Shown in pieces: positions 1 through 64,000 of a stretch of DNA of 64,000 bases (position 1 is its first letter; every line of letters starts with the position of its first letter). The DNA is from Spironucleus salmonicida (Eukaryota): positions 682,001 through 746,000 of the forward strand of contig NC_090600.1 of assembly GCF_000497125.1 (NCBI RefSeq), given 5' to 3'. The translations under genes were made by a program, and so were the position numbers. A model generated the notes under the pieces. That model saw only the letters and a program-made list of their open reading frames with translations. It was not told where the DNA came from and ran no database searches.

Positions 1-1915
1 CTTTCGCGGAGTGCAGCATAGCTAGAGTTCGGCATTGCCGGTATATTGCTCGTAAGTGTACTAGAGTTGACTAGGGTTACTAAAGATCAGGATTTTGTCA
101 GCGATACTGTCAGTATATAAGCAGTAAGGCTACATATACGCGGAACAGTGTATACAGCCATAGGCCTAACCAGTTATAGACCTATTTCAGCTGTTACATC
201 CATCTTTAAAACATGTATCGCTTAATTCAAGATCAAGGTGAGTGGATGGTTACTATTAAATTGAAAGAATTCTATTAATTTATCAGGGGCTTAGGATAAA
301 CAACACAGGAATGCATATTTATGATTCAACAATTTTAGGAAACGGAGGAATACACCCATAAACCCTCATTACTTTGAAATAAATTAAAATTTCACCCCTT
401 CCTATTGTAAATGCATCCTGCTAGCTAAAATTTTACATTAAGCGTAAACATCAAAATATTTTAAACTTACTAAAAAGTCAACACTAATATGTGTTTTAGA
501 AGAAACTGCATTATTGGATAACTTAGCACCTAGTATAAATAGATAGGATATATCGAGACATATCACAAACAATATTGCAGAATCACTTATTAAAATGTAC
601 TTTAAGCCTACATTGGAAGTGAATATTATGCATATATGCAACTCATGTTTTTATAGGTTATGATTGCCCAGGTTATTTAGCATTAGAGTTTAACTTCTTG
701 AGTTCTTCTCCCTAATACAACAGTAATATTTGCTCTATATTCTTGCACGTACTAATAACATATGATATTAACTGTTTATAAAAATTAGTATAAATACAAT
801 AGATCTAGTTTAAAAAAATGGTAATTATTCTCATAAAATTAAGGATATCGTTGGGAAAATAGGTATAGCTCTTACAGTTAAGTTACTATATCAAGAACAC
901 AATAAATATGAAGTATAAGACGGTATAAACATTAATTCAAGCATAGTTTACTTGACAAGTTATTATGAAAATATTATAGGTTTTATTTTAATGAGTTTAA
1001 TCAAAAATATAAATTATTATTTTGTTTTTACTATTAATCATTATTTTATTAATTATTTCCTAAAACTTTTATATATTTATAAAATGAGCTGCGACTAGGA
1101 TGATGATATTATCATTAACCCAATATTTTAGTAACTCGACGAAAAGGGGATGACACGACTAGGTGCTGATAAGGTTTAAGGGATTATATAATTTAATTAT
1201 AAACTTCTTAGTACTGTAGACTAAAAAGAATTATAATAGATCCACCTCACTGAGTTTAACAAGGAATAAGGCAAGTAAATAAAAACCAGGACAATGTTAC
1301 TAAAACTTTAAGAGAGCAGTCGAGCGTATCCTCCTAAACGCTCAGGCTTTACTCATGTCGAAACAACTATACCAACTGAGGCTAGTAGTCCACGAAAAAT
1401 GATTTCGAATCGTGCATCATCCAACATTCTTAGGAAAAATCCAATAATTAGGAATACATTGAAACCTTAGGCTTTTAGCTTTATCAAATATATTTCATTA
1501 GAATGATTAATATATTTAAGAGATCCTAAGCTTTATTTGTTGGTATAAATAGTGAACATGTATATATCTAATACTTATATATTTTTAGACAAGATTAATC
1601 ACCTCAAATCAATCCACTAACGAATTTATTTATCTTTGCACCAACATGACCTGCTTTAATAGCACCACCTTCGTCGTATTTTTATTCATTGAGTTCGAAC
1701 TTTCTGAATAAAGTGTTAACTATGTCAAATTTCGATCCACCGTTAAATAACTCTGACGCGCAATCTTAAACACAATAAAATCCTTCCTACCCTAACAGCT
1801 CTTCAATCAACATATTATCTACATTTACTTTCTATTCACCTTCTATTGTCACTTTTCCTCTTTGGAAAATTATTTTTTCTACTATTTCATATGTGGGTTC
1901 ACCATAGCAGATAAA
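1..1915. repeat. Left arm of inverted repeat 1 (may extend beyond the window start)
   Basis: Position n pairs with 4289-n, e.g. 1 ctttcgcggagtgc vs gcactccgcgaaag ending 4288, and mirrored ORFs 438..641/3648..3851. Complementarity stops at 1915/2374. Confidence 0.95.
1084..1506 (+). CDS. Hypothetical protein, 140 aa (MSCDQDDDIIINPIFQQLDEKG...YISLE)
   Basis: ATG after an AT-rich leader, open to TGA in code 6 with several in-frame TAA/TAG. No recognisable domain. Confidence 0.6.
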
Positions 1916-2287
1916 ACCTTCACAGCTAACTAACATTTTATGAATAATCTCAGTATTTTTCAAGAAAATACAATTATTATCCTTTAAACCTAGAAGTGTT
2001 AACAACTAAGCTATTTTTGGCGGCATTCCAGTAACTGCACCTACACGGGCGGCAAGTATACATTTCGATGAAATTTATGTAGTGTCGATATTAGCTAAGC
2101 GTTCTCTAGCAAGTCTTTCATGTTATTTTCCACAAAGATAATGTGCAGTTACAGAGTGAGGACGTATAATTCGAACAGTATCCAAAGCCTTTTACTTACG
2201 TGCATTCTTTGAAGGATTTAAGATACGAGGCTTAAGAGATGTAATAGACTGTCTATGTTATTTTAAAATTATTTCTGGGTTTGACAT
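1604..2287 (-). CDS. uL30 / ribosomal protein L7-like protein (divergent; possibly Rlp7/RPL7L1-type), 227 aa
   Basis: Code-6 translation CILAARVGAVTGMPPKIAQLLTLLGLK..FICYGEPTYEIVEKIIFQRGKV..DNMLIEELLGQEGFYCVQDCASELFNGGSKFDIVN aligns by eye with the eukaryotic L7 core (VIRIRG..PK..LQLLRL..YIAWGYP..LIYKRG..DN.LI...LG..GI.C.EDL.HEI...G..F...N). Confidence 0.8.
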
Positions 2288-2373
2288 TATAGAGAAGTGA
2301 AAAACAGAAAGGTGATGATTACTTAATTATATATTAAAATATATTTATAATGAATTCAGATTTATAAAATGTA

Positions 2374-2685
2374 TTTATCTGCTATGGTGAACCCACATAT
2401 GAAATAGTAGAAAAAATAATTTTCCAAAGAGGAAAAGTGACAATAGAAGGTGAATAGAAAGTAAATGTAGATAATATGTTGATTGAAGAGCTGTTAGGGT
2501 AGGAAGGATTTTATTGTGTTTAAGATTGCGCGTCAGAGTTATTTAACGGTGGATCGAAATTTGACATAGTTAACACTTTATTCAGAAAGTTCGAACTCAA
2601 TGAATAAAAATACGACGAAGGTGGTGCTATTAAAGCAGGTCATGTTGGTGCAAAGATAAATAAATTCGTTAGTGGATTGATTTGA
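2374..2685 (+). pseudogene. 5'-truncated copy of the L7-like gene created by inverted repeat 1
   Basis: Contains only the 3' 312 nt (FICYGEP... to TGA). The nearest upstream ATG (2369) is out of frame. Confidence 0.8.
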
Positions 2686-2782
2686 GGTGATTAATCTTGT
2701 CTAAAAATATATAAGTATTAGATATATACATGTTCACTATTTATACCAACAAATAAAGCTTAGGATCTCTTAAATATATTAA

Positions 2783-3205
2783 TCATTCTAATGAAATATA
2801 TTTGATAAAGCTAAAAGCCTAAGGTTTCAATGTATTCCTAATTATTGGATTTTTCCTAAGAATGTTGGATGATGCACGATTCGAAATCATTTTTCGTGGA
2901 CTACTAGCCTCAGTTGGTATAGTTGTTTCGACATGAGTAAAGCCTGAGCGTTTAGGAGGATACGCTCGACTGCTCTCTTAAAGTTTTAGTAACATTGTCC
3001 TGGTTTTTATTTACTTGCCTTATTCCTTGTTAAACTCAGTGAGGTGGATCTATTATAATTCTTTTTAGTCTACAGTACTAAGAAGTTTATAATTAAATTA
3101 TATAATCCCTTAAACCTTATCAGCACCTAGTCGTGTCATCCCCTTTTCGTCGAGTTACTAAAATATTGGGTTAATGATAATATCATCATCCTAGTCGCAG
3201 CTCAT
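2783..3205 (-). CDS. Hypothetical protein, 140 aa (mirror copy of 1084..1506)
   Basis: Reverse-complement copy in the right arm of IR1. Confidence 0.6.
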
Positions 3206-5631
3206 TTTATAAATATATAAAAGTTTTAGGAAATAATTAATAAAATAATGATTAATAGTAAAAACAAAATAATAATTTATATTTTTGATTAAACTCATTA
3301 AAATAAAACCTATAATATTTTCATAATAACTTGTCAAGTAAACTATGCTTGAATTAATGTTTATACCGTCTTATACTTCATATTTATTGTGTTCTTGATA
3401 TAGTAACTTAACTGTAAGAGCTATACCTATTTTCCCAACGATATCCTTAATTTTATGAGAATAATTACCATTTTTTTAAACTAGATCTATTGTATTTATA
3501 CTAATTTTTATAAACAGTTAATATCATATGTTATTAGTACGTGCAAGAATATAGAGCAAATATTACTGTTGTATTAGGGAGAAGAACTCAAGAAGTTAAA
3601 CTCTAATGCTAAATAACCTGGGCAATCATAACCTATAAAAACATGAGTTGCATATATGCATAATATTCACTTCCAATGTAGGCTTAAAGTACATTTTAAT
3701 AAGTGATTCTGCAATATTGTTTGTGATATGTCTCGATATATCCTATCTATTTATACTAGGTGCTAAGTTATCCAATAATGCAGTTTCTTCTAAAACACAT
3801 ATTAGTGTTGACTTTTTAGTAAGTTTAAAATATTTTGATGTTTACGCTTAATGTAAAATTTTAGCTAGCAGGATGCATTTACAATAGGAAGGGGTGAAAT
3901 TTTAATTTATTTCAAAGTAATGAGGGTTTATGGGTGTATTCCTCCGTTTCCTAAAATTGTTGAATCATAAATATGCATTCCTGTGTTGTTTATCCTAAGC
4001 CCCTGATAAATTAATAGAATTCTTTCAATTTAATAGTAACCATCCACTCACCTTGATCTTGAATTAAGCGATACATGTTTTAAAGATGGATGTAACAGCT
4101 GAAATAGGTCTATAACTGGTTAGGCCTATGGCTGTATACACTGTTCCGCGTATATGTAGCCTTACTGCTTATATACTGACAGTATCGCTGACAAAATCCT
4201 GATCTTTAGTAACCCTAGTCAACTCTAGTACACTTACGAGCAATATACCGGCAATGCCGAACTCTAGCTATGCTGCACTCCGCGAAAGACAACTAACCAA
4301 TACATGTATTATCTGAATTTACGCTGTTTTCTCTTATTCTAATAGTGTAAATATTATCTTCGACGATCAAGGCGTAACACGATATGTATGCATGAAAGAG
4401 TAGATCATAGTCAGCTTCACTAGAAAATTGCAGATTAACAATATACTGAATTACTGTTGTAATGTTTAGGAGCTACACGATAGATTTAGAACTCACTGCC
4501 TTTATATACAGCCAGCTATTTATCCATATCGATTTACTACCAATTATAGGGGCCAATTATAATAGCAGGCCTAATAACCCTAACATGGTTGCCATATTTC
4601 CACATTTCGCCATCTGATACTCAGGATCACAAAAATTATTTGGTTCCAACCCCCATACAAATATCTATCCAGACCCGCAAGAACAATTCAGCACCCTGCT
4701 AGTAGCAGCTATGAGTATATTTATAATATAGGCTATCTTTTCTGAGTTATATTTTGGTAGCTTGTATTTATAACATTAAATATTTCATCTGTACCATTAA
4801 CCTGAAGTTTTATATTGAGGTCATAATGGAAAAATTATGTAGTGGGAAATATTCGATGATAAAAGTAATTCTTGGCGCTCTGAAAAGAAAGTGTGTGTAG
4901 TGCACTACTAGATGGCGCCCTAGGGTATCCGGACTCAATCTAGAGTAAATTATTAAGTTATATTCCCATTATCTTGCCATATTTTAAAAATATTTCCACT
5001 TATACTAGCGTCAACAATGTCTTTTTGAACTTAGGAGAATACTGATCGTATTGCTGCCTAAATCCTACTTGGTACGCTCAAAGTATGAGACATCCATGTC
5101 CCGAAGCAAGAGTGCCAGATACGGCAATAATTCAGGCGCTATACGGAGGCAAACTACTGAAAAAATCCCCCAGGTATCACAGTTCTTTATTTGGTCGAGT
5201 AACATAGGCAACCATTCGCTATTATAAGAGTCTGCTTGACCTGTGCAGGTTCTATCAGAAGATACAGTAACCTTTGTATGGCGACGCCGTAGCTATGCAA
5301 CAATGCTGTGCTGATACGGTTGGTTATAAATGCGCTCAAGCGTAGCCGTTTTCAAATTACATTCAGATGCAAAAGCTGCTAGGCCGTAAACAGTATCTCT
5401 CAGGAGTAAGTAAGTTGAAGTTCTACTCTAGCAGTACATATAGAGATGACCAGGCATGTTAGATGGTACCATGAAACAACCAATCCGAACTCCAAACGCT
5501 CATGCGGATACAGGACAGAGTATCGAATTTAGCACCCTTAATATGTAATTAGATATCAAAGTATACGTATACTTTGTTTTAGGGCACCCACAGTATGATA
5601 ATTATTATAATATAAATCTTCCGCTCTCTAA

Positions 5632-6153
5632 ATGTCCTTCTTTGAGAGCTTTGTGTTCGATCGGGACCTCGTAGAAAAGAGCCCGGTCATAGAAATCCAG
5701 ATGCCCACCATAACAATGGACAAATCTGACATGCTCTTGCAGCCGTACAGCGAGAACAAGATTTTCTTCGACGCGAAAACGTTCACCTTCCGGACCTAGG
5801 CGAACACAATCTACCCGTGGTGCCCGATCTAGAACTACCTGCTCCGGGTTCTGGTGGAGCACTTCAACTGCACCAACTGGGCACAGGTCGCCAGCCTCAT
5901 CAACCGGCAGTGCCCATCCGCGCAGCAGCTGAGCCCGAAGCAATGCCACCAGCGCTGGCACAGAGTCTGCCGCCCGGGACTGATCAAGGGGAAATGGAGC
6001 GTAGAGGAGGACCTGCGCCTGTACGAGTTGCTGCAGAAGCACCCTAGCAAGCGCGATTTCAAGCGAGTGGTGCAGGCGCTCGCCGGCCGCAGCGATACGC
6101 AGATCCACTACCGCATCCGGAAGCTCTACCCGCAGTACTTTAACCTGCAGTGA
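5632..6153 (+). CDS. R2R3 Myb-like DNA-binding protein, 173 aa
   Basis: ATG 5632 is in frame with track ORF 5854..6153 through two TAG (Gln). Myb repeats WCPIQNYLLRVLVEHFNCTNWAQVA..KQCHQRWHRVCRPGLIKGKWSVEEDLRL..GRSDTQIHYRI. Ends cAGTGA. Confidence 0.9.
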
Positions 6154-7387
6154 GAGTTGGCCGGTGCGGAATTTGCGATTGGAGGCGAAGTACCGCGGCA
6201 AGATGGACGATTCTGAAGCCTGCGCGGCGACCAATTCGGCTCTCTTTGCTCGTGGTCATAGTGACTCGCCGATAAAATTCAGATCGGGCCAGTTCCGGCG
6301 CGGGAAAATAGCACATGCATGTCTGGGAAACCGTGCAATGGATACATTTTCATATTAGTATACATTTTTCAATATATTTAGTAAAATAATATATAACTTA
6401 TAGTGATATTAAATTAAGCTTAAATAAATTATATTACTATATTTATATAATTTTAGCGACGAAAAATAATACACAATCAAAATATTTCAAATATCGCAAC
6501 TAGATCAATAATTTGCCCATCCCCACCTTTAATTTTGCAGTAATTATCTTCACAAGTACATAAGAGACCGCATTGAGAGTCCTCATTGATACGTATTACC
6601 TTATAGAAGTAAGAATATTTCCAATGCGATGTCTACAAACAAGTACAGAAAGATTAAAAGATAACTAAATTTACCAATAAACAGAAATTATCATCCATGG
6701 AAGTTAGAATAATCTTGAATTATACTTCAAATACGACCCATTAAAGTTTTAAGAATTTAATTATTTTTACAAAATGAGGACAGAGATCTCATATATTATT
6801 TGTCAATTTTATTTATGTTACGAGGAAAAAATCTACTTTAATAAGTAAAACTTAAATCTAATTTTATCGTTGCTAATACCGAAAATCTAATTCTAAATAA
6901 TAAAATGTGAGAAGTTTCACTTGCTAATTTACATTAAGATGCAAAGAGCATTTAATATATTAAAAATATACACACTTGTTTGTACGCATCAATTTGTTCT
7001 AAGTATTTTTTCTATATAAGCTTATCGGTGAAATTTAGCTAAATTGTGGAAAGGGGAATTCGTTCAAAATTGAATTTGAATAAATAGATCAGTAGCTTAG
7101 CTCGAAACTCTGATTAAGTAGAGTATTAAAATTAATGAAATTCCTGATATATTTGATTTGAAATACAACTATTAATTTGTAGATATTTTACTAGTTATGC
7201 AGATTTATTTTAAGTAATGTTTAAACTAACGTTTTGATTAGAAAATCAGTTAATTTTTAAAATATTAAAGAAAGGTAACTGCATTTGATAGTTTAGTTGA
7301 AGTATTACTACGTTATGGTAGTAATAATTATGAAATTGATAAATGTAAGTAAATGTGCTATATATCGTGGTACAAATATAGTAAAAA

Positions 7388-7684
7388 TCATTCTAGTTTA
7401 AAATCATCAGAAACACCAGTGAAGTTGTCTTTTGAACTAAGCTCACATTAACTTTCCAATTAATTATCCATAGACCATTCTTAGTCATCGTATTCTGCTA
7501 TGGTGTTTATATAAGGAAGTTTACTAAATAAACTCCGTTGGTACTGCTTGTTAAGACCAATATTAAATGGAGATTATAATCTGAGCTTACTAGAAGTAGA
7601 TTTGCAAACATGTTCAATTATTATAATTTCTTCTTAAGATGATGCAACATCTAAAGTCATGCTAGTAAATGAAAAATTATTCAT
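7388..7684 (-). CDS. Hypothetical protein, 98 aa (MNNFSFTSMTLDVASSQEEII...DDFKLE)
   Basis: ATG after an AT-rich leader, open to TGA in code 6. No domain recognised. Confidence 0.45.
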
Positions 7685-10420
7685 TTTTAATTTAAAATAG
7701 TATATATTTAATATAATTAAAAATATTATAATTACATAATCAAAAATTTAATATTTTTATTCATATAATAATAGTTTTATAAAAATTAGATATTATATAC
7801 TTGTTGACTGATTAATTTTATTAAACGTTTGCTTGATGCGTTACAAGATAAGTTCATTAAGAAGTTTACATTTAAATACGAGTTTGTGAAATTAATTTTA
7901 GTATTAAATTATTATTATTCATAAAATATTGAGTAGTTATGGTTTTACAAATTCCAATATTTTTGTGCCTTTATCTTTATCTTGGATATTTATACTATTA
8001 AATTTAAGTATTACATATTGGTAAGATTTGTTACGAGTAATATACCAGCACTATAGTTTTATAAAAATATTTTATCAGCGTATTATAAATAAATAGAAAT
8101 TAGACAAATATTTTTATATTTTATTATACTCATTTTCAGTATATAATTTTAATATATATTCTGTATTTATGACTCAGCTGGGTTATACTTATAAATATAA
8201 TCTCCTTTCACAAAATTCTAACATTTCATTATTTTTCTTTTATTTTAACAGTTATATAATCTAAATTCAATTTACATATATATGTTTACTATATAAATAA
8301 TATATCCATGCTGTACTTAAAGTTATTAAAGTAAAATTGAAATCAATATACTAAAATTTATTATAAGGGAAAATAAGAATATACCTGACCCTACAATAAT
8401 ATAGTCTCAAAAATAAACCTATAAGAGCAATATTTACTAATAATTATTTTCAATATTAATGTTCTTATATTAAAAAAAATTATAGTTAGAAAGTTTAACA
8501 ATATAATAATTTAATACTTTGTTTGAAAGAAGATATCATAACATCTCCATGTAGTGGGTTAACCATTATCAGCCTAAGCATATTTTTAGAAAAAAATTAT
8601 AGTAGATATACCTGATAGTAGTTAATTTTAGGCTTTTGAATATTCTATTATAGGGGAAACAAATATTCTCATTCTTAATTTTCTTCTTTATCTCTGACAT
8701 TTTATGCTATTTATTTTACTTACGTTTTATCTTTTTACGACATAACCTACAATGTTTCAACTTAACTTAGCATTTACTGCATAATGTATATAAACTGACA
8801 TCAGAAGTATTCATATTAGTTTTTTTGCATTAGAAATATGTTCCTATTATATAGGGAAAGTGTCATGAATTTATGAGTACTTTTATATAGGCAAATTATA
8901 TATAAGACTAACCATTAATTTACCCAAGTATTATCTCAGACATATGTTAAATTCTATTCTAATTTTACAAGAACAAAAAACTGGTCACAAGACAAAGATA
9001 CAAAAGATAGAAAAATAAATTAGTGGACCAAAAACTTACCTTGTGATTCCATTAAATGATTTAAAATATTTGTCACACTACTCAACCCCTCTGATATTTT
9101 GTTAATAGGTATTTATTGTCTCAGGTCATAGCTCAGAGTAATAATTTTCATCAGCATCTTAATGAATAGGAGAACATTACTTGGTATGGCGAACATGTAC
9201 AACTTTGGTCTTTCCATTCTGTGACTCAAAAATGGTAATAATTTACTCATCTATATTAGACCAATTTTGAGTAATCTTATAAATATGTAAACTTTTATCC
9301 ATTGGATCTTATAGTTACAATTACTCTTCTTTTATGTAATATGTAAATTATACTGATTCAAATGAAGTGAAATAGTTATGTACACTTAATATTTTGAATT
9401 AATCCTTAATATAGCTTAGAAATATGTTGAATATATATATTATAACTAATTATTCAACTATTTTTTGTAAAATTGCACTATATGACAATATCCTGTAAAT
9501 AAATCACCACAAAGTCTAAATAGTAAAGTTCGTCGGCAATATTTAGATGATATGTATCTTTTATGTTTACATACTATCTTATACCCACTTCTTGATCATA
9601 AATTCATATTTTCACCGTTCTCCACAAATATTGTTGAACTCTATTTACGAAGCTTTAAACGGAATCATTATATACGGCATACATGCCTGTTTTTTATCTG
9701 TGTTTTCACGCTTCTAACTACTCATTTTAATGTTCTCTAGAAGTATTTTCATCCTCAATTAATTCTTATATCTATTATTATGCATTCTCATTCTAGTATA
9801 TCTCATTTTATGATATAAGATTTAATCTTAGTTCTTCTTTAGGCAGCTTCTCAACCGTAAACTTATTAAAGAATTTTAAGCAAGATAATGTTCACAAGAA
9901 TAAATCCCTGGATAGGAATTATTTTAGACCCTAATGTTGATATCCTGTATCTTTAATAATATAATCATCTAATCTAGGTCTGGGTGATCTATTCATAATA
10001 ATAATTTAAATAATAAACTATTTGACCTCATCTATCGTAACTCTTTGATCAAAGTATTAAAAAAAGTATTTCATAGGGTTATTAGTTGATTTTAAAACTG
10101 AGGACTATAAGTATTCAATAAAAAATTAAAATTGAGTTTTGAATGGATTTCAAAATTTGGTCCATTTTCAGAATTTGGATGGGTAAATAAATATAAATTA
10201 AATTAAAGAATAATCATTTAATATCAAAATCAAGTAAACTGAAATAATAGAATTATTATTTAATAATATTGTACCCATTTTTTGTTGTCCGACAAAAAAA
10301 GTTCACAATATGCGTTAAAGAGTTAAGTTTTAACACCATCCCTCCTAGCCCCGCTCCGGGAATGCAGCACCCGGCGAAACGGCGATGGGGGCTGCACAAT
10401 GCCGGCAGTGACCAGATTCC

Positions 10421-10885
10421 TCACTTTCCAAGCAGCTTGAGCGAGCGGAGCCGCGTGCGCACCTGGCAGTCGGTACGGCCTAGCACCGCCCCGATCTTCG
10501 CAAATGCATGGGGGTGGGCCGTGAACAGCCGCCCGAGCGCCTCGTCCTCCTCCGGCGTGAAGGGCGCTGTGTTCCGCCGCAGGACCCTCCGGTAGCGCTG
10601 GGACAGCCTGAGCGCCGAGAACGAGGCCCTGGGGAACAGCGCCTCCATCTCGTTGCAGATCCCCTCCCAGGTCCCCCGCTTCTGGCGCCCGAGGCGGAGC
10701 AGCGCCTGGTCGTGGTCCTGCTGGTCCTGCCCCGGAAGGTCCCACGGCGCGCTCACGAGCTGGGGGTCCACGGCCAGCTGCGAGTCGTCCCCGTCTGGTC
10801 TAGGGGCCCATCCCAGATCGCGCATGCGGACTGTCGGGCCGACGAGCTGCGGGGGTCTGGACGGCAGTTTCCGAGCGCCGGACAT
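10421..10885 (-). CDS. Myb-like protein, array copy 1, 154 aa (MSGARKLP...SLKLLGK)
   Basis: Two degenerate Myb repeats (..DQALLRLGRQKRGTWEGIC..RLSQRYRRVL; PFTPEEDEALGRLFTAHPHAFAKIGAVLGRTDCQVRTRL). ATG lies in the AT-rich ttctaaaATG context and the gene ends aAGTGA. Confidence 0.85.
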   Translation of the reverse strand: MSGARKLPSRPPQLVGPTVRMRDLGWAPRPDGDDSQLAVDPQLVSAPWDLPGQDQQDHDQALLRLGRQKRGTWEGICNEMEALFPRASFSALRLSQRYRRVLRRNTAPFTPEEDEALGRLFTAHPHAFAKIGAVLGRTDCQVRTRLRSLKLLGK

Positions 10886-11613
10886 TTTAGAACATGATGG
10901 CTTTAAATCGCGTGCTAAGTGGTATCTGGTACCGCCGATAGAACGAGTCGGGCGCACCTGGGTAATACGGGGTATAATTCGATTTTTCTCCTCGGCCGCT
11001 CCCGTAAAATCGGCCGCGGCTAAACGCCTGGCCTCCAGCGCAGTACGACCAGCCATGGAATGCAGCCACGGCGGGCGGCGTCGGATGACCACTGTACGTG
11101 GGCCGGGGGGCGCGGCCCGAAGAACTGCACAGGAGCGCTAGGCGTGCCGCGGATATGCCGACAGCAGGTCTGGCGAGCGTCGCATTCCGGCGCGGGTCTC
11201 GGGCTGCCCCTACCCTGATGGGCACTGGGGCACGCACCGCGCTGGTGGGACTGCCGGATCCGACTCGCAGCGCGGTGCCTCGTGCCAGACCCGGGGCTGC
11301 GAGCCCAGCACTTTTCAGCGGGGACGCCCGGGCCAGCCGCGGCATCCTGGTACACTGCGACCCCATGGCACCGCGCACCCTGACCCCGCGGGTGCTGGGG
11401 CATGCTCCCGCCACTCCCATTTTTAGAATGGAGCCGAATGGGGCCTATGGCGCCGGACCAGCGCGGCAGGTGACGCCATGATGCCGAGGAGCACTGTCTG
11501 GCGGGCTGCTGTCATGGTTCCCTGGCGACCGGCCTCCCCAGCCCCGCTCCGGGAATGCAGCACCCGGCGAAACGGCGATGGGGGCTGCACAATGCCGGCA
11601 GTGACCAGATTCC

Positions 11614-12078
11614 TCACTTTCCAAGCAGCTTGAGCGAGCGGAGCCGCGTGCGCACCTGGCAGTCGGTACGGCCTAGCACCGCCCCGATCTTCGCAAATGC
11701 ATGGGGGTGGGCCGTGAACAGCCGCCCGAGCGCCTCGTCCTCCTCCGGCGTGAAGGGCGCTGTGTTCCGCCGCAGGACCCTCCGGTAGCGCTGGGACAGC
11801 CTGAGCGCCGAGAACGAGGCCCTGGGGAACAGCGCCTCCATCTCGTTGCAGATCCCCTCCCAGGTCCCCCGCTTCTGGCGCCCGAGGCGGAGCAGCGCCT
11901 GGTCGTGGTCCTGCTGGTCCTGCCCCGGAAGGTCCCACGGCGCGCTCACGAGCTGGGGGTCCACGGCCAGCTGCGAGTCGTCCCCGTCTGGTCTAGGGGC
12001 CCATCCCAGATCGCGCATGCGGACTGTCGGGCCGACGAGCTGCGGGGGTCTGGACGGCAGTTTCCGAGCGCCGGACAT
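11614..12078 (-). CDS. Myb-like protein, array copy 2
   Basis: Protein identical to copy 1. Confidence 0.85.
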   Translation of the reverse strand: MSGARKLPSRPPQLVGPTVRMRDLGWAPRPDGDDSQLAVDPQLVSAPWDLPGQDQQDHDQALLRLGRQKRGTWEGICNEMEALFPRASFSALRLSQRYRRVLRRNTAPFTPEEDEALGRLFTAHPHAFAKIGAVLGRTDCQVRTRLRSLKLLGK

Positions 12079-12806
12079 TTTAGAACATGATGGCTTTAAA
12101 TCGCGTGCTAAGTGGTATCTGGTACCGCCGATAGAACGAGTCGGGCGCACCTGGGTAATACGGGGTATAATTCGATTTTTCTCCTCGGCCGCTCCCGTAA
12201 AATCGGCCGCGGCTAAACGCCTGGCCTCCAGCGCAGTACGACCAGCCATGGAATGCAGCCACGGCGGGCGGCGTCGGATGACCACTGTACGTGGGCCGGG
12301 GGGCGCGGCCCGAAGAACTGCACAGGAGCGCTAGGCGTGCCGCGGATATGCCGACAGCAGGTCTGGCGAGCGTCGCATTCCGGCGCGGGTCTCGGGCTGC
12401 CCCTACCCTGATGGGCACTGGGGCACGCACCGCGCTGGTGGGACTGCCGGATCCGACTCGCAGCGCGGTGCCTCGTGCCAGACCCGGGGCTGCGAGCCCA
12501 GCACTTTTCAGCGGGGACGCCCGGGCCAGCCGCGGCATCCTGGTACACTGCGACCCCATGGCACCGCGCACCCTGACCCCGCGGGTGCTGGGGCATGCTC
12601 CCGCCACTCCCATTTTTAGAATGGAGCCGAATGGGGCCTATGGCGCCGGACCAGCGCGGCAGGTGACGCCATGATGCCGAGGAGCACTGTCTGGCGGGCT
12701 GCTGTCATGGTTCCCTGGCGACCGGCCTCCCCAGCCCCGCTCCGGGAATGCAGCACCCGGCGAAACGGCGATGGGGGCTGCACAATGCCGGCAGTGACCA
12801 GATTCC

Positions 12807-13271
12807 TCACTTTCCAAGCAGCTTGAGCGAGCGGAGCCGCGTGCGCACCTGGCAGTCGGTACGGCCTAGCACCGCCCCGATCTTCGCAAATGCATGGGGG
12901 TGGGCCGTGAACAGCCGCCCGAGCGCCTCGTCCTCCTCCGGCGTGAAGGGCGCTGTGTTCCGCCGCAGGACCCTCCGGTAGCGCTGGGACAGCCTGAGCG
13001 CCGAGAACGAGGCCCTGGGGAACAGCGCCTCCATCTCGTTGCAGATCCCCTCCCAGGTCCCCCGCTTCTGGCGCCCGAGGCGGAGCAGCGCCTGGTCGTG
13101 GTCCTGCTGGTCCTGCCCCGGAAGGTCCCACGGCGCGCTCACGAGCTGGGGGTCCACGGCCAGCTGCGAGTCGTCCCCGTCTGGTCTAGGGGCCCATCCC
13201 AGATCGCGCATGCGGACTGTCGGGCCGACGAGCTGCGGGGGTCTGGACGGCAGTTTCCGAGCGCCGGACAT
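12807..13271 (-). CDS. Myb-like protein, array copy 3
   Basis: Protein identical to copy 1. Confidence 0.85.
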   Translation of the reverse strand: MSGARKLPSRPPQLVGPTVRMRDLGWAPRPDGDDSQLAVDPQLVSAPWDLPGQDQQDHDQALLRLGRQKRGTWEGICNEMEALFPRASFSALRLSQRYRRVLRRNTAPFTPEEDEALGRLFTAHPHAFAKIGAVLGRTDCQVRTRLRSLKLLGK

Positions 13272-13999
13272 TTTAGAACATGATGGCTTTAAATCGCGTG
13301 CTAAGTGGTATCTGGTACCGCCGATAGAACGAGTCGGGCGCACCTGGGTAATACGGGGTATAATTCGATTTTTCTCCTCGGCCGCTCCCGTAAAATCGGC
13401 CGCGGCTAAACGCCTGGCCTCCAGCGCAGTACGACCAGCCATGGAATGCAGCCACGGCGGGCGGCGTCGGATGACCACTGTACGTGGGCCGGGGGGCGCG
13501 GCCCGAAGAACTGCACAGGAGCGCTAGGCGTGCCGCGGATATGCCGACAGCAGGTCTGGCGAGCGTCGCATTCCGGCGCGGGTCTCGGGCTGCCCCTACC
13601 CTGATGGGCACTGGGGCACGCACCGCGCTGGTGGGACTGCCGGATCCGACTCGCAGCGCGGTGCCTCGTGCCAGACCCGGGGCTGCGAGCCCAGCACTTT
13701 TCAGCGGGGACGCCCGGGCCAGCCGCGGCATCCTGGTACACTGCGACCCCATGGCACCGCGCACCCTGACCCCGCGGGTGCTGGGGCATGCTCCCGCCAC
13801 TCCCATTTTTAGAATGGAGCCGAATGGGGCCTATGGCGCCGGACCAGCGCGGCAGGTGACGCCATGATGCCGAGGAGCACTGTCTGGCGGGCTGCTGTCA
13901 TGGTTCCCTGGCGACCGGCCTCCCCAGCCCCGCTCCGGGAATGCAGCACCCGGCGAAACGGCGATGGGGGCTGCACAATGCCGGCAGTGACCAGATTCC

Positions 14000-14464
14000 T
14001 CACTTTCCAAGCAGCTTGAGCGAGCGGAGCCGCGTGCGCACCTGGCAGTCGGTACGGCCTAGCACCGCCCCGATCTTCGCAAATGCATGGGGGTGGGCCG
14101 TGAACAGCCGCCCGAGCGCCTCGTCCTCCTCCGGCGTGAAGGGCGCTGTGTTCCGCCGCAGGACCCTCCGGTAGCGCTGGGACAGCCTGAGCGCCGAGAA
14201 CGAGGCCCTGGGGAACAGCGCCTCCATCTCGTTGCAGATCCCCTCCCAGGTCCCCCGCTTCTGGCGCCCGAGGCGGAGCAGCGCCTGGTCGTGGTCCTGC
14301 TGGTCCTGCCCCGGAAGGTCCCACGGCGCGCTCACGAGCTGGGGGTCCACGGCCAGCTGCGAGTCGTCCCCGTCTGGTCTAGGGGCCCATCCCAGATCGC
14401 GCATGCGGACTGTCGGGCCGACGAGCTGCGGGGGTCTGGACGGCAGTTTCCGAGCGCCGGACAT
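14000..14464 (-). CDS. Myb-like protein, array copy 4
   Basis: Protein identical to copy 1. Confidence 0.85.
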   Translation of the reverse strand: MSGARKLPSRPPQLVGPTVRMRDLGWAPRPDGDDSQLAVDPQLVSAPWDLPGQDQQDHDQALLRLGRQKRGTWEGICNEMEALFPRASFSALRLSQRYRRVLRRNTAPFTPEEDEALGRLFTAHPHAFAKIGAVLGRTDCQVRTRLRSLKLLGK

Positions 14465-15192
14465 TTTAGAACATGATGGCTTTAAATCGCGTGCTAAGTG
14501 GTATCTGGTACCGCCGATAGAACGAGTCGGGCGCACCTGGGTAATACGGGGTATAATTCGATTTTTCTCCTCGGCCGCTCCCGTAAAATCGGCCGCGGCT
14601 AAACGCCTGGCCTCCAGCGCAGTACGACCAGCCATGGAATGCAGCCACGGCGGGCGGCGTCGGATGACCACTGTACGTGGGCCGGGGGGCGCGGCCCGAA
14701 GAACTGCACAGGAGCGCTAGGCGTGCCGCGGATATGCCGACAGCAGGTCTGGCGAGCGTCGCATTCCGGCGCGGGTCTCGGGCTGCCCCTACCCTGATGG
14801 GCACTGGGGCACGCACCGCGCTGGTGGGACTGCCGGATCCGACTCGCAGCGCGGTGCCTCGTGCCAGACCCGGGGCTGCGAGCCCAGCACTTTTCAGCGG
14901 GGACGCCCGGGCCAGCCGCGGCATCCTGGTACACTGCGACCCCATGGCACCGCGCACCCTGACCCCGCGGGTGCTGGGGCATGCTCCCGCCACTCCCATT
15001 TTTAGAATGGAGCCGAATGGGGCCTATGGCGCCGGACCAGCGCGGCAGGTGACGCCATGATGCCGAGGAGCACTGTCTGGCGGGCTGCTGTCATGGTTCC
15101 CTGGCGACCGGCCTCCCCAGCCCCGCTCCGGGAATGCAGCACCCGGCGAAACGGCGATGGGGGCTGCACAATGCCGGCAGTGACCAGATTCC

Positions 15193-15657
15193 TCACTTTC
15201 CAAGCAGCTTGAGCGAGCGGAGCCGCGTGCGCACCTGGCAGTCGGTACGGCCTAGCACCGCCCCGATCTTCGCAAATGCATGGGGGTGGGCCGTGAACAG
15301 CCGCCCGAGCGCCTCGTCCTCCTCCGGCGTGAAGGGCGCTGTGTTCCGCCGCAGGACCCTCCGGTAGCGCTGGGACAGCCTGAGCGCCGAGAACGAGGCC
15401 CTGGGGAACAGCGCCTCCATCTCGTTGCAGATCCCCTCCCAGGTCCCCCGCTTCTGGCGCCCGAGGCGGAGCAGCGCCTGGTCGTGGTCCTGCTGGTCCT
15501 GCCCCGGAAGGTCCCACGGCGCGCTCACGAGCTGGGGGTCCACGGCCAGCTGCGAGTCGTCCCCGTCTGGTCTAGGGGCCCATCCCAGATCGCGCATGCG
15601 GACTGTCGGGCCGACGAGCTGCGGGGGTCTGGACGGCAGTTTCCGAGCGCCGGACAT
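15193..15657 (-). CDS. Myb-like protein, array copy 5
   Basis: Protein identical to copy 1. Confidence 0.85.
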   Translation of the reverse strand: MSGARKLPSRPPQLVGPTVRMRDLGWAPRPDGDDSQLAVDPQLVSAPWDLPGQDQQDHDQALLRLGRQKRGTWEGICNEMEALFPRASFSALRLSQRYRRVLRRNTAPFTPEEDEALGRLFTAHPHAFAKIGAVLGRTDCQVRTRLRSLKLLGK

Positions 15658-16385
15658 TTTAGAACATGATGGCTTTAAATCGCGTGCTAAGTGGTATCTG
15701 GTACCGCCGATAGAACGAGTCGGGCGCACCTGGGTAATACGGGGTATAATTCGATTTTTCTCCTCGGCCGCTCCCGTAAAATCGGCCGCGGCTAAACGCC
15801 TGGCCTCCAGCGCAGTACGACCAGCCATGGAATGCAGCCACGGCGGGCGGCGTCGGATGACCACTGTACGTGGGCCGGGGGGCGCGGCCCGAAGAACTGC
15901 ACAGGAGCGCTAGGCGTGCCGCGGATATGCCGACAGCAGGTCTGGCGAGCGTCGCATTCCGGCGCGGGTCTCGGGCTGCCCCTACCCTGATGGGCACTGG
16001 GGCACGCACCGCGCTGGTGGGACTGCCGGATCCGACTCGCAGCGCGGTGCCTCGTGCCAGACCCGGGGCTGCGAGCCCAGCACTTTTCAGCGGGGACGCC
16101 CGGGCCAGCCGCGGCATCCTGGTACACTGCGACCCCATGGCACCGCGCACCCTGACCCCGCGGGTGCTGGGGCATGCTCCCGCCACTCCCATTTTTAGAA
16201 TGGAGCCGAATGGGGCCTATGGCGCCGGACCAGCGCGGCAGGTGACGCCATGATGCCGAGGAGCACTGTCTGGCGGGCTGCTGTCATGGTTCCCTGGCGA
16301 CCGGCCTCCCCAGCCCCGCTCCGGGAATGCAGCACCCGGCGAAACGGCGATGGGGGCTGCACAATGCCGGCAGTGACCAGATTCC

Positions 16386-16850
16386 TCACTTTCCAAGCAG
16401 CTTGAGCGAGCGGAGCCGCGTGCGCACCTGGCAGTCGGTACGGCCTAGCACCGCCCCGATCTTCGCAAATGCATGGGGGTGGGCCGTGAACAGCCGCCCG
16501 AGCGCCTCGTCCTCCTCCGGCGTGAAGGGCGCTGTGTTCCGCCGCAGGACCCTCCGGTAGCGCTGGGACAGCCTGAGCGCCGAGAACGAGGCCCTGGGGA
16601 ACAGCGCCTCCATCTCGTTGCAGATCCCCTCCCAGGTCCCCCGCTTCTGGCGCCCGAGGCGGAGCAGCGCCTGGTCGTGGTCCTGCTGGTCCTGCCCCGG
16701 AAGGTCCCACGGCGCGCTCACGAGCTGGGGGTCCACGGCCAGCTGCGAGTCGTCCCCGTCTGGTCTAGGGGCCCATCCCAGATCGCGCATGCGGACTGTC
16801 GGGCCGACGAGCTGCGGGGGTCTGGACGGCAGTTTCCGAGCGCCGGACAT
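16386..16850 (-). CDS. Myb-like protein, array copy 6
   Basis: Protein identical to copy 1. Confidence 0.85.
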   Translation of the reverse strand: MSGARKLPSRPPQLVGPTVRMRDLGWAPRPDGDDSQLAVDPQLVSAPWDLPGQDQQDHDQALLRLGRQKRGTWEGICNEMEALFPRASFSALRLSQRYRRVLRRNTAPFTPEEDEALGRLFTAHPHAFAKIGAVLGRTDCQVRTRLRSLKLLGK

Positions 16851-17578
16851 TTTAGAACATGATGGCTTTAAATCGCGTGCTAAGTGGTATCTGGTACCGC
16901 CGATAGAACGAGTCGGGCGCACCTGGGTAATACGGGGTATAATTCGATTTTTCTCCTCGGCCGCTCCCGTAAAATCGGCCGCGGCTAAACGCCTGGCCTC
17001 CAGCGCAGTACGACCAGCCATGGAATGCAGCCACGGCGGGCGGCGTCGGATGACCACTGTACGTGGGCCGGGGGGCGCGGCCCGAAGAACTGCACAGGAG
17101 CGCTAGGCGTGCCGCGGATATGCCGACAGCAGGTCTGGCGAGCGTCGCATTCCGGCGCGGGTCTCGGGCTGCCCCTACCCTGATGGGCACTGGGGCACGC
17201 ACCGCGCTGGTGGGACTGCCGGATCCGACTCGCAGCGCGGTGCCTCGTGCCAGACCCGGGGCTGCGAGCCCAGCACTTTTCAGCGGGGACGCCCGGGCCA
17301 GCCGCGGCATCCTGGTACACTGCGACCCCATGGCACCGCGCACCCTGACCCCGCGGGTGCTGGGGCATGCTCCCGCCACTCCCATTTTTAGAATGGAGCC
17401 GAATGGGGCCTATGGCGCCGGACCAGCGCGGCAGGTGACGCCATGATGCCGAGGAGCACTGTCTGGCGGGCTGCTGTCATGGTTCCCTGGCGACCGGCCT
17501 CCCCAGCCCCGCTCCGGGAATGCAGCACCCGGCGAAACGGCGATGGGGGCTGCACAATGCCGGCAGTGACCAGATTCC

Positions 17579-18043
17579 TCACTTTCCAAGCAGCTTGAGC
17601 GAGCGGAGCCGCGTGCGCACCTGGCAGTCGGTACGGCCTAGCACCGCCCCGATCTTCGCAAATGCATGGGGGTGGGCCGTGAACAGCCGCCCGAGCGCCT
17701 CGTCCTCCTCCGGCGTGAAGGGCGCTGTGTTCCGCCGCAGGACCCTCCGGTAGCGCTGGGACAGCCTGAGCGCCGAGAACGAGGCCCTGGGGAACAGCGC
17801 CTCCATCTCGTTGCAGATCCCCTCCCAGGTCCCCCGCTTCTGGCGCCCGAGGCGGAGCAGCGCCTGGTCGTGGTCCTGCCGGTCCTGCCCCGGAAGGTCC
17901 CACGGCGCGCTCACGAGCTGGGGGTCCACGGCCAGCTGCGAGTCGTCCCCGTCTGGTCTAGGGGCCCATCCCAGATCGCGCATGCGGACTGTCGGGCCGA
18001 CGAGCTGCGGGGGTCTGGACGGCAGTTTCCGAGCGCCGGACAT
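17579..18043 (-). CDS. Myb-like protein, array copy 7 (Q>R variant)
   Basis: T>C at 17880 gives GQDRQD instead of GQDQQD. Confidence 0.85.
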   Translation of the reverse strand: MSGARKLPSRPPQLVGPTVRMRDLGWAPRPDGDDSQLAVDPQLVSAPWDLPGQDRQDHDQALLRLGRQKRGTWEGICNEMEALFPRASFSALRLSQRYRRVLRRNTAPFTPEEDEALGRLFTAHPHAFAKIGAVLGRTDCQVRTRLRSLKLLGK

Positions 18044-18771
18044 TTTAGAACATGATGGCTTTAAATCGCGTGCTAAGTGGTATCTGGTACCGCCGATAGA
18101 ACGAGTCGGGCGCACCTGGGTAATACGGGGTATAATTCGATTTTTCTCCTCGGCCGCTCCCGTAAAATCGGCCGCGGCTAAACGCCTGGCCTCCAGCGCA
18201 GTACGACCAGCCATGGAATGCAGCCACGGCGGGCGGCGTCGGATGACCACTGTACGTGGGCCGGGGGGCGCGGCCCGAAGAACTGCACAGGAGCGCTAGG
18301 CGTGCCGCGGATATGCCGACAGCAGGTCTGGCGAGCGTCGCATTCCGGCGCGGGTCTCGGGCTGCCCCTACCCTGATGGGCACTGGGGCACGCACCGCGC
18401 TGGTGGGACTGCCGGATCCGACTCGCAGCGCGGTGCCTCGTGCCAGACCCGGGGCTGCGAGCCCAGCACTTTTCAGCGGGGACGCCCGGGCCAGCCGCGG
18501 CATCCTGGTACACTGCGACCCCATGGCACCGCGCACCCTGACCCCGCGGGTGCTGGGGCATGCTCCCGCCACTCCCATTTTTAGAATGGAGCCGAATGGG
18601 GCCTATGGCGCCGGACCAGCGCGGCAGGTGACGCCATGATGCCGAGGAGCACTGTCTGGCGGGCTGCTGTCATGGTTCCCTGGCGACCGGCCTCCCCAGC
18701 CCCGCTCCGGGAATGCAGCACCCGGCGAAACGGCGATGGGGGCTGCACAATGCCGGCAGTGACCAGATTCC

Positions 18772-19235
18772 TCACTTTCCAAGCAGCTTGAGCGAGCGGA
18801 GCCGCGTGCGCACCTGGCAGTCGGTACGGCCTAGCACCGCCCCGATCTTCGCAAATGCATGGGGGTGGGCCGTGAACAGCCGCCCGAGCGCCTCGTCCTC
18901 CTCCGGCGTGAAGGGCGCTGTGTTCCGCCGCAGGACCCCCGGTAGCGCTGGGACAGCCTGAGCGCCGAGAACGAGGCCCTGGGGAACAGCGCCTCCATCT
19001 CGTTGCAGATCCCCTCCCAGGTCCCCCGCTTCTGGCGCCCGAGGCGGAGCAGCGCCTGGTCGTGGTCCTGCTGGTCCTGCCCCGGAAGGTCCCACGGCGC
19101 GCTCACGAGCTGGGGGTCCACGGCCAGCTGCGAGTCGTCCCCGTCTGGTCTAGGGGCCCATCCCAGATCGCGCATGCGGACTGTCGGGCCGACGAGCTGC
19201 GGGGGTCTGGACGGCAGTTTCCGAGCGCCGGACAT
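18772..19235 (-). pseudogene. Myb-like array copy 8, frameshifted (or a sequencing error)
   Basis: caggacccccgg near 18938 versus caggaccctccgg in other copies: a 1-bp deletion. Confidence 0.7.
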
Positions 19236-19963
19236 TTTAGAACATGATGGCTTTAAATCGCGTGCTAAGTGGTATCTGGTACCGCCGATAGAACGAGTCG
19301 GGCGCACCTGGGTAATACGGGGTATAATTCGATTTTTCTCCTCGGCCGCTCCCGTAAAATCGGCCGCGGCTAAACGCCTGGCCTCCAGCGCAGTACGACC
19401 AGCCATGGAATGCAGCCACGGCGGGCGGCGTCGGATGACCACTGTACGTGGGCCGGGGGGCGCGGCCCGAAGAACTGCACAGGAGCGCTAGGCGTGCCGC
19501 GGATATGCCGACAGCAGGTCTGGCGAGCGTCGCATTCCGGCGCGGGTCTCGGGCTGCCCCTACCCTGATGGGCACTGGGGCACGCACCGCGCTGGTGGGA
19601 CTGCCGGATCCGACTCGCAGCGCGGTGCCTCGTGCCAGACCCGGGGCTGCGAGCCCAGCACTTTTCAGCGGGGACGCCCGGGCCAGCCGCGGCATCCTGG
19701 TACACTGCGACCCCATGGCACCGCGCACCCTGACCCCGCGGGTGCTGGGGCATGCTCCCGCCACTCCCATTTTTAGAATGGAGCCGAATGGGGCCTATGG
19801 CGCCGGACCAGCGCGGCAGGTGACGCCATGATGCCGAGGAGCACTGTCTGGCGGGCTGCTGTCATGGTTCCCTGGCGACCGGCCTCCCCAGCCCCGCTCC
19901 GGGAATGCAGCACCCGGCGAAACGGCGATGGGGGCTGCACAATGCCGGCAGTGACCAGATTCC

Positions 19964-20428
19964 TCACTTTCCAAGCAGCTTGAGCGAGCGGAGCCGCGTG
20001 CGCACCTGGCAGTCGGTACGGCCTAGCACCGCCCCGATCTTCGCAAATGCATGGGGGTGGGCCGTGAACAGCCGCCCGAGCGCCTCGTCCTCCTCCGGCG
20101 TGAAGGGCGCTGTGTTCCGCCGCAGGACCCTCCGGTAGCGCTGGGACAGCCTGAGCGCCGAGAACGAGGCCCTGGGGAACAGCGCCTCCATCTCGTTGCA
20201 GATCCCCTCCCAGGTCCCCCGCTTCTGGCGCCCGAGGCGGAGCAGCGCCTGGTCGTGGTCCTGCTGGTCCTGCCCCGGAAGGTCCCACGGCGCGCTCACG
20301 AGCTGGGGGTCCACGGCCAGCTGCGAGTCGTCCCCGTCTGGTCTAGGGGCCCATCCCAGATCGCGCATGCGGACTGTCGGGCCGACGAGCTGCGGGGGTC
20401 TGGACGGCAGTTTCCGAGCGCCGGACAT
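19964..20428 (-). CDS. Myb-like protein, array copy 9
   Basis: Protein identical to copy 1. Confidence 0.85.
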   Translation of the reverse strand: MSGARKLPSRPPQLVGPTVRMRDLGWAPRPDGDDSQLAVDPQLVSAPWDLPGQDQQDHDQALLRLGRQKRGTWEGICNEMEALFPRASFSALRLSQRYRRVLRRNTAPFTPEEDEALGRLFTAHPHAFAKIGAVLGRTDCQVRTRLRSLKLLGK

Positions 20429-21156
20429 TTTAGAACATGATGGCTTTAAATCGCGTGCTAAGTGGTATCTGGTACCGCCGATAGAACGAGTCGGGCGCAC
20501 CTGGGTAATACGGGGTATAATTCGATTTTTCTCCTCGGCCGCTCCCGTAAAATCGGCCGCGGCTAAACGCCTGGCCTCCAGCGCAGTACGACCAGCCATG
20601 GAATGCAGCCACGGCGGGCGGCGTCGGATGACCACTGTACGTGGGCCGGGGGGCGCGGCCCGAAGAACTGCACAGGAGCGCTAGGCGTGCCGCGGATATG
20701 CCGACAGCAGGTCTGGCGAGCGTCGCATTCCGGCGCGGGTCTCGGGCTGCCCCTACCCTGATGGGCACTGGGGCACGCACCGCGCTGGTGGGACTGCCGG
20801 ATCCGACTCGCAGCGCGGTGCCTCGTGCCAGACCCGGGGCTGCGAGCCCAGCACTTTTCAGCGGGGACGCCCGGGCCAGCCGCGGCATCCTGGTACACTG
20901 CGACCCCATGGCACCGCGCACCCTGACCCCGCGGGTGCTGGGGCATGCTCCCGCCACTCCCATTTTTAGAATGGAGCCGAATGGGGCCTATGGCGCCGGA
21001 CCAGCGCGGCAGGTGACGCCATGATGCCGAGGAGCACTGTCTGGCGGGCTGCTGTCATGGTTCCCTGGCGACCGGCCTCCCCAGCCCCGCTCCGGGAATG
21101 CAGCACCCGGCGAAACGGCGATGGGGGCTGCACAATGCCGGCAGTGACCAGATTCC

Positions 21157-21621
21157 TCACTTTCCAAGCAGCTTGAGCGAGCGGAGCCGCGTGCGCACCT
21201 GGCAGTCGGTACGGCCTAGCACCGCCCCGATCTTCGCAAATGCATGGGGGTGGGCCGTGAACAGCCGCCCGAGCGCCTCGTCCTCCTCCGGCGTGAAGGG
21301 CGCTGTGTTCCGCCGCAGGACCCTCCGGTAGCGCTGGGACAGCCTGAGCGCCGAGAACGAGGCCCTGGGGAACAGCGCCTCCATCTCGTTGCAGATCCCC
21401 TCCCAGGTCCCCCGCTTCTGGCGCCCGAGGCGGAGCAGCGCCTGGTCGTGGTCCTGCTGGTCCTGCCCCGGAAGGTCCCACGGCGCGCTCACGAGCTGGG
21501 GGTCCACGGCCAGCTGCGAGTCGTCCCCGTCTGGTCTAGGGGCCCATCCCAGATCGCGCATGCGGACTGTCGGGCCGACGAGCTGCGGGGGTCTGGACGG
21601 CAGTTTCCGAGCGCCGGACAT
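21157..21621 (-). CDS. Myb-like protein, array copy 10
   Basis: Protein identical to copy 1. Confidence 0.85.
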   Translation of the reverse strand: MSGARKLPSRPPQLVGPTVRMRDLGWAPRPDGDDSQLAVDPQLVSAPWDLPGQDQQDHDQALLRLGRQKRGTWEGICNEMEALFPRASFSALRLSQRYRRVLRRNTAPFTPEEDEALGRLFTAHPHAFAKIGAVLGRTDCQVRTRLRSLKLLGK

Positions 21622-22349
21622 TTTAGAACATGATGGCTTTAAATCGCGTGCTAAGTGGTATCTGGTACCGCCGATAGAACGAGTCGGGCGCACCTGGGTA
21701 ATACGGGGTATAATTCGATTTTTCTCCTCGGCCGCTCCCGTAAAATCGGCCGCGGCTAAACGCCTGGCCTCCAGCGCAGTACGACCAGCCATGGAATGCA
21801 GCCACGGCGGGCGGCGTCGGATGACCACTGTACGTGGGCCGGGGGGCGCGGCCCGAAGAACTGCACAGGAGCGCTAGGCGTGCCGCGGATATGCCGACAG
21901 CAGGTCTGGCGAGCGTCGCATTCCGGCGCGGGTCTCGGGCTGCCCCTACCCTGATGGGCACTGGGGCACGCACCGCGCTGGTGGGACTGCCGGATCCGAC
22001 TCGCAGCGCGGTGCCTCGTGCCAGACCCGGGGCTGCGAGCCCAGCACTTTTCAGCGGGGACGCCCGGGCCAGCCGCGGCATCCTGGTACACTGCGACCCC
22101 ATGGCACCGCGCACCCTGACCCCGCGGGTGCTGGGGCATGCTCCCGCCACTCCCATTTTTAGAATGGAGCCGAATGGGGCCTATGGCGCCGGACCAGCGC
22201 GGCAGGTGACGCCATGATGCCGAGGAGCACTGTCTGGCGGGCTGCTGTCATGGTTCCCTGGCGACCGGCCTCCCCAGCCCCGCTCCGGGAATGCAGCACC
22301 CGGCGAAACGGCGATGGGGGCTGCACAATGCCGGCAGTGACCAGATTCC

Positions 22350-22814
22350 TCACTTTCCAAGCAGCTTGAGCGAGCGGAGCCGCGTGCGCACCTGGCAGTC
22401 GGTACGGCCTAGCACCGCCCCGATCTTCGCAAATGCATGGGGGTGGGCCGTGAACAGCCGCCCGAGCGCCTCGTCCTCCTCCGGCGTGAAGGGCGCTGTG
22501 TTCCGCCGCAGGACCCTCCGGTAGCGCTGGGACAGCCTGAGCGCCGAGAACGAGGCCCTGGGGAACAGCGCCTCCATCTCGTTGCAGATCCCCTCCCAGG
22601 TCCCCCGCTTCTGGCGCCCGAGGCGGAGCAGCGCCTGGTCGTGGTCCTGCTGGTCCTGCCCCGGAAGGTCCCACGGCGCGCTCACGAGCTGGGGGTCCAC
22701 GGCCAGCTGCGAGTCGTCCCCGTCTGGTCTAGGGGCCCATCCCAGATCGCGCATGCGGACTGTCGGGCCGACGAGCTGCGGGGGTCTGGACGGCAGTTTC
22801 CGAGCGCCGGACAT
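22350..22814 (-). CDS. Myb-like protein, array copy 11
   Basis: Protein identical to copy 1. Confidence 0.85.
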   Translation of the reverse strand: MSGARKLPSRPPQLVGPTVRMRDLGWAPRPDGDDSQLAVDPQLVSAPWDLPGQDQQDHDQALLRLGRQKRGTWEGICNEMEALFPRASFSALRLSQRYRRVLRRNTAPFTPEEDEALGRLFTAHPHAFAKIGAVLGRTDCQVRTRLRSLKLLGK

Positions 22815-23542
22815 TTTAGAACATGATGGCTTTAAATCGCGTGCTAAGTGGTATCTGGTACCGCCGATAGAACGAGTCGGGCGCACCTGGGTAATACGGG
22901 GTATAATTCGATTTTTCTCCTCGGCCGCTCCCGTAAAATCGGCCGCGGCTAAACGCCTGGCCTCCAGCGCAGTACGACCAGCCATGGAATGCAGCCACGG
23001 CGGGCGGCGTCGGATGACCACTGTACGTGGGCCGGGGGGCGCGGCCCGAAGAACTGCACAGGAGCGCTAGGCGTGCCGCGGATATGCCGACAGCAGGTCT
23101 GGCGAGCGTCGCATTCCGGCGCGGGTCTCGGGCTGCCCCTACCCTGATGGGCACTGGGGCACGCACCGCGCTGGTGGGACTGCCGGATCCGACTCGCAGC
23201 GCGGTGCCTCGTGCCAGACCCGGGGCTGCGAGCCCAGCACTTTTCAGCGGGGACGCCCGGGCCAGCCGCGGCATCCTGGTACACTGCGACCCCATGGCAC
23301 CGCGCACCCTGACCCCGCGGGTGCTGGGGCATGCTCCCGCCACTCCCATTTTTAGAATGGAGCCGAATGGGGCCTATGGCGCCGGACCAGCGCGGCAGGT
23401 GACGCCATGATGCCGAGGAGCACTGTCTGGCGGGCTGCTGTCATGGTTCCCTGGCGACCGGCCTCCCCAGCCCCGCTCCGGGAATGCAGCACCCGGCGAA
23501 ACGGCGATGGGGGCTGCACAATGCCGGCAGTGACCAGATTCC

Positions 23543-24007
23543 TCACTTTCCAAGCAGCTTGAGCGAGCGGAGCCGCGTGCGCACCTGGCAGTCGGTACGG
23601 CCTAGCACCGCCCCGATCTTCGCAAATGCATGGGGGTGGGCCGTGAACAGCCGCCCGAGCGCCTCGTCCTCCTCCGGCGTGAAGGGCGCTGTGTTCCGCC
23701 GCAGGACCCTCCGGTAGCGCTGGGACAGCCTGAGCGCCGAGAACGAGGCCCTGGGGAACAGCGCCTCCATCTCGTTGCAGATCCCCTCCCAGGTCCCCCG
23801 CTTCTGGCGCCCGAGGCGGAGCAGCGCCTGGTCGTGGTCCTGCTGGTCCTGCCCCGGAAGGTCCCACGGCGCGCTCACGAGCTGGGGGTCCACGGCCAGC
23901 TGCGAGTCGTCCCCGTCTGGTCTAGGGGCCCATCCCAGATCGCGCATGCGGACTGTCGGGCCGACGAGCTGCGGGGGTCTGGACGGCAGTTTCCGAGCGC
24001 CGGACAT
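23543..24007 (-). CDS. Myb-like protein, array copy 12
   Basis: Protein identical to copy 1. Confidence 0.85.
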   Translation of the reverse strand: MSGARKLPSRPPQLVGPTVRMRDLGWAPRPDGDDSQLAVDPQLVSAPWDLPGQDQQDHDQALLRLGRQKRGTWEGICNEMEALFPRASFSALRLSQRYRRVLRRNTAPFTPEEDEALGRLFTAHPHAFAKIGAVLGRTDCQVRTRLRSLKLLGK

Positions 24008-24735
24008 TTTAGAACATGATGGCTTTAAATCGCGTGCTAAGTGGTATCTGGTACCGCCGATAGAACGAGTCGGGCGCACCTGGGTAATACGGGGTATAAT
24101 TCGATTTTTCTCCTCGGCCGCTCCCGTAAAATCGGCCGCGGCTAAACGCCTGGCCTCCAGCGCAGTACGACCAGCCATGGAATGCAGCCACGGCGGGCGG
24201 CGTCGGATGACCACTGTACGTGGGCCGGGGGGCGCGGCCCGAAGAACTGCACAGGAGCGCTAGGCGTGCCGCGGATATGCCGACAGCAGGTCTGGCGAGC
24301 GTCGCATTCCGGCGCGGGTCTCGGGCTGCCCCTACCCTGATGGGCACTGGGGCACGCACCGCGCTGGTGGGACTGCCGGATCCGACTCGCAGCGCGGTGC
24401 CTCGTGCCAGACCCGGGGCTGCGAGCCCAGCACTTTTCAGCGGGGACGCCCGGGCCAGCCGCGGCATCCTGGTACACTGCGACCCCATGGCACCGCGCAC
24501 CCTGACCCCGCGGGTGCTGGGGCATGCTCCCGCCACTCCCATTTTTAGAATGGAGCCGAATGGGGCCTATGGCGCCGGACCAGCGCGGCAGGTGACGCCA
24601 TGATGCCGAGGAGCACTGTCTGGCGGGCTGCTGTCATGGTTCCCTGGCGACCGGCCTCCCCAGCCCCGCTCCGGGAATGCAGCACCCGGCGAAACGGCGA
24701 TGGGGGCTGCACAATGCCGGCAGTGACCAGATTCC

Positions 24736-25200
24736 TCACTTTCCAAGCAGCTTGAGCGAGCGGAGCCGCGTGCGCACCTGGCAGTCGGTACGGCCTAGCA
24801 CCGCCCCGATCTTCGCAAATGCATGGGGGTGGGCCGTGAACAGCCGCCCGAGCGCCTCGTCCTCCTCCGGCGTGAAGGGCGCTGTGTTCCGCCGCAGGAC
24901 CCTCCGGTAGCGCTGGGACAGCCTGAGCGCCGAGAACGAGGCCCTGGGGAACAGCGCCTCCATCTCGTTGCAGATCCCCTCCCAGGTCCCCCGCTTCTGG
25001 CGCCCGAGGCGGAGCAGCGCCTGGTCGTGGTCCTGCTGGTCCTGCCCCGGAAGGTCCCACGGCGCGCTCACGAGCTGGGGGTCCACGGCCAGCTGCGAGT
25101 AGTCCCCGTCTGGTCTAGGGGCCCATCCCAGATCGCGCATGCGGACTGTCGGGCCGACGAGCTGCGGGGGTCTGGACGGCAGTTTCCGAGCGCCGGACAT
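24736..25200 (-). CDS. Myb-like protein, array copy 13 (D>Y variant)
   Basis: C>A at 25101 gives PDGDYSQ instead of PDGDDSQ. Confidence 0.85.
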   Translation of the reverse strand: MSGARKLPSRPPQLVGPTVRMRDLGWAPRPDGDYSQLAVDPQLVSAPWDLPGQDQQDHDQALLRLGRQKRGTWEGICNEMEALFPRASFSALRLSQRYRRVLRRNTAPFTPEEDEALGRLFTAHPHAFAKIGAVLGRTDCQVRTRLRSLKLLGK

Positions 25201-25928
25201 TTTAGAACATGATGGCTTTAAATCGCGTGCTAAGTGGTATCTGGTACCGCCGATAGAACGAGTCGGGCGCACCTGGGTAATACGGGGTATAATTCGATTT
25301 TTCTCCTCGGCCGCTCCCGTAAAATCGGCCGCGGCTAAACGCCTGGCCTCCAGCGCAGTACGACCAGCCATGGAATGCAGCCACGGCGGGCGGCGTCGGA
25401 TGACCACTGTACGTGGGCCGGGGGGCGCGGCCCGAAGAACTGCACAGGAGCGCTAGGCGTGCCGCGGATATGCCGACAGCAGGTCTGGCGAGCGTCGCAT
25501 TCCGGCGCGGGTCTCGGGCTGCCCCTACCCTGATGGGCACTGGGGCACGCACCGCGCTGGTGGGACTGCCGGATCCGACTCGCAGCGCGGTGCCTCGTGC
25601 CAGACCCGGGGCTGCGAGCCCAGCACTTTTCAGCGGGGACGCCCGGGCCAGCCGCGGCATCCTGGTACACTGCGACCCCATGGCACCGCGCACCCTGACC
25701 CCGCGGGTGCTGGGGCATGCTCCCGCCACTCCCATTTTTAGAATGGAGCCGAATGGGGCCTATGGCGCCGGACCAGCGCGGCAGGTGACGCCATGATGCC
25801 GAGGAGCACTGTCTGGCGGGCTGCTGTCATGGTTCCCTGGCGACCGGCCTCCCCAGCCCCGCTCCGGGAATGCAGCACCCGGCGAAACGGCGATGGGGGC
25901 TGCACAATGCCGGCAGTGACCAGATTCC

Positions 25929-26393
25929 TCACTTTCCAAGCAGCTTGAGCGAGCGGAGCCGCGTGCGCACCTGGCAGTCGGTACGGCCTAGCACCGCCCC
26001 GATCTTCGCAAATGCATGGGGGTGGGCCGTGAACAGCCGCCCGAGCGCCTCGTCCTCCTCCGGCGTGAAGGGCGCTGTGTTCCGCCGCAGGACCCTCCGG
26101 TAGCGCTGGGACAGCCTGAGCGCCGAGAACGAGGCCCTGGGGAACAGCGCCTCCATCTCGTTGCAGATCCCCTCCCAGGTCCCCCGCTTCTGGCGCCCGA
26201 GGCGGAGCAGCGCCTGGTCGTGGTCCTGCTGGTCCTGCCCCGGAAGGTCCCACGGCGCGCTCACGAGCTGGGGGTCCACGGCCAGCTGCGAGTCGTCCCC
26301 GTCTGGTCTAGGGGCCCATCCCAGATCGCGCATGCGGACTGTCGGGCCGACGAGCTGCGGGGGTCTGGACGGCAGTTTCCGAGCGCCGGACAT
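25929..26393 (-). CDS. Myb-like protein, array copy 14
   Basis: Protein identical to copy 1. Confidence 0.85.
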   Translation of the reverse strand: MSGARKLPSRPPQLVGPTVRMRDLGWAPRPDGDDSQLAVDPQLVSAPWDLPGQDQQDHDQALLRLGRQKRGTWEGICNEMEALFPRASFSALRLSQRYRRVLRRNTAPFTPEEDEALGRLFTAHPHAFAKIGAVLGRTDCQVRTRLRSLKLLGK

Positions 26394-27121
26394 TTTAGAA
26401 CATGATGGCTTTAAATCGCGTGCTAAGTGGTATCTGGTACCGCCGATAGAACGAGTCGGGCGCACCTGGGTAATACGGGGTATAATTCGATTTTTCTCCT
26501 CGGCCGCTCCCGTAAAATCGGCCGCGGCTAAACGCCTGGCCTCCAGCGCAGTACGACCAGCCATGGAATGCAGCCACGGCGGGCGGCGTCGGATGACCAC
26601 TGTACGTGGGCCGGGGGGCGCGGCCCGAAGAACTGCACAGGAGCGCTAGGCGTGCCGCGGATATGCCGACAGCAGGTCTGGCGAGCGTCGCATTCCGGCG
26701 CGGGTCTCGGGCTGCCCCTACCCTGATGGGCACTGGGGCACGCACCGCGCTGGTGGGACTGCCGGATCCGACTCGCAGCGCGGTGCCTCGTGCCAGACCC
26801 GGGGCTGCGAGCCCAGCACTTTTCAGCGGGGACGCCCGGGCCAGCCGCGGCATCCTGGTACACTGCGACCCCATGGCACCGCGCACCCTGACCCCGCGGG
26901 TGCTGGGGCATGCTCCCGCCACTCCCATTTTTAGAATGGAGCCGAATGGGGCCTATGGCGCCGGACCAGCGCGGCAGGTGACGCCATGATGCCGAGGAGC
27001 ACTGTCTGGCGGGCTGCTGTCATGGTTCCCTGGCGACCGGCCTCCCCAGCCCCGCTCCGGGAATGCAGCACCCGGCGAAACGGCGATGGGGGCTGCACAA
27101 TGCCGGCAGTGACCAGATTCC

Positions 27122-27586
27122 TCACTTTCCAAGCAGCTTGAGCGAGCGGAGCCGCGTGCGCACCTGGCAGTCGGTACGGCCTAGCACCGCCCCGATCTTC
27201 GCAAATGCATGGGGGTGGGCCGTGAACAGCCGCCCGAGCGCCTCGTCCTCCTCCGGCGTGAAGGGCGCTGTGTTCCGCCGCAGGACCCTCCGGTAGCGCT
27301 GGGACAGCCTGAGCGCCGAGAACGAGGCCCTGGGGAACAGCGCCTCCATCTCGTTGCAGATCCCCTCCCAGGTCCCCCGCTTCTGGCGCCCGAGGCGGAG
27401 CAGCGCCTGGTCGTGGTCCTGCTGGTCCTGCCCCGGAAGGTCCCACGGCGCGCTCACGAGCTGGGGGTCCACGGCCAGCTGCGAGTCGTCCCCGTCTGGT
27501 CTAGGGGCCCATCCCAGATCGCGCATGCGGACTGTCGGGCCGACGAGCTGCGGGGGTCTGGACGGCAGTTTCCGAGCGCCGGACAT
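27122..27586 (-). CDS. Myb-like protein, array copy 15
   Basis: Protein identical to copy 1. Confidence 0.85.
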   Translation of the reverse strand: MSGARKLPSRPPQLVGPTVRMRDLGWAPRPDGDDSQLAVDPQLVSAPWDLPGQDQQDHDQALLRLGRQKRGTWEGICNEMEALFPRASFSALRLSQRYRRVLRRNTAPFTPEEDEALGRLFTAHPHAFAKIGAVLGRTDCQVRTRLRSLKLLGK

Positions 27587-28314
27587 TTTAGAACATGATG
27601 GCTTTAAATCGCGTGCTAAGTGGTATCTGGTACCGCCGATAGAACGAGTCGGGCGCACCTGGGTAATACGGGGTATAATTCGATTTTTCTCCTCGGCCGC
27701 TCCCGTAAAATCGGCCGCGGCTAAACGCCTGGCCTCCAGCGCAGTACGACCAGCCATGGAATGCAGCCACGGCGGGCGGCGTCGGATGACCACTGTACGT
27801 GGGCCGGGGGGCGCGGCCCGAAGAACTGCACAGGAGCGCTAGGCGTGCCGCGGATATGCCGACAGCAGGTCTGGCGAGCGTCGCATTCCGGCGCGGGTCT
27901 CGGGCTGCCCCTACCCTGATGGGCACTGGGGCACGCACCGCGCTGGTGGGACTGCCGGATCCGACTCGCAGCGCGGTGCCTCGTGCCAGACCCGGGGCTG
28001 CGAGCCCAGCACTTTTCAGCGGGGACGCCCGGGCCAGCCGCGGCATCCTGGTACACTGCGACCCCATGGCACCGCGCACCCTGACCCCGCGGGTGCTGGG
28101 GCATGCTCCCGCCACTCCCATTTTTAGAATGGAGCCGAATGGGGCCTATGGCGCCGGACCAGCGCGGCAGGTGACGCCATGATGCCGAGGAGCACTGTCT
28201 GGCGGGCTGCTGTCATGGTTCCCTGGCGACCGGCCTCCCCAGCCCCGCTCCGGGAATGCAGCACCCGGCGAAACGGCGATGGGGGCTGCACAATGCCGGC
28301 AGTGACCAGATTCC

Positions 28315-28779
28315 TCACTTTCCAAGCAGCTTGAGCGAGCGGAGCCGCGTGCGCACCTGGCAGTCGGTACGGCCTAGCACCGCCCCGATCTTCGCAAATG
28401 CATGGGGGTGGGCCGTGAACAGCCGCCCGAGCGCCTCGTCCTCCTCCGGCGTGAAGGGCGCTGTGTTCCGCCGCAGGACCCTCCGGTAGCGCTGGGACAG
28501 CCTGAGCGCCGAGAACGAGGCCCTGGGGAACAGCGCCTCCATCTCGTTGCAGATCCCCTCCCAGGTCCCCCGCTTCTGGCGCCCGAGGCGGAGCAGCGCC
28601 TGGTCGTGGTCCTGCTGGTCCTGCCCCGGAAGGTCCCACGGCGCGCTCACGAGCTGGGGGTCCACGGCCAGCTGCGAGTCGTCCCCGTCTGGTCTAGGGG
28701 CCCATCCCAGATCGCGCATGCGGACTGTCGGGCCGACGAGCTGCGGGGGTCTGGACGGCAGTTTCCGAGCGCCGGACAT
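28315..28779 (-). CDS. Myb-like protein, array copy 16
   Basis: Protein identical to copy 1 from MSGARK. Only 73 bp of the unit are present upstream of this ATG. Confidence 0.85.
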   Translation of the reverse strand: MSGARKLPSRPPQLVGPTVRMRDLGWAPRPDGDDSQLAVDPQLVSAPWDLPGQDQQDHDQALLRLGRQKRGTWEGICNEMEALFPRASFSALRLSQRYRRVLRRNTAPFTPEEDEALGRLFTAHPHAFAKIGAVLGRTDCQVRTRLRSLKLLGK

Positions 28780-29597
28780 TTTAGAACATGATGGCTTTAA
28801 ATCGCGTGCTAAGTGGTATCTGGTACCGCCGATAGAACGAGTCGGGCGCACCGGTGAACCAGTCACTGGCAGCGTCAGGGGACTTGGGTAGCAGTGCATT
28901 AGAAACTCTGCGCAACGAACAGTACCATAGTAAATCCGCGACAGGTGCACGCGCCTCGCCCTATAGTGTAGTTCCCGGCTGAGGTGGGTTTGGTAAGTGC
29001 TAAGACTGCGGCCAAGAGCGCCTGTTGCGACCGCTCCGTTTCACGCAAATGGCCAAGTTTTACATGGTATCACGTTGCCTAAAATCCTAAGATTTGCTCG
29101 GGGCAATCATGAAGGACCAGTAGGCCTCGCATAGCTCGCATATCTCGTGCATACGCAGGGCTCCTATAGCAGCATCCGATACCGTTCCCTGCACAAAATT
29201 GAGGGGACAAGGTGCCGTGCGCCATGCAGTCTCGTCTGGTGTCTTTGAGGCCAAGTTTGCCATCAACTGCCCAGTTAGCACCCTCGCCCGTGCGAACTTG
29301 GCCAAAGCAGGAGCGGCGCAAGGCTGAAACATTAACGACTTGGGCGGAGCGGGCGATTGGGATGCGCGAGATACTGGTTTTTCGCGGAGCACGGCTAGGC
29401 CTAGCCATGGGGGTGCAGTTGGGTGCATTGACATTTGCGAAGCTTGGTTTTTCTAAGCTGGTGCATACCTTATGTTTCGTGAATAGTACCCTGGACCGCG
29501 TCGCTGCGATATTTCACAACGTGCACCTAAATAATACTTTTTAATGGAACAATTATACTCATTATTATACCATATTAGCACAAAAACTATTTGCTAA

Positions 29598-31169
29598 ATG
29601 CTGCTCACGCTTCTGGACTGCTCCCTTCGCAACAACACCCTGTCAGGAATTGGACAGACGAACGACCTGTAGCTCATAATATATCCAGAGGCATGCGATG
29701 AGCTGGACAAGCTCAATGTGGCCATTTCCCTGCAGCTAGGCCCGTCGACCACTCTCGCACCGCAGGACGTGGTGTTCCACAAGGACGAGCTGGTATTCAC
29801 TAAAAGGGTCGACCCCGCCATTTTTGCAACGGCGCTTTCGCAGACGATGGGCCAGTTCTCGGTGACGATGCAGTCGGGCGAGGTGCTACAAAGCTCCTTC
29901 ACCAAAATCCAGTTCACGAACCAGAACCTCACAAACTGCTGGGAGTCGGTGTCGCTGGGCTACTCTGCCGATCTCGGCAACATCGGGTTCGCCATAATCG
30001 TCGTTCCGGCCACCTGCCAATTCGCCAAGCAGGTCCAGGCCACCTTGATGTACCAAAACATATCCGGCGTTTGGAACTCGATAACCATCAAGTCCGGGGG
30101 CAACTACGACTCGGAGGACTACAACCACCTGGCCACGACATAGTTCGAGAGGCCCTGCGTGGGGGTTTTCACGGAAGAGGAGGTGCAGGCATGCAACAAG
30201 TTCATAGAGGACTTTCGGGAGTTCCGGACCATGCCTATGAAGCTGGTGATCAACTACGTGGTCAGCGATATTCAGGTATCAGTGCAGGGCGGGGTGCAGA
30301 ACTACTACACGCCTAGGTACCAAAGCTGCATGGAAAAGCTAGGGATCACAGTTTTTGTCACGTAGCAGGCGGCCATCACTAGCTTCCTGGCAGATGAGTT
30401 CAAGTTGTGTGGTTTCGGGCTCGATGACGTGATTCTCACCATGGAGATCAACCTCGTTTCGGGGAACTTTTCGTACGGGCAGAAGAAAAACTTCACAGTG
30501 GCAGAGACGCTGTATTTTCCGCAAGCCTCGTTTTATTTCGACCAGGATATCCTGGAGGAGATGTTTGCCGCAAAAGACCCGTTCATAGCGCATTATTTCC
30601 TGTCGTTGTTTGATCATTCCTCCCAGCTGCAACAAGAGGCGAGTTTTTCTCTTAACTCCACGGTCTCTTGCTTCAACTACATAAATTTCACCGTGAGCTC
30701 GAAGTAGGTCTGTGCTAAGGTGAAGTTCAACTTCCTGATGACGTCGTGTACCTTTTCCGCTACTGTCCCTGTTGAATTTAAAGGCATGTGGGTGCAAGAA
30801 AAAGTCTAGCCGTTCCTCGGTACACTTTTGCCAGTGTTTACGATGCGGAAGAACCTGGAGATTAACTATAGCCTAGTGCAGTAGGACTTGTGCATGAGCT
30901 GCGGCGATGCTTTTAGTGGGGGAGACTGCTCTGCGGTGCTGTCCAAGTATGCAAAGTTCTACGTCAGCAATCCAGACTACGTGCTCATAGGCATGGAGAG
31001 CCTGCAGGGCCAGCGCACAGACTTTAAGTAATTCGCAGTTAGCTTTTCTACAGATATTTACCTAGTTGTTATAGTCTCACTTCAGGTGGTCATCGCAGTC
31101 GTATTTTTCATCTCCTTCGGGGGTCTCATGGTGTACATTAAGATCCAGGAGAATAAGAGGATGTTGTGA
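29598..31169 (+). CDS. Hypothetical type-I membrane protein, 523 aa
   Basis: Track fragments 29718, 30159 and 30405 share one frame and join through TAG codons. C-terminal TM IYLVVIVSLQVVIAVVFFISFGGLMVYI with a short tail. Ends at TGA. Confidence 0.85.
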
Positions 31170-31717
31170 GCAAAGTAGTCACTTCGTTACTAGTATTGTG
31201 TGATGGATGCCAGAATCGCTAGCGGCTTGAGGTTGGCACCGTGAGAAACCATCATGCCCGAAGTAAAAATACTAGCATATAGAGCAAAGAAGGCTAGATG
31301 AACTATTAATACCATCAATATAATGCTAGGCAAAAGTTGGTATGATAGTCTCACACGATGTCGAGGTTAACTTGGTGCAGCCGATCTTCCACTAGTTGGA
31401 AGGCTTGATCACAAGATGTCCAAGTTTGGCATACCAAGTTTATTATTTTAGATTTGAAATATATTAGCAATAATGGGTAAATACGTCTTCCAACTCTGGT
31501 TATCAAGAATTTTGAAACAGAGTAGTCTCAATTTCTGAATTCTTAACATATGGAATTGAAAGATTATATATTTAGTTAGACGTATGCGTTTAGAGTAGAG
31601 GTAAGGCTTGTATTGCCAAGTTGTGGTTAGTTTTACCCTAAGAATAACAACTATGATAACTGGGTGATATTTTATATCATAGAGACTATTATGTGAAGTA
31701 AATATAGAGCAAGGGAC

Positions 31718-32407
31718 TCACTGTCTAACGTAGACGCCGCAGTCGGGGACGATGACGCTGGGAGGGCAGTTGGTGTCGGGGATGACGCAGTCATCGCAGT
31801 TCTCGAGGCCGCACTTGAAGATGAAGTTGGGTCTGGTGGCGAGGCCGGACTCGCAGCTGAGGTCGGCGTTGCATTGAACGTGAACCTCGATGAGGAACTT
31901 GAGGGCGACGAAGCCGGTGGGGATGGTGCCGGTAAGCTGGTTGCAGGCTAAGTGGAGCTCCTTGAGGAAGAGCAGGTTGCCCATGCAAGTAGGGATGGCG
32001 CCGGTGATGTCGTTGTCGCTCATGTAGACGAACTGGACAAAGGCCAGGTTGCAGATGCACTGTGGGATAGCACCAGTGATGCCGGCATTGTCGGCCTGGA
32101 GGTACTGGAGGCTTCTGAGAGTACAGAATGAGGCGGGGATGGCAGTATTCATCTTCTGGTCGTTCATGTACAGGGACTTCAGGACTGGGAAGGAATCAAA
32201 AACATCGGCGAGCTGGCCCGTGAGCCCGAAGCCGCTAAGGTCGAGCCCCACGATGTAGCCCTGGGAATTGCAGGTCACGCCGGCCCAGGCGCACACAGAG
32301 GCGCCGGTGTTCCAGCCGACGGAGCCTTTCCAGCTCGCGCCGCCGTTGGCCGCGTATATAGCTTCGAGCGCTTGGCGCTGCGTGAGGACTGCCAGGATGG
32401 AAATCAT
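31718..32407 (-). CDS. CWP: Cyst wall protein (LRR plus Cys-rich C-terminus), 229 aa
   Basis: Short hydrophobic N-terminus, then QRQALEAIYAANGGASW..C.W.GVTC..LDLS.FGLTG, tandem LRRs (LQYLQ..AGITG.IP.C.C.L; FLKELHL.CNQL.G.IP) and a Cys-rich tail. Closely resembles Giardia CWP1/2. Confidence 0.95.
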   Translation of the reverse strand: MISILAVLTQRQALEAIYAANGGASWKGSVGWNTGASVCAWAGVTCNSQGYIVGLDLSGFGLTGQLADVFDSFPVLKSLYMNDQKMNTAIPASFCTLRSLQYLQADNAGITGAIPQCICNLAFVQFVYMSDNDITGAIPTCMGNLLFLKELHLACNQLTGTIPTGFVALKFLIEVHVQCNADLSCESGLATRPNFIFKCGLENCDDCVIPDTNCPPSVIVPDCGVYVRQ

Positions 32408-34041
32408 TGAGGGAAGGGAATCCGAGTAGGGGCGCGTAGGGTCGAGGTTCGCAGAGGGACGCGGCTTTTATGTATTGTAGTATCGGTGATGGCGACGCCC
32501 TCTGCCCATGTGCCTATGAATTGCATGCACGCCACCGCCTCGCTGAGTAGGAAAGAGATGGGCCGGTGCGAAGCATGGAGAATAGAAGATTTAGGCTGCG
32601 CATAATAAGATTAGAGGTCAGACAACAGCCTTAAGCTAAGCCACCGGCCATAGAAGAATTGCGAACGGGTTTGTTCATTGGAGTTTGCATTAAATCTCAT
32701 TTTGTAACCCATCCTAGTAGAACTTTACTCTCCGGAGTGCTCTCACCATCAATGACGGTACTGTTAGTCGGATATCACACTGCCGGTGCAACTACTAGAT
32801 GCCCGTAATCCGATCCAAACATTTATGTGCCGCCCTCAGCACTACACGTTAATTTTTAAAAGTTCCCATTCGCTCTGTAGGTTTCCTTTTTAGAGGTAGA
32901 GACTTTAAAGGCCACAGACCGTCCACCCCACTCGAAGTTACTCTATGAATATATACGGGCCAAACTGTTTGACGAGAACTATACGACCTTAAGCGGATTA
33001 TTTTCGCATTTGTAGGTGCCTCTAAAGCAAAACCGTGAACCTATCCTAGAGAAATTGCTGCGAATCAGTCGCTGTGTCTAGTTGGTTAGAAGAAGATGCT
33101 CATTGTAGTGCATCGGGCCAGTATATATTGGCAGTTACTCGGCATTCTAAACTTCACTGCTAGTCGTTCATATCTAGGTTTCCGGTGATTTAGTAAGAGC
33201 TAGGACATCTGCCAATTGATAATTTACATTCTTGCGCACTGTTTATTAGTGCCGGCTGTACTAAATTTTATTATAGAAATACAATATATGGATGTACGTA
33301 TTTTACTTTTAAAAGCGGGTTAGTTTTTCTAGTAAATGCTGAAATTAAGTTAATTTAAGCGCTTACTCCCTGTATGCCACTTGCACTACTCGCAACTGCT
33401 CTGGATACAAAATGTAAGTCTGAAGCATTAGAAGATATCTGCGCGCTAATATGAGTTATTTGCGGACAATTCAATTTAAATTTGTCTCTTTAACTTTTAT
33501 CCAAATTGTGCTGGAAATAAAAATTTAAAAATAGATCCTAGACCTCCGGCAGTTTCCTTGACACATGCCAACAGTAAAATACACTGATTGCTAGGTCTGT
33601 GCTATTAGCATATTCATATTAAGACAAGTACGTGTACTACTTCGTAGGCTATATACTGTCTAGCCTATGAATATAATGTAAAGGAGATAGGAAAACCAGT
33701 AGTAGACATTAGAGTACGTCAGGTTATCCACTTTTGATGTTGAAATAACACGGGTGGCGTATTCTTTGAATATTATACAATTCTTAAGATAACACCTATT
33801 ATTGAAGGATGTGTAAAAAGTCATTTTTACTAGAAAAACAAACTAAATCTTGAATAAGGTTTGACAACCTATACGAAAAATTACCTAATATCTTCGACGA
33901 AAGTATTAATAGGCAATGCAGATTTGAAATAGAAGATGGTATCGTCCATAAACTTAGGAGGTGATGGATCCTTTAATATAAAATAGAAGGAGTAAACTAA
34001 CTATAAGATAATGTAATAAAATTATTAATATTATAATCTGA

Positions 34042-34536
34042 TCATTTGTGCCCTGGTAATATTACTCTTTTTCGAGTTTTTGATACTGTTGCAAACTCCT
34101 TTGCTGAGAATCGACGTGGTATCTAATCAAACAGAATAGAATCCGATTCAGAAGCAGGATCCATAACACCAATTGTATTATGGACGGTAAAAATCTTTCT
34201 CCACTTGGCTACTTCTATTCTTTGCTGTTCCTACTTTCGTTCTAAGGCTTTCAACCGTGAGATGGCAACCATATCTTCGTGACCAAATTCCTTGGGAATA
34301 TCCATCGAGATATGGTTTAATCGCTTAGCAGGACGGATCTTAAGCATAAATCCTAATGTTTGAAGTCCGTTTTGTTTTAATAGGCGTTCTGGATCATCCA
34401 TATCGAAGAAGCCAAATAATGAAGACGAGAGCTTTGTATTAATACAAAAATTTGATATAACTCCGTATTTAGAAAAGAACTGAGTAAGAAGTTCTTCATT
34501 AATCTATGCTGGAACACCTCCGAAGTAGAGTCTCAT
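34042..34536 (-). CDS. RRM-domain protein, 164 aa (mirror of 36317..36811)
   Basis: Reverse-complement copy in the left arm of IR2. Confidence 0.8.
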
Positions 34537-34551
34537 TCGAAGTGGTAAAAG

Positions 34552-34625
34552 TAGCTGCAGTGAGGATTGAACTCACGACCCCTAGCTTATGAGACTAATG
34601 CTCTAACCGACTGAGCTATGCAGCC
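34552..34625 (-). tRNA. trnM: tRNA-Met(CAT), elongator type
   Basis: Mirror of 36228..36301. Confidence 0.93.
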
Positions 34626-34858
34626 ATATCTTAACATTATAAATAATTACATATATGTGTGGTCGGATTCAGTAAAATTTAGTTGTCATATAATTACTCC
34701 ACTAATTAATAAAAATATAAGATACGAGCAGACTAGAAATATCTCATGATAGAACAGTTGCTATATCTGTCATTAAAACTACAATACTAGGTAGATAAAG
34801 CTGACTAGTTTTTTAAATCTACTTTATTGTAATACCCAAAATAAATTAAATCATCATA

Positions 34859-35827
34859 TCACTATTATGGAGGAGGCATCATAGTGGGAACCATCATCAT
34901 TGGCACCTGAGTACCATTAGGCATCTGCATCATAAAAACTTACTACATATTAGGCATTGGCATCATTTAGGGATACATTCCTTACATCATACCAGGCATC
35001 ATTTAAGGCATTCCTGGCATCATTTACGGCATAGGTGGCATCATACCAGGCATCATTTAAGGCATTCCTGGCATCATTTAAGGCATAGGTGGCATCATAC
35101 CTGGTATCATTGGAGGCATAGCTTACTGGTTGAAACACATTGCTGGTTCAGGAATTTATACTTATGGTTAAGGTGCAATAACTTCAGGATCTTCAATTTA
35201 AACTTTAACTTAAATATGTTCGTGCTGTTCTTTCTTAACTGTACTTTTTTTGGTTGGCTCGGCTTTTTCTAAAGTTGGTTCTGTTATTTCAGATTTTTCA
35301 GCATTCCTCTAAGCTTTCTTTTATACTTACTTAGCTTTTTTCTCTGCAGCTTTAATCTTCTTCATTTCCTCAACAGCAATTCTATTTTAACGTTCCTCTT
35401 CTGTTTCAACATATTCTACATCAGGTTTAATTATACCACTTACTTTCTATTCAGGAACAATCTCGATGATATCGTTATAAGTTTCTAAGCCTTCTTTGAT
35501 TTCATCTTTAATTAAAAGTCCAGAATTAAATGTTAAAACTACTTGATTAGATTTACGTTATTTGTGTCCTCCAAATCTAGCATTTGTAGCAGTCTTCCAG
35601 GGTTTAAACTCACCATCTATCATATGATCTGCTGTTTTATCAATATCATAATCATATTATTACAAAGCAGTTACACAATCATCAAAACTAAATTTCAAAG
35701 ACATTTATTTAAGAATTAAATGTAAGGAGTTTACAGATTCCTATTACATTTCAGAAAGCTAATAGCGTTTTGGAGCTGCAGGCTTCTTATCATTATTAGG
35801 ATGAGTTTTAACATATGACTTAGGCAT
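34859..35827 (-). CDS. UBA/CUE-like N-terminal domain protein with a charged middle and an M/P/Q/G-rich tail (UBAP2/Def1-like layout), 322 aa
   Basis: Code-6 ORF MPKSYVKTHP..FSFDDCVTALQQYDYDIDKTADHMIDGEFKPWKTA..(GMMPPMPQMMPGMPQMMP)x2..PPPQQ*. Ends TAA TAG TGA. Confidence 0.8.
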
Positions 35828-36227
35828 ACACAAAGTGGAATGGGGGAAAGGAAATTTAATTTACATAATTAATAATATAATCAATATAATAATATATAAT
35901 GTAAAACTAATTTTTTTAGTACTTCTTCTTGTCTAATGGTACTCAGGTGCCAATGATGATGGTTCCCACTATGATGCCTCCTCCATAATAGTGATATGAT
36001 GATTTAATTTATTTTGGGTATTACAATAAAGTAGATTTAAAAAACTAGTCAGCTTTATCTACCTAGTATTGTAGTTTTAATGACAGATATAGCAACTGTT
36101 CTATCATGAGATATTTCTAGTCTGCTCGTATCTTATATTTTTATTAATTAGTGGAGTAATTATATGACAACTAAATTTTACTGAATCCGACCACACATAT
36201 ATGTAATTATTTATAATGTTAAGATAT

Positions 36228-36301
36228 GGCTGCATAGCTCAGTCGGTTAGAGCATTAGTCTCATAAGCTAGGGGTCGTGAGTTCAATCCTCACTGCAGCT
36301 A
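36228..36301 (+). tRNA. trnM: tRNA-Met(CAT), elongator type
   Basis: Cloverleaf: acceptor GGCTGCA/TGCAGCT, D stem GCTC/GAGC, anticodon loop CT-CAT-AA, T stem GTGAG-TTCAATC-CTCAC, followed by TTTT. Lacks initiator hallmarks (A1-U72, three G-C pairs in the anticodon stem). Confidence 0.93.
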
Positions 36302-36316
36302 CTTTTACCACTTCGA

Positions 36317-36811
36317 ATGAGACTCTACTTCGGAGGTGTTCCAGCATAGATTAATGAAGAACTTCTTACTCAGTTCTTTTCTAAATACGGAGTTATATCA
36401 AATTTTTGTATTAATACAAAGCTCTCGTCTTCATTATTTGGCTTCTTCGATATGGATGATCCAGAACGCCTATTAAAACAAAACGGACTTCAAACATTAG
36501 GATTTATGCTTAAGATCCGTCCTGCTAAGCGATTAAACCATATCTCGATGGATATTCCCAAGGAATTTGGTCACGAAGATATGGTTGCCATCTCACGGTT
36601 GAAAGCCTTAGAACGAAAGTAGGAACAGCAAAGAATAGAAGTAGCCAAGTGGAGAAAGATTTTTACCGTCCATAATACAATTGGTGTTATGGATCCTGCT
36701 TCTGAATCGGATTCTATTCTGTTTGATTAGATACCACGTCGATTCTCAGCAAAGGAGTTTGCAACAGTATCAAAAACTCGAAAAAGAGTAATATTACCAG
36801 GGCACAAATGA
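36317..36811 (+). CDS. RRM-domain protein, 164 aa
   Basis: MRLYFGGVPAQINEELLTQFFSKYGVISNFCINTKLSSSLFGFFDM contains RNP2-like LYFGGV and RNP1-like LFGFFDM. Open to TGA in code 6. Confidence 0.8.
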
Positions 36812-38445
36812 TCAGATTATAATATTAATAATTTTATTACATTATCTTATAGTTAGTTTACTCCTTCTATTTTATATTAAAGGATCCATCACCTCCTAAG
36901 TTTATGGACGATACCATCTTCTATTTCAAATCTGCATTGCCTATTAATACTTTCGTCGAAGATATTAGGTAATTTTTCGTATAGGTTGTCAAACCTTATT
37001 CAAGATTTAGTTTGTTTTTCTAGTAAAAATGACTTTTTACACATCCTTCAATAATAGGTGTTATCTTAAGAATTGTATAATATTCAAAGAATACGCCACC
37101 CGTGTTATTTCAACATCAAAAGTGGATAACCTGACGTACTCTAATGTCTACTACTGGTTTTCCTATCTCCTTTACATTATATTCATAGGCTAGACAGTAT
37201 ATAGCCTACGAAGTAGTACACGTACTTGTCTTAATATGAATATGCTAATAGCACAGACCTAGCAATCAGTGTATTTTACTGTTGGCATGTGTCAAGGAAA
37301 CTGCCGGAGGTCTAGGATCTATTTTTAAATTTTTATTTCCAGCACAATTTGGATAAAAGTTAAAGAGACAAATTTAAATTGAATTGTCCGCAAATAACTC
37401 ATATTAGCGCGCAGATATCTTCTAATGCTTCAGACTTACATTTTGTATCCAGAGCAGTTGCGAGTAGTGCAAGTGGCATACAGGGAGTAAGCGCTTAAAT
37501 TAACTTAATTTCAGCATTTACTAGAAAAACTAACCCGCTTTTAAAAGTAAAATACGTACATCCATATATTGTATTTCTATAATAAAATTTAGTACAGCCG
37601 GCACTAATAAACAGTGCGCAAGAATGTAAATTATCAATTGGCAGATGTCCTAGCTCTTACTAAATCACCGGAAACCTAGATATGAACGACTAGCAGTGAA
37701 GTTTAGAATGCCGAGTAACTGCCAATATATACTGGCCCGATGCACTACAATGAGCATCTTCTTCTAACCAACTAGACACAGCGACTGATTCGCAGCAATT
37801 TCTCTAGGATAGGTTCACGGTTTTGCTTTAGAGGCACCTACAAATGCGAAAATAATCCGCTTAAGGTCGTATAGTTCTCGTCAAACAGTTTGGCCCGTAT
37901 ATATTCATAGAGTAACTTCGAGTGGGGTGGACGGTCTGTGGCCTTTAAAGTCTCTACCTCTAAAAAGGAAACCTACAGAGCGAATGGGAACTTTTAAAAA
38001 TTAACGTGTAGTGCTGAGGGCGGCACATAAATGTTTGGATCGGATTACGGGCATCTAGTAGTTGCACCGGCAGTGTGATATCCGACTAACAGTACCGTCA
38101 TTGATGGTGAGAGCACTCCGGAGAGTAAAGTTCTACTAGGATGGGTTACAAAATGAGATTTAATGCAAACTCCAATGAACAAACCCGTTCGCAATTCTTC
38201 TATGGCCGGTGGCTTAGCTTAAGGCTGTTGTCTGACCTCTAATCTTATTATGCGCAGCCTAAATCTTCTATTCTCCATGCTTCGCACCGGCCCATCTCTT
38301 TCCTACTCAGCGAGGCGGTGGCGTGCATGCAATTCATAGGCACATGGGCAGAGGGCGTCGCCATCACCGATACTACAATACATAAAAGCCGCGTCCCTCT
38401 GCGAACCTCGACCCTACGCGCCCCTACTCGGATTCCCTTCCCTCA

Positions 38446-39135
38446 ATGATTTCCATCCTGGCAGTCCTCACGCAGCGCCAAGCGCTCGAAGCTATATACG
38501 CGGCCAACGGCGGCGCGAGCTGGAAAGGCTCCGTCGGCTGGAACACCGGCGCCTCTGTGTGCGCCTGGGCCGGCGTGACCTGCAATTCCCAGGGCTACAT
38601 CGTGGGGCTCGACCTTAGCGGCTTCGGGCTCACGGGCCAGCTCGCCGATGTTTTTGATTCCTTCCCAGTCCTGAAGTCCCTGTACATGAACGACCAGAAG
38701 ATGAATACTGCCATCCCCGCCTCATTCTGTACTCTCAGAAGCCTCCAGTACCTCCAGGCCGACAATGCCGGCATCACTGGTGCTATCCCACAGTGCATCT
38801 GCAACCTGGCCTTTGTCCAGTTCGTCTACATGAGCGACAACGACATCACCGGCGCCATCCCTACTTGCATGGGCAACCTGCTCTTCCTCAAGGAGCTCCA
38901 CTTAGCCTGCAACCAGCTTACCGGCACCATCCCCACCGGCTTCGTCGCCCTCAAGTTCCTCATCGAGGTTCACGTTCAATGCAACGCCGACCTCAGCTGC
39001 GAGTCCGGCCTCGCCACCAGACCCAACTTCATCTTCAAGTGCGGCCTCGAGAACTGCGATGACTGCGTCATCCCCGACACCAACTGCCCTCCCAGCGTCA
39101 TCGTCCCCGACTGCGGCGTCTACGTTAGACAGTGA
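38446..39135 (+). CDS. CWP: Cyst wall protein, second identical copy
   Basis: Identical 229-aa translation. Pyrimidine-rich leader ttcccttccctcaATG, ends cAGTGA. Confidence 0.95.
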   Translation: MISILAVLTQRQALEAIYAANGGASWKGSVGWNTGASVCAWAGVTCNSQGYIVGLDLSGFGLTGQLADVFDSFPVLKSLYMNDQKMNTAIPASFCTLRSLQYLQADNAGITGAIPQCICNLAFVQFVYMSDNDITGAIPTCMGNLLFLKELHLACNQLTGTIPTGFVALKFLIEVHVQCNADLSCESGLATRPNFIFKCGLENCDDCVIPDTNCPPSVIVPDCGVYVRQ

Positions 39136-39683
39136 GTCCCTTGCTCTATATTTACTTCACATAATAGTCTCTATGATATAAAATATCACCCAGTTATCAT
39201 AGTTGTTATTCTTAGGGTAAAACTAACCACAACTTGGCAATACAAGCCTTACCTCTACTCTAAACGCATACGTCTAACTAAATATATAATCTTTCAATTC
39301 CATATGTTAAGAATTCAGAAATTGAGACTACTCTGTTTCAAAATTCTTGATAACCAGAGTTGGAAGACGTATTTACCCATTATTGCTAATATATTTCAAA
39401 TCTAAAATAATAAACTTGGTATGCCAAACTTGGACATCTTGTGATCAAGCCTTCCAACTAGTGGAAGATCGGCTGCACCAAGTTAACCTCGACATCGTGT
39501 GAGACTATCATACCAACTTTTGCCTAGCATTATATTGATGGTATTAATAGTTCATCTAGCCTTCTTTGCTCTATATGCTAGTATTTTTACTTCGGGCATG
39601 ATGGTTTCTCACGGTGCCAACCTCAAGCCGCTAGCGATTCTGGCATCCATCACACAATACTAGTAACGAAGTGACTACTTTGC

Positions 39684-41255
39684 TCACAACATCCTCTTAT
39701 TCTCCTGGATCTTAATGTACACCATGAGACCCCCGAAGGAGATGAAAAATACGACTGCGATGACCACCTGAAGTGAGACTATAACAACTAGGTAAATATC
39801 TGTAGAAAAGCTAACTGCGAATTACTTAAAGTCTGTGCGCTGGCCCTGCAGGCTCTCCATGCCTATGAGCACGTAGTCTGGATTGCTGACGTAGAACTTT
39901 GCATACTTGGACAGCACCGCAGAGCAGTCTCCCCCACTAAAAGCATCGCCGCAGCTCATGCACAAGTCCTACTGCACTAGGCTATAGTTAATCTCCAGGT
40001 TCTTCCGCATCGTAAACACTGGCAAAAGTGTACCGAGGAACGGCTAGACTTTTTCTTGCACCCACATGCCTTTAAATTCAACAGGGACAGTAGCGGAAAA
40101 GGTACACGACGTCATCAGGAAGTTGAACTTCACCTTAGCACAGACCTACTTCGAGCTCACGGTGAAATTTATGTAGTTGAAGCAAGAGACCGTGGAGTTA
40201 AGAGAAAAACTCGCCTCTTGTTGCAGCTGGGAGGAATGATCAAACAACGACAGGAAATAATGCGCTATGAACGGGTCTTTTGCGGCAAACATCTCCTCCA
40301 GGATATCCTGGTCGAAATAAAACGAGGCTTGCGGAAAATACAGCGTCTCTGCCACTGTGAAGTTTTTCTTCTGCCCGTACGAAAAGTTCCCCGAAACGAG
40401 GTTGATCTCCATGGTGAGAATCACGTCATCGAGCCCGAAACCACACAACTTGAACTCATCTGCCAGGAAGCTAGTGATGGCCGCCTGCTACGTGACAAAA
40501 ACTGTGATCCCTAGCTTTTCCATGCAGCTTTGGTACCTAGGCGTGTAGTAGTTCTGCACCCCGCCCTGCACTGATACCTGAATATCGCTGACCACGTAGT
40601 TGATCACCAGCTTCATAGGCATGGTCCGGAACTCCCGAAAGTCCTCTATGAACTTGTTGCATGCCTGCACCTCCTCTTCCGTGAAAACCCCCACGCAGGG
40701 CCTCTCGAACTATGTCGTGGCCAGGTGGTTGTAGTCCTCCGAGTCGTAGTTGCCCCCGGACTTGATGGTTATCGAGTTCCAAACGCCGGATATGTTTTGG
40801 TACATCAAGGTGGCCTGGACCTGCTTGGCGAATTGGCAGGTGGCCGGAACGACGATTATGGCGAACCCGATGTTGCCGAGATCGGCAGAGTAGCCCAGCG
40901 ACACCGACTCCCAGCAGTTTGTGAGGTTCTGGTTCGTGAACTGGATTTTGGTGAAGGAGCTTTGTAGCACCTCGCCCGACTGCATCGTCACCGAGAACTG
41001 GCCCATCGTCTGCGAAAGCGCCGTTGCAAAAATGGCGGGGTCGACCCTTTTAGTGAATACCAGCTCGTCCTTGTGGAACACCACGTCCTGCGGTGCGAGA
41101 GTGGTCGACGGGCCTAGCTGCAGGGAAATGGCCACATTGAGCTTGTCCAGCTCATCGCATGCCTCTGGATATATTATGAGCTACAGGTCGTTCGTCTGTC
41201 CAATTCCTGACAGGGTGTTGTTGCGAAGGGAGCAGTCCAGAAGCGTGAGCAGCAT
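39684..41255 (-). CDS. Hypothetical type-I membrane protein, 523 aa (mirror of 29598..31169)
   Basis: Reverse-complement copy in the right arm of IR2. Confidence 0.85.
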
Positions 41256-42143
41256 TTAGCAAATAGTTTTTGTGCTAATATGGTATAATAATGAGTATAA
41301 TTGTTCCATTAAAAAGTATTATTTAGGTGCACGTTGTGAAATATCGCAGCGACGCGGTCCAGGGTACTATTCACGAAACATAAGGTATGCACCAGCTTAG
41401 AAAAACCAAGCTTCGCAAATGTCAATGCACCCAACTGCACCCCCATGGCTAGGCCTAGCCGTGCTCCGCGAAAAACCAGTATCTCGCGCATCCCAATCGC
41501 CCGCTCCGCCCAAGTCGTTAATGTTTCAGCCTTGCGCCGCTCCTGCTTTGGCCAAGTTCGCACGGGCGAGGATGCTAACTGGGCAGTTGATGGCAAACTT
41601 GGCCTCAAAGACACCAGAGGAGACTGCATGGCGCACGGCACCTTGTCCCCTCAATTTTGTGCAGGGAACGGTATCGGATGCTGCTATAGGAGCCCTGCGT
41701 ATGCACGAGATATGCGAGATATGCGAGGCCTACTGGTCCTTCATGATTGCCCCGAGCAAATCTTAGGATTTTAGGCAACGTGATACCATGTAAAACTTGG
41801 CCATTTGCGTGAAACGGAGCGGTCGCAACAGGCGCTCTTGGCCGCAGTCTTAGCACTTACCAAACCCACCTCAGCCGGGAACTACACTATAGGGCGAGGC
41901 GCGTGCACCTGTCGCGGATTTACTATGGTACTGTTCGTTGCGCAGAGTTTCTAATGCACTGCTACCCAAGTCCCCTGACGCTGCCAGTGACTGGTTCACC
42001 GGTGCGCCCGACTCGTTCTATCGGCGGTACCAGATACCACTTAGCACGCGATTTAAAGCCATCATGTTCTAAAAGTAAATACTATAATCGTAAAAATAAC
42101 GCAAATTGCTAAAAATATATACAAATATTACAAAATAATAAAC

Positions 42144-45100
42144 TCATATATAGTCCGTCTCAGATGCTTCATGCTATATGTCTTCAATACTATCAAACTT
42201 GTTAATTTATCTATCAAACTAGATGGCTGCAACCCGAAGATTTCTAACCTAAGAAACATCTAGATTTCGTACCTATTTAGTAATTTTAACATCTTTACTA
42301 AATGAAGGCATAACTTACTAGCTCAAAATAAAAGAGCGAGAAGATTAAAGTTTTTAAATACCGTTGCGAAAACTTCCAATACTCTATAAAGAACTTAAGT
42401 TGACCTTAGATGAATTTTATAGAACTCGAGTTGAATTTAAAACACCTAGACCAATTCCTGTATCTTTATTATATGAAAATTATTTCATCGATTAGCAACC
42501 CGTAGTAGGGTCTAGTTTGGACAATACTTGCAGAGAATATGCATTTTGTAGATACTTTTTCTTGTTTAGTTTATCTGAAATAACAAGATGCACGCCGTTG
42601 TACATTTTTTTCCCGTCTTATTTCATTGAATTATGGACTTCATTATCTCTTCTGGAGTAACAATTGAAAATAATTAAAGCTGCTATCACCAGTATCAATG
42701 AAAATGTAGTAACAATAACTGTAAATAAAGATCCTGGAACAAAATTAACATTGCCTTCATGATAATTTCCTACGGAAACAAAAAATTCAACCCAAATTGC
42801 AGAAGTAATGGAATTAATTGCAAACTCAACTGCTGAAATTTTGAGCATGACAATAACCATAACCACATTAAAAATAACCTATGTTCCTAAGCAGAAAATA
42901 AATACTTTAGTATTAAATACTGCAGCAATAATCCTTTAAGGTTCAATCATAAAAACAACTCCATAAAGAAGAAAATTGGCGAATGCTAGCCTGAGAATTG
43001 CCATAAGTCCTTCGTACTGGGATAAAACAACCTCATAAACATAAAATTGCGAACCTAAAATAATAATATCCACACCAGTCATAATTTGTCCTAAAGATAT
43101 GGTTCCCGCAGAAACACCAGAAAAGAAGTTTGGTGATGTTGCTTCGCCAATTGCGAATGCTACTTAAAATATGATTGGCAGTGAAAGAGCTATGAAAATA
43201 GTAATAATTTAGATGTTCCTAAATTTGTATCCCGCAAAGAAAATGAACATCAGCAGCACGACTGGAGGTGAAGCCAATTTATAAATTGACTGACTGACCT
43301 CCAGCTACTCAGGGACCAGGAAATAGGCTATAGAGTGGAATACAAGCTCAATCAGCGCAACAGATAAAAATATGAAATAATCCTACCTGTGGTTATAGCT
43401 GAAAAATTTATATTTAGGTAGCGCCGCGATGCAGTAGAATACTACAAATGGCATAGATGAGAACAAATTTGTAGATGCCTGCATATAAAAGTCGTTGATA
43501 TACACGTCTTAAAATGCTATAATAATAGCTAAAATTTGAGCCAAAATGACATAAATAAGCCGTTTTGAGATAACTCGAAGGTTTCGTTTTAGGAATAGTA
43601 TCAGCTGATTTTATTTAAGTTTAGATAAGCAGAACGGAATTGTTATACAAATCGCAATAATAAAGATAAGAATTAACGGGAAAACATAAATTTTCCATTG
43701 TCCTTTCAATATTTCCTTAATGCACATCTCATTATCTAGCAAATAACCACTATTGCAGGCATTGCATTTTGGTGTATCCTCTTCAATATAGCAAACTCCA
43801 ATATCGTGCAGTACCATTTCGCAGCAGCAGAGAGCGAATCGTTAGTCAATGGCACAATTACACTGAGTGAACCCCTTGACACAAGAATTACAGGTATCAC
43901 CAGACCATCCCAGTTCGCAGGCTTAACATTTTATTAAATTTTGCGAGATAATACACTCGCCACGGTACCGTGCCATTTCTGGAAGAATATGCTACCAACA
44001 ACTGCCGTTAATCAACTGAAGCCCCGTAGTACAGTCAAAGCAAGTTTCTTAGGAGATGCTGGCTAGCAGGCAGTCTTCGTCGTTGCAGATGATAAAATTG
44101 TCTTAAATATAGCATCTTCCAGGGCTCATCGGAGCGTGAACACGGCATTCGTCAAAAGTGAAATCTAGGGAGCAATAGGAACAATTGAACGACAAATTTG
44201 TTGATTCACATTCTTAGCAAAACACTTCTTAGGTGGCCTCAGACTCACCACAATCTCCAGGTTTTATACAGTACGAGCCTAAAATTGATGTCGGGGCTTC
44301 ACATTCAAAGCAGTTCCCTGTGTAGCCCACAGCGCAGGTTAGACATAAAATAGTAGCTCCAGCATACCAGCACTCTCCCTGAACACAAGATCCACATATG
44401 GCAACGCACGCATCCGTCCCAAGAACAAGCTAATGCTCGTCATCTAAAGTTTTTGTATCTATAAACCCAGGTGCACAGATAGTACATTTTCCTCCTGGAT
44501 CCTTCTGATATCCTAGTGCACATGAATCGCAGTAAGGTAATGCATATTATATCTTACATTATCGACAAAACATATCAGTTACATCATTTGCGTTGTAAAA
44601 GCAATCTCCTTCTTCTATATTAGCTGAAACATAGCAATTAAAATTTATTTCTAGTTCTGCACATGATTAACATACTTAACCTGTAAATCCAGGATAACAT
44701 GTACAAACTGTAATTTACCCATTCTTTATACATTCTCCGTTAGGATTCGGTACTCTAATAACACAGTGACCTTCGAATAAAATATATCCCACATTACACG
44801 AAATGCAATTATACGAAGATTAATTATAATAGCATTCTCCAGGACATGAATTTGTAATACATCTATCATAACAAACCTAATCAATTAGGATACGATCTTC
44901 ATTGCATTTTAAACATACTACGGAACTGGAATCATCTATATAACATTAATCATCAGTAACCTATGGAAGGCACTATATATTCACTAATACAAATCCATCT
45001 AAGCAAAGGGAACATTGAGTTCCTATCAGACCATTATTACAAGATATACAAACAATTTCATCCTTTACAATATAGCAATCACCTTAGACACAGTGTGGAC

Positions 45101-48100
45101 AACCTTAATAGCAACCGTCCAAAATACTAATATAACCGCTAGAGGAATCGCACTCAATACATGATATACCAATATACCCTGGTAAACATATATTACAAGT
45201 AATTTCTTCTTCATTTATATAACATTATTTACCATTACAATCTTGACACATTTCAAAACAAAAATCGCCAACTTTAGTAAACCCATCATTACAATAATCG
45301 CATTAATCTCCTTAATATCCATCATTACATAAAATACATTCAATTTTTTTTAAAAGATTCTCATAGCAATCTCCATTGCAATCTTCACACTTTAAGACGC
45401 AACCGTTATTGATCTTTAAATAAGGTTCAACACAATCAGTACAACGGAACCCTGAATAAGGAAAAATACATCCTTAACAAATATTTCCACTATCACTTTC
45501 AATAAATTTAACATTCTGGCAGTCACACGTGATGCCATTACAATCACAAAGTGGACAAGTTAATATACAAATATTTGATTTTGATTTGTCGCTTAATGTA
45601 CTATTTAGCTTATATATAGATGCATAATGGATATTTCCAACTAGTTATATTTATACAAAATCTATCGTATTAAATGGTAGTGCCAAACTACAATCATCTA
45701 AGCAATAACCTTTGTATCTATATAAAATATCTTTACATTTACATTCTTTATCAATGCAATCTGTCTAGTTACAATCTCCAGGATGTATGCAAAGAAAATC
45801 TTCGCATTACTCACCATTGAACCCTGCATCACAAGTAATACCCGTTTAATTACATTTTCCATTATATATTTCAGGACATTAAAAACAACCCTCATATTAA
45901 AGGAAGTAGTTATCTTAACATTAACAAATATTAGATACACAAATAAACATTGAATCGCAAGAATTTACCGAACAATCCTTTGTATCACATTTTACAACTA
46001 AATCAATATACCCTGGAATACATTAACAAGAATTATCTGGTAAGCAAGTTCCAAAAATACAAATATCTTTATCACATTTTTAATTGCATTTTTTATCAAT
46101 CAAAACGTAATTTTCATCACATTTTAAGCAAATAATATCGGTACCAATATAAAGACAAATCCCATTCCCACCGAAAAACTAATTTCTACATTCCCAGTCA
46201 TAAAAAATCAATTGGTCTGGACACTAATTACATTTATTTCCAGAAACTGGAATGATACAAGAGCTACAGATGAAAGCACATATATTAGGATCTAGACTGT
46301 CACATTATGCTAAAAACCAACATTCTCCACTTAAACATACTTAACACTTTTGCATACACTAAAATTTATTGAGTTCATAACCTATTTCACATTAATCACA
46401 CATTTACCCTGTATGTGGAAATTAACAATCTTAACATTTCCAGACATCTGATATTATACCAGATTCATAATAACACTAATCACCAAATTCACAAAAGCCA
46501 TTTATGCATGCCAATTTACAGAGACCATCAATCCTTTCTAAACCAGATATACAATTTTCACAGCTAAGTCCAGTAGAATATTCTCCACACTAACATATTC
46601 CACCTTCACAGTCCATACTATTACAATCAGATTTTACAAAGCAACGAATGCTATCACAAGGAGAACTAATGCTTACAAATGATGGGTAACAGGCACAAAA
46701 ATCATTTACACAAACACCATTATTACAAAGTTTTTAACAATTATTTTGACATGTGAGGAATGGTGAGGGATTACAAATTTAGGTATTAAAACATTAAGTA
46801 CATAGTGAAGTAGTACAAAATTGACCTGAATAAAATTAAGAACATTAACATCCTAATTCGCTACAAGTTCCAGATCCACATGAAGCAAGTTCGCAATCTA
46901 AATTTTCACAATTTTAACCTGTATAATTAGTTTCACAAATAGAAACCTAGGAATTCTTAAAACCATGACAATCAAAGGCACATAAATTCGGCATATCTAA
47001 TAATATTGCCATCTACTGAGAAAGTTAGAATGGGTACATTAATGAATTAATTTCTAATGAATTATCTGCTGAAAATCCATAAAAATCTACAAGATGTACC
47101 ATTTATTAATTTAAATCATCTAATATCCAAAACTCAGACTTAAGAAGTTTTTATAAAAAGGATGGAGACTTTAACTAAGCTTCTGAAACACAATTAGAAC
47201 CACATTTTTTACCTCCTAGATTGAGTTCATATACATTTTCATCATTCATGAGAGCTGGTAAAAGACGGACTATACCATGTGTTTTAGAATATCTTGAATA
47301 CCCAATGACATTTCTAATTTTATTTCCTAATATAGCTGTATAAATCATATAAGAAACATTTCCTTTTTTATCATTAATTATTTGGATATTTATCATTCCA
47401 TTATAAACATCCGACGCTTAGATATGTTTGACTATGCCAGAAATTACCCATCTACCTTATGCTTACACTGGCCCTGTAATAATGAAATATTCTACCCTAG
47501 ATGAGTGCAATTTTTCAGAAAATCCTGAATAGTAAGACCACAGCGTACCTGACTAAATTAATACTATATTTTATTAAATAACAATATTACGAAATAAACA
47601 ATCTTTTGACTACTAAACTGCAGCACTCAGTGACACCTGCTTGTTAAAAGCAACGTTTAAATCAATATGAACTACAACGTTGCTAACTTATGATTTTTCT
47701 AAATTTGTCACAATCCCTCCAACCCAACATGCTTTAGAGGTCTTAGTATCTGATCTATATCTGAATTTAATCTGAATTTAATTCATAGTTGCTGGTTTAG
47801 CACTCTGGCCGATTACTCCACCATATCTACTCTTACCACCGTTACCGGTCAAATCAATTTCAACATAAATCTGGTTCAAAATAGATGATGAATCTTTGGC
47901 GAATACGCCAGCTACAAAATTATCCCCAGTGCAGCTTACTACCAAATTAAGAATAACTGAGCAATTATACACCTGCAAAGTATCCCCTTTAGACGAAATT
48001 CCGCCAACCATAGTGTCCTCTGCAATAATGGTGCAGTTTAACAATACAATCGCATTTTGGACAGCACAGTTTTTACAAACACCAGCTATTTCTACACCTT

Positions 48101-48938
48101 CACCTACGTTAATAAGCGCTCTTATCAAAATTTGTATCATCTTTATTTGCCCCTATCCGGTACTGGATACACCAAAAATGTTTATCGAATTTTTAGATGT
48201 AATTTAGACTTCAATGTGCTGAATTACATTAACTCCGTGGTCAACGCAAAGACCATATATGGACTCAGCCTCTGAATAAATCTTAATTACTAAATTCTGA
48301 ACATTTAAACCTATTTTTTTACAACCACCCGAGACATGTTCAGAGCCACCTTTATCGTTAATCAGTATTGTGCCCTGAAAGGCTCCATTCAGATTTTCAG
48401 AAATTCCGTAAATAAGCATAATTTTTTATTGATTTGTGATGTTTATTTGAATTTATTTAACATTATTTTAAGCAGAATTGTCGAATTAGCTGCTTAAGCC
48501 TGACAATTTATTATTGAATCTTGTATTAAGAATAATATTGATTTAAGCATTAAATAGGTTAGAATTCGATATCTAACCTATTGGAGAGAGAAGCCTTTAG
48601 TCAGATTTCGACGTTATCTTCATATAGATATTATCTATACTTCCAGATGTTACTCTAGCTAGTACGTTGATCGAATAATCTGACTGCACAAAAATTTATA
48701 TGTCGCGTAGGCTGCCTTAAAATCTATCAAAAAGCTTTGAATTAGAGTTTTTATACTCAAGGTACAGATAGTTTTTTGCTCCTGAGAAGGTACCCTTGAA
48801 AAACTAAACCTCCTGGGATATTACATCAAAGGTAAGGTTAGTATTTAAAACAAAATAGTCATTAATATTTTTGTTCATTAGGCCAAAATCTTCATGCGTG
48901 TTTATCATTAGAACCTATAGTGTAGCGAAGGCTATCAT
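42144..48938 (-). CDS. Giant cysteine-rich membrane protein with a C-terminal multi-pass (DMT-like) domain, 2264 aa
   Basis: Track fragments 48204, 47778, 47175, 43611 and 42618 share one frame. A manual scan found no in-frame TGA between ATG 48938 and TGA 42144. CxxC/CxC repeats at about 43720-47000 and about 11 hydrophobic segments at about 42660-43700. Confidence 0.85.
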
Positions 48939-49206
48939 TAGTTTATTATGGACTACCTAGTATTATATAGAATTATAAACAATTACTATTAAAGAAAAAA
49001 TATATTATAAGTTAGTACTAAATACCAACTTCTAAAATTAAAGGTGTAGAAAAATTAAATTTTATATCATTATTATACAATATATATTATAATTAACCAT
49101 TCAATAAAAATAATTTAGTTATTACTATCTTTGACCCACGATTGCAATTTGAAGCGCACCAAAACCGCCCCTACCCCAACAACCAAGCAAAGTGAAAAAA
49201 CCAGCC

Positions 49207-51546
49207 TCACCAGTTAGAGTCAGTTGGGTAGCCCCCCTGTCCTTCTTATTCTGTGTATGCACCTTATTCAGCATACTACCCTTCCACTTAATATCCATAA
49301 GTATCTTCCTATTATATCCCATATTAGCTCTTTACTTCCACTTTCTACCCCTGCCCCCTTCTCTCGGCCAAAATCACCTGAATCAGCACCTCCAGGACCT
49401 CCAAAACGCGAGTTTTATCACCTGATTCGAGCTGCTCGCTATATGCCATTTTGAGCAGCCGCGGCGCGAACAGGACGCTGAGTGTCTTCCCAGAACAACG
49501 CCCGTGTACCAGGAGCGCGAAATCAGCGAATGCGCCAACAGCAGCGCTATGGCGCTCCACACTCTCCAGGGACGAATTTACCGCCGGGAGCAGAATCCGA
49601 CCGATCTGATCGTCCGAAAAGTAGGGCACGAAACCGCCCAAACCGCCCAAAATCGACGCCATTTGCTTCCCCGACGCGCTCGTATTGAGCAGTTTAGTCA
49701 GGAACGGCGTCAGCGCCCCTGTGATCGGGTTCTTGTGGTCGATTTCCGGTCTCGCCGCCTCCTTTTTGGGCTCCGAAAACGCCTGCGCCATTCTCTGCTT
49801 CATCTCGCCGATCTGGGCCCCCAGCTTCATTCCGAGAGCCTACGCCTCCTCGACCATCCAGCCTGGCCCCGCAAGCAGCGGGAGCGCCTCTGGCAGCTTT
49901 TACAGCGCGAAGAGGCTCAGCTCCTCGTTCTTACTCGCAAGCGATGAGAGCAGAAGGTTGAGGCAGTACCAGTGTGAGCGGCCGCCTGCAGTCGCGTCGA
50001 AGAAGAAGGCCAAATTCGACAGGATCTGCTTAGCGATGGCGATCTGCTTCGAGGGCTCCGTCGAGTTGAGCTGCACGTCGAAATTAGGACAAAATTGCGC
50101 GTTTTTGGCGTTCTTCTCCTGCGAGTCGCCGAATGGCGTCAGATAGCCGAAAAGCTTGCCCTTCTCTTGCGTGATCTCGACGCCAGTAAACGCGATAAAC
50201 GGCGCCGATTTGGATGCCTTTTCGTAGATCACGCGGTGGCTCGTTTGCGTCTGTGCGATCAAAATCGGCTCGAAAAGCAAGAAAAGGAGCGAAAAAGGAG
50301 CAGAAAGCGAGTAGCTCAGATTGATGATCGTCTGGATTGCGAAATCCTACAAATCGATGACGCTGAGTGCCCTGATGGATCGCCCGAGGAGGGCAGTTTT
50401 GATGAAATCCGGCGAGAACTGACCGGATGCCGCAACCGTCAGAAAGTGCTGAATAGCGCCGATGAGCTCCTTGCCAGGCTTGGGGTGCTTGAAACCGCCC
50501 AGTCGCTCCACTTCGGCGGCCGCCCAGCAAACTTAATTCTCGACTGACGATTCGATGACTCCGAGGAGCTGCGTAGCGTTCTGGGCCTCCCCGCGTGCGC
50601 AAACGCCCATTTACGAACTGATATAACCAAATTTGCTCAGCGAGTAATACTGGTTGGAATTCTATTGGAAGCCTGACCAGAACTGCTCCAGCAGCCGCGC
50701 GTTCTGCACGGCGCCAGCGACGCTGATTCCACAGCTCTGGAACGGCGGGCAGACACCCATCAGTTTCCCTGAGAGGTCAGCGATCTGTGCGTCTGCGCCA
50801 GGAAACTTCTTTTAGGGGCTAGAAGCGTCCGCGAAGTTGACACTGCGGTTCCCGAAGGCCGAGAATAGCGAAAATACGAGCTGTGCAACGTCGCTGGCCG
50901 CTGTGGACGCCTGTGCGCTAATCTGCGCTGCCGTGAGATAGAACGCAGAGGGCCGGAACCAGGCCGCCGCGTCGTCGTGGAAGACGAATTGCAGAGCCGT
51001 ATGCTCGGTCATCGCGAAGCCTGCGAGAGCGAGTTCGCCAGTGGGCAGAACCGCGATGTTCGCTGGCGTTAGGTTACCGAAAACGATCCCCTGTGCGTGT
51101 AGCCGGCCCAGGTCGTTCAGGAGTGCCACGAAGCCGTAGAAGAGCAGGTCCGGTGAGAAGTTCAGTGGCATCAGGAGCTGTGAGGAAGCAATTCCGAGGT
51201 CACCATAGCGTGCTAGGAGGCCGAACAGCGTTGTGATGATGCGGGTGGTCACGTAGACCATGTAGGAGGAATCGTCTTCCAAAGGCTGCATGATCTTAAG
51301 CTGCATCCCCGGGGGCTATACAGGGGTCTGATCGCGTTTCATGCAGTTCATGAACGTTTTAAAGCCCTGGGCGTCTTTCTTGAACCAGGCCTTCTCGACT
51401 GCCTTTTTATCCAGAACCCAGACCGTTGCAGGTGCATTCGTCTTTTTTTAGAGGGCATCGTACGTCTGCCAAATCCCATGCGTTCCGCCCACGCCGGATT
51501 GCTCTACGACGTCAAAATCCTTGCAACGTGTTTTAAATCCAAACAT
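49207..51546 (-). CDS. SCY1: SCY1-like (SCYL) pseudokinase with a HEAT-like region, 779 aa
   Basis: N-terminal GIWQTYDALQKKTNAPATVWVLDKK and LGRLHAQGIVFGNLTPANIAVLPTGELALAGF match the SCY1 pattern. Fragments 50812, 49900 and 49345 join in frame to TGA. Confidence 0.85.
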
Positions 51547-51855
51547 TATTTGTGAAGTGGAGCGCAAATATTCCTATTACTGTATTATAATGATAGATTT
51601 ATTTTAGATTTATAAAGATAAAATAATATTGTTATTTTATGAATAATAAAGCATACTCTGTTGAGTTAATTATAAAAATTTTGCAAAAACTTAGTTATAG
51701 TATAAGTTTAGTAATTAAGTAATTTAGTGAAAAGTATTAAAGTAGTTAAAGTATAAAACTAAAAATATAATATTGCACATTTTACGATGATTCATATAAT
51801 ACATGAGCTTAAAATAATCACTATACATCCAAATATACAAGTTTCTTGCAGTAGC

Positions 51856-52227
51856 TCACTATTTCCAATTCTTGTAGGTATAATTAATGTCATAAACATC
51901 CAATGAACATTAATTGATTCCCCCTGAAACCTGTTCTTGTCTTAATTTCCCACTTTTCAGTTTTTATTTTATTTATATACTTTTACCTGTTTTTGTTTCT
52001 TTGAACAGATACTCAGCCTGCTGACAGATAATTTCATCATCGTTATTTTTAGTTGCAGGAAAAACTTTTCGCTAAATAACCTTTTTTAGTTTATCAGAAT
52101 AATCAGGCGGACTAAATGGAAGCGTAGTATATTTTTAATCTAGAAATTAAAGTTGAATTTAAGAAAAATTTAACTAGGTTTATGCAGAGGCAATGACAGT
52201 TTAATAGTTTTGCACTTTCTATTTCAT
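51856..52227 (-). CDS. Hypothetical protein, 123 aa
   Basis: ATG 52227 open in code 6 to tAGTGA. Confidence 0.5.
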
Positions 52228-54370
52228 AATTTAATACATCTATAATAATTATATAAAATATATGTGACTAAATAAAATCAAAATGATGTTTTAGCAGTTC
52301 TTCTCTCAAAGTATAGGATGGTAGGATATATCTAAAATTATACGCTATTATAGTACAAATAATCTACTTCACTATTACTTCTTAATTTTTCCACATTTAA
52401 CAAGATAAAAATATTAATTTTTTAGCTGCTAAACAGTTTTAGTCTAAAGACTTTCTTCCTAAATTTTTCTGAGATTATAACCATATAATGCAACAGATGT
52501 TATCATTATTTACCTTTATTATTTAGTCCATATATTGTATTGTTGTGGCTTTTATTACTTTGATTTAAATGATTACTATACTGCTTAAACCTATTGTCGT
52601 ATGTGATACTAAATGTTGCTGGTTTATATTACTATCTCTGATTTAAGGAAAAATTCTAAAAATAATAACTTCTTGTTACAATAGCTTATAAGGTCTAGTC
52701 GATAATTATAAACAAAAATCTAATTATCTTCAGATACTGTAGGATTCAGTATAGTATAAGGGAAATTTTAAACACTATCAATTGTTTTTATTTCTTAAAT
52801 CTCTTGTATTATGAAGATCTATCGAAATTCATCTAAATAATATACCTTGTGGAAATCTAATAAAAATAAATTATCTTAGGTTACAAGCTACTAAATATCC
52901 TTCTTAAATTTTTGATAGATATCTTCTCGTAGTGTTTCTTCTATTTCAATGTTATTATATGTTGCGATTTTTAATAATTATAATCTAGAAAACTTTTAAA
53001 TATTAAAATACGTTATTTTATATGCATTATTGTAAGTACCCCTATAAGCGTAGTCATTTATATGTTTTTAATAAATCCATTCAATAATTTATGCTAATTC
53101 TTCTGTCTTCATTCTGTTATGATGGAAAAATATTTATTTTTGATATTATATGTTATTATGACGATAATTATTTTATTAAAATTGTATAGTGTATAATTGT
53201 ATTAAACTTCGGTTTTTGTTTATTAAATTTTTGTAGTTTTTTAAACCAATTTATACATAATGTTTAAAAATATATTTTATTTGAAAAATACGTAGAAACT
53301 AAAATATGCTATTTTTTGAGACGTTTATCAGTAAAATAAGATGATACAAATCGCAAAATATATTATGGAAAAATATATTGAAATACTACGTTAAAGAGAA
53401 AGTGCATCTGTTAATTATATTTAATAAATTATACTAAATATATGTATAATAAATTCTGGTGACTCCATACTAACTGCAATTTTCTACATTATAATTTCTA
53501 TTTCGCGTTTAAATTGTATTTAAGCAATATTTTAGTTACCTAATATATTAATTATTTTTATTTTTAATTAACTACAAAATTAGAATAAGTATATAAACAT
53601 ATTTACCGGATTTTTATAAATTTAACTTGTGTATCATTAAATTATATTAATATTTTATCTATTTTTACACGAATTAACTAAATAAGATAACGGTTCTTGT
53701 TATCATAATTATAAATTGATTGTAAATATAATTTACTCAAATATTTTAGATAAATCTATTTAACTAATAAAACTTTTGCTATCTATTTTATCTTAAATCT
53801 CATTGTTATTAAATTATGATATATATATTATTCATTTATTAATTTTTGCATTTAAATTATTACTAAGATTACTAGTTTTTTAACTAGGATATTATTATTA
53901 TTATGTAGAAAATTATAAGTATAAAAATTAAACTATATCACCAAAAATATTTCTAAATATATGTAAAATTTTAATTTATAAAAACAGAAATTAATAAATA
54001 ACAAATAGATACAAATGACTAATTTATAGTACTTTGGAAAATTATTATTTACTCTAACATTTTTCCATATTTTCTGCTAAAAACTAACCATCTAAGACCA
54101 TATATTTATATTAACTCCATTTCGAAAGAACACGAATTACTTACTGATTAAACCATTTAATATATACTCTAAAAGTCATATCTAAGATAGAAAATCTCTA
54201 AGCATTCGCCAGAATTTCCTCTCATTATTCCCATTCTCGCCCACTACGATCACCAATTCGATCATTTAATCACATTTCACTCCCTTCCTTCATGTCATTT
54301 TTCAACGTTACCATTACATTTAACATATTATATTATATAATATTACAAACATTATTTCTGAATATTTAAC

Positions 54371-56191
54371 ATGTATGAGATCTACCGCAAGCACCCACAA
54401 GCCTCCAAGCTGATTAAAAAGCTTAAAATCCACCAAACAGAGTCCAAACTGCTCTGGATAGTCGATGTAATCCTCCAGGCAACGCTCCCATTCAACTGGA
54501 CGTCTTCCTATGAAGGCGACGTCTTCTACGTCTCCCCGCAGGGGAAAACGCAAACTGAGCACCCCGCACTGCAGTATTTCATCATTTTAATAGAGAAAAT
54601 CCGCATTTCGGCCTCCCAGCTCGAGCCGGGCTCAATTTTGCACAGATTCACCTGCCAGCCGCCAGCAGTCGTCATCGACGTCTTAAACATGCTCTTTTAC
54701 CTCAATTCACAGCCCTCCACTGGCAAGGAGTTCGCTGCGATGCTAGCAATTTCGGCTCCAATTTCGAACGATTTTATGTTGGAAAGCGGTCATTATATCA
54801 GCAAAATTACGCGGGAAACGTTCCCAGCAAACCCCGACGACGCATTTTTCTGCGCGCTCGCGACCAGCGAAATCCTCCAGGCGGGGCATGTTCTTATCCC
54901 GAAACTGACCGCCGCGGAGGCCAAACTCTTACCCAATGGTAAAATTCTGGTCTACGATTTCGACTCGCTCCGGCCGGCGATTCTGGGCCAAAATGGCCTC
55001 AAAAACGTCAAAAGAATCAAAATGCCGTTTTTTGAGTTCGATTGGCACGCGCACGAAAATATTTTTTTGGGAGTGGAAAAAGCAAATCAAATCGTATTCG
55101 ACGGAAATTCGGCGGTCCAAAAAGCATCCAAAACGGTTCCGTACGGGCTGGTTGAAGCTCTGGCACCCCGGAATCTCGCGCAATTCACGCTGAATCTGGA
55201 CGCGAATTTGCCCGAAATTTCAGAAAATTTACTCCCCAGCGCCTTCGATTTCGGGGGTATAAAGGCTCAGAAATGCGAAAAAAAAGTTTAGAAATTCGAA
55301 AAAATTAAGAATATATCGGATTAGAACGTAAATTCCAATTTGAATTCGGTTTTCCACTCCAATTCTGATAAGTCACAATTTTCGCTGGCGGCGCTGCAGC
55401 GCGGCTATGAGACGCGCCAGAAGCCGTTTTACGAGCCACTGAATACGCTCAACCAGCCGCTGCCGAACGACCACATTCTGCAGCAGATTCTCGACCCGCC
55501 GCCTCCGGAGAGCGTTTTCTACGCGACGCTGACGCTCGACCGGGCGCAGATTCAGCAAATGCGCGAAAACGCGCGCGCTGACTGCCCGATCGACGCGATT
55601 CTGAGCGACTACCGGCGCCGCAATCTGAGCGCGCTGCTGCAGCTCAATTTGACGGTCAAAATCGCGTATTCCCAGAAGCTCGCCACGTCCGAATTTCGCA
55701 ATCCGGAGCCCGCGCAGGGCCCGCAGGACGACATGGCCTCGAAAACGGTCATCCCGCGCCTCGCGGGGAACGAAAACGCGAAATCGCTGCACCTGCAGCC
55801 GCCGATTTTGACCGAAAACGTGATTTCGTACAGCGTGAACGGGCGCGCCGTCGCGGCGGCCGCGCTGCCCTACAAGGCCACGATCGCGGACTTCTGCATC
55901 GGGCGGCTCGTGATCTGCGGCGCGCACAAGTTCGTCATTTCGCGCGCCGACGCGATGACGAAATTCTGGTACGGGAAGGCGGCGGTGCGCCTGAACCAGA
56001 TGCGGAACCGCGTGGACGTGGAGCTGATGCGGAGCGGGATCGCGTGGTGGGTGAGCCGGAAGGCCAAATTCTGCGAGGGCGACGTCGCGGAGTGCAGGGT
56101 CTGCCTGCGCGAAATCAGCGATTTGATGCTAGAGGGCTTCCAGCGGCTGAGCGCGGCGAAGCCGGACGTGAAGCTGCGGATGTTCCAGTGA
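54371..56191 (+). CDS. Protein with a CEP164-type WW-like domain and a C-terminal DM10-like segment, 606 aa
   Basis: Track ORFs 54371 and 55340 join through two TAG. Motifs LLWIVDVILQATLPFNWT..GDVFYVSPQGKTQTEHPALQYF and TIADFCIGRLVICGAHKFVISRADAMTKFWY. Ends cAGTGA. Confidence 0.8.
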
Positions 56192-56221
56192 GCGCGTTCG
56201 CCGAATCGTAAAAACCTAAAC

Positions 56222-56548
56222 TCACACCTGGCTGCCGCGGTTCACGCTCTCCCTCTGAATGTAGCTTTGGCTGCCCCTCGCCTCGAAGGTTATCTCGCTG
56301 TCCTCCTTGATGTGGGCTATTGGCAGTGAATGGTCATTAATTTCCATTATTATCTCTATGTTCTTCCTGATCTCCTTGAAAACCAGCTTGGAGTGCCTGG
56401 TCCGAATTTTGACGTTTTCGGAGTGTGTATTGAGCTTTAGCTGCTTGCTGTTGTAGTAAACGATGTACAAGTCGTCGATTCGCTCATATGTAGCTTCGAA
56501 TAGCTTTTTTCTGCATAAGCTATAAACAACAACTTAGCAAAAAGTCAT
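56222..56548 (-). CDS. Hypothetical protein, 108 aa
   Basis: Track ORF 56222..56470 extends through TAA to ATG 56548. Confidence 0.6.
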
Positions 56549-56988
56549 TATGTGGAAAGGAATTTATAATGAACATATATTATAAACTTATGGATGTCAG
56601 ATATATTTGTCATAATTATCATTTGATACAATTTAATTATCTTAAATTGTTGTTTATTTATTTAATACATAATCTTTTGAGTGAAGTGTTATGCGAGTAA
56701 TTAATATAATTCTGTACCAAAGTGAAGCTATACTCATTCATACAGTGAATCAAATCTCAGAGCCTCATTTCTGCAAGCATTTATGCATTAGTAACATTCC
56801 GTGCATAAATCGTGATCAGTTACCTTGAATGTTGGTATACCGTTTTCTTTCACTACCTTAACTATATTAAATGGACAAGAAATGACACATGTACCTTCTA
56901 GCTTGCAAACCTCCTTAATAAATTAAATACGCATTTTTAGTTATACCAATATAATATATTAAATAATATATTATTAGCTTACTCAGAA

Positions 56989-58788
56989 ATGCAAATTCTA
57001 GCCCCAACCTGTCTTCTTATAAGTTCAATTTCTACATGCAGCCCATTATAAGATAACGCAATATTAAGTTTCCCCTTCAAGTGTCCAGTAATTAATAAAT
57101 TAAAATATCTTAATGCAAACGGCAATACAATTTTAAATTGTGATCTGCAACAGGTTGAAGTGCTTGATAATGGTATTATTGCCGAAATTTAAGTAAACAG
57201 AATGCCTTAAAAAATTATTAATTCTCGTTTTCTAGCATCGTATAGTGATTCTACCGATAGAAATATTAACTTTTTTAATGTAATTTTTATAACATTTCCA
57301 GGCTTTATAGACTGTCTTAGTTGCTCTTGGGATAACGGATTTGGTGATCTGACTAAAAATTAAATTAGTAATGGAGAATTTGTGTTGGATGATAATTTTG
57401 ATTCATTAACAATTATTAATAGCAGTTTTATCTTAACAGGAGTGGTTAAGAATCTCAAAGTAATAGGCAGCATTGGTGTGGTAAATAATGTACAAACGAT
57501 AGAATCTAATAACTCAATTATTAAACTCTATAATTCTTCTAGTTCAACAATAGGTAATCTTATAAATATTAATAATTCAAAATTAACATTAGAGCTTTAT
57601 AATAGAAGTATTCAACCAATAACTAATATTACAAATAATCATAACATTTAAATTGACATTTCAGGATACATTTTTGCTGACTAATTCAGTGTTATTTAAA
57701 ATGTTATTAATAATGGTTAGATGCTAATTCAAACAAATTTAGATGTGGAAGGAGTTGTGTTGAAAGAGTATTTTACTATATACAACTATACGTCCCTACA
57801 ACCTGAAGGTACCTTGGTGATGACCCATACCTTAACTTTTAGTTCGTTTAGAGGTGATGCCTCGGGAAACATACTTTGCTCACCAATAAATATCATGAAA
57901 GACACATAAAACACTAAAATTGTATCCTACTTTAATATCTCAAGAAAAGGCTCCCTAACCTACTAAAGCTTCATTCCAGTTTCAGTCGCCTTTCAAGGCA
58001 CCGCCAATGCCAAAATCTCAGTAACAAGCAATTTTAGCGATTTTCTCGCCCCGATAACCGCGAGTGGGGTTACCAACAACGGCACCCAGGTGGATTTCTC
58101 CCAGTCGTACAGTGTTCTAGTAAAACCGTAAAGCGTATTTTATTTCTTTAAAGGCGTCGCTGACGGCTGCTCCGACGTGCAGTCTTGCGGCGCGCCGAAC
58201 GACCTCCCCACGATAGAATTCACTGGTCTTCAGCCCGCCTGGCAGAACGCAATCTCGCTACCTGACTACAAATTTAGCGCATCGGACCTCTCCGTTTCAC
58301 TTTTCATTCCATTTTCCGCTACTTTCAGCCCCCCGGAGCGTGTCACCGTCCCGTGCGTGGCATCCTGCACCTGCCCCGCGGCGTAGACCTTCAATTTGAA
58401 TCTTCTGCGCTGCGTGGACGTCGTAAATCCGATCAAAAGCTCGCTCCAGACATCATACATCTGCGGTTTCGTCCTACTTTTGATTCTAGTAGCAGCAGTC
58501 TTTGCGATTTTTGTGGTTTTCAAGGCCCAGAAACCGCAATTTCATGCCGTGGAGTCTCCGCTTACGACAGGGCGCCAGCTGCAGCCTGTGCGCTTCTCGA
58601 CGGTACCGCTCTCGCAAAAGTAGGGCAACAGTATTCGAGCCGACGAGGAGACGTTCAATTTGTCAGTGGCGTCATCGGCGCAGAACAGCATTTTGCTCGA
58701 CTCGGACCACAACGCCGGCAGTGGGCCGGACACGGGTTTCGATGGCGATGCCGCTGACTTCATGCAGCAGCTTGACGCAGCAAAGTGA
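56989..58788 (+). CDS. Hypothetical type-I membrane protein, 599 aa
   Basis: Fragments 57382, 57721, 58177 and 58396 are in one frame. Asn/Ile-rich beta-type ectodomain, TM YICGFVLLLILVAAVFAIFVVF, ends aAGTGA. Confidence 0.8.
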
Positions 58789-58801
58789 GCAACTTGCATT
58801 T

Positions 58802-60460
58802 TCACTCTTCTTCCATCTCCGTTTTCTGGCGCACCACGCCCTTGTTCTTAGTCATGTACTTCAGCAGGTTGTCGTCGTCTAGCAGCTCCTCGCCCTGGTA
58901 GAGAGTTTTCACGGTCTCGTTCTTGATATTCATTTGCTCGTTCATGAGCTTCAGGTAGTCCATCGGCGCATCTTCGTCATCAGAGTTGATTTCTACGCGG
59001 TTGAACTTGACCCTGGGTTTGGGAACAAAGTTTGCACCGTAAATCCCGGTCGGGGCGAGCTTCTGATGGGACTCGTTACGCGTGGACGCGCGGGACTGGA
59101 TCAGCCGGGAGCCAGACGTAGAAGTAGCAGATTGGTCCAAATTCAGATGAACCACTGGTAGTATTTTTGGTGGATCAGGTTAGTCTTGCACATGATGTTG
59201 GTGGAAGATCGCAATTTTCTCTCTGCAGCATAACAATAAAATCAGCAAAACCAGTAAAACCAGAACCAATAAGAATGATATAACTGTCAAAATGAGCTAA
59301 AGCGTATACGGACTTGTTACACACTGCAGCGGATCAATAGATAACATAAATCCGTAGCTGCAAATGACTTGTTTTTAGCAAATTTTGTCAAAAACTTCGT
59401 CAATAGAGCAAATTTGGTCTGAATCAAGCGTAAATGGAAGGTTTAGATCGAATTCTATTATTAAGTTGCCATGCTCTGGAAATATCATCGGAGTGCCTCT
59501 GCTGCACTGCCCGATAAAACTTCCTGTTATGTAATACGGTGCGGTTGCGCCATTTAACGAGCAGCTAAGCGCCTCTGTTTCTGTTGAGAAGCGCAGCGCT
59601 GATTTTGAAGCATTAAACTTAAAATCAAACGTAAGCTTAGCTTCTTTCTAACTAGCACTTACGAAACTAAAGTTTCTTTATATATTATCCGCATCTGAAT
59701 CCTCGCCAAAGTTAAAGGAAACTTAATCAAGGCTCACATCTTTCACAAAAAGCGTATATTTCAACATAATTTTAGAAGATTCTACGTGCTAAAACGGTGA
59801 TTTATAGAGAACTTTTCCATCGCCCTCCGTACTGTTCAGAACGATGTGGCCCACGATAGTGATATTTGAGTTCGTAACCATCCGCACCTCCTATTGCATG
59901 TAACCCATACTTACGAAAAACACTGAAATATTTGAATTTTTGATGATATATATCAGGCTGTAGTCAAACAAATTCCCTATAATTTTGATGTTAGACGTCT
60001 CCACCTTGTTAATTACGTTAAAATTAGAGTCCTAGAACATCACATTTGAATTCATGATCGCCACCTTCTAGACAAGGGCCCGGACGGATTGAATATTCGA
60101 GTCTACTATGATTAGTTCACTGATATCTCCTTAAATCTGAAAAACTGTCGAATTCTAAAGTTTCAGGCTGACGCCCTCGACGATTAGCGTATGGACCTGT
60201 GAAAACAGGACCTCCATGGCCTATCTAGCCACGCAGGAACCTATAATCGTGGAGTTGATGATAAACCTGGGGCATTCCCCGCCGTTAAGCCTCAAAACTG
60301 CATTTTGCACGCGGCTGGCGTCGATTTTATTGATTTAGTGGAAATTTCCGTTAACGAAGTTGGCCGAAACGGGATTAGTAACGGACTCAGACAGTACCAG
60401 TGCCGTGCCAGTGCATGGGGTCGCTTTGCTGCAGATCTGCAAACTAAGGCAGATGAGCAT
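58802..60460 (-). CDS. Hypothetical type-I membrane protein, 552 aa
   Basis: ATG 60460 (MLICLSLQICSK) is in frame with track ORF 58802..59155. TM LILTVISFLLVLVLLVLLILLLCC, ends gAGTGA. Confidence 0.78.
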
Positions 60461-60556
60461 TCAAAATTCGAAATTTAATATATATTATTATACGACGAGC
60501 CACGTTTAATGTCAAAAAGTTGTACCACGGCGGGCGAAATTCATTCATTCAGCAAA

Positions 60557-61039
60557 TCACTCTACAAACTCGCAGAAAATATCGTCCAGGAGGCTGTAGT
60601 CGAGCCTGAGAGCCTTCGCGAGGCCGGAGTCGTCTTTTTACGCTGCAAACTTGTCGAGAAACTCCTGCGCCAGCGCCTAGTTGTCAATTTTCTGGGCCAC
60701 TGCGGCCTACGGCATTTTGAAATTGAAAGAAACACGCTGCTAAGATGGCCGCTTCAAAGCGCTGATTTCCAAAGCAAGTGGTTTATTGGGCTCCGGGAGC
60801 TCGATGCTTATTTTGGGTAGCGGTAGATTTCTATCCACGTACTCGTCGAATTCGAGCTTTTGGGCGCTCGCGATCGCCGCAATTTGCTGCTGGCGACTCG
60901 AGAAGGCGACAGGCGTTGCTGAAAAAATTGCTGCAAATTGGATGTACAATGCATCGTAGTCAGTGGCGTTTAGCTGTGACGGGTTCGCCAGTACCTTAAA
61001 TTTTTGTGAAACCGACTGAATGTGCTTTCTCGAGGACAT
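60557..61039 (-). CDS. Hypothetical protein, 160 aa
   Basis: Track ORF 60740..61039 reads through TAG to gAGTGA at 60557. Confidence 0.7.
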
Positions 61040-61276
61040 TGTGAAGTAGAAAATATGATTGATTATGTATAATATTGTATATAAGTTGTGTCGCGCTGTA
61101 AAAAGTAATTATTAAAAAAATCTTAATAATATAATTCTGTACGCAGGCAAAATTTATTGATTATTGTTTAATATAGATAATAAGAATAATGCTTGTAAGC
61201 TAAAATATACAAAATCAATGAATAATGTTTTTAATTCATATAATAATTATATAAATGTTTGACTTGATTATTTAAA

Positions 61277-62680
61277 ATGAAGGTAAGATAGTCTCCTTTT
61301 AAGATCGATATTACAAATGGACCAATTGACCGCAATGACGCCATTTAGATTGATTATCAAAAATGTATTGGATGTTAGATGTGCGCTAAAACATGCACGG
61401 ATTCATAAAATTTTAATATCTTTAAGATCTCTGCTCCTAAAACAAAACCTTTTGTTAATGCATATGGTTCAGTTGCCGAAGGAACTGAAAGAAATGCCCT
61501 CGCAGGAACTGACTGCACAGGTTGTGGTGCTTGTGTACGTGCTTGCCCTGTTGAGGCATTAATGCCTGCTTTTAATATAAGACCAGTTTTAGAACAAATC
61601 AGCGAGAAGAAGAAGGTTACTATAGCTGTCATTGCTCCTAGTACCCGTGTAGGACTGGCTGAAGGAATGGGCATGGGTGTCGGTGTTACGGCAGAAAGAT
61701 AAATGGTTTATGAACTCAAATAGATGGGATTTGACTACGTATTTGATAATATGTGGGGAGCTGATGCCACTACCACTGAAGATGCTAAAGAGATCCTTAA
61801 GGCGAAAGCAGCAGGTAAAACTGCTTTTACCTCATGCTGCCCTGCATGGGTTAAGCTTGTAGAGACTACTTATCCTGAATTGCTTCCTAATATTTCTAGT
61901 GCTCGTTCTCCTCATGGCATTATTTGCTCTGTTATTAAGAAATACTTTGCTAAGGATATTGGCAAAAAGGCAGATGAACTTTACGTAGTTGGTGTTATGC
62001 CATGCACTGCTAAGAAAAACGAAGCAGCAAGAAAAGAGCTCACTACTGATGGATCCCCAGATTGTGATATCTCTATAACTACAAGAGAGTTAATGGCTTA
62101 TCTCAAAGAGAAAAAAGTTACTTTTTCGGCTGCACGCGAGATAGAATTAAAAGACAACGTGTAGGCATAATATGATGCTCCATTTAATACATTTTCAGGA
62201 TCTGCTTATATTTATGGCAAAACTGCTGGTGTTACTGAAGCTGTTGTGCGCTATGTGTGTGCAATAAAGAAAGTTCCCTTTTCAGTGGGCATGATAACTA
62301 AAGAGTTAATTTGGGAAAATAAACTCCATTCATCATCGCTCACCTTGTTAACCTTCAGTGCAGCAGGCGAAGACTATAGAATTTGCGTATCATACGGTGG
62401 TTTAGCAGCTCATAAAGCAGTTGAATTATACAAGAGTGGTGAATTAAAAGTGGATGCCGTAGAAGTAATGGTTTGCCCTGGCGGTTGCGTAGGAGGAGGT
62501 GGCCAACCAAAATAACCTAAGAAAGATATGATACTTAAGAGACACGAAGGTCTTGACAAGCATGACAAAGAGGCTCCTTACTCAAATTGTACTGAGAACC
62601 CTACACTCAATGAGTTTTATGAAAGAATTGGCACTGATGTACACCATGTTATGCACACCACTTATTCTGCATATAAATGA
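61277..62680 (+). CDS. hydA: [FeFe]-hydrogenase, 467 aa
   Basis: Two 4Fe-4S motifs (CIGCQMCAKTC, CTGCGACVRACP) and H-cluster motifs TSCCPAW, MPCTAKKNE and EVMVCPGGCVGGGGQP. One ORF only if TAA/TAG are sense codons. Confidence 0.96.
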
Positions 62681-62712
62681 TATTTAACATTTTCATTTTA
62701 ATTAATATCTAA

Positions 62713-62714
<2 letters not shown>

Positions 62715-62754
<40 letters not shown>
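62715..62754. repeat. (TA)20 microsatellite
   Basis: Pure TA run between the hydrogenase stop and the next ATG. Confidence 0.95.
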
Positions 62755-62759
<5 letters not shown>

Positions 62760-62781
62760 TACTTTATTCACTTTCCATTAA

Positions 62782-64000
62782 ATGCACCTACTAAAATTAT
62801 CATCCGTTAACAATCACCTGCTCGTTTTCACGTCCTAAACAATATATGAAATCTTGCTACCCACATTCGAGCTAGTGCAGCAACGCGACATTCCGGTTAC
62901 CATCAAATCGGTTTTTGAGTTCTAGAACAATTTCTTCTTAAAATCACATATAGCTTCGTTTATCTTCAATCCTTCCACATTCGAACTCGAACCCGTTCAA
63001 GTACCCTCAAATTGCGTCCTGATGGGCTGCGTAAAACTGTCAAATTACAACGTGGTCACCCACTTAAGCGAGAAGCATTATTTCGACAAAACGGCCAAAT
63101 TTTTGCACAGCGCCGAAAACGTAATAGTGAATTTACCTTCAAAATCCGTGCTTTTCACTCCGCAACTCGTAAAAAAATTCCCCTTCACAATCGACCTCCT
63201 CGCCGACGCGTTTTTCGTTGTGGGATGCAAAAAATTCGACCTAGACGGCAAGCTCATTAGCGAATACGACTTTCCGCCCCTTTCCGCCTCAAAAGGAGCG
63301 GAAATTTTCTGGCAGAACGGCGCGATTTCGTGCCAATCTTAAAGATACGAAATCGACGACCCCCTTGACTCCCCCCTTGACTCCCCCCCTCCGCTCTTCG
63401 CGCAGCTCGCTGGCAACCATATTATTACAATTTTCGCTCCCTCCGAGATGTACTTGAACGGCGAACTTGTCAACAACTTCCTTCCAACGCGACCGCCAAT
63501 TCTGACCTACGAAACGGCCAAAATAACGCTAATTCACAGCGATAACCAGCTCGCGATTTTGCAGAATTCGCCGTTTTTCAGCTACGAACTGATCCAACAG
63601 TCCGAAAAAGTTCTCTAAAATTACGTGAATCCGCTAACGCGCGACGTGCTAGCGAAACTGTCGGGCGGGGAGGTCGTTTTCAACGGGCGGCGGCTGAGCC
63701 GGAGCTCGCGCCTGCAGCGGCGCGATCTGATGCGGAAAACGCTCCTGACGTGGCAGGACGCGAATTTCGTCATGTCCGAAGGGACCGAAATCTTCGTTTG
63801 CGAGCTCGCGCCGGAGCCGGAAAACGAGTTTTCGATCGCCGTCGCGCGCACTTTCCAGCTGCCGCACGCGTTCGTCCTGAGCCGAAACTGCGATTTCGCG
63901 TCGAAAATCTGCATTTTCACGCGCGAAAACAAGGCGTTTTGCGGCGCGATAACGCGTTTGGAGGAGGTCGAAAACGCGGCCCAATTCGTCGTTTTCGGCG
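62782..64000 (+). CDS. Hypothetical protein, 3' end beyond the window
   Basis: ATG 62782 after cactttccattaa, in frame with track ORF 63022..63342. Appears to continue through TAA codons to the window end. Confidence 0.7.

Follow-up and report, generated by a model that had tools for sequence, protein, structure and literature searches.

Why does a chromosome of the fish-parasitic Spironucleus salmonicida carry sixteen almost indistinguishable copies of a gene for a Myb-type protein, in a GC-rich block that begins abruptly in AT-rich DNA? The locus lies in a stretch of 64,000 nucleotides (GCF_000497125.1, NC_090600.1:682001-746000), referred to here as the window, and positions are counted from its first letter; the studies cited by accession are drawn on in excerpt. 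The reading that we favour, with slightly better than even confidence, is that a native, lineage-restricted two-repeat Spironucleus Myb gene was amplified in place, homogenised by recombination and driven towards GC, and that the array would provide a dosage-type supply of its product.

Architecture and uniformity of the array

A repeat search of the window and the comparison of units agree on 16 in-register, head-to-tail copies, with start-to-start distances of 1193 bp in 14 cases and 1192 bp in one. The period and copy number given in a preliminary description of the locus, made from the sequence alone, are thereby confirmed, as is its first coordinate, while its last (28852) falls one base short of the true end. 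The array spans 18,507 bp, or 15.51 units, and mapping of the unit's first 25 bases resolves it into 15 full units and a last partial unit of 613 bp (Table 1). It is a genuine, nearly homogeneous tandem repeat of Myb-domain ORFs. TRF does not report it, because the longest period admitted (500) is shorter than the 1193-bp unit.

Table 1. Positions of the array, its parts and the adjoining repeats in the window.
Feature	Position	Strand	Remarks
Whole tandem array	10347..28853	.	15 full 1193-bp units (one of 1192 bp) and a 613-bp terminal partial; period and anchor mapping
Segment A, 613 bp, x16	10347..10959	-	74 nt 3' of the stop, 465-nt ORF, 74 nt 5' of the ATG
First ORF copy (unit 1)	10421..10885	-	Identical to reference
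Promoter-like 74 nt 5' of each ATG	10886..10959	-	50% GC; AAA before ATG, TTTAAA about 20 nt upstream; signal rules from PMC3916229
Segment B, non-coding spacer, 580 bp, x15	10960..11539	.	69% GC
Reference unit (unit 2)	11540..12732	.	11 other full units identical to it; unit comparison
Unit 2 Myb ORF, example copy	11614..12078	-	154 aa and TGA stop in AGTGA context
Unit 7 substitution	17880..17880	.	T->C (+ strand), Q55R
Unit 8 ORF copy, frameshifted	18772..19235	-	1 bp deleted at position 242 of the unit (window, about 18939); frame lost after about residue 99
Unit 13 substitution	25101..25101	.	C->A (+ strand), D34Y
Last ORF copy (unit 16)	28315..28779	-	Identical to reference; beyond -74 upstream lies unique right flank, not spacer B
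Inverted repeat I1, left arm	28779..34923	.	Starts inside the last Myb copy's start codon; partner 35930-42074, 4 mismatches in 6145 nt
Orphan 74-nt upstream segment	42001..42074	+	Outer end of the other 6.1-kb arm; ends at the start-codon position, no ORF after it

The layout can be written L-A-(B-A)15-R, with 16 copies of segment A and 15 of segment B. The final member (28241-28853) is exactly segment A, and A stands against unique flank at both ends of the array, which is the pattern expected of in-situ amplification of a resident segment.

Twelve of the 15 full units are identical base for base, and the whole 18.5 kb holds three single-base differences, namely one substitution each in units 7 and 13 and a 1-bp deletion in unit 8. 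At the level of the ORF, 13 of the 16 copies are identical, two carry one missense change each (Q55R and D34Y) and one is frameshifted. The 154-aa ORF previously attributed to every unit is thus intact in 15 of 16, unit 8 being the exception; a public read-through model of 332 aa (P0004) matches this frameshifted copy. All three differences fall inside the ORF, which occupies 39% of the unit, and all alter or break the protein, so that, on a sample of three, there is no sign of purifying selection. Head-to-tail units, each a complete gene with its spacer, and three single-base differences within the array as against 31% protein identity to the sole relative found, are what one expects of an array evolving in concert.

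Short-read polishing cannot assign variants within identical repeat units, and the copy number or the three variants might be artefacts of assembling and polishing a repeat longer than most reads, around a unit that is itself real. The copy number comes from one long-read assembly, whose read N50 of 14.6 kb is shorter than the 18.5-kb array (PMC9509377). We nevertheless regard such an artefact as very unlikely. Besides the newer gene models there are older ones, of 254 aa and 75 aa, in UniRef, EukProt and MetaClust, and these go back to independent sequencing of the unit; as the 254-aa model begins inside segment B, the earlier sequencing also covered the B-to-A junction. The four differences between the arms of the flanking palindrome show that this neighbourhood is no fold-back artefact. 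Furthermore, read coverage at the large repeats inspected matched that of their neighbours and NheI optical maps agreed well with the assembly, in an excerpt that leaves the Myb locus unmentioned (PMC9509377); in silico, a single NheI fragment of 27.35 kb (3864-31218) covers the array.

The surroundings are gene-poor and AT-rich; large inverted duplications and a gene for a Cys-rich membrane protein adjoin the array, and such regions of S. salmonicida have been called recombinationally active (PMC9509377). The hydrogenase encoded in the window has its nearest named relatives in S. salmonicida and Hexamita inflata, which fits the Spironucleus origin supposed in the preliminary description, as does the genetic code. 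Near-perfect palindromes are typical of regions with breakage-driven rearrangement.

The encoded protein and its relatives

Every copy of the ORF runs on the minus strand from ATG to TGA. The HMM search that had been suggested as a check of the Myb assignment was run, and the product scores 33.7 bits with PF13921 and 29.3 bits with PF00249, above their gathering scores of 22.9 and 24.4. The six canonical tryptophan positions read W48, W73, Y98 / F109, F128, L146, so that Trp is kept at two of six and, as had been noticed, replaced by Y, F, F and L at the other four. With their regular spacing (25/25 in repeat 1, 19/18 in repeat 2), these Trp or hydrophobic residues fit tandem Myb/SANT repeats of about 50 aa. 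Residues 1-50 are predicted to be disordered, followed by three-helix Myb repeats at about 53-104 and 111-148; the AF2 model places helices at 53-68, 73-83 and 91-104 and at 111-123, 128-135 and 139-148, forming two bundles, with block means of pLDDT between 80 and 98 over residues 51-150.

All of the best Foldseek matches have two Myb repeats (CDC5, T. vaginalis Myb2 and c-Myb; probability 0.94-1.00), at E-values of just 0.028-0.1, with no match at E <= 0.001 and a query-normalised TM of about 0.33. One repeat superposes on 2llk with an rmsd of 0.9 A over 41 columns, and in the PDB, sequence matches were obtained with this DMTF1 repeat at E 2.2e-4 and with 3osf at E 0.037. R2R3-type Myb domains (c-Myb, 1h88/1h89; T. 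vaginalis Myb2, 3osf/3osg; CDC5, 6jui) likewise consist of two consecutive three-helix repeats; the array protein differs from them in the four replaced tryptophans and in the spacing of repeat 1 (25 residues versus about 19). Judged by sequence and predicted fold, the ORF is a true coding sequence for a two-repeat Myb-type protein, predicted to bind DNA, as had been proposed. The reported expansion of Myb genes in Spironucleus also finds support in the literature, with 107 Myb proteins in S. salmonicida versus 8 in Giardia (PMC3916229).

Among the top five non-self phmmer matches, the best single alignment is with the S. salmonicida protein P0009 (SS50377_21522, KAH0575985.1, a hypothetical protein of 133 aa; BLASTP identity 31% over 106 aa, with 57.8 bits and E 2e-16), the other four reaching 35.0-44.3 bits; ranked by phmmer E-value, P0009 is only fifth among the non-self matches. 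A search of 1.84 billion representative proteins gave just 19 weak, generic Myb matches and no specific relative other than P0009. Both proteins are small, end right after the second Myb repeat, pass PF00249 and PF13921, and share a long insertion ahead of the third helix of repeat 1 as well as an atypical SQ[HR]YRRVL segment. P0009 differs in having W at both repeat 2 aromatic positions where the array protein has F, and lacks the disordered N-terminal region of about 45 residues. These alignments show the array protein to be paralogous to P0009. The cluster of the array protein is found on one contig only, and P0009 is a single cluster member on one other contig.

The composition of the unit could be taken to mean that a GC-rich virus or eukaryote supplied spacer B, if not the entire unit, and that amplification came later: the unit's GC content is 68% compared with 38% in the rest of the window, all ten Gln codons of the Myb ORF are CAG, the host-specific TAA and TAG being absent, and the protein lacks a close homologue in the searches. 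However, the closest single alignment is with a host protein of the same architecture, and host-type start and stop/poly(A) signals are present in all 16 copies. CAG is also preferred in GC3-rich host genes of the window (10 CAG, 2 CAA and no TAR in an LRR gene), and high-GC3 genes of the species have been judged mostly not to stem from lateral transfer (PMC1805757). Among prokaryotes (185,579 species, one genome each), neither a bacterial or archaeal relative nor an exact match to a spacer 30-mer was found, and the representative proteins and prokaryotic genomes together yielded no bacterial or other donor. A lateral origin is not supported, since no donor homologue in these collections is closer than P0009, and we hold a foreign source to be scarcely probable.

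Base composition and expression signals

The array has a GC content of 0.682, against 0.384 in the remainder of the window, 0.252 in the 1 kb to its left and 0.552 in the 618 bp to its right, and at the left edge the change from 25% to 68% GC coincides with the array's first base. The previously noticed contrast with very AT-rich DNA on the left is therefore real. Within the ORF, GC1/2/3 amounts to 0.72/0.52/0.88, and a strong 3-periodicity, with GC3 of up to 1.00, is restricted to the 154-aa frame, while spacer B (69% GC) lacks codon periodicity. Within the window, B occurs only between copies, and the flanks hold no decayed AT-rich copy by which the array could be dated. An array of structured RNA genes of the 5S, snRNA or SL-RNA type finds no support: the array gave no Rfam match at the gathering score and none at E <= 1 over two units, and the fold of the spacer is ordinary (z-scores -1.2 and -0.2).

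The protein itself is shifted in composition: compared with the AT-type P0009, GARP residues make up 38% versus 18% and FYMINK residues 12% versus 27%, and K-to-R exchanges stand at 7:0. A GC-rich, aperiodic spacer next to a GC-shifted protein suggests that the unit evolved for long under a GC-driving regime, which favours active homogenisation over mere recent amplification. In S. salmonicida, duplicated regions have a mean GC content of 44.7% versus 30.7% elsewhere, for which gene conversion has been proposed (PMC9509377). The earlier proposal of a recent or actively homogenised amplification is accordingly best retained in its second half, and the recent amplification of an ordinary gene fits poorly. 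The near-identity might still indicate youth, if a segment of an already GC-rich island was amplified very recently, possibly in long axenic culture. The three differences in 18.5 kb and the large near-perfect palindrome adjoining the array from inside the last start codon would be in keeping with such a burst, and islands of about 70% GC without arrays occur elsewhere in the species (PMC1805757). Yet the coincidence, to the base, of the left edge of the GC block with the first unit indicates that the GC state follows array membership and not a wider island, and a spacer present only between copies would still require a GC-rich source. A recent burst thus seems distinctly improbable to us.

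Long ORFs emerge in the window only under code 6, in which TGA is the sole stop codon and TAA and TAG are read as Gln. As previously described, all 16 copies begin in an A-rich context (AAA-ATG) and stop at AGTGA; both signals agree with the published S. salmonicida rules (PMC3916229), and AGTGA also terminates 6 of 12 other ORFs of the window. Within the unit (68% GC), AT-rich islands survive only at positions 533-564 and 617-648, which is where promoter and initiator are expected. The 30 nt that precede the ATG show no C-rich stretch, a motif that accompanies highly expressed genes (PMC3916229). Furthermore, S. salmonicida genes with GC3s above 0.5 belong to a class never sampled as ESTs, highly expressed genes centring at about 0.4 (PMC1805757), so that a GC3 of 0.88 makes, by correlation, strong expression of the individual copies less likely.

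These observations bear on whether the locus is a silent macrosatellite, that is, a structural or selfish repeat with Myb ORFs as barely or not expressed relics, uniform through array turnover and not through selection on the protein. The confinement of all three differences to the ORF, the GC3 of the weakly expressed class (PMC1805757), the upstream region devoid of a C-rich promoter-type stretch and the gene-poor, AT-rich setting of a recombinationally active type (PMC9509377) would all suit it. On the other hand, 15 of 16 ORFs are intact and strongly periodic, the surviving AT-rich islands sit exactly at the promoter and initiator positions, the AGTGA stop/poly(A) signal is preserved throughout, and the protein cluster is confined to a single contig, so that the array is no satellite dispersed over the genome in the manner of a common centromere repeat. 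We consider a silent macrosatellite unlikely, although it deserves more weight than a recent burst.

Comparison with known systems and possible role

Human D4Z4, to which the preliminary description compared the locus, is a 3.3 kb GC-rich unit in 10 to 100 copies, each with an ORF for DUX4, a two-domain DNA-binding transcription factor, and the flank supplies a poly(A) signal to its last unit only. The Myb array resembles it in its kilobase-scale GC-rich unit with a transcription-factor-type ORF but has its own AGTGA in all 16 copies. The comparison holds as an analogy only; homology is rejected, since the array domain is Myb and that of DUX4 a homeodomain.

Tandem arrays of S. salmonicida include one of 5S rRNA genes on chromosome 9, with 40 copies, and one of histone H4 on chromosome 3, where 9 copies are joined by 5 pseudo-copies and reverse transcriptases (PMC9509377). 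Like the Myb array, these consist of a short gene and spacer, head-to-tail in the same genome, and need long reads to be resolved, but they code for bulk structural products and not for a DNA-binding-domain protein. The excerpted account of that genome paper does not include the Myb array (PMC9509377), which apparently has not been described before in this Spironucleus chromosome. A further parallel is offered by the GC-rich segments of Andersson et al. (2007; PMC1805757), where GC content likewise shifts abruptly from 30% to about 70%, in GC3 and non-coding DNA alike, without being ascribed to lateral transfer, and where genes have high GC3s and were unsampled as ESTs. Those segments are gene-dense unique sequence in finished contigs, whereas the Myb GC block is coextensive with a tandem array on its left side.

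In the favoured account of a native gene amplified in place, resident segment A would have been multiplied in situ, the 16 A being joined by 15 B as junction or spacer; the origin of spacer B is not accounted for by this amplification model. Unequal sister-chromatid exchange, gene conversion or both would keep the copies near-identical by concerted evolution. A recombination-linked, GC-favouring process of this genome, most plausibly GC-biased gene conversion, may have raised ORF and spacer to about 68-70% GC and pulled the protein towards Gly, Ala, Arg and Pro. Segment A has retained the host expression signals, namely the TATA-like element, the AAA before the ATG and AGTGA as a stop overlapping the poly(A) signal, and with these in each A every intact copy is a potential independent transcription unit of about 0.5 kb. 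From these signals we infer that the array is probably transcribed and would act through dosage, the likely effect being that a small DNA-binding protein is supplied according to copy number.

A bolder possibility, to which we give very little credence, is a self-referential macrosatellite driven towards GC, in which the Myb product would bind a motif of the very repeat that encodes it; the locus would then nucleate a chromatin domain, serving as a landmark specific to its chromosome, as a boundary or in a centromere-like role. Or the unit might be selfish and self-amplifying, with copy number and protein dose coupled by feedback.

Architecture and composition of the array

With the unit's first 25 bases as the anchor, the array comprises 15 full units and a terminal partial unit of 613 bp, and its span of 18,507 bp corresponds to 15.51 units. 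A repeat search recovered 16 in-register copies (10335-28779), with a start-to-start spacing of 1193 bp in 14 cases and 1192 bp in one. Among the 15 full units, 12 have exactly the same sequence; units 7 and 13 each carry one substitution, and unit 8 a 1-bp deletion. The 16-copy tandem array of 1193-bp units claimed in a preliminary description of this DNA is thus borne out, as is its claim of a GC-rich block bordered by AT-rich DNA on the left: GC content is 68.2% in the array versus 38.4% in the remainder of the window, and drops abruptly at the array's first base to 25.2% in the 1 kb to the left. In the 618 bp to the right it is 55.2%. Tandem Repeats Finder did not report the array, the unit being longer than its period limit of 500.

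The unit is composed of two segments, A, which carries the Myb-like ORF, and B, a spacer (see the table of features). Segment A forms both ends of the array and adjoins unique DNA on the left and on the right. No internal duplication was found inside the unit, and searches of the flanks with blastn (word size 7) and with tblastn under code 6 revealed no decayed older copies. A telomeric position is not indicated, as (TAGG)n occurs nowhere in the window.

Segment B is non-coding. The long ORFs that it contains gave no Pfam match at E <= 0.001, with weak noise only, and show no three-base periodicity, so that a second coding gene was rejected. An array of RNA genes was likewise rejected, because there was no Rfam match at the gathering score and none at E <= 1 over two units, no tRNA lies within the array, and the spacer folds no better than its shuffles.

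The Myb-like protein, its gene models and expression signals

The ORF runs on the minus strand from ATG to TGA and encodes 154 aa. The Myb profile check named in the preliminary description was run, and both Pfam Myb models match above their cut-offs (PF13921, 33.7 bits against 22.9; PF00249, 29.3 bits against 24.4). The six canonical aromatic positions are occupied by W48, W73 and Y98 in the first repeat and by F109, F128 and L146 in the second, exactly the tryptophan replacements (Y, F, F, L) described before. An AlphaFold2 model, built from an 11-sequence alignment, has a mean pLDDT of 78 and predicts six helices in two bundles at residues 53-148 (block means 80-98), residues 1-50 being of low confidence. 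With this model, Foldseek found no match in the PDB at E <= 0.001; its top matches are all two-repeat Myb proteins, namely CDC5, T. vaginalis Myb2 and c-Myb (E 0.028-0.1, probability 0.94-1.00). A single repeat superposes on DMTF1 (2llk) at 0.9 A, and the same entry was retrieved by a PDB sequence search (E 2.2e-4).

Thirteen of the 16 ORF copies are identical and two others carry Q55R or D34Y, while the copy in unit 8 is frameshifted beyond about residue 99. The earlier claim of a Myb ORF in every unit therefore holds as far as the presence of 16 copies is concerned, but not for the integrity of the copy in unit 8, and one array copy is a pseudogene.

Public databases hold the array copies as annotated proteins. 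The newer models of this protein cluster are all on one contig, and the cluster also includes older models of 254 aa and 75 aa (UniRef, EukProt, MetaClust), the former with an in-frame TAG read as Gln. In all 16 copies, the 211-aa public models begin 57 codons ahead of the A-rich ATG. In a sliding window, strong three-base periodicity is confined to the 154 codons, where GC3 reaches 1.00 (GC by codon position 0.72/0.52/0.88 over the ORF), and is absent from the 580-bp spacer and from the 57-codon extension, which also has no A-rich context. The 211-aa models are thus probably over-extended, and the 154-aa ORF is the better-supported gene model. A public model of 332 aa reads through the frameshift of unit 8.

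Genes of S. salmonicida are described as typically having a TATA element at -60 to -20; the ATG often follows immediately on three A's, and the stop codon typically lies within AGTGA, a motif that also serves as the poly(A) signal (PMC3916229). In all 16 array copies AAA precedes the ATG, TTTAAA lies about 20 nt upstream and AAGTGA is found at the stop, confirming the AT-rich start context and AGTGA stop noted previously; AGTGA also ends 6 of the 12 other ORFs in the window. Only three AT-rich islands are left in the 68% GC unit, one of them directly before the Myb ATG and another about 80-110 nt upstream of it. The third lies within spacer B, at unit positions 1067-1093, where it repeats the Myb ORF's start context (TTCTAAAAATG against TTCTAAAATG); the frame that follows it is devoid of codon periodicity, and the island is a possible second initiator or relic promoter.

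Four alternatives to the amplification of a native gene in place retain some weight, because transcription is predicted from these signals, high-GC3 genes of S. salmonicida belong to the class absent from the sampled ESTs (PMC1805757), the 30 nt upstream of the array ATGs contain no C-rich stretch, all three inter-unit differences fall in the ORF and alter or break it (probability about 0.06 by position alone), and the read N50 given for the reference assembly falls short of the array's length (PMC9509377). Most of these points bear on a silent macrosatellite, in which the ORFs would be expressed hardly or not at all; given the start and stop signals kept by every copy, we regard this as unlikely, although it is the strongest of the four. 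The last point bears on a copy number created by the assembly itself, which is very unlikely; owing to that read length, the exact copy number needs confirmation by depth or optical map. In silico, NheI cuts at 3864 and 31218 and nowhere between, and the resulting 27.35-kb fragment should span the array.

Surroundings of the array

The window is read under code 6, in which TAA and TAG encode Gln. Under the standard code the first 10.3 kb contain no ORF of at least 90 aa and the rest of the window just short ones, whereas code 6 yields long ORFs, including ones of 2318, 873, 606 and 467 aa; the ORFs listed all end in TGA, the sole stop. The 2318-aa ORF contains 110 in-frame TAA/TAG codons; its product gave no Pfam match at 1e-3 and resembles the cysteine-rich membrane proteins that have been described in S. 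salmonicida. The nearest named relatives of the hydrogenase are S. salmonicida FeFe-hydrogenase 2 (58%) and hydrogenases of Hexamita inflata (49-54%). Together with the code and the older gene models, they indicate that the window is from Spironucleus, very probably S. salmonicida.

The single Myb gene to the left of the array is of the ordinary kind, with a GC3 of 0.84 and two in-frame TAG codons; its product is no more than a distant relative of the array protein (33% identity over 81 aa). On the right, the left arm of the 6145-nt inverted repeat starts within the ATG of the final Myb copy, so that the 74-nt upstream segment is found again at 42001-42074, where no ORF follows it. Both arms contain a tRNA-Met, a gene for an LRR protein and an ORF of 565 aa.

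Features of the array and its surroundings (window coordinates)
Feature	Position	Strand	Size	Remarks
Inverted repeat, 1915 nt	1-1915 and 2374-4288		1915 nt per arm	458-nt spacer, 0 mismatches, from the window's first base; duplicates 171-aa and 264-aa ORFs (code 6), both without Pfam match
Single Myb gene	5632-6153	+	173 aa	PF00249 54 bits; 4.2 kb left of array
Gene-poor gap	6200-10346		about 4 kb	22-27% GC, directly left of array; low-complexity code-6 ORFs only, no recognisable gene
Myb array	10347-28853	-	18,507 bp	Strand is that of the ORF
Segment A			613 bp	16 copies; 74 nt 3' flank, 465-nt ORF, 74 nt 5' flank
Segment B			580 bp	15 copies, solely between A copies; 69% GC
Third AT-rich island, example	11413-11439	-		Inside segment B
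57-codon extension of 211-aa models, example	12079-12249	-	57 codons
Inverted repeat, 6145 nt	28779-34923 and 35930-42074		6145 nt per arm	1006-nt spacer, 4 mismatches
54-bp tandem repeat	34985-35119		2.5 copies	Inside a 375-aa ORF of the 6145-nt palindrome's spacer; Met/Pro/Gln-rich reiterated peptide
Putative Cys-rich membrane protein	42144-49100	-	2318 aa	7.9% Cys, CXXC-rich repeats, hydrophobic C-terminal region
[FeFe] hydrogenase	61277-62680	+	467 aa	Nine in-frame TAA/TAG codons

Origin, GC enrichment and significance

A phmmer search of 1.84 billion representatives returned 21 proteins at E <= 1e-3, of which two are models of the array itself and 19 are generic Myb matches (E 1e-7 to 7e-4). 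Ranking by summed score places long multi-repeat proteins on top; the best single alignment among the top five non-self matches is to P0009, a 133-aa Myb-like protein of S. salmonicida (SS50377_21522, KAH0575985.1; 57.8 bits, E 2e-16, 31% over 106 aa), and the remaining four reach 35.0-44.3 bits. P0009 and the array protein have in common their architecture and an atypical SQ[HR]YRRVL segment. A two-sequence profile search retrieved the array protein's own cluster and P0009 only (2 of 459 candidates). As a lead only, the ESM Atlas gave Myb-named clusters at a score of 0.82. The genome paper on Hexamita inflata does not contain the word 'Myb'.

Bacterial or archaeal origin or contamination was rejected: among 185,579 prokaryotic species, with one genome each, a 30-nt spacer string had no exact match, and 288 pattern matches included no confirmed protein relative. 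A foreign origin in the wider sense is the least probable alternative, barely below the assembly artefact. A word-indexed search with the array protein found its own cluster only (1 of 194 candidates); the presence of A at both ends is not the pattern expected of a randomly phased array inserted from elsewhere, and abrupt changes in GC content between about 30% and about 70%, which affect GC3 and non-coding DNA together, are reported for S. salmonicida and were judged not to be due to LGT (PMC1805757).

The 16 copies of A and 15 copies of B, with A abutting unique DNA on both sides, point instead to a resident Myb gene that would have been amplified in situ together with B as a single junction or filler sequence. 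At positions aligned between the array protein and P0009, GARP residues occur in the array protein alone at 31 and in P0009 alone at 9, and the ratio for K-to-R is 7:0. The 68% GC affects spacer and protein alike and coincides with array membership, on the left side to the base, which matches the prediction of GC-biased gene conversion. Such conversion is established elsewhere as enriching multi-copy families, and was reportedly described for histones by Galtier in 2003, a study cited in PMC3924837. In S. salmonicida itself, duplicated regions average 44.7% GC versus 30.7% elsewhere, and gene conversion has been suggested (PMC9509377). A very recent burst in copy number, under which the identity of the units would reflect their youth, appears rather improbable beside this compositional signal. 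Most economically, the locus is read as a native gene array that unequal exchange or conversion would keep homogeneous, the same process making it GC-rich.

A literature search on Spironucleus Myb genes, tandem arrays and GC-rich arrays found no paper describing this array, and the available text of the S. salmonicida reference-genome paper, which reports arrays of 5S and histone H4, does not mention it (PMC9509377). As a tandem gene array or macrosatellite, it is of a known kind; what is unusual is its composition and the fact that it carries a transcription-factor-type protein. Transcriptional regulation in diplomonads is regarded as simple. The large Myb expansion of S. salmonicida, of unexplained purpose, comprises 107 proteins versus 8 in Giardia (PMC3916229). 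A Myb gene at about 15 intact identical copies would be the most extreme case of this expansion and would offer a natural handle on dosage-based regulation. Furthermore, the array provides a clean test case for the GC-rich segments reported from the S. salmonicida genome, which are themselves unexplained (PMC1805757).

What the first reader, a model, noticed from the sequence alone, without database searches (positions are those of the whole stretch)
42144..48938. 2264-aa Cys-rich ectodomain fused to a DMT/SLC35-like transporter domain: candidate transceptor
Seen: this ORF is hidden from the standard-code track. It has about 650 aa of Gly/Asn/Ile-rich beta-type sequence (VGGIS, VAGVF, YGGVIG) and about 1100 aa of CxxC/CxC repeats. 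One TM follows, then about 10 further hydrophobic segments and a roughly 170-aa hydrophilic tail. Segments SQSIYKLASPPVVLLMFIFFAGYKFRNIQIITIFIAL and VMLKISAVEFAINSITSAIW..FSLILVIAALIIFN recall the two halves of DMT-superfamily transporters (SLC35/CRT/EamA). Established: diplomonad Cys-rich surface proteins such as VSPs are typically single-pass with short tails. Inference: a receptor-transporter fusion for ligand capture and uptake, or for sensing. The DMT assignment is by eye only.
Basis: partly seen in the sequence, partly recalled or inferred. Interest (0 to 1): 0.8.

Follow-up and report, generated by a model that had tools for sequence, protein, structure and literature searches.

The report
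Giant cysteine-rich surface protein with transporter-fold domain
A fish-parasite gene encodes a huge cysteine-rich surface-type protein permanently joined to a ten-helix membrane domain that is predicted to fold like a small-molecule transporter, a domain combination we did not find described in the papers we searched; its function is still untested.

Summary
Window 42144-48938 (-) is one open frame of 2264 codons under NCBI table 6. It has 104 in-frame TAA/TAG codons and only the terminal TGA, against about 49 TGA expected. Its order is: short hydrophobic N-terminus, a roughly 600-aa all-beta region, about 1090 aa of CxxC/CxC repeats, one TM helix, ten more TM helices, and a 168-aa tail.

The named relatives are all Spironucleus salmonicida proteins labelled only "Transmembrane domain-containing protein". 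Six full-length paralogs carry the same fusion. The ten-helix domain is their best conserved part and aligns almost without gaps.

AlphaFold2 models the domain at pLDDT 78 and pTM 0.74. Foldseek matches it only to DMT-superfamily transporters (LicB, PfCRT, Vrg4, CST, TPT, SLC35B1) at probability 1.00, then drops sharply. Language-model features agree.

Every sequence-level test failed: Pfam, NCBIfam, PDB searches, hhalign against E. coli DMT paralogs, and the internal-repeat test.

So the fusion and the DMT fold are supported. Family membership by sequence is not, and the "transceptor" function is untested.

The parts
42144..48938 (-). Whole coding sequence, 2264 codons plus a TGA stop, read with TAA/TAG = Gln
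   Evidence: Open under table 6. Identical to database protein P0003. The only in-frame TGA is the terminator, against about 49 expected.
48897..48938 (-). Short hydrophobic N-terminus (MIAFATLQVLMINT), a putative signal-like segment
   Evidence: The paralog N-termini share a short hydrophobic start followed by a polar S/T-H-E-type stretch. No signal-peptide predictor was available, so the assignment is an inference.
47139..48896 (-). Cys-poor, Asn/Gly/Ile/Gln-rich all-beta region, likely a beta-solenoid
   Evidence: The AlphaFold2 model (pLDDT 65.9, pTM 0.65) is almost all strands in a recurring pattern. Foldseek returns only weak hits, mostly right-handed beta-helix lyases and adhesins, with 0 at E<=0.001. 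The Atlas gives a weak lead to GLUG / Peptidase_M26_N. Pfam finds nothing.
43722..46988 (-). Cys-rich repeat region of about 1090 aa, with 12-17 Cys per 100 aa and modules of the type CxxCxxG[FY]...C
   Evidence: Cys density. Across the whole protein there are 37 CxxC and 11 CxC, nearly all in this region. Module listing. Pfam gives only sub-threshold EGF-type hits: EGF_TEN E 6.7e-4 at 19.8 bits against a cut-off of 65.
43626..43691 (-). TM0, the single membrane-spanning helix after the ectodomain, followed by a Lys/Arg-rich linker
   Evidence: It has the highest hydropathy peak, 2.87. Seven Lys/Arg lie in the next 25 residues. This fits a cytosolic linker by the positive-inside rule, which is an inference.
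42651..43610 (-). Ten-helix domain with a predicted DMT-superfamily fold
   Evidence: AlphaFold2 gives pLDDT 78.4, pTM 0.74 and 10 TM helices. Foldseek against the PDB gives LicB, PfCRT, Vrg4, CST, TPT and SLC35B1 at probability 1.00, and non-DMT hits only at probability <=0.38. Atlas features score 0.97 to CRT-like, NST and SLC35F clusters. It is the best conserved domain among the paralogs.
42147..42650 (-). 168-aa hydrophilic Ser/Gln/Asn-rich C-terminal tail ending in an acidic patch, predicted cytosolic
   Evidence: Translation. Low pLDDT at its start. Paralog tails are 15-30% identical (47% for the closest pair), and 5 of the 6 printed end in acidic, hydrophobic-containing stretches.

Best explanation
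This is one real gene of the diplomonad Spironucleus salmonicida. It belongs to a small paralogous family of very large membrane proteins.

Shown here:
- The domain order is: short hydrophobic N-terminus, all-beta region, long Cys-rich repeat region, one TM helix, a divergent ten-helix domain predicted to have the DMT-superfamily transporter fold, and a roughly 170-aa tail.
- This order is conserved in the family.
- The ten-helix domain is the most conserved part.

Inferred:
- The beta and Cys-rich part faces outside the cell or into a lumen.
- TM0 brings the chain into the cytosol, so the ten-helix domain has both ends cytosolic, as in canonical DMT carriers.
- The domain still works as an alternating-access carrier for a small polar solute.
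- The giant ectodomain binds an extracellular or host ligand or surface. This would place or regulate the carrier where that ligand is.

The substrate is unknown.
For: The single ORF is not due to chance.

The fusion is conserved. Of the 13 phmmer hits at E<=1e-3 among 1.84 billion representatives, 5 are long proteins of 1457-2672 aa, counting the window's own, and each has the domain at its C-terminal end. The other 8 are fragments of 132-386 aa. Cluster look-ups add P0018, P0023 and P0028, giving six full-length fused paralogs. Fragments P0014 and P0009 also run from a Cys module through TM0 into the domain.

The domain is under constraint. It aligns across 305 to 308 shared columns in every pair, against 305 residues of the window protein, and is 41, 40, 49 and 77% identical in the closest pairs. 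The beta region gives 20, 19, 19 and 43% in those pairs, and the tail 23, 21, 30 and 47%. Columns conserved in at least 85% of sequences that lie within modelled helices include polar residues: Q25, Q34, D35, Q134, R207, N248, N266, S270 and N289.

Fold evidence is AlphaFold2 at pLDDT 78.4 and pTM 0.74 with 10 helices. All 24 Foldseek rows printed through rank 36 are at probability >=0.99. Of these, 23 are named LicB, PfCRT, nucleotide-sugar, CMP-sialic acid or triose-phosphate transporters, or SLC35B1. The 24th, 5i20, is labelled only 'protein'. The best hit has E 1.8e-4 and target TM-score 0.72. From rank 39 the probability is <=0.38 and TM-score <=0.25.

Atlas features score 0.97 with 204-213 of 256 shared, to clusters carrying CRT-like, Nuc_sug_transp, EamA and SLC35F.

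A Lys/Arg-rich stretch after TM0 fits a cytosolic linker.
Against: No sequence-level link to any DMT family was found.
- Pfam gives 0 families at E<=1 for the whole protein and nothing DMT-like at E<=10 for the pieces.
- 0 of 8 aligned members match a DMT model in Pfam or NCBIfam, and 0 of 6 relatives do in Pfam.
- phmmer against the PDB gives 0 hits at E<=10.
- The profile against the PDB puts a CMP-sialic acid transporter on top, but only at E 0.48.
- hhalign against six E. coli DMT paralogs (E 0.094) is no better than MFS (0.13) or LysE (0.11) controls.
- The expected 5+5 internal repeat is not detectable (E 0.32).

The fold call rests on two learned predictors and a shallow alignment of 13 sequences, mostly paralogs. 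No data on transcripts, localisation or transport were seen. No signal-peptide predictor was run. PMC3916229 (section 15) reports finding no recognisable signal peptides in this organism's Cys-rich membrane proteins. The ectodomain's ligand is unknown. The beta-region model has only moderate confidence, and its fold hits are not significant.
Confidence: 0.45

Rival explanations
1. The protein is a transporter-like sensor. The ten-helix domain has lost or reduced transport and instead passes on ectodomain engagement or solute occupancy through the long cytosolic tail. From my own knowledge, this is how the yeast glucose sensors Snf3/Rgt2 work. It is also the role proposed for the multi-pass cysteine repeat modular proteins of Toxoplasma and Tetrahymena.
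For: There is a 168-aa cytosolic tail after the last helix. The ectodomain is very large and adhesin-like. Apicomplexan and ciliate CRMPs have the same overall layout of Cys-rich or EGF-like ectodomain, multi-pass C-terminal domain and cytosolic C-terminus. They are argued to sense host contact (passages read in PMC9670195, and PMC9815656).
Against: The tail is the least conserved part after the beta region, at 15-30% identity, and no motif is shared by all paralogs. Conserved polar residues inside helices fit a working binding cavity just as well. No signalling domain was found by Pfam. Homology to apicomplexan CRMPs was not tested, and their helix count differs: nine there against eleven here.
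Confidence: 0.25
2. The ten-helix domain is only a membrane anchor or an oligomerisation scaffold, a pseudo-transporter. It would serve an adhesin or variable surface protein whose biology lies entirely in the ectodomain.
For: The ectodomain resembles the organism's abundant single-pass Cys-rich membrane proteins (section 15 of PMC3916229; motif counts). The TM domains of Toxoplasma CRMPs are reported to be predicted to heterodimerise (passage in PMC9815656). No DMT sequence signature survives.
Against: A single helix suffices as an anchor in the 125 CRMP-1 and 195 CRMP-2 proteins of this organism. Here, however, the ten-helix domain is the best conserved domain and aligns almost without gaps. 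It also keeps polar residues within helices.
Confidence: 0.2
3. The long ORF is an artefact. Either two neighbouring genes (a Cys-rich membrane protein and a separate transporter) are read through because TGA is the only stop, or there is an assembly or gene-model error.
For: Under table 6 long spurious ORFs are common: one search lists other-frame ORFs of up to 457 aa inside the interval, and a 720-aa ORF overlaps its low end. The gene also sits 70 bp from a 6.1-kb inverted repeat. No transcript data were examined here.
Against: The same continuous architecture occurs in six full-length paralogs at 22-77% identity in the domain, and in an unnamed fragment, P0014. The frame has 0 internal TGA against about 49 expected. 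The published reannotation states that RNA-seq reads guided manual structural annotation and that only four introns are known (passage in PMC9509377). That annotation keeps one gene (P0016, 2308 aa).
Confidence: 0.03

Closest known systems
DMT (drug/metabolite transporter) superfamily carriers: PfCRT / CRT-like, SLC35 nucleotide-sugar transporters (Vrg4, CST), LicB, the triose-phosphate translocator and SLC35B1
   Same: Ten TM helices and the same predicted fold. Target-normalised TM-scores are 0.4-0.72 for the listed DMT hits, against <=0.25 for the non-DMT hits. Language-model features agree. Both ends are inferred to be cytosolic, as in these carriers.
   Different: No significant sequence match to any DMT family, and no detectable internal repeat. 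It is preceded by an extra TM helix and a 1740-aa ectodomain, and followed by a 168-aa tail. I know of no DMT carrier with such an ectodomain, and searches found none. That is recall plus three text searches, not proof of absence.
S. salmonicida cysteine-rich membrane proteins (CRMP-1, CRMP-2) and Giardia VSP / HCMP
   Same: A Cys-rich ectodomain with many CxxC and CxC motifs followed by a TM helix, in the same organism or group.
   Different: Those classes are defined by one C-terminal TM helix. CRMP-1 and VSP also carry a short tail with KKXKK or CRGKA. This family has eleven helices, no such motif in the window protein, a long tail, a Cys-poor beta region of about 600 aa, and only 8.1% Cys overall. 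The >10% Cys and <100-aa-after-TM filters of PMC11437800 would exclude it.
Apicomplexan and ciliate cysteine repeat modular proteins (Plasmodium CRMP1-4, Toxoplasma CRMPa/b, Tetrahymena CRMPs)
   Same: The overall plan is shared: a large modular Cys-rich or EGF-like ectodomain, a C-terminal multi-pass domain and a cytosolic C-terminus. The domain key of the architecture figure in PMC9815656 also lists a parallel beta-helix repeat.
   Different: Nine helices (five in Tetrahymena) are reported there, and they are described as GPCR-like rather than DMT-like. Homology could not be tested, because no CRMP sequence could be fetched with the tools left.
Transporter-like receptors (yeast Snf3/Rgt2; Patched/NPC1), from my own knowledge and not from a call
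   Same: A carrier fold is combined with receptor-type extensions. Examples are the long cytosolic tail of Snf3/Rgt2 and the large extracellular domains of Patched/NPC1.
   Different: The folds differ: MFS and RND rather than DMT. There is no sequence relation, and no signalling evidence here.

Membership tests
DMT superfamily | Ten TM helices arranged as five plus five | tested here: met
   DSSP on the AlphaFold2 model gives ten membrane-length helices between domain residues 2 and 318. The hydropathy peaks agree. The five-plus-five split itself was not examined.
DMT superfamily | Three-dimensional fold superposable on solved DMT carriers | tested here: met
   Predicted structure only. Foldseek rows through rank 36 are all DMT carriers at probability >=0.99. 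The best is LicB 7paf, with E 1.8e-4, TM-score 0.61 (query) and 0.72 (target). The next class falls to probability <=0.38.
DMT superfamily | Significant sequence match to a DMT family model (EamA, TPT, Nuc_sug_transp, UAA, CRT-like, SLC35F) | tested here: not met
   There is no DMT family at E<=10 in Pfam or NCBIfam for 8 of 8 aligned members, nor for the window protein. None appears at E<=1 for 6 relatives. The PDB profile's best hit is a CMP-sialic acid transporter at E 0.48. hhalign against 6 E. coli DMT paralogs gives E 0.094, against 0.13 and 0.11 for the controls.
DMT superfamily | Two homologous five-helix halves (internal duplication) | tested here: inconclusive
   hhalign of the N-half against the C-half gives E 0.32 and probability 0.2, though the short match pairs helices 2-3 with 7-8 in register.
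DMT superfamily | Carrier activity (solute transport or exchange) | not testable with these tools
   This needs a transport assay.
S. salmonicida CRMP-2 / Giardia HCMP-type cysteine-rich membrane proteins | Three or more CxxC/CxC motifs | tested here: met
   37 CxxC and 11 CxC. The definition is from section 15 of PMC3916229.
S. salmonicida CRMP-2 / Giardia HCMP-type cysteine-rich membrane proteins | A single C-terminal TM domain as the only membrane anchor | tested here: not met
   There are eleven helices and a 168-aa tail after the last one. Named relatives are annotated 'Transmembrane domain-containing protein', not CRMP. Table S4 of that paper, which lists the class members, could not be opened.
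CRMP-1 / VSP | C-terminal [KR][KR]X[KR][KR] or CRGKA motif after the TM helix | tested here: not met
   Neither motif occurs in the window protein, P0004 or P0005. P0018 and P0023 have one KKEKK in the tail, far from TM0.
Apicomplexan/ciliate cysteine repeat modular proteins | Conserved core of two EGF-like domains plus the nine-helix domain | not tested
The helix count differs: 11 here, and 9 there according to PMC9815656.
GLUG / Peptidase_M26_N-type beta repeats (N-terminal region) | Match to the Pfam Glug or Peptidase_M26_N models | tested here: not met
   Pfam lists only CBM_4_9 at E 0.44 for this piece. The Atlas lead scores 0.93 with 147-157 of 256 shared features and recognition 1766. 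The tool's own guides for a reliable hit are 170 and 2300.

The most novel reading that the evidence does not exclude
This would be a lineage-restricted receptor-carrier. A giant beta-solenoid plus Cys-rich ectodomain captures a host or environmental ligand and directly feeds or gates a covalently attached DMT-fold carrier. It would be the first DMT transporter with a receptor-type ectodomain, and it would have arisen when a diplomonad Cys-rich surface-protein gene fused to a carrier gene.
Probability: 0.2. Interest if true: 0.8.

Novelty: new variant of a known kind. Interest (0 to 1): 0.6.

Why it matters
Diplomonad Cys-rich surface proteins are treated as single-pass coats used for antigenic variation or protection. 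This family suggests that some are hard-wired to a conserved carrier-fold module.

If the module transports, it points to a nutrient-uptake or export route in a salmon pathogen. Genome surveys would have missed it. The published transporter census used BLASTP against TCDB and Pfam scores above 25 bits (Methods passage in PMC3916229), and this domain gives no Pfam match.

It also widens the known architectures of the DMT superfamily. And it shows that a ten-helix domain invisible to profile HMMs can be placed by structure prediction.

The conserved membrane module, next to a variable ectodomain, would be a more stable handle for tagging or antibody work than the ectodomain.

Tried and rejected
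1. Word-indexed protein searches gave nothing beyond the query itself.
- Region 1795-2175 of the whole protein at 'near' lengths returned only the window's own entry, 1 of 1475 candidates.
- The domain alignment A2 at 'longer' lengths (only 609-2000 aa searched) returned none of 8000 candidates.
- A2 at 'near' lengths returned only fragment P0012, which is itself a row of A2.
- None of these bridged to a named DMT family.

2. Pfam and NCBIfam, on the whole protein, on its pieces, on relatives and on alignment members, gave no family at or above cut-off.

3. PDB sequence searches found nothing. The single sequence gave 0 hits at E<=10. The profile gave 8 hits at E<=10, none significant. The top one was a CMP-sialic acid transporter at E 0.48, and the other 7 were unrelated.

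4. I ran hhalign of A2 against six E. coli K-12 DMT paralogs (rhtA, eamA, yddG, yedA, rarD, bioP). Controls were MFS, LysE, YedI, MarC, CorA and GlnP. The DMT score (20.3, E 0.094) could not be told apart from MFS (20.0, E 0.13) or LysE (18.7, E 0.11). This test is uninformative.

5. The internal 5+5 repeat test by hhalign was not significant.

6. The N-terminal region has a moderate model, and 0 Foldseek hits at E<=0.001 among 289 at E<=10. I therefore call it only beta-solenoid-like and reject any lyase or protease assignment.

8. A ciliate origin was considered, since ciliates use the same code. It is rejected because the named relatives are all S. salmonicida and a short [FeFe]-hydrogenase gene lies nearby.

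9. An rRNA identity for the 68% GC array was rejected: Rfam found only two tRNAs in the window.

10. Not checked:
- The metagenome contigs and viral contigs collections, which are closed.
- Supplementary tables S4 and S5 of PMC3916229, which are closed. They may list this gene among Cys-rich proteins or transporters.
- Whether the Hexamita, Trepomonas or Giardia proteomes hold a profile-level relative. Only single-sequence phmmer was run, and none of its named hits came from them.
Full report
**What is in the sequence**

Under NCBI table 6 (TAA and TAG read as Gln), the minus strand of the window carries one open frame from 49100 to 42144, 2318 codons long, with 110 reassigned codons. Under table 11, only two ORFs of at least 100 aa lie inside the finding's interval, of 120 and 103 aa.

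From the ATG at 48938 the product has 2264 aa. It is identical to database entry P0003. A second public model, P0016, starts 44 codons upstream.

The frame contains a single TGA, its terminator. About 49 are expected from the strand's base composition, and the other two frames contain 33 and 100. Gln is encoded 74 times by TAA, 30 by TAG, 19 by CAA and 20 by CAG. This includes the quoted peptide strings, the Cys-poor first third and the Cys-rich middle at 12-17 Cys per 100 aa, and the 37 CxxC and 11 CxC motifs.

**Whose gene it is**

A phmmer search used the ten-helix domain (window 42594-43610, minus strand, 339 aa) against 1.84 billion representative proteins. It found 13 proteins at E<=1e-3, including the window's own.

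Exact look-ups show that every named one is from Spironucleus salmonicida. Nearly all are labelled 'Transmembrane domain-containing protein'; one fragment, P0010, is named uncharacterized or hypothetical. Four fragments (P0011 to P0014) are unnamed and were not traced.

A 467-aa [FeFe]-hydrogenase gene at 61277-62680 fits an anaerobic diplomonad (Fe_hyd_lg_C, E 5e-70). No named hit came from Giardia, Hexamita or Trepomonas. Only a single-sequence search was possible, so a profile-level relative is not excluded.

**Is the fusion real?**

Six full-length proteins share the whole plan:
- the window's gene
- P0004 (2082 aa)
- P0005 (2101 aa)
- P0028 (2100 aa)
- P0018 (2766 aa)
- P0023 (2757 aa)

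The first four lie on the same 1.73-Mb contig. Fragment P0014 is only 22-24% identical to the window's domain. It still runs from a terminal Cys module through a single TM helix into the first helices of the domain.

A passage of the reannotation paper PMC9509377 says that RNA-seq reads guided manual structural annotation and that only four introns were known. That annotation keeps a single gene (P0016). I saw no reads myself. The artefact reading is very unlikely but not formally closed.

**What the ten-helix domain is**

AlphaFold2 was run on an alignment of 13 family sequences (A1). It gave mean pLDDT 78.4, pTM 0.74 and ten membrane-length helices.

Foldseek against the PDB listed 24 rows through rank 36, all at probability >=0.99. 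Of these, 23 are named as one of:
- the choline importer LicB
- PfCRT
- GDP-mannose or other nucleotide-sugar transporters (Vrg4)
- CMP-sialic acid transporters
- the triose-phosphate translocator
- SLC35B1

The remaining row, 5i20, is labelled only 'protein'. I recall it as a YddG structure. The best match is LicB (7paf) at E 1.8e-4, with TM-scores 0.61 (query) and 0.72 (target). From rank 39 the hits belong to other transporter classes, at probability <=0.38 and TM-score <=0.25. That these proteins form the DMT superfamily is established knowledge, not a result of a call.

The ESM Atlas feature search independently put the domain nearest to clusters carrying CRT-like, Nuc_sug_transp, EamA and SLC35F. 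The scores were 0.96-0.97, with 204-213 of 256 features shared and recognition 2768.

**What failed**

No sequence method links the domain to a DMT family.
- Pfam found nothing at E<=1 for the whole protein, and nothing DMT-like at E<=10 for its four pieces.
- 0 of 8 aligned members matched a DMT model in Pfam or NCBIfam.
- None of 6 relatives had a DMT match in Pfam at E<=1.
- phmmer against PDB sequences gave 0 hits at E<=10.
- The family profile against the PDB put a CMP-sialic acid transporter first, but at E 0.48. The other 7 rows were unrelated proteins.
- I fetched six E. coli K-12 DMT paralogs and several non-DMT membrane proteins. hhalign scored the DMT set no better than the controls: E 0.094 against 0.13 for MFS and 0.11 for LysE.
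- The two halves of the domain are not detectably similar (E 0.32).

The correct wording is therefore 'predicted DMT fold, no sequence-level family membership'. The fold call rests on two learned predictors and a shallow alignment.

**Constraint on the domain**

In a full-length alignment of five paralogs, the ten-helix domain is the best conserved part among the closer pairs and aligns almost without gaps. Every pair shares 305 to 308 columns, against 305 residues of the window protein. Identities for the closest pairs are as follows.

| Domain | Window vs P0004 | Window vs P0005 | P0004 vs P0005 | P0018 vs P0023 |
|---|---|---|---|---|
| Ten-helix domain | 41% | 40% | 49% | 77% |
| Cys-rich region | 37% | 34% | 39% | 54% |
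| N-terminal beta region | 20% | 19% | 19% | 43% |
| Tail | 23% | 21% | 30% | 47% |

Between the two subfamilies the ten-helix domain (22-29%) is not better conserved than the Cys-rich region (30-33%).

Columns conserved in at least 85% of sequences include polar residues inside modelled helices. These are Q25, Q34, D35, Q134, R207, N248, N266, S270 and N289, with a conserved N..SA.W stretch in helix 9.

A plain anchor would not need this. The organism's 125 CRMP-1 and 195 CRMP-2 proteins manage with one helix (section 15 of PMC3916229).

**The ectodomain**

The first 650 aa were modelled with six sequences, at pLDDT 65.9 and pTM 0.65. They form an almost all-strand structure with a recurring pattern of strands.

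Foldseek returned 0 matches at E<=0.001. The weak list is dominated by right-handed beta-helix lyases, depolymerases and adhesins. The best is E 6.3e-3, probability 0.28, TM-score about 0.15.

The Atlas pointed weakly to GLUG / Peptidase_M26_N clusters, at score 0.93 with 147-157 of 256 features shared and recognition 1766. Pfam did not confirm this. I call the region beta-solenoid-like and nothing more.

The Cys-rich region consists of modules of the type CxxCxxG[FY]...C, with irregular spacings of 12 to 101 residues apart from one 354-residue gap. Pfam gives only sub-threshold EGF-type hits.

**Topology (inferred)**

- The N-terminus is short and hydrophobic in the window protein and the five paralogs printed.
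- The many paired Cys suggest an extracytosolic ectodomain.
- TM0 is followed by a stretch with seven Lys/Arg.
- If that linker is cytosolic, the ten-helix domain has both ends in the cytosol, the usual DMT arrangement, and the 168-aa tail is cytosolic.

No predictor for signal peptides or topology was available. PMC3916229 notes that no signal peptides were recognised in this organism's Cys-rich membrane proteins.

**Mechanism**

My best reading (0.45) is a working DMT-type carrier that is permanently tethered to a large ligand- or surface-binding ectodomain. What has been demonstrated is the architecture, its conservation and the predicted fold. Orientation, transport and any coupling between the two parts are inferred.

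The rivals are:
- a transporter-like sensor that signals through the tail (0.25)
- a pseudo-transporter used as an anchor or assembly platform (0.2)
- an artefact (0.03)

The remainder is left for readings I have not thought of. Nothing here tests it.

**Comparison with what is known**

The published Cys-rich classes of this organism and of other diplomonads are defined by a single TM helix and, in one paper, by more than 10% Cys and fewer than 100 aa after the helix. This family fails those definitions: 8.1% Cys, eleven helices, and no KKXKK or CRGKA motif in the window protein.

I found no mention of a multi-pass or DMT-type fusion in what I read:
- section 15 and other passages of PMC3916229
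- passages of PMC11437800, PMC6397501 and PMC9509377
- the listings of six text searches

The supplementary tables of PMC3916229 could not be opened and might list the gene.

The closest architectural analogue in print is the apicomplexan and ciliate 'cysteine repeat modular protein'. It has an EGF-like or Cys-rich ectodomain, a nine-helix C-terminal domain and a cytosolic C-terminus, and it is proposed to sense host contact for rhoptry discharge (passages of PMC9815656 and PMC9670195). Whether the two are homologous could not be tested.

**Verdict**

The fusion is real and conserved. The DMT idea is right at the level of predicted fold and wrong at the level of recognisable family. The function is open.

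The proteins are already in public databases but carry no functional annotation. I rate this a new variant of a known kind, with interest 0.6.

Noticed in passing
window 10341-28852: A tandem array of a 1193-bp unit, about 15.5 copies at about 99.9% identity and about 68% GC, in a window that is otherwise mostly 21-52% GC. It has no Rfam family, and the two long ORFs of one repeat unit that I scanned have no Pfam match. A passage of PMC9509377 says duplicated regions of this genome have raised GC. What the unit is remains unexplained.
   Followed up: partly
window 28779-34923 and 35930-42074: A 6.1-kb inverted repeat at 99.94% identity with a spacer of about 1 kb. Each arm carries a tRNA-Met gene (34551-34625 minus, 36228-36302 plus). 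Each arm also carries a 565-aa ORF with a hydrophobic C-terminal end and no Pfam match (29472-31169 plus, 39684-41381 minus). The right arm ends 70 bp downstream of the stop of the gene studied here. The arm ends also hold 74 bp of the tandem-array unit.
   Followed up: partly
window 1-1915 and 2374-4288: A second inverted repeat, 1915 bp at 100% identity, at the left edge of the window.
   Followed up: no
window 34859-35986 (-): An ORF in the spacer of the large inverted repeat, with a Met/Pro/Gln-rich C-terminal part. A 54-bp tandem repeat of 2.5 copies lies at 34985-35119. It has no Pfam match.
   Followed up: no
window 61277-62680 (+): A short 467-aa [FeFe]-hydrogenase with N-terminal ferredoxin-type clusters (Fe_hyd_lg_C, E 5.2e-70).
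   Followed up: no
window 56989-58788 (+) and 58802-60460 (-): Two convergent genes. Each encodes an Asn/Ile/Ser-rich ectodomain, one TM helix and an acidic tail, with no Pfam match. Their composition recalls the beta region of the gene studied here. A relationship was not tested.
   Followed up: no
window 48938-49100: Public gene models disagree on the start, giving 2264 aa (P0003) or 2308 aa (P0016). The first ATG of the open frame would give 2318 aa. The paralog N-termini align from the Met at 48938.
   Followed up: yes
relatives P0017, P0007 and P0018 (S. salmonicida, consecutive accession numbers KAH0576936, KAH0576937 and KAH0576935): Next to the full-length 2766-aa paralog are two partial models. 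One is a 1564-aa copy of the N-terminal part that lacks the membrane domain. The other is a 1457-aa copy of the C-terminal part that includes it. Together they look like a duplicated and split or truncated family member.
   Followed up: no
C-terminal 60 residues of P0003, P0005, P0006, P0018 and P0023: Five of the six tails printed end in an acidic stretch containing hydrophobic residues, for example ...SIEDIQHEASETDYI...DLLDEEDEELVW and ...SDSYLVEMDE. P0004 does not. This may be a sorting signal, but it was not tested.
   Followed up: no
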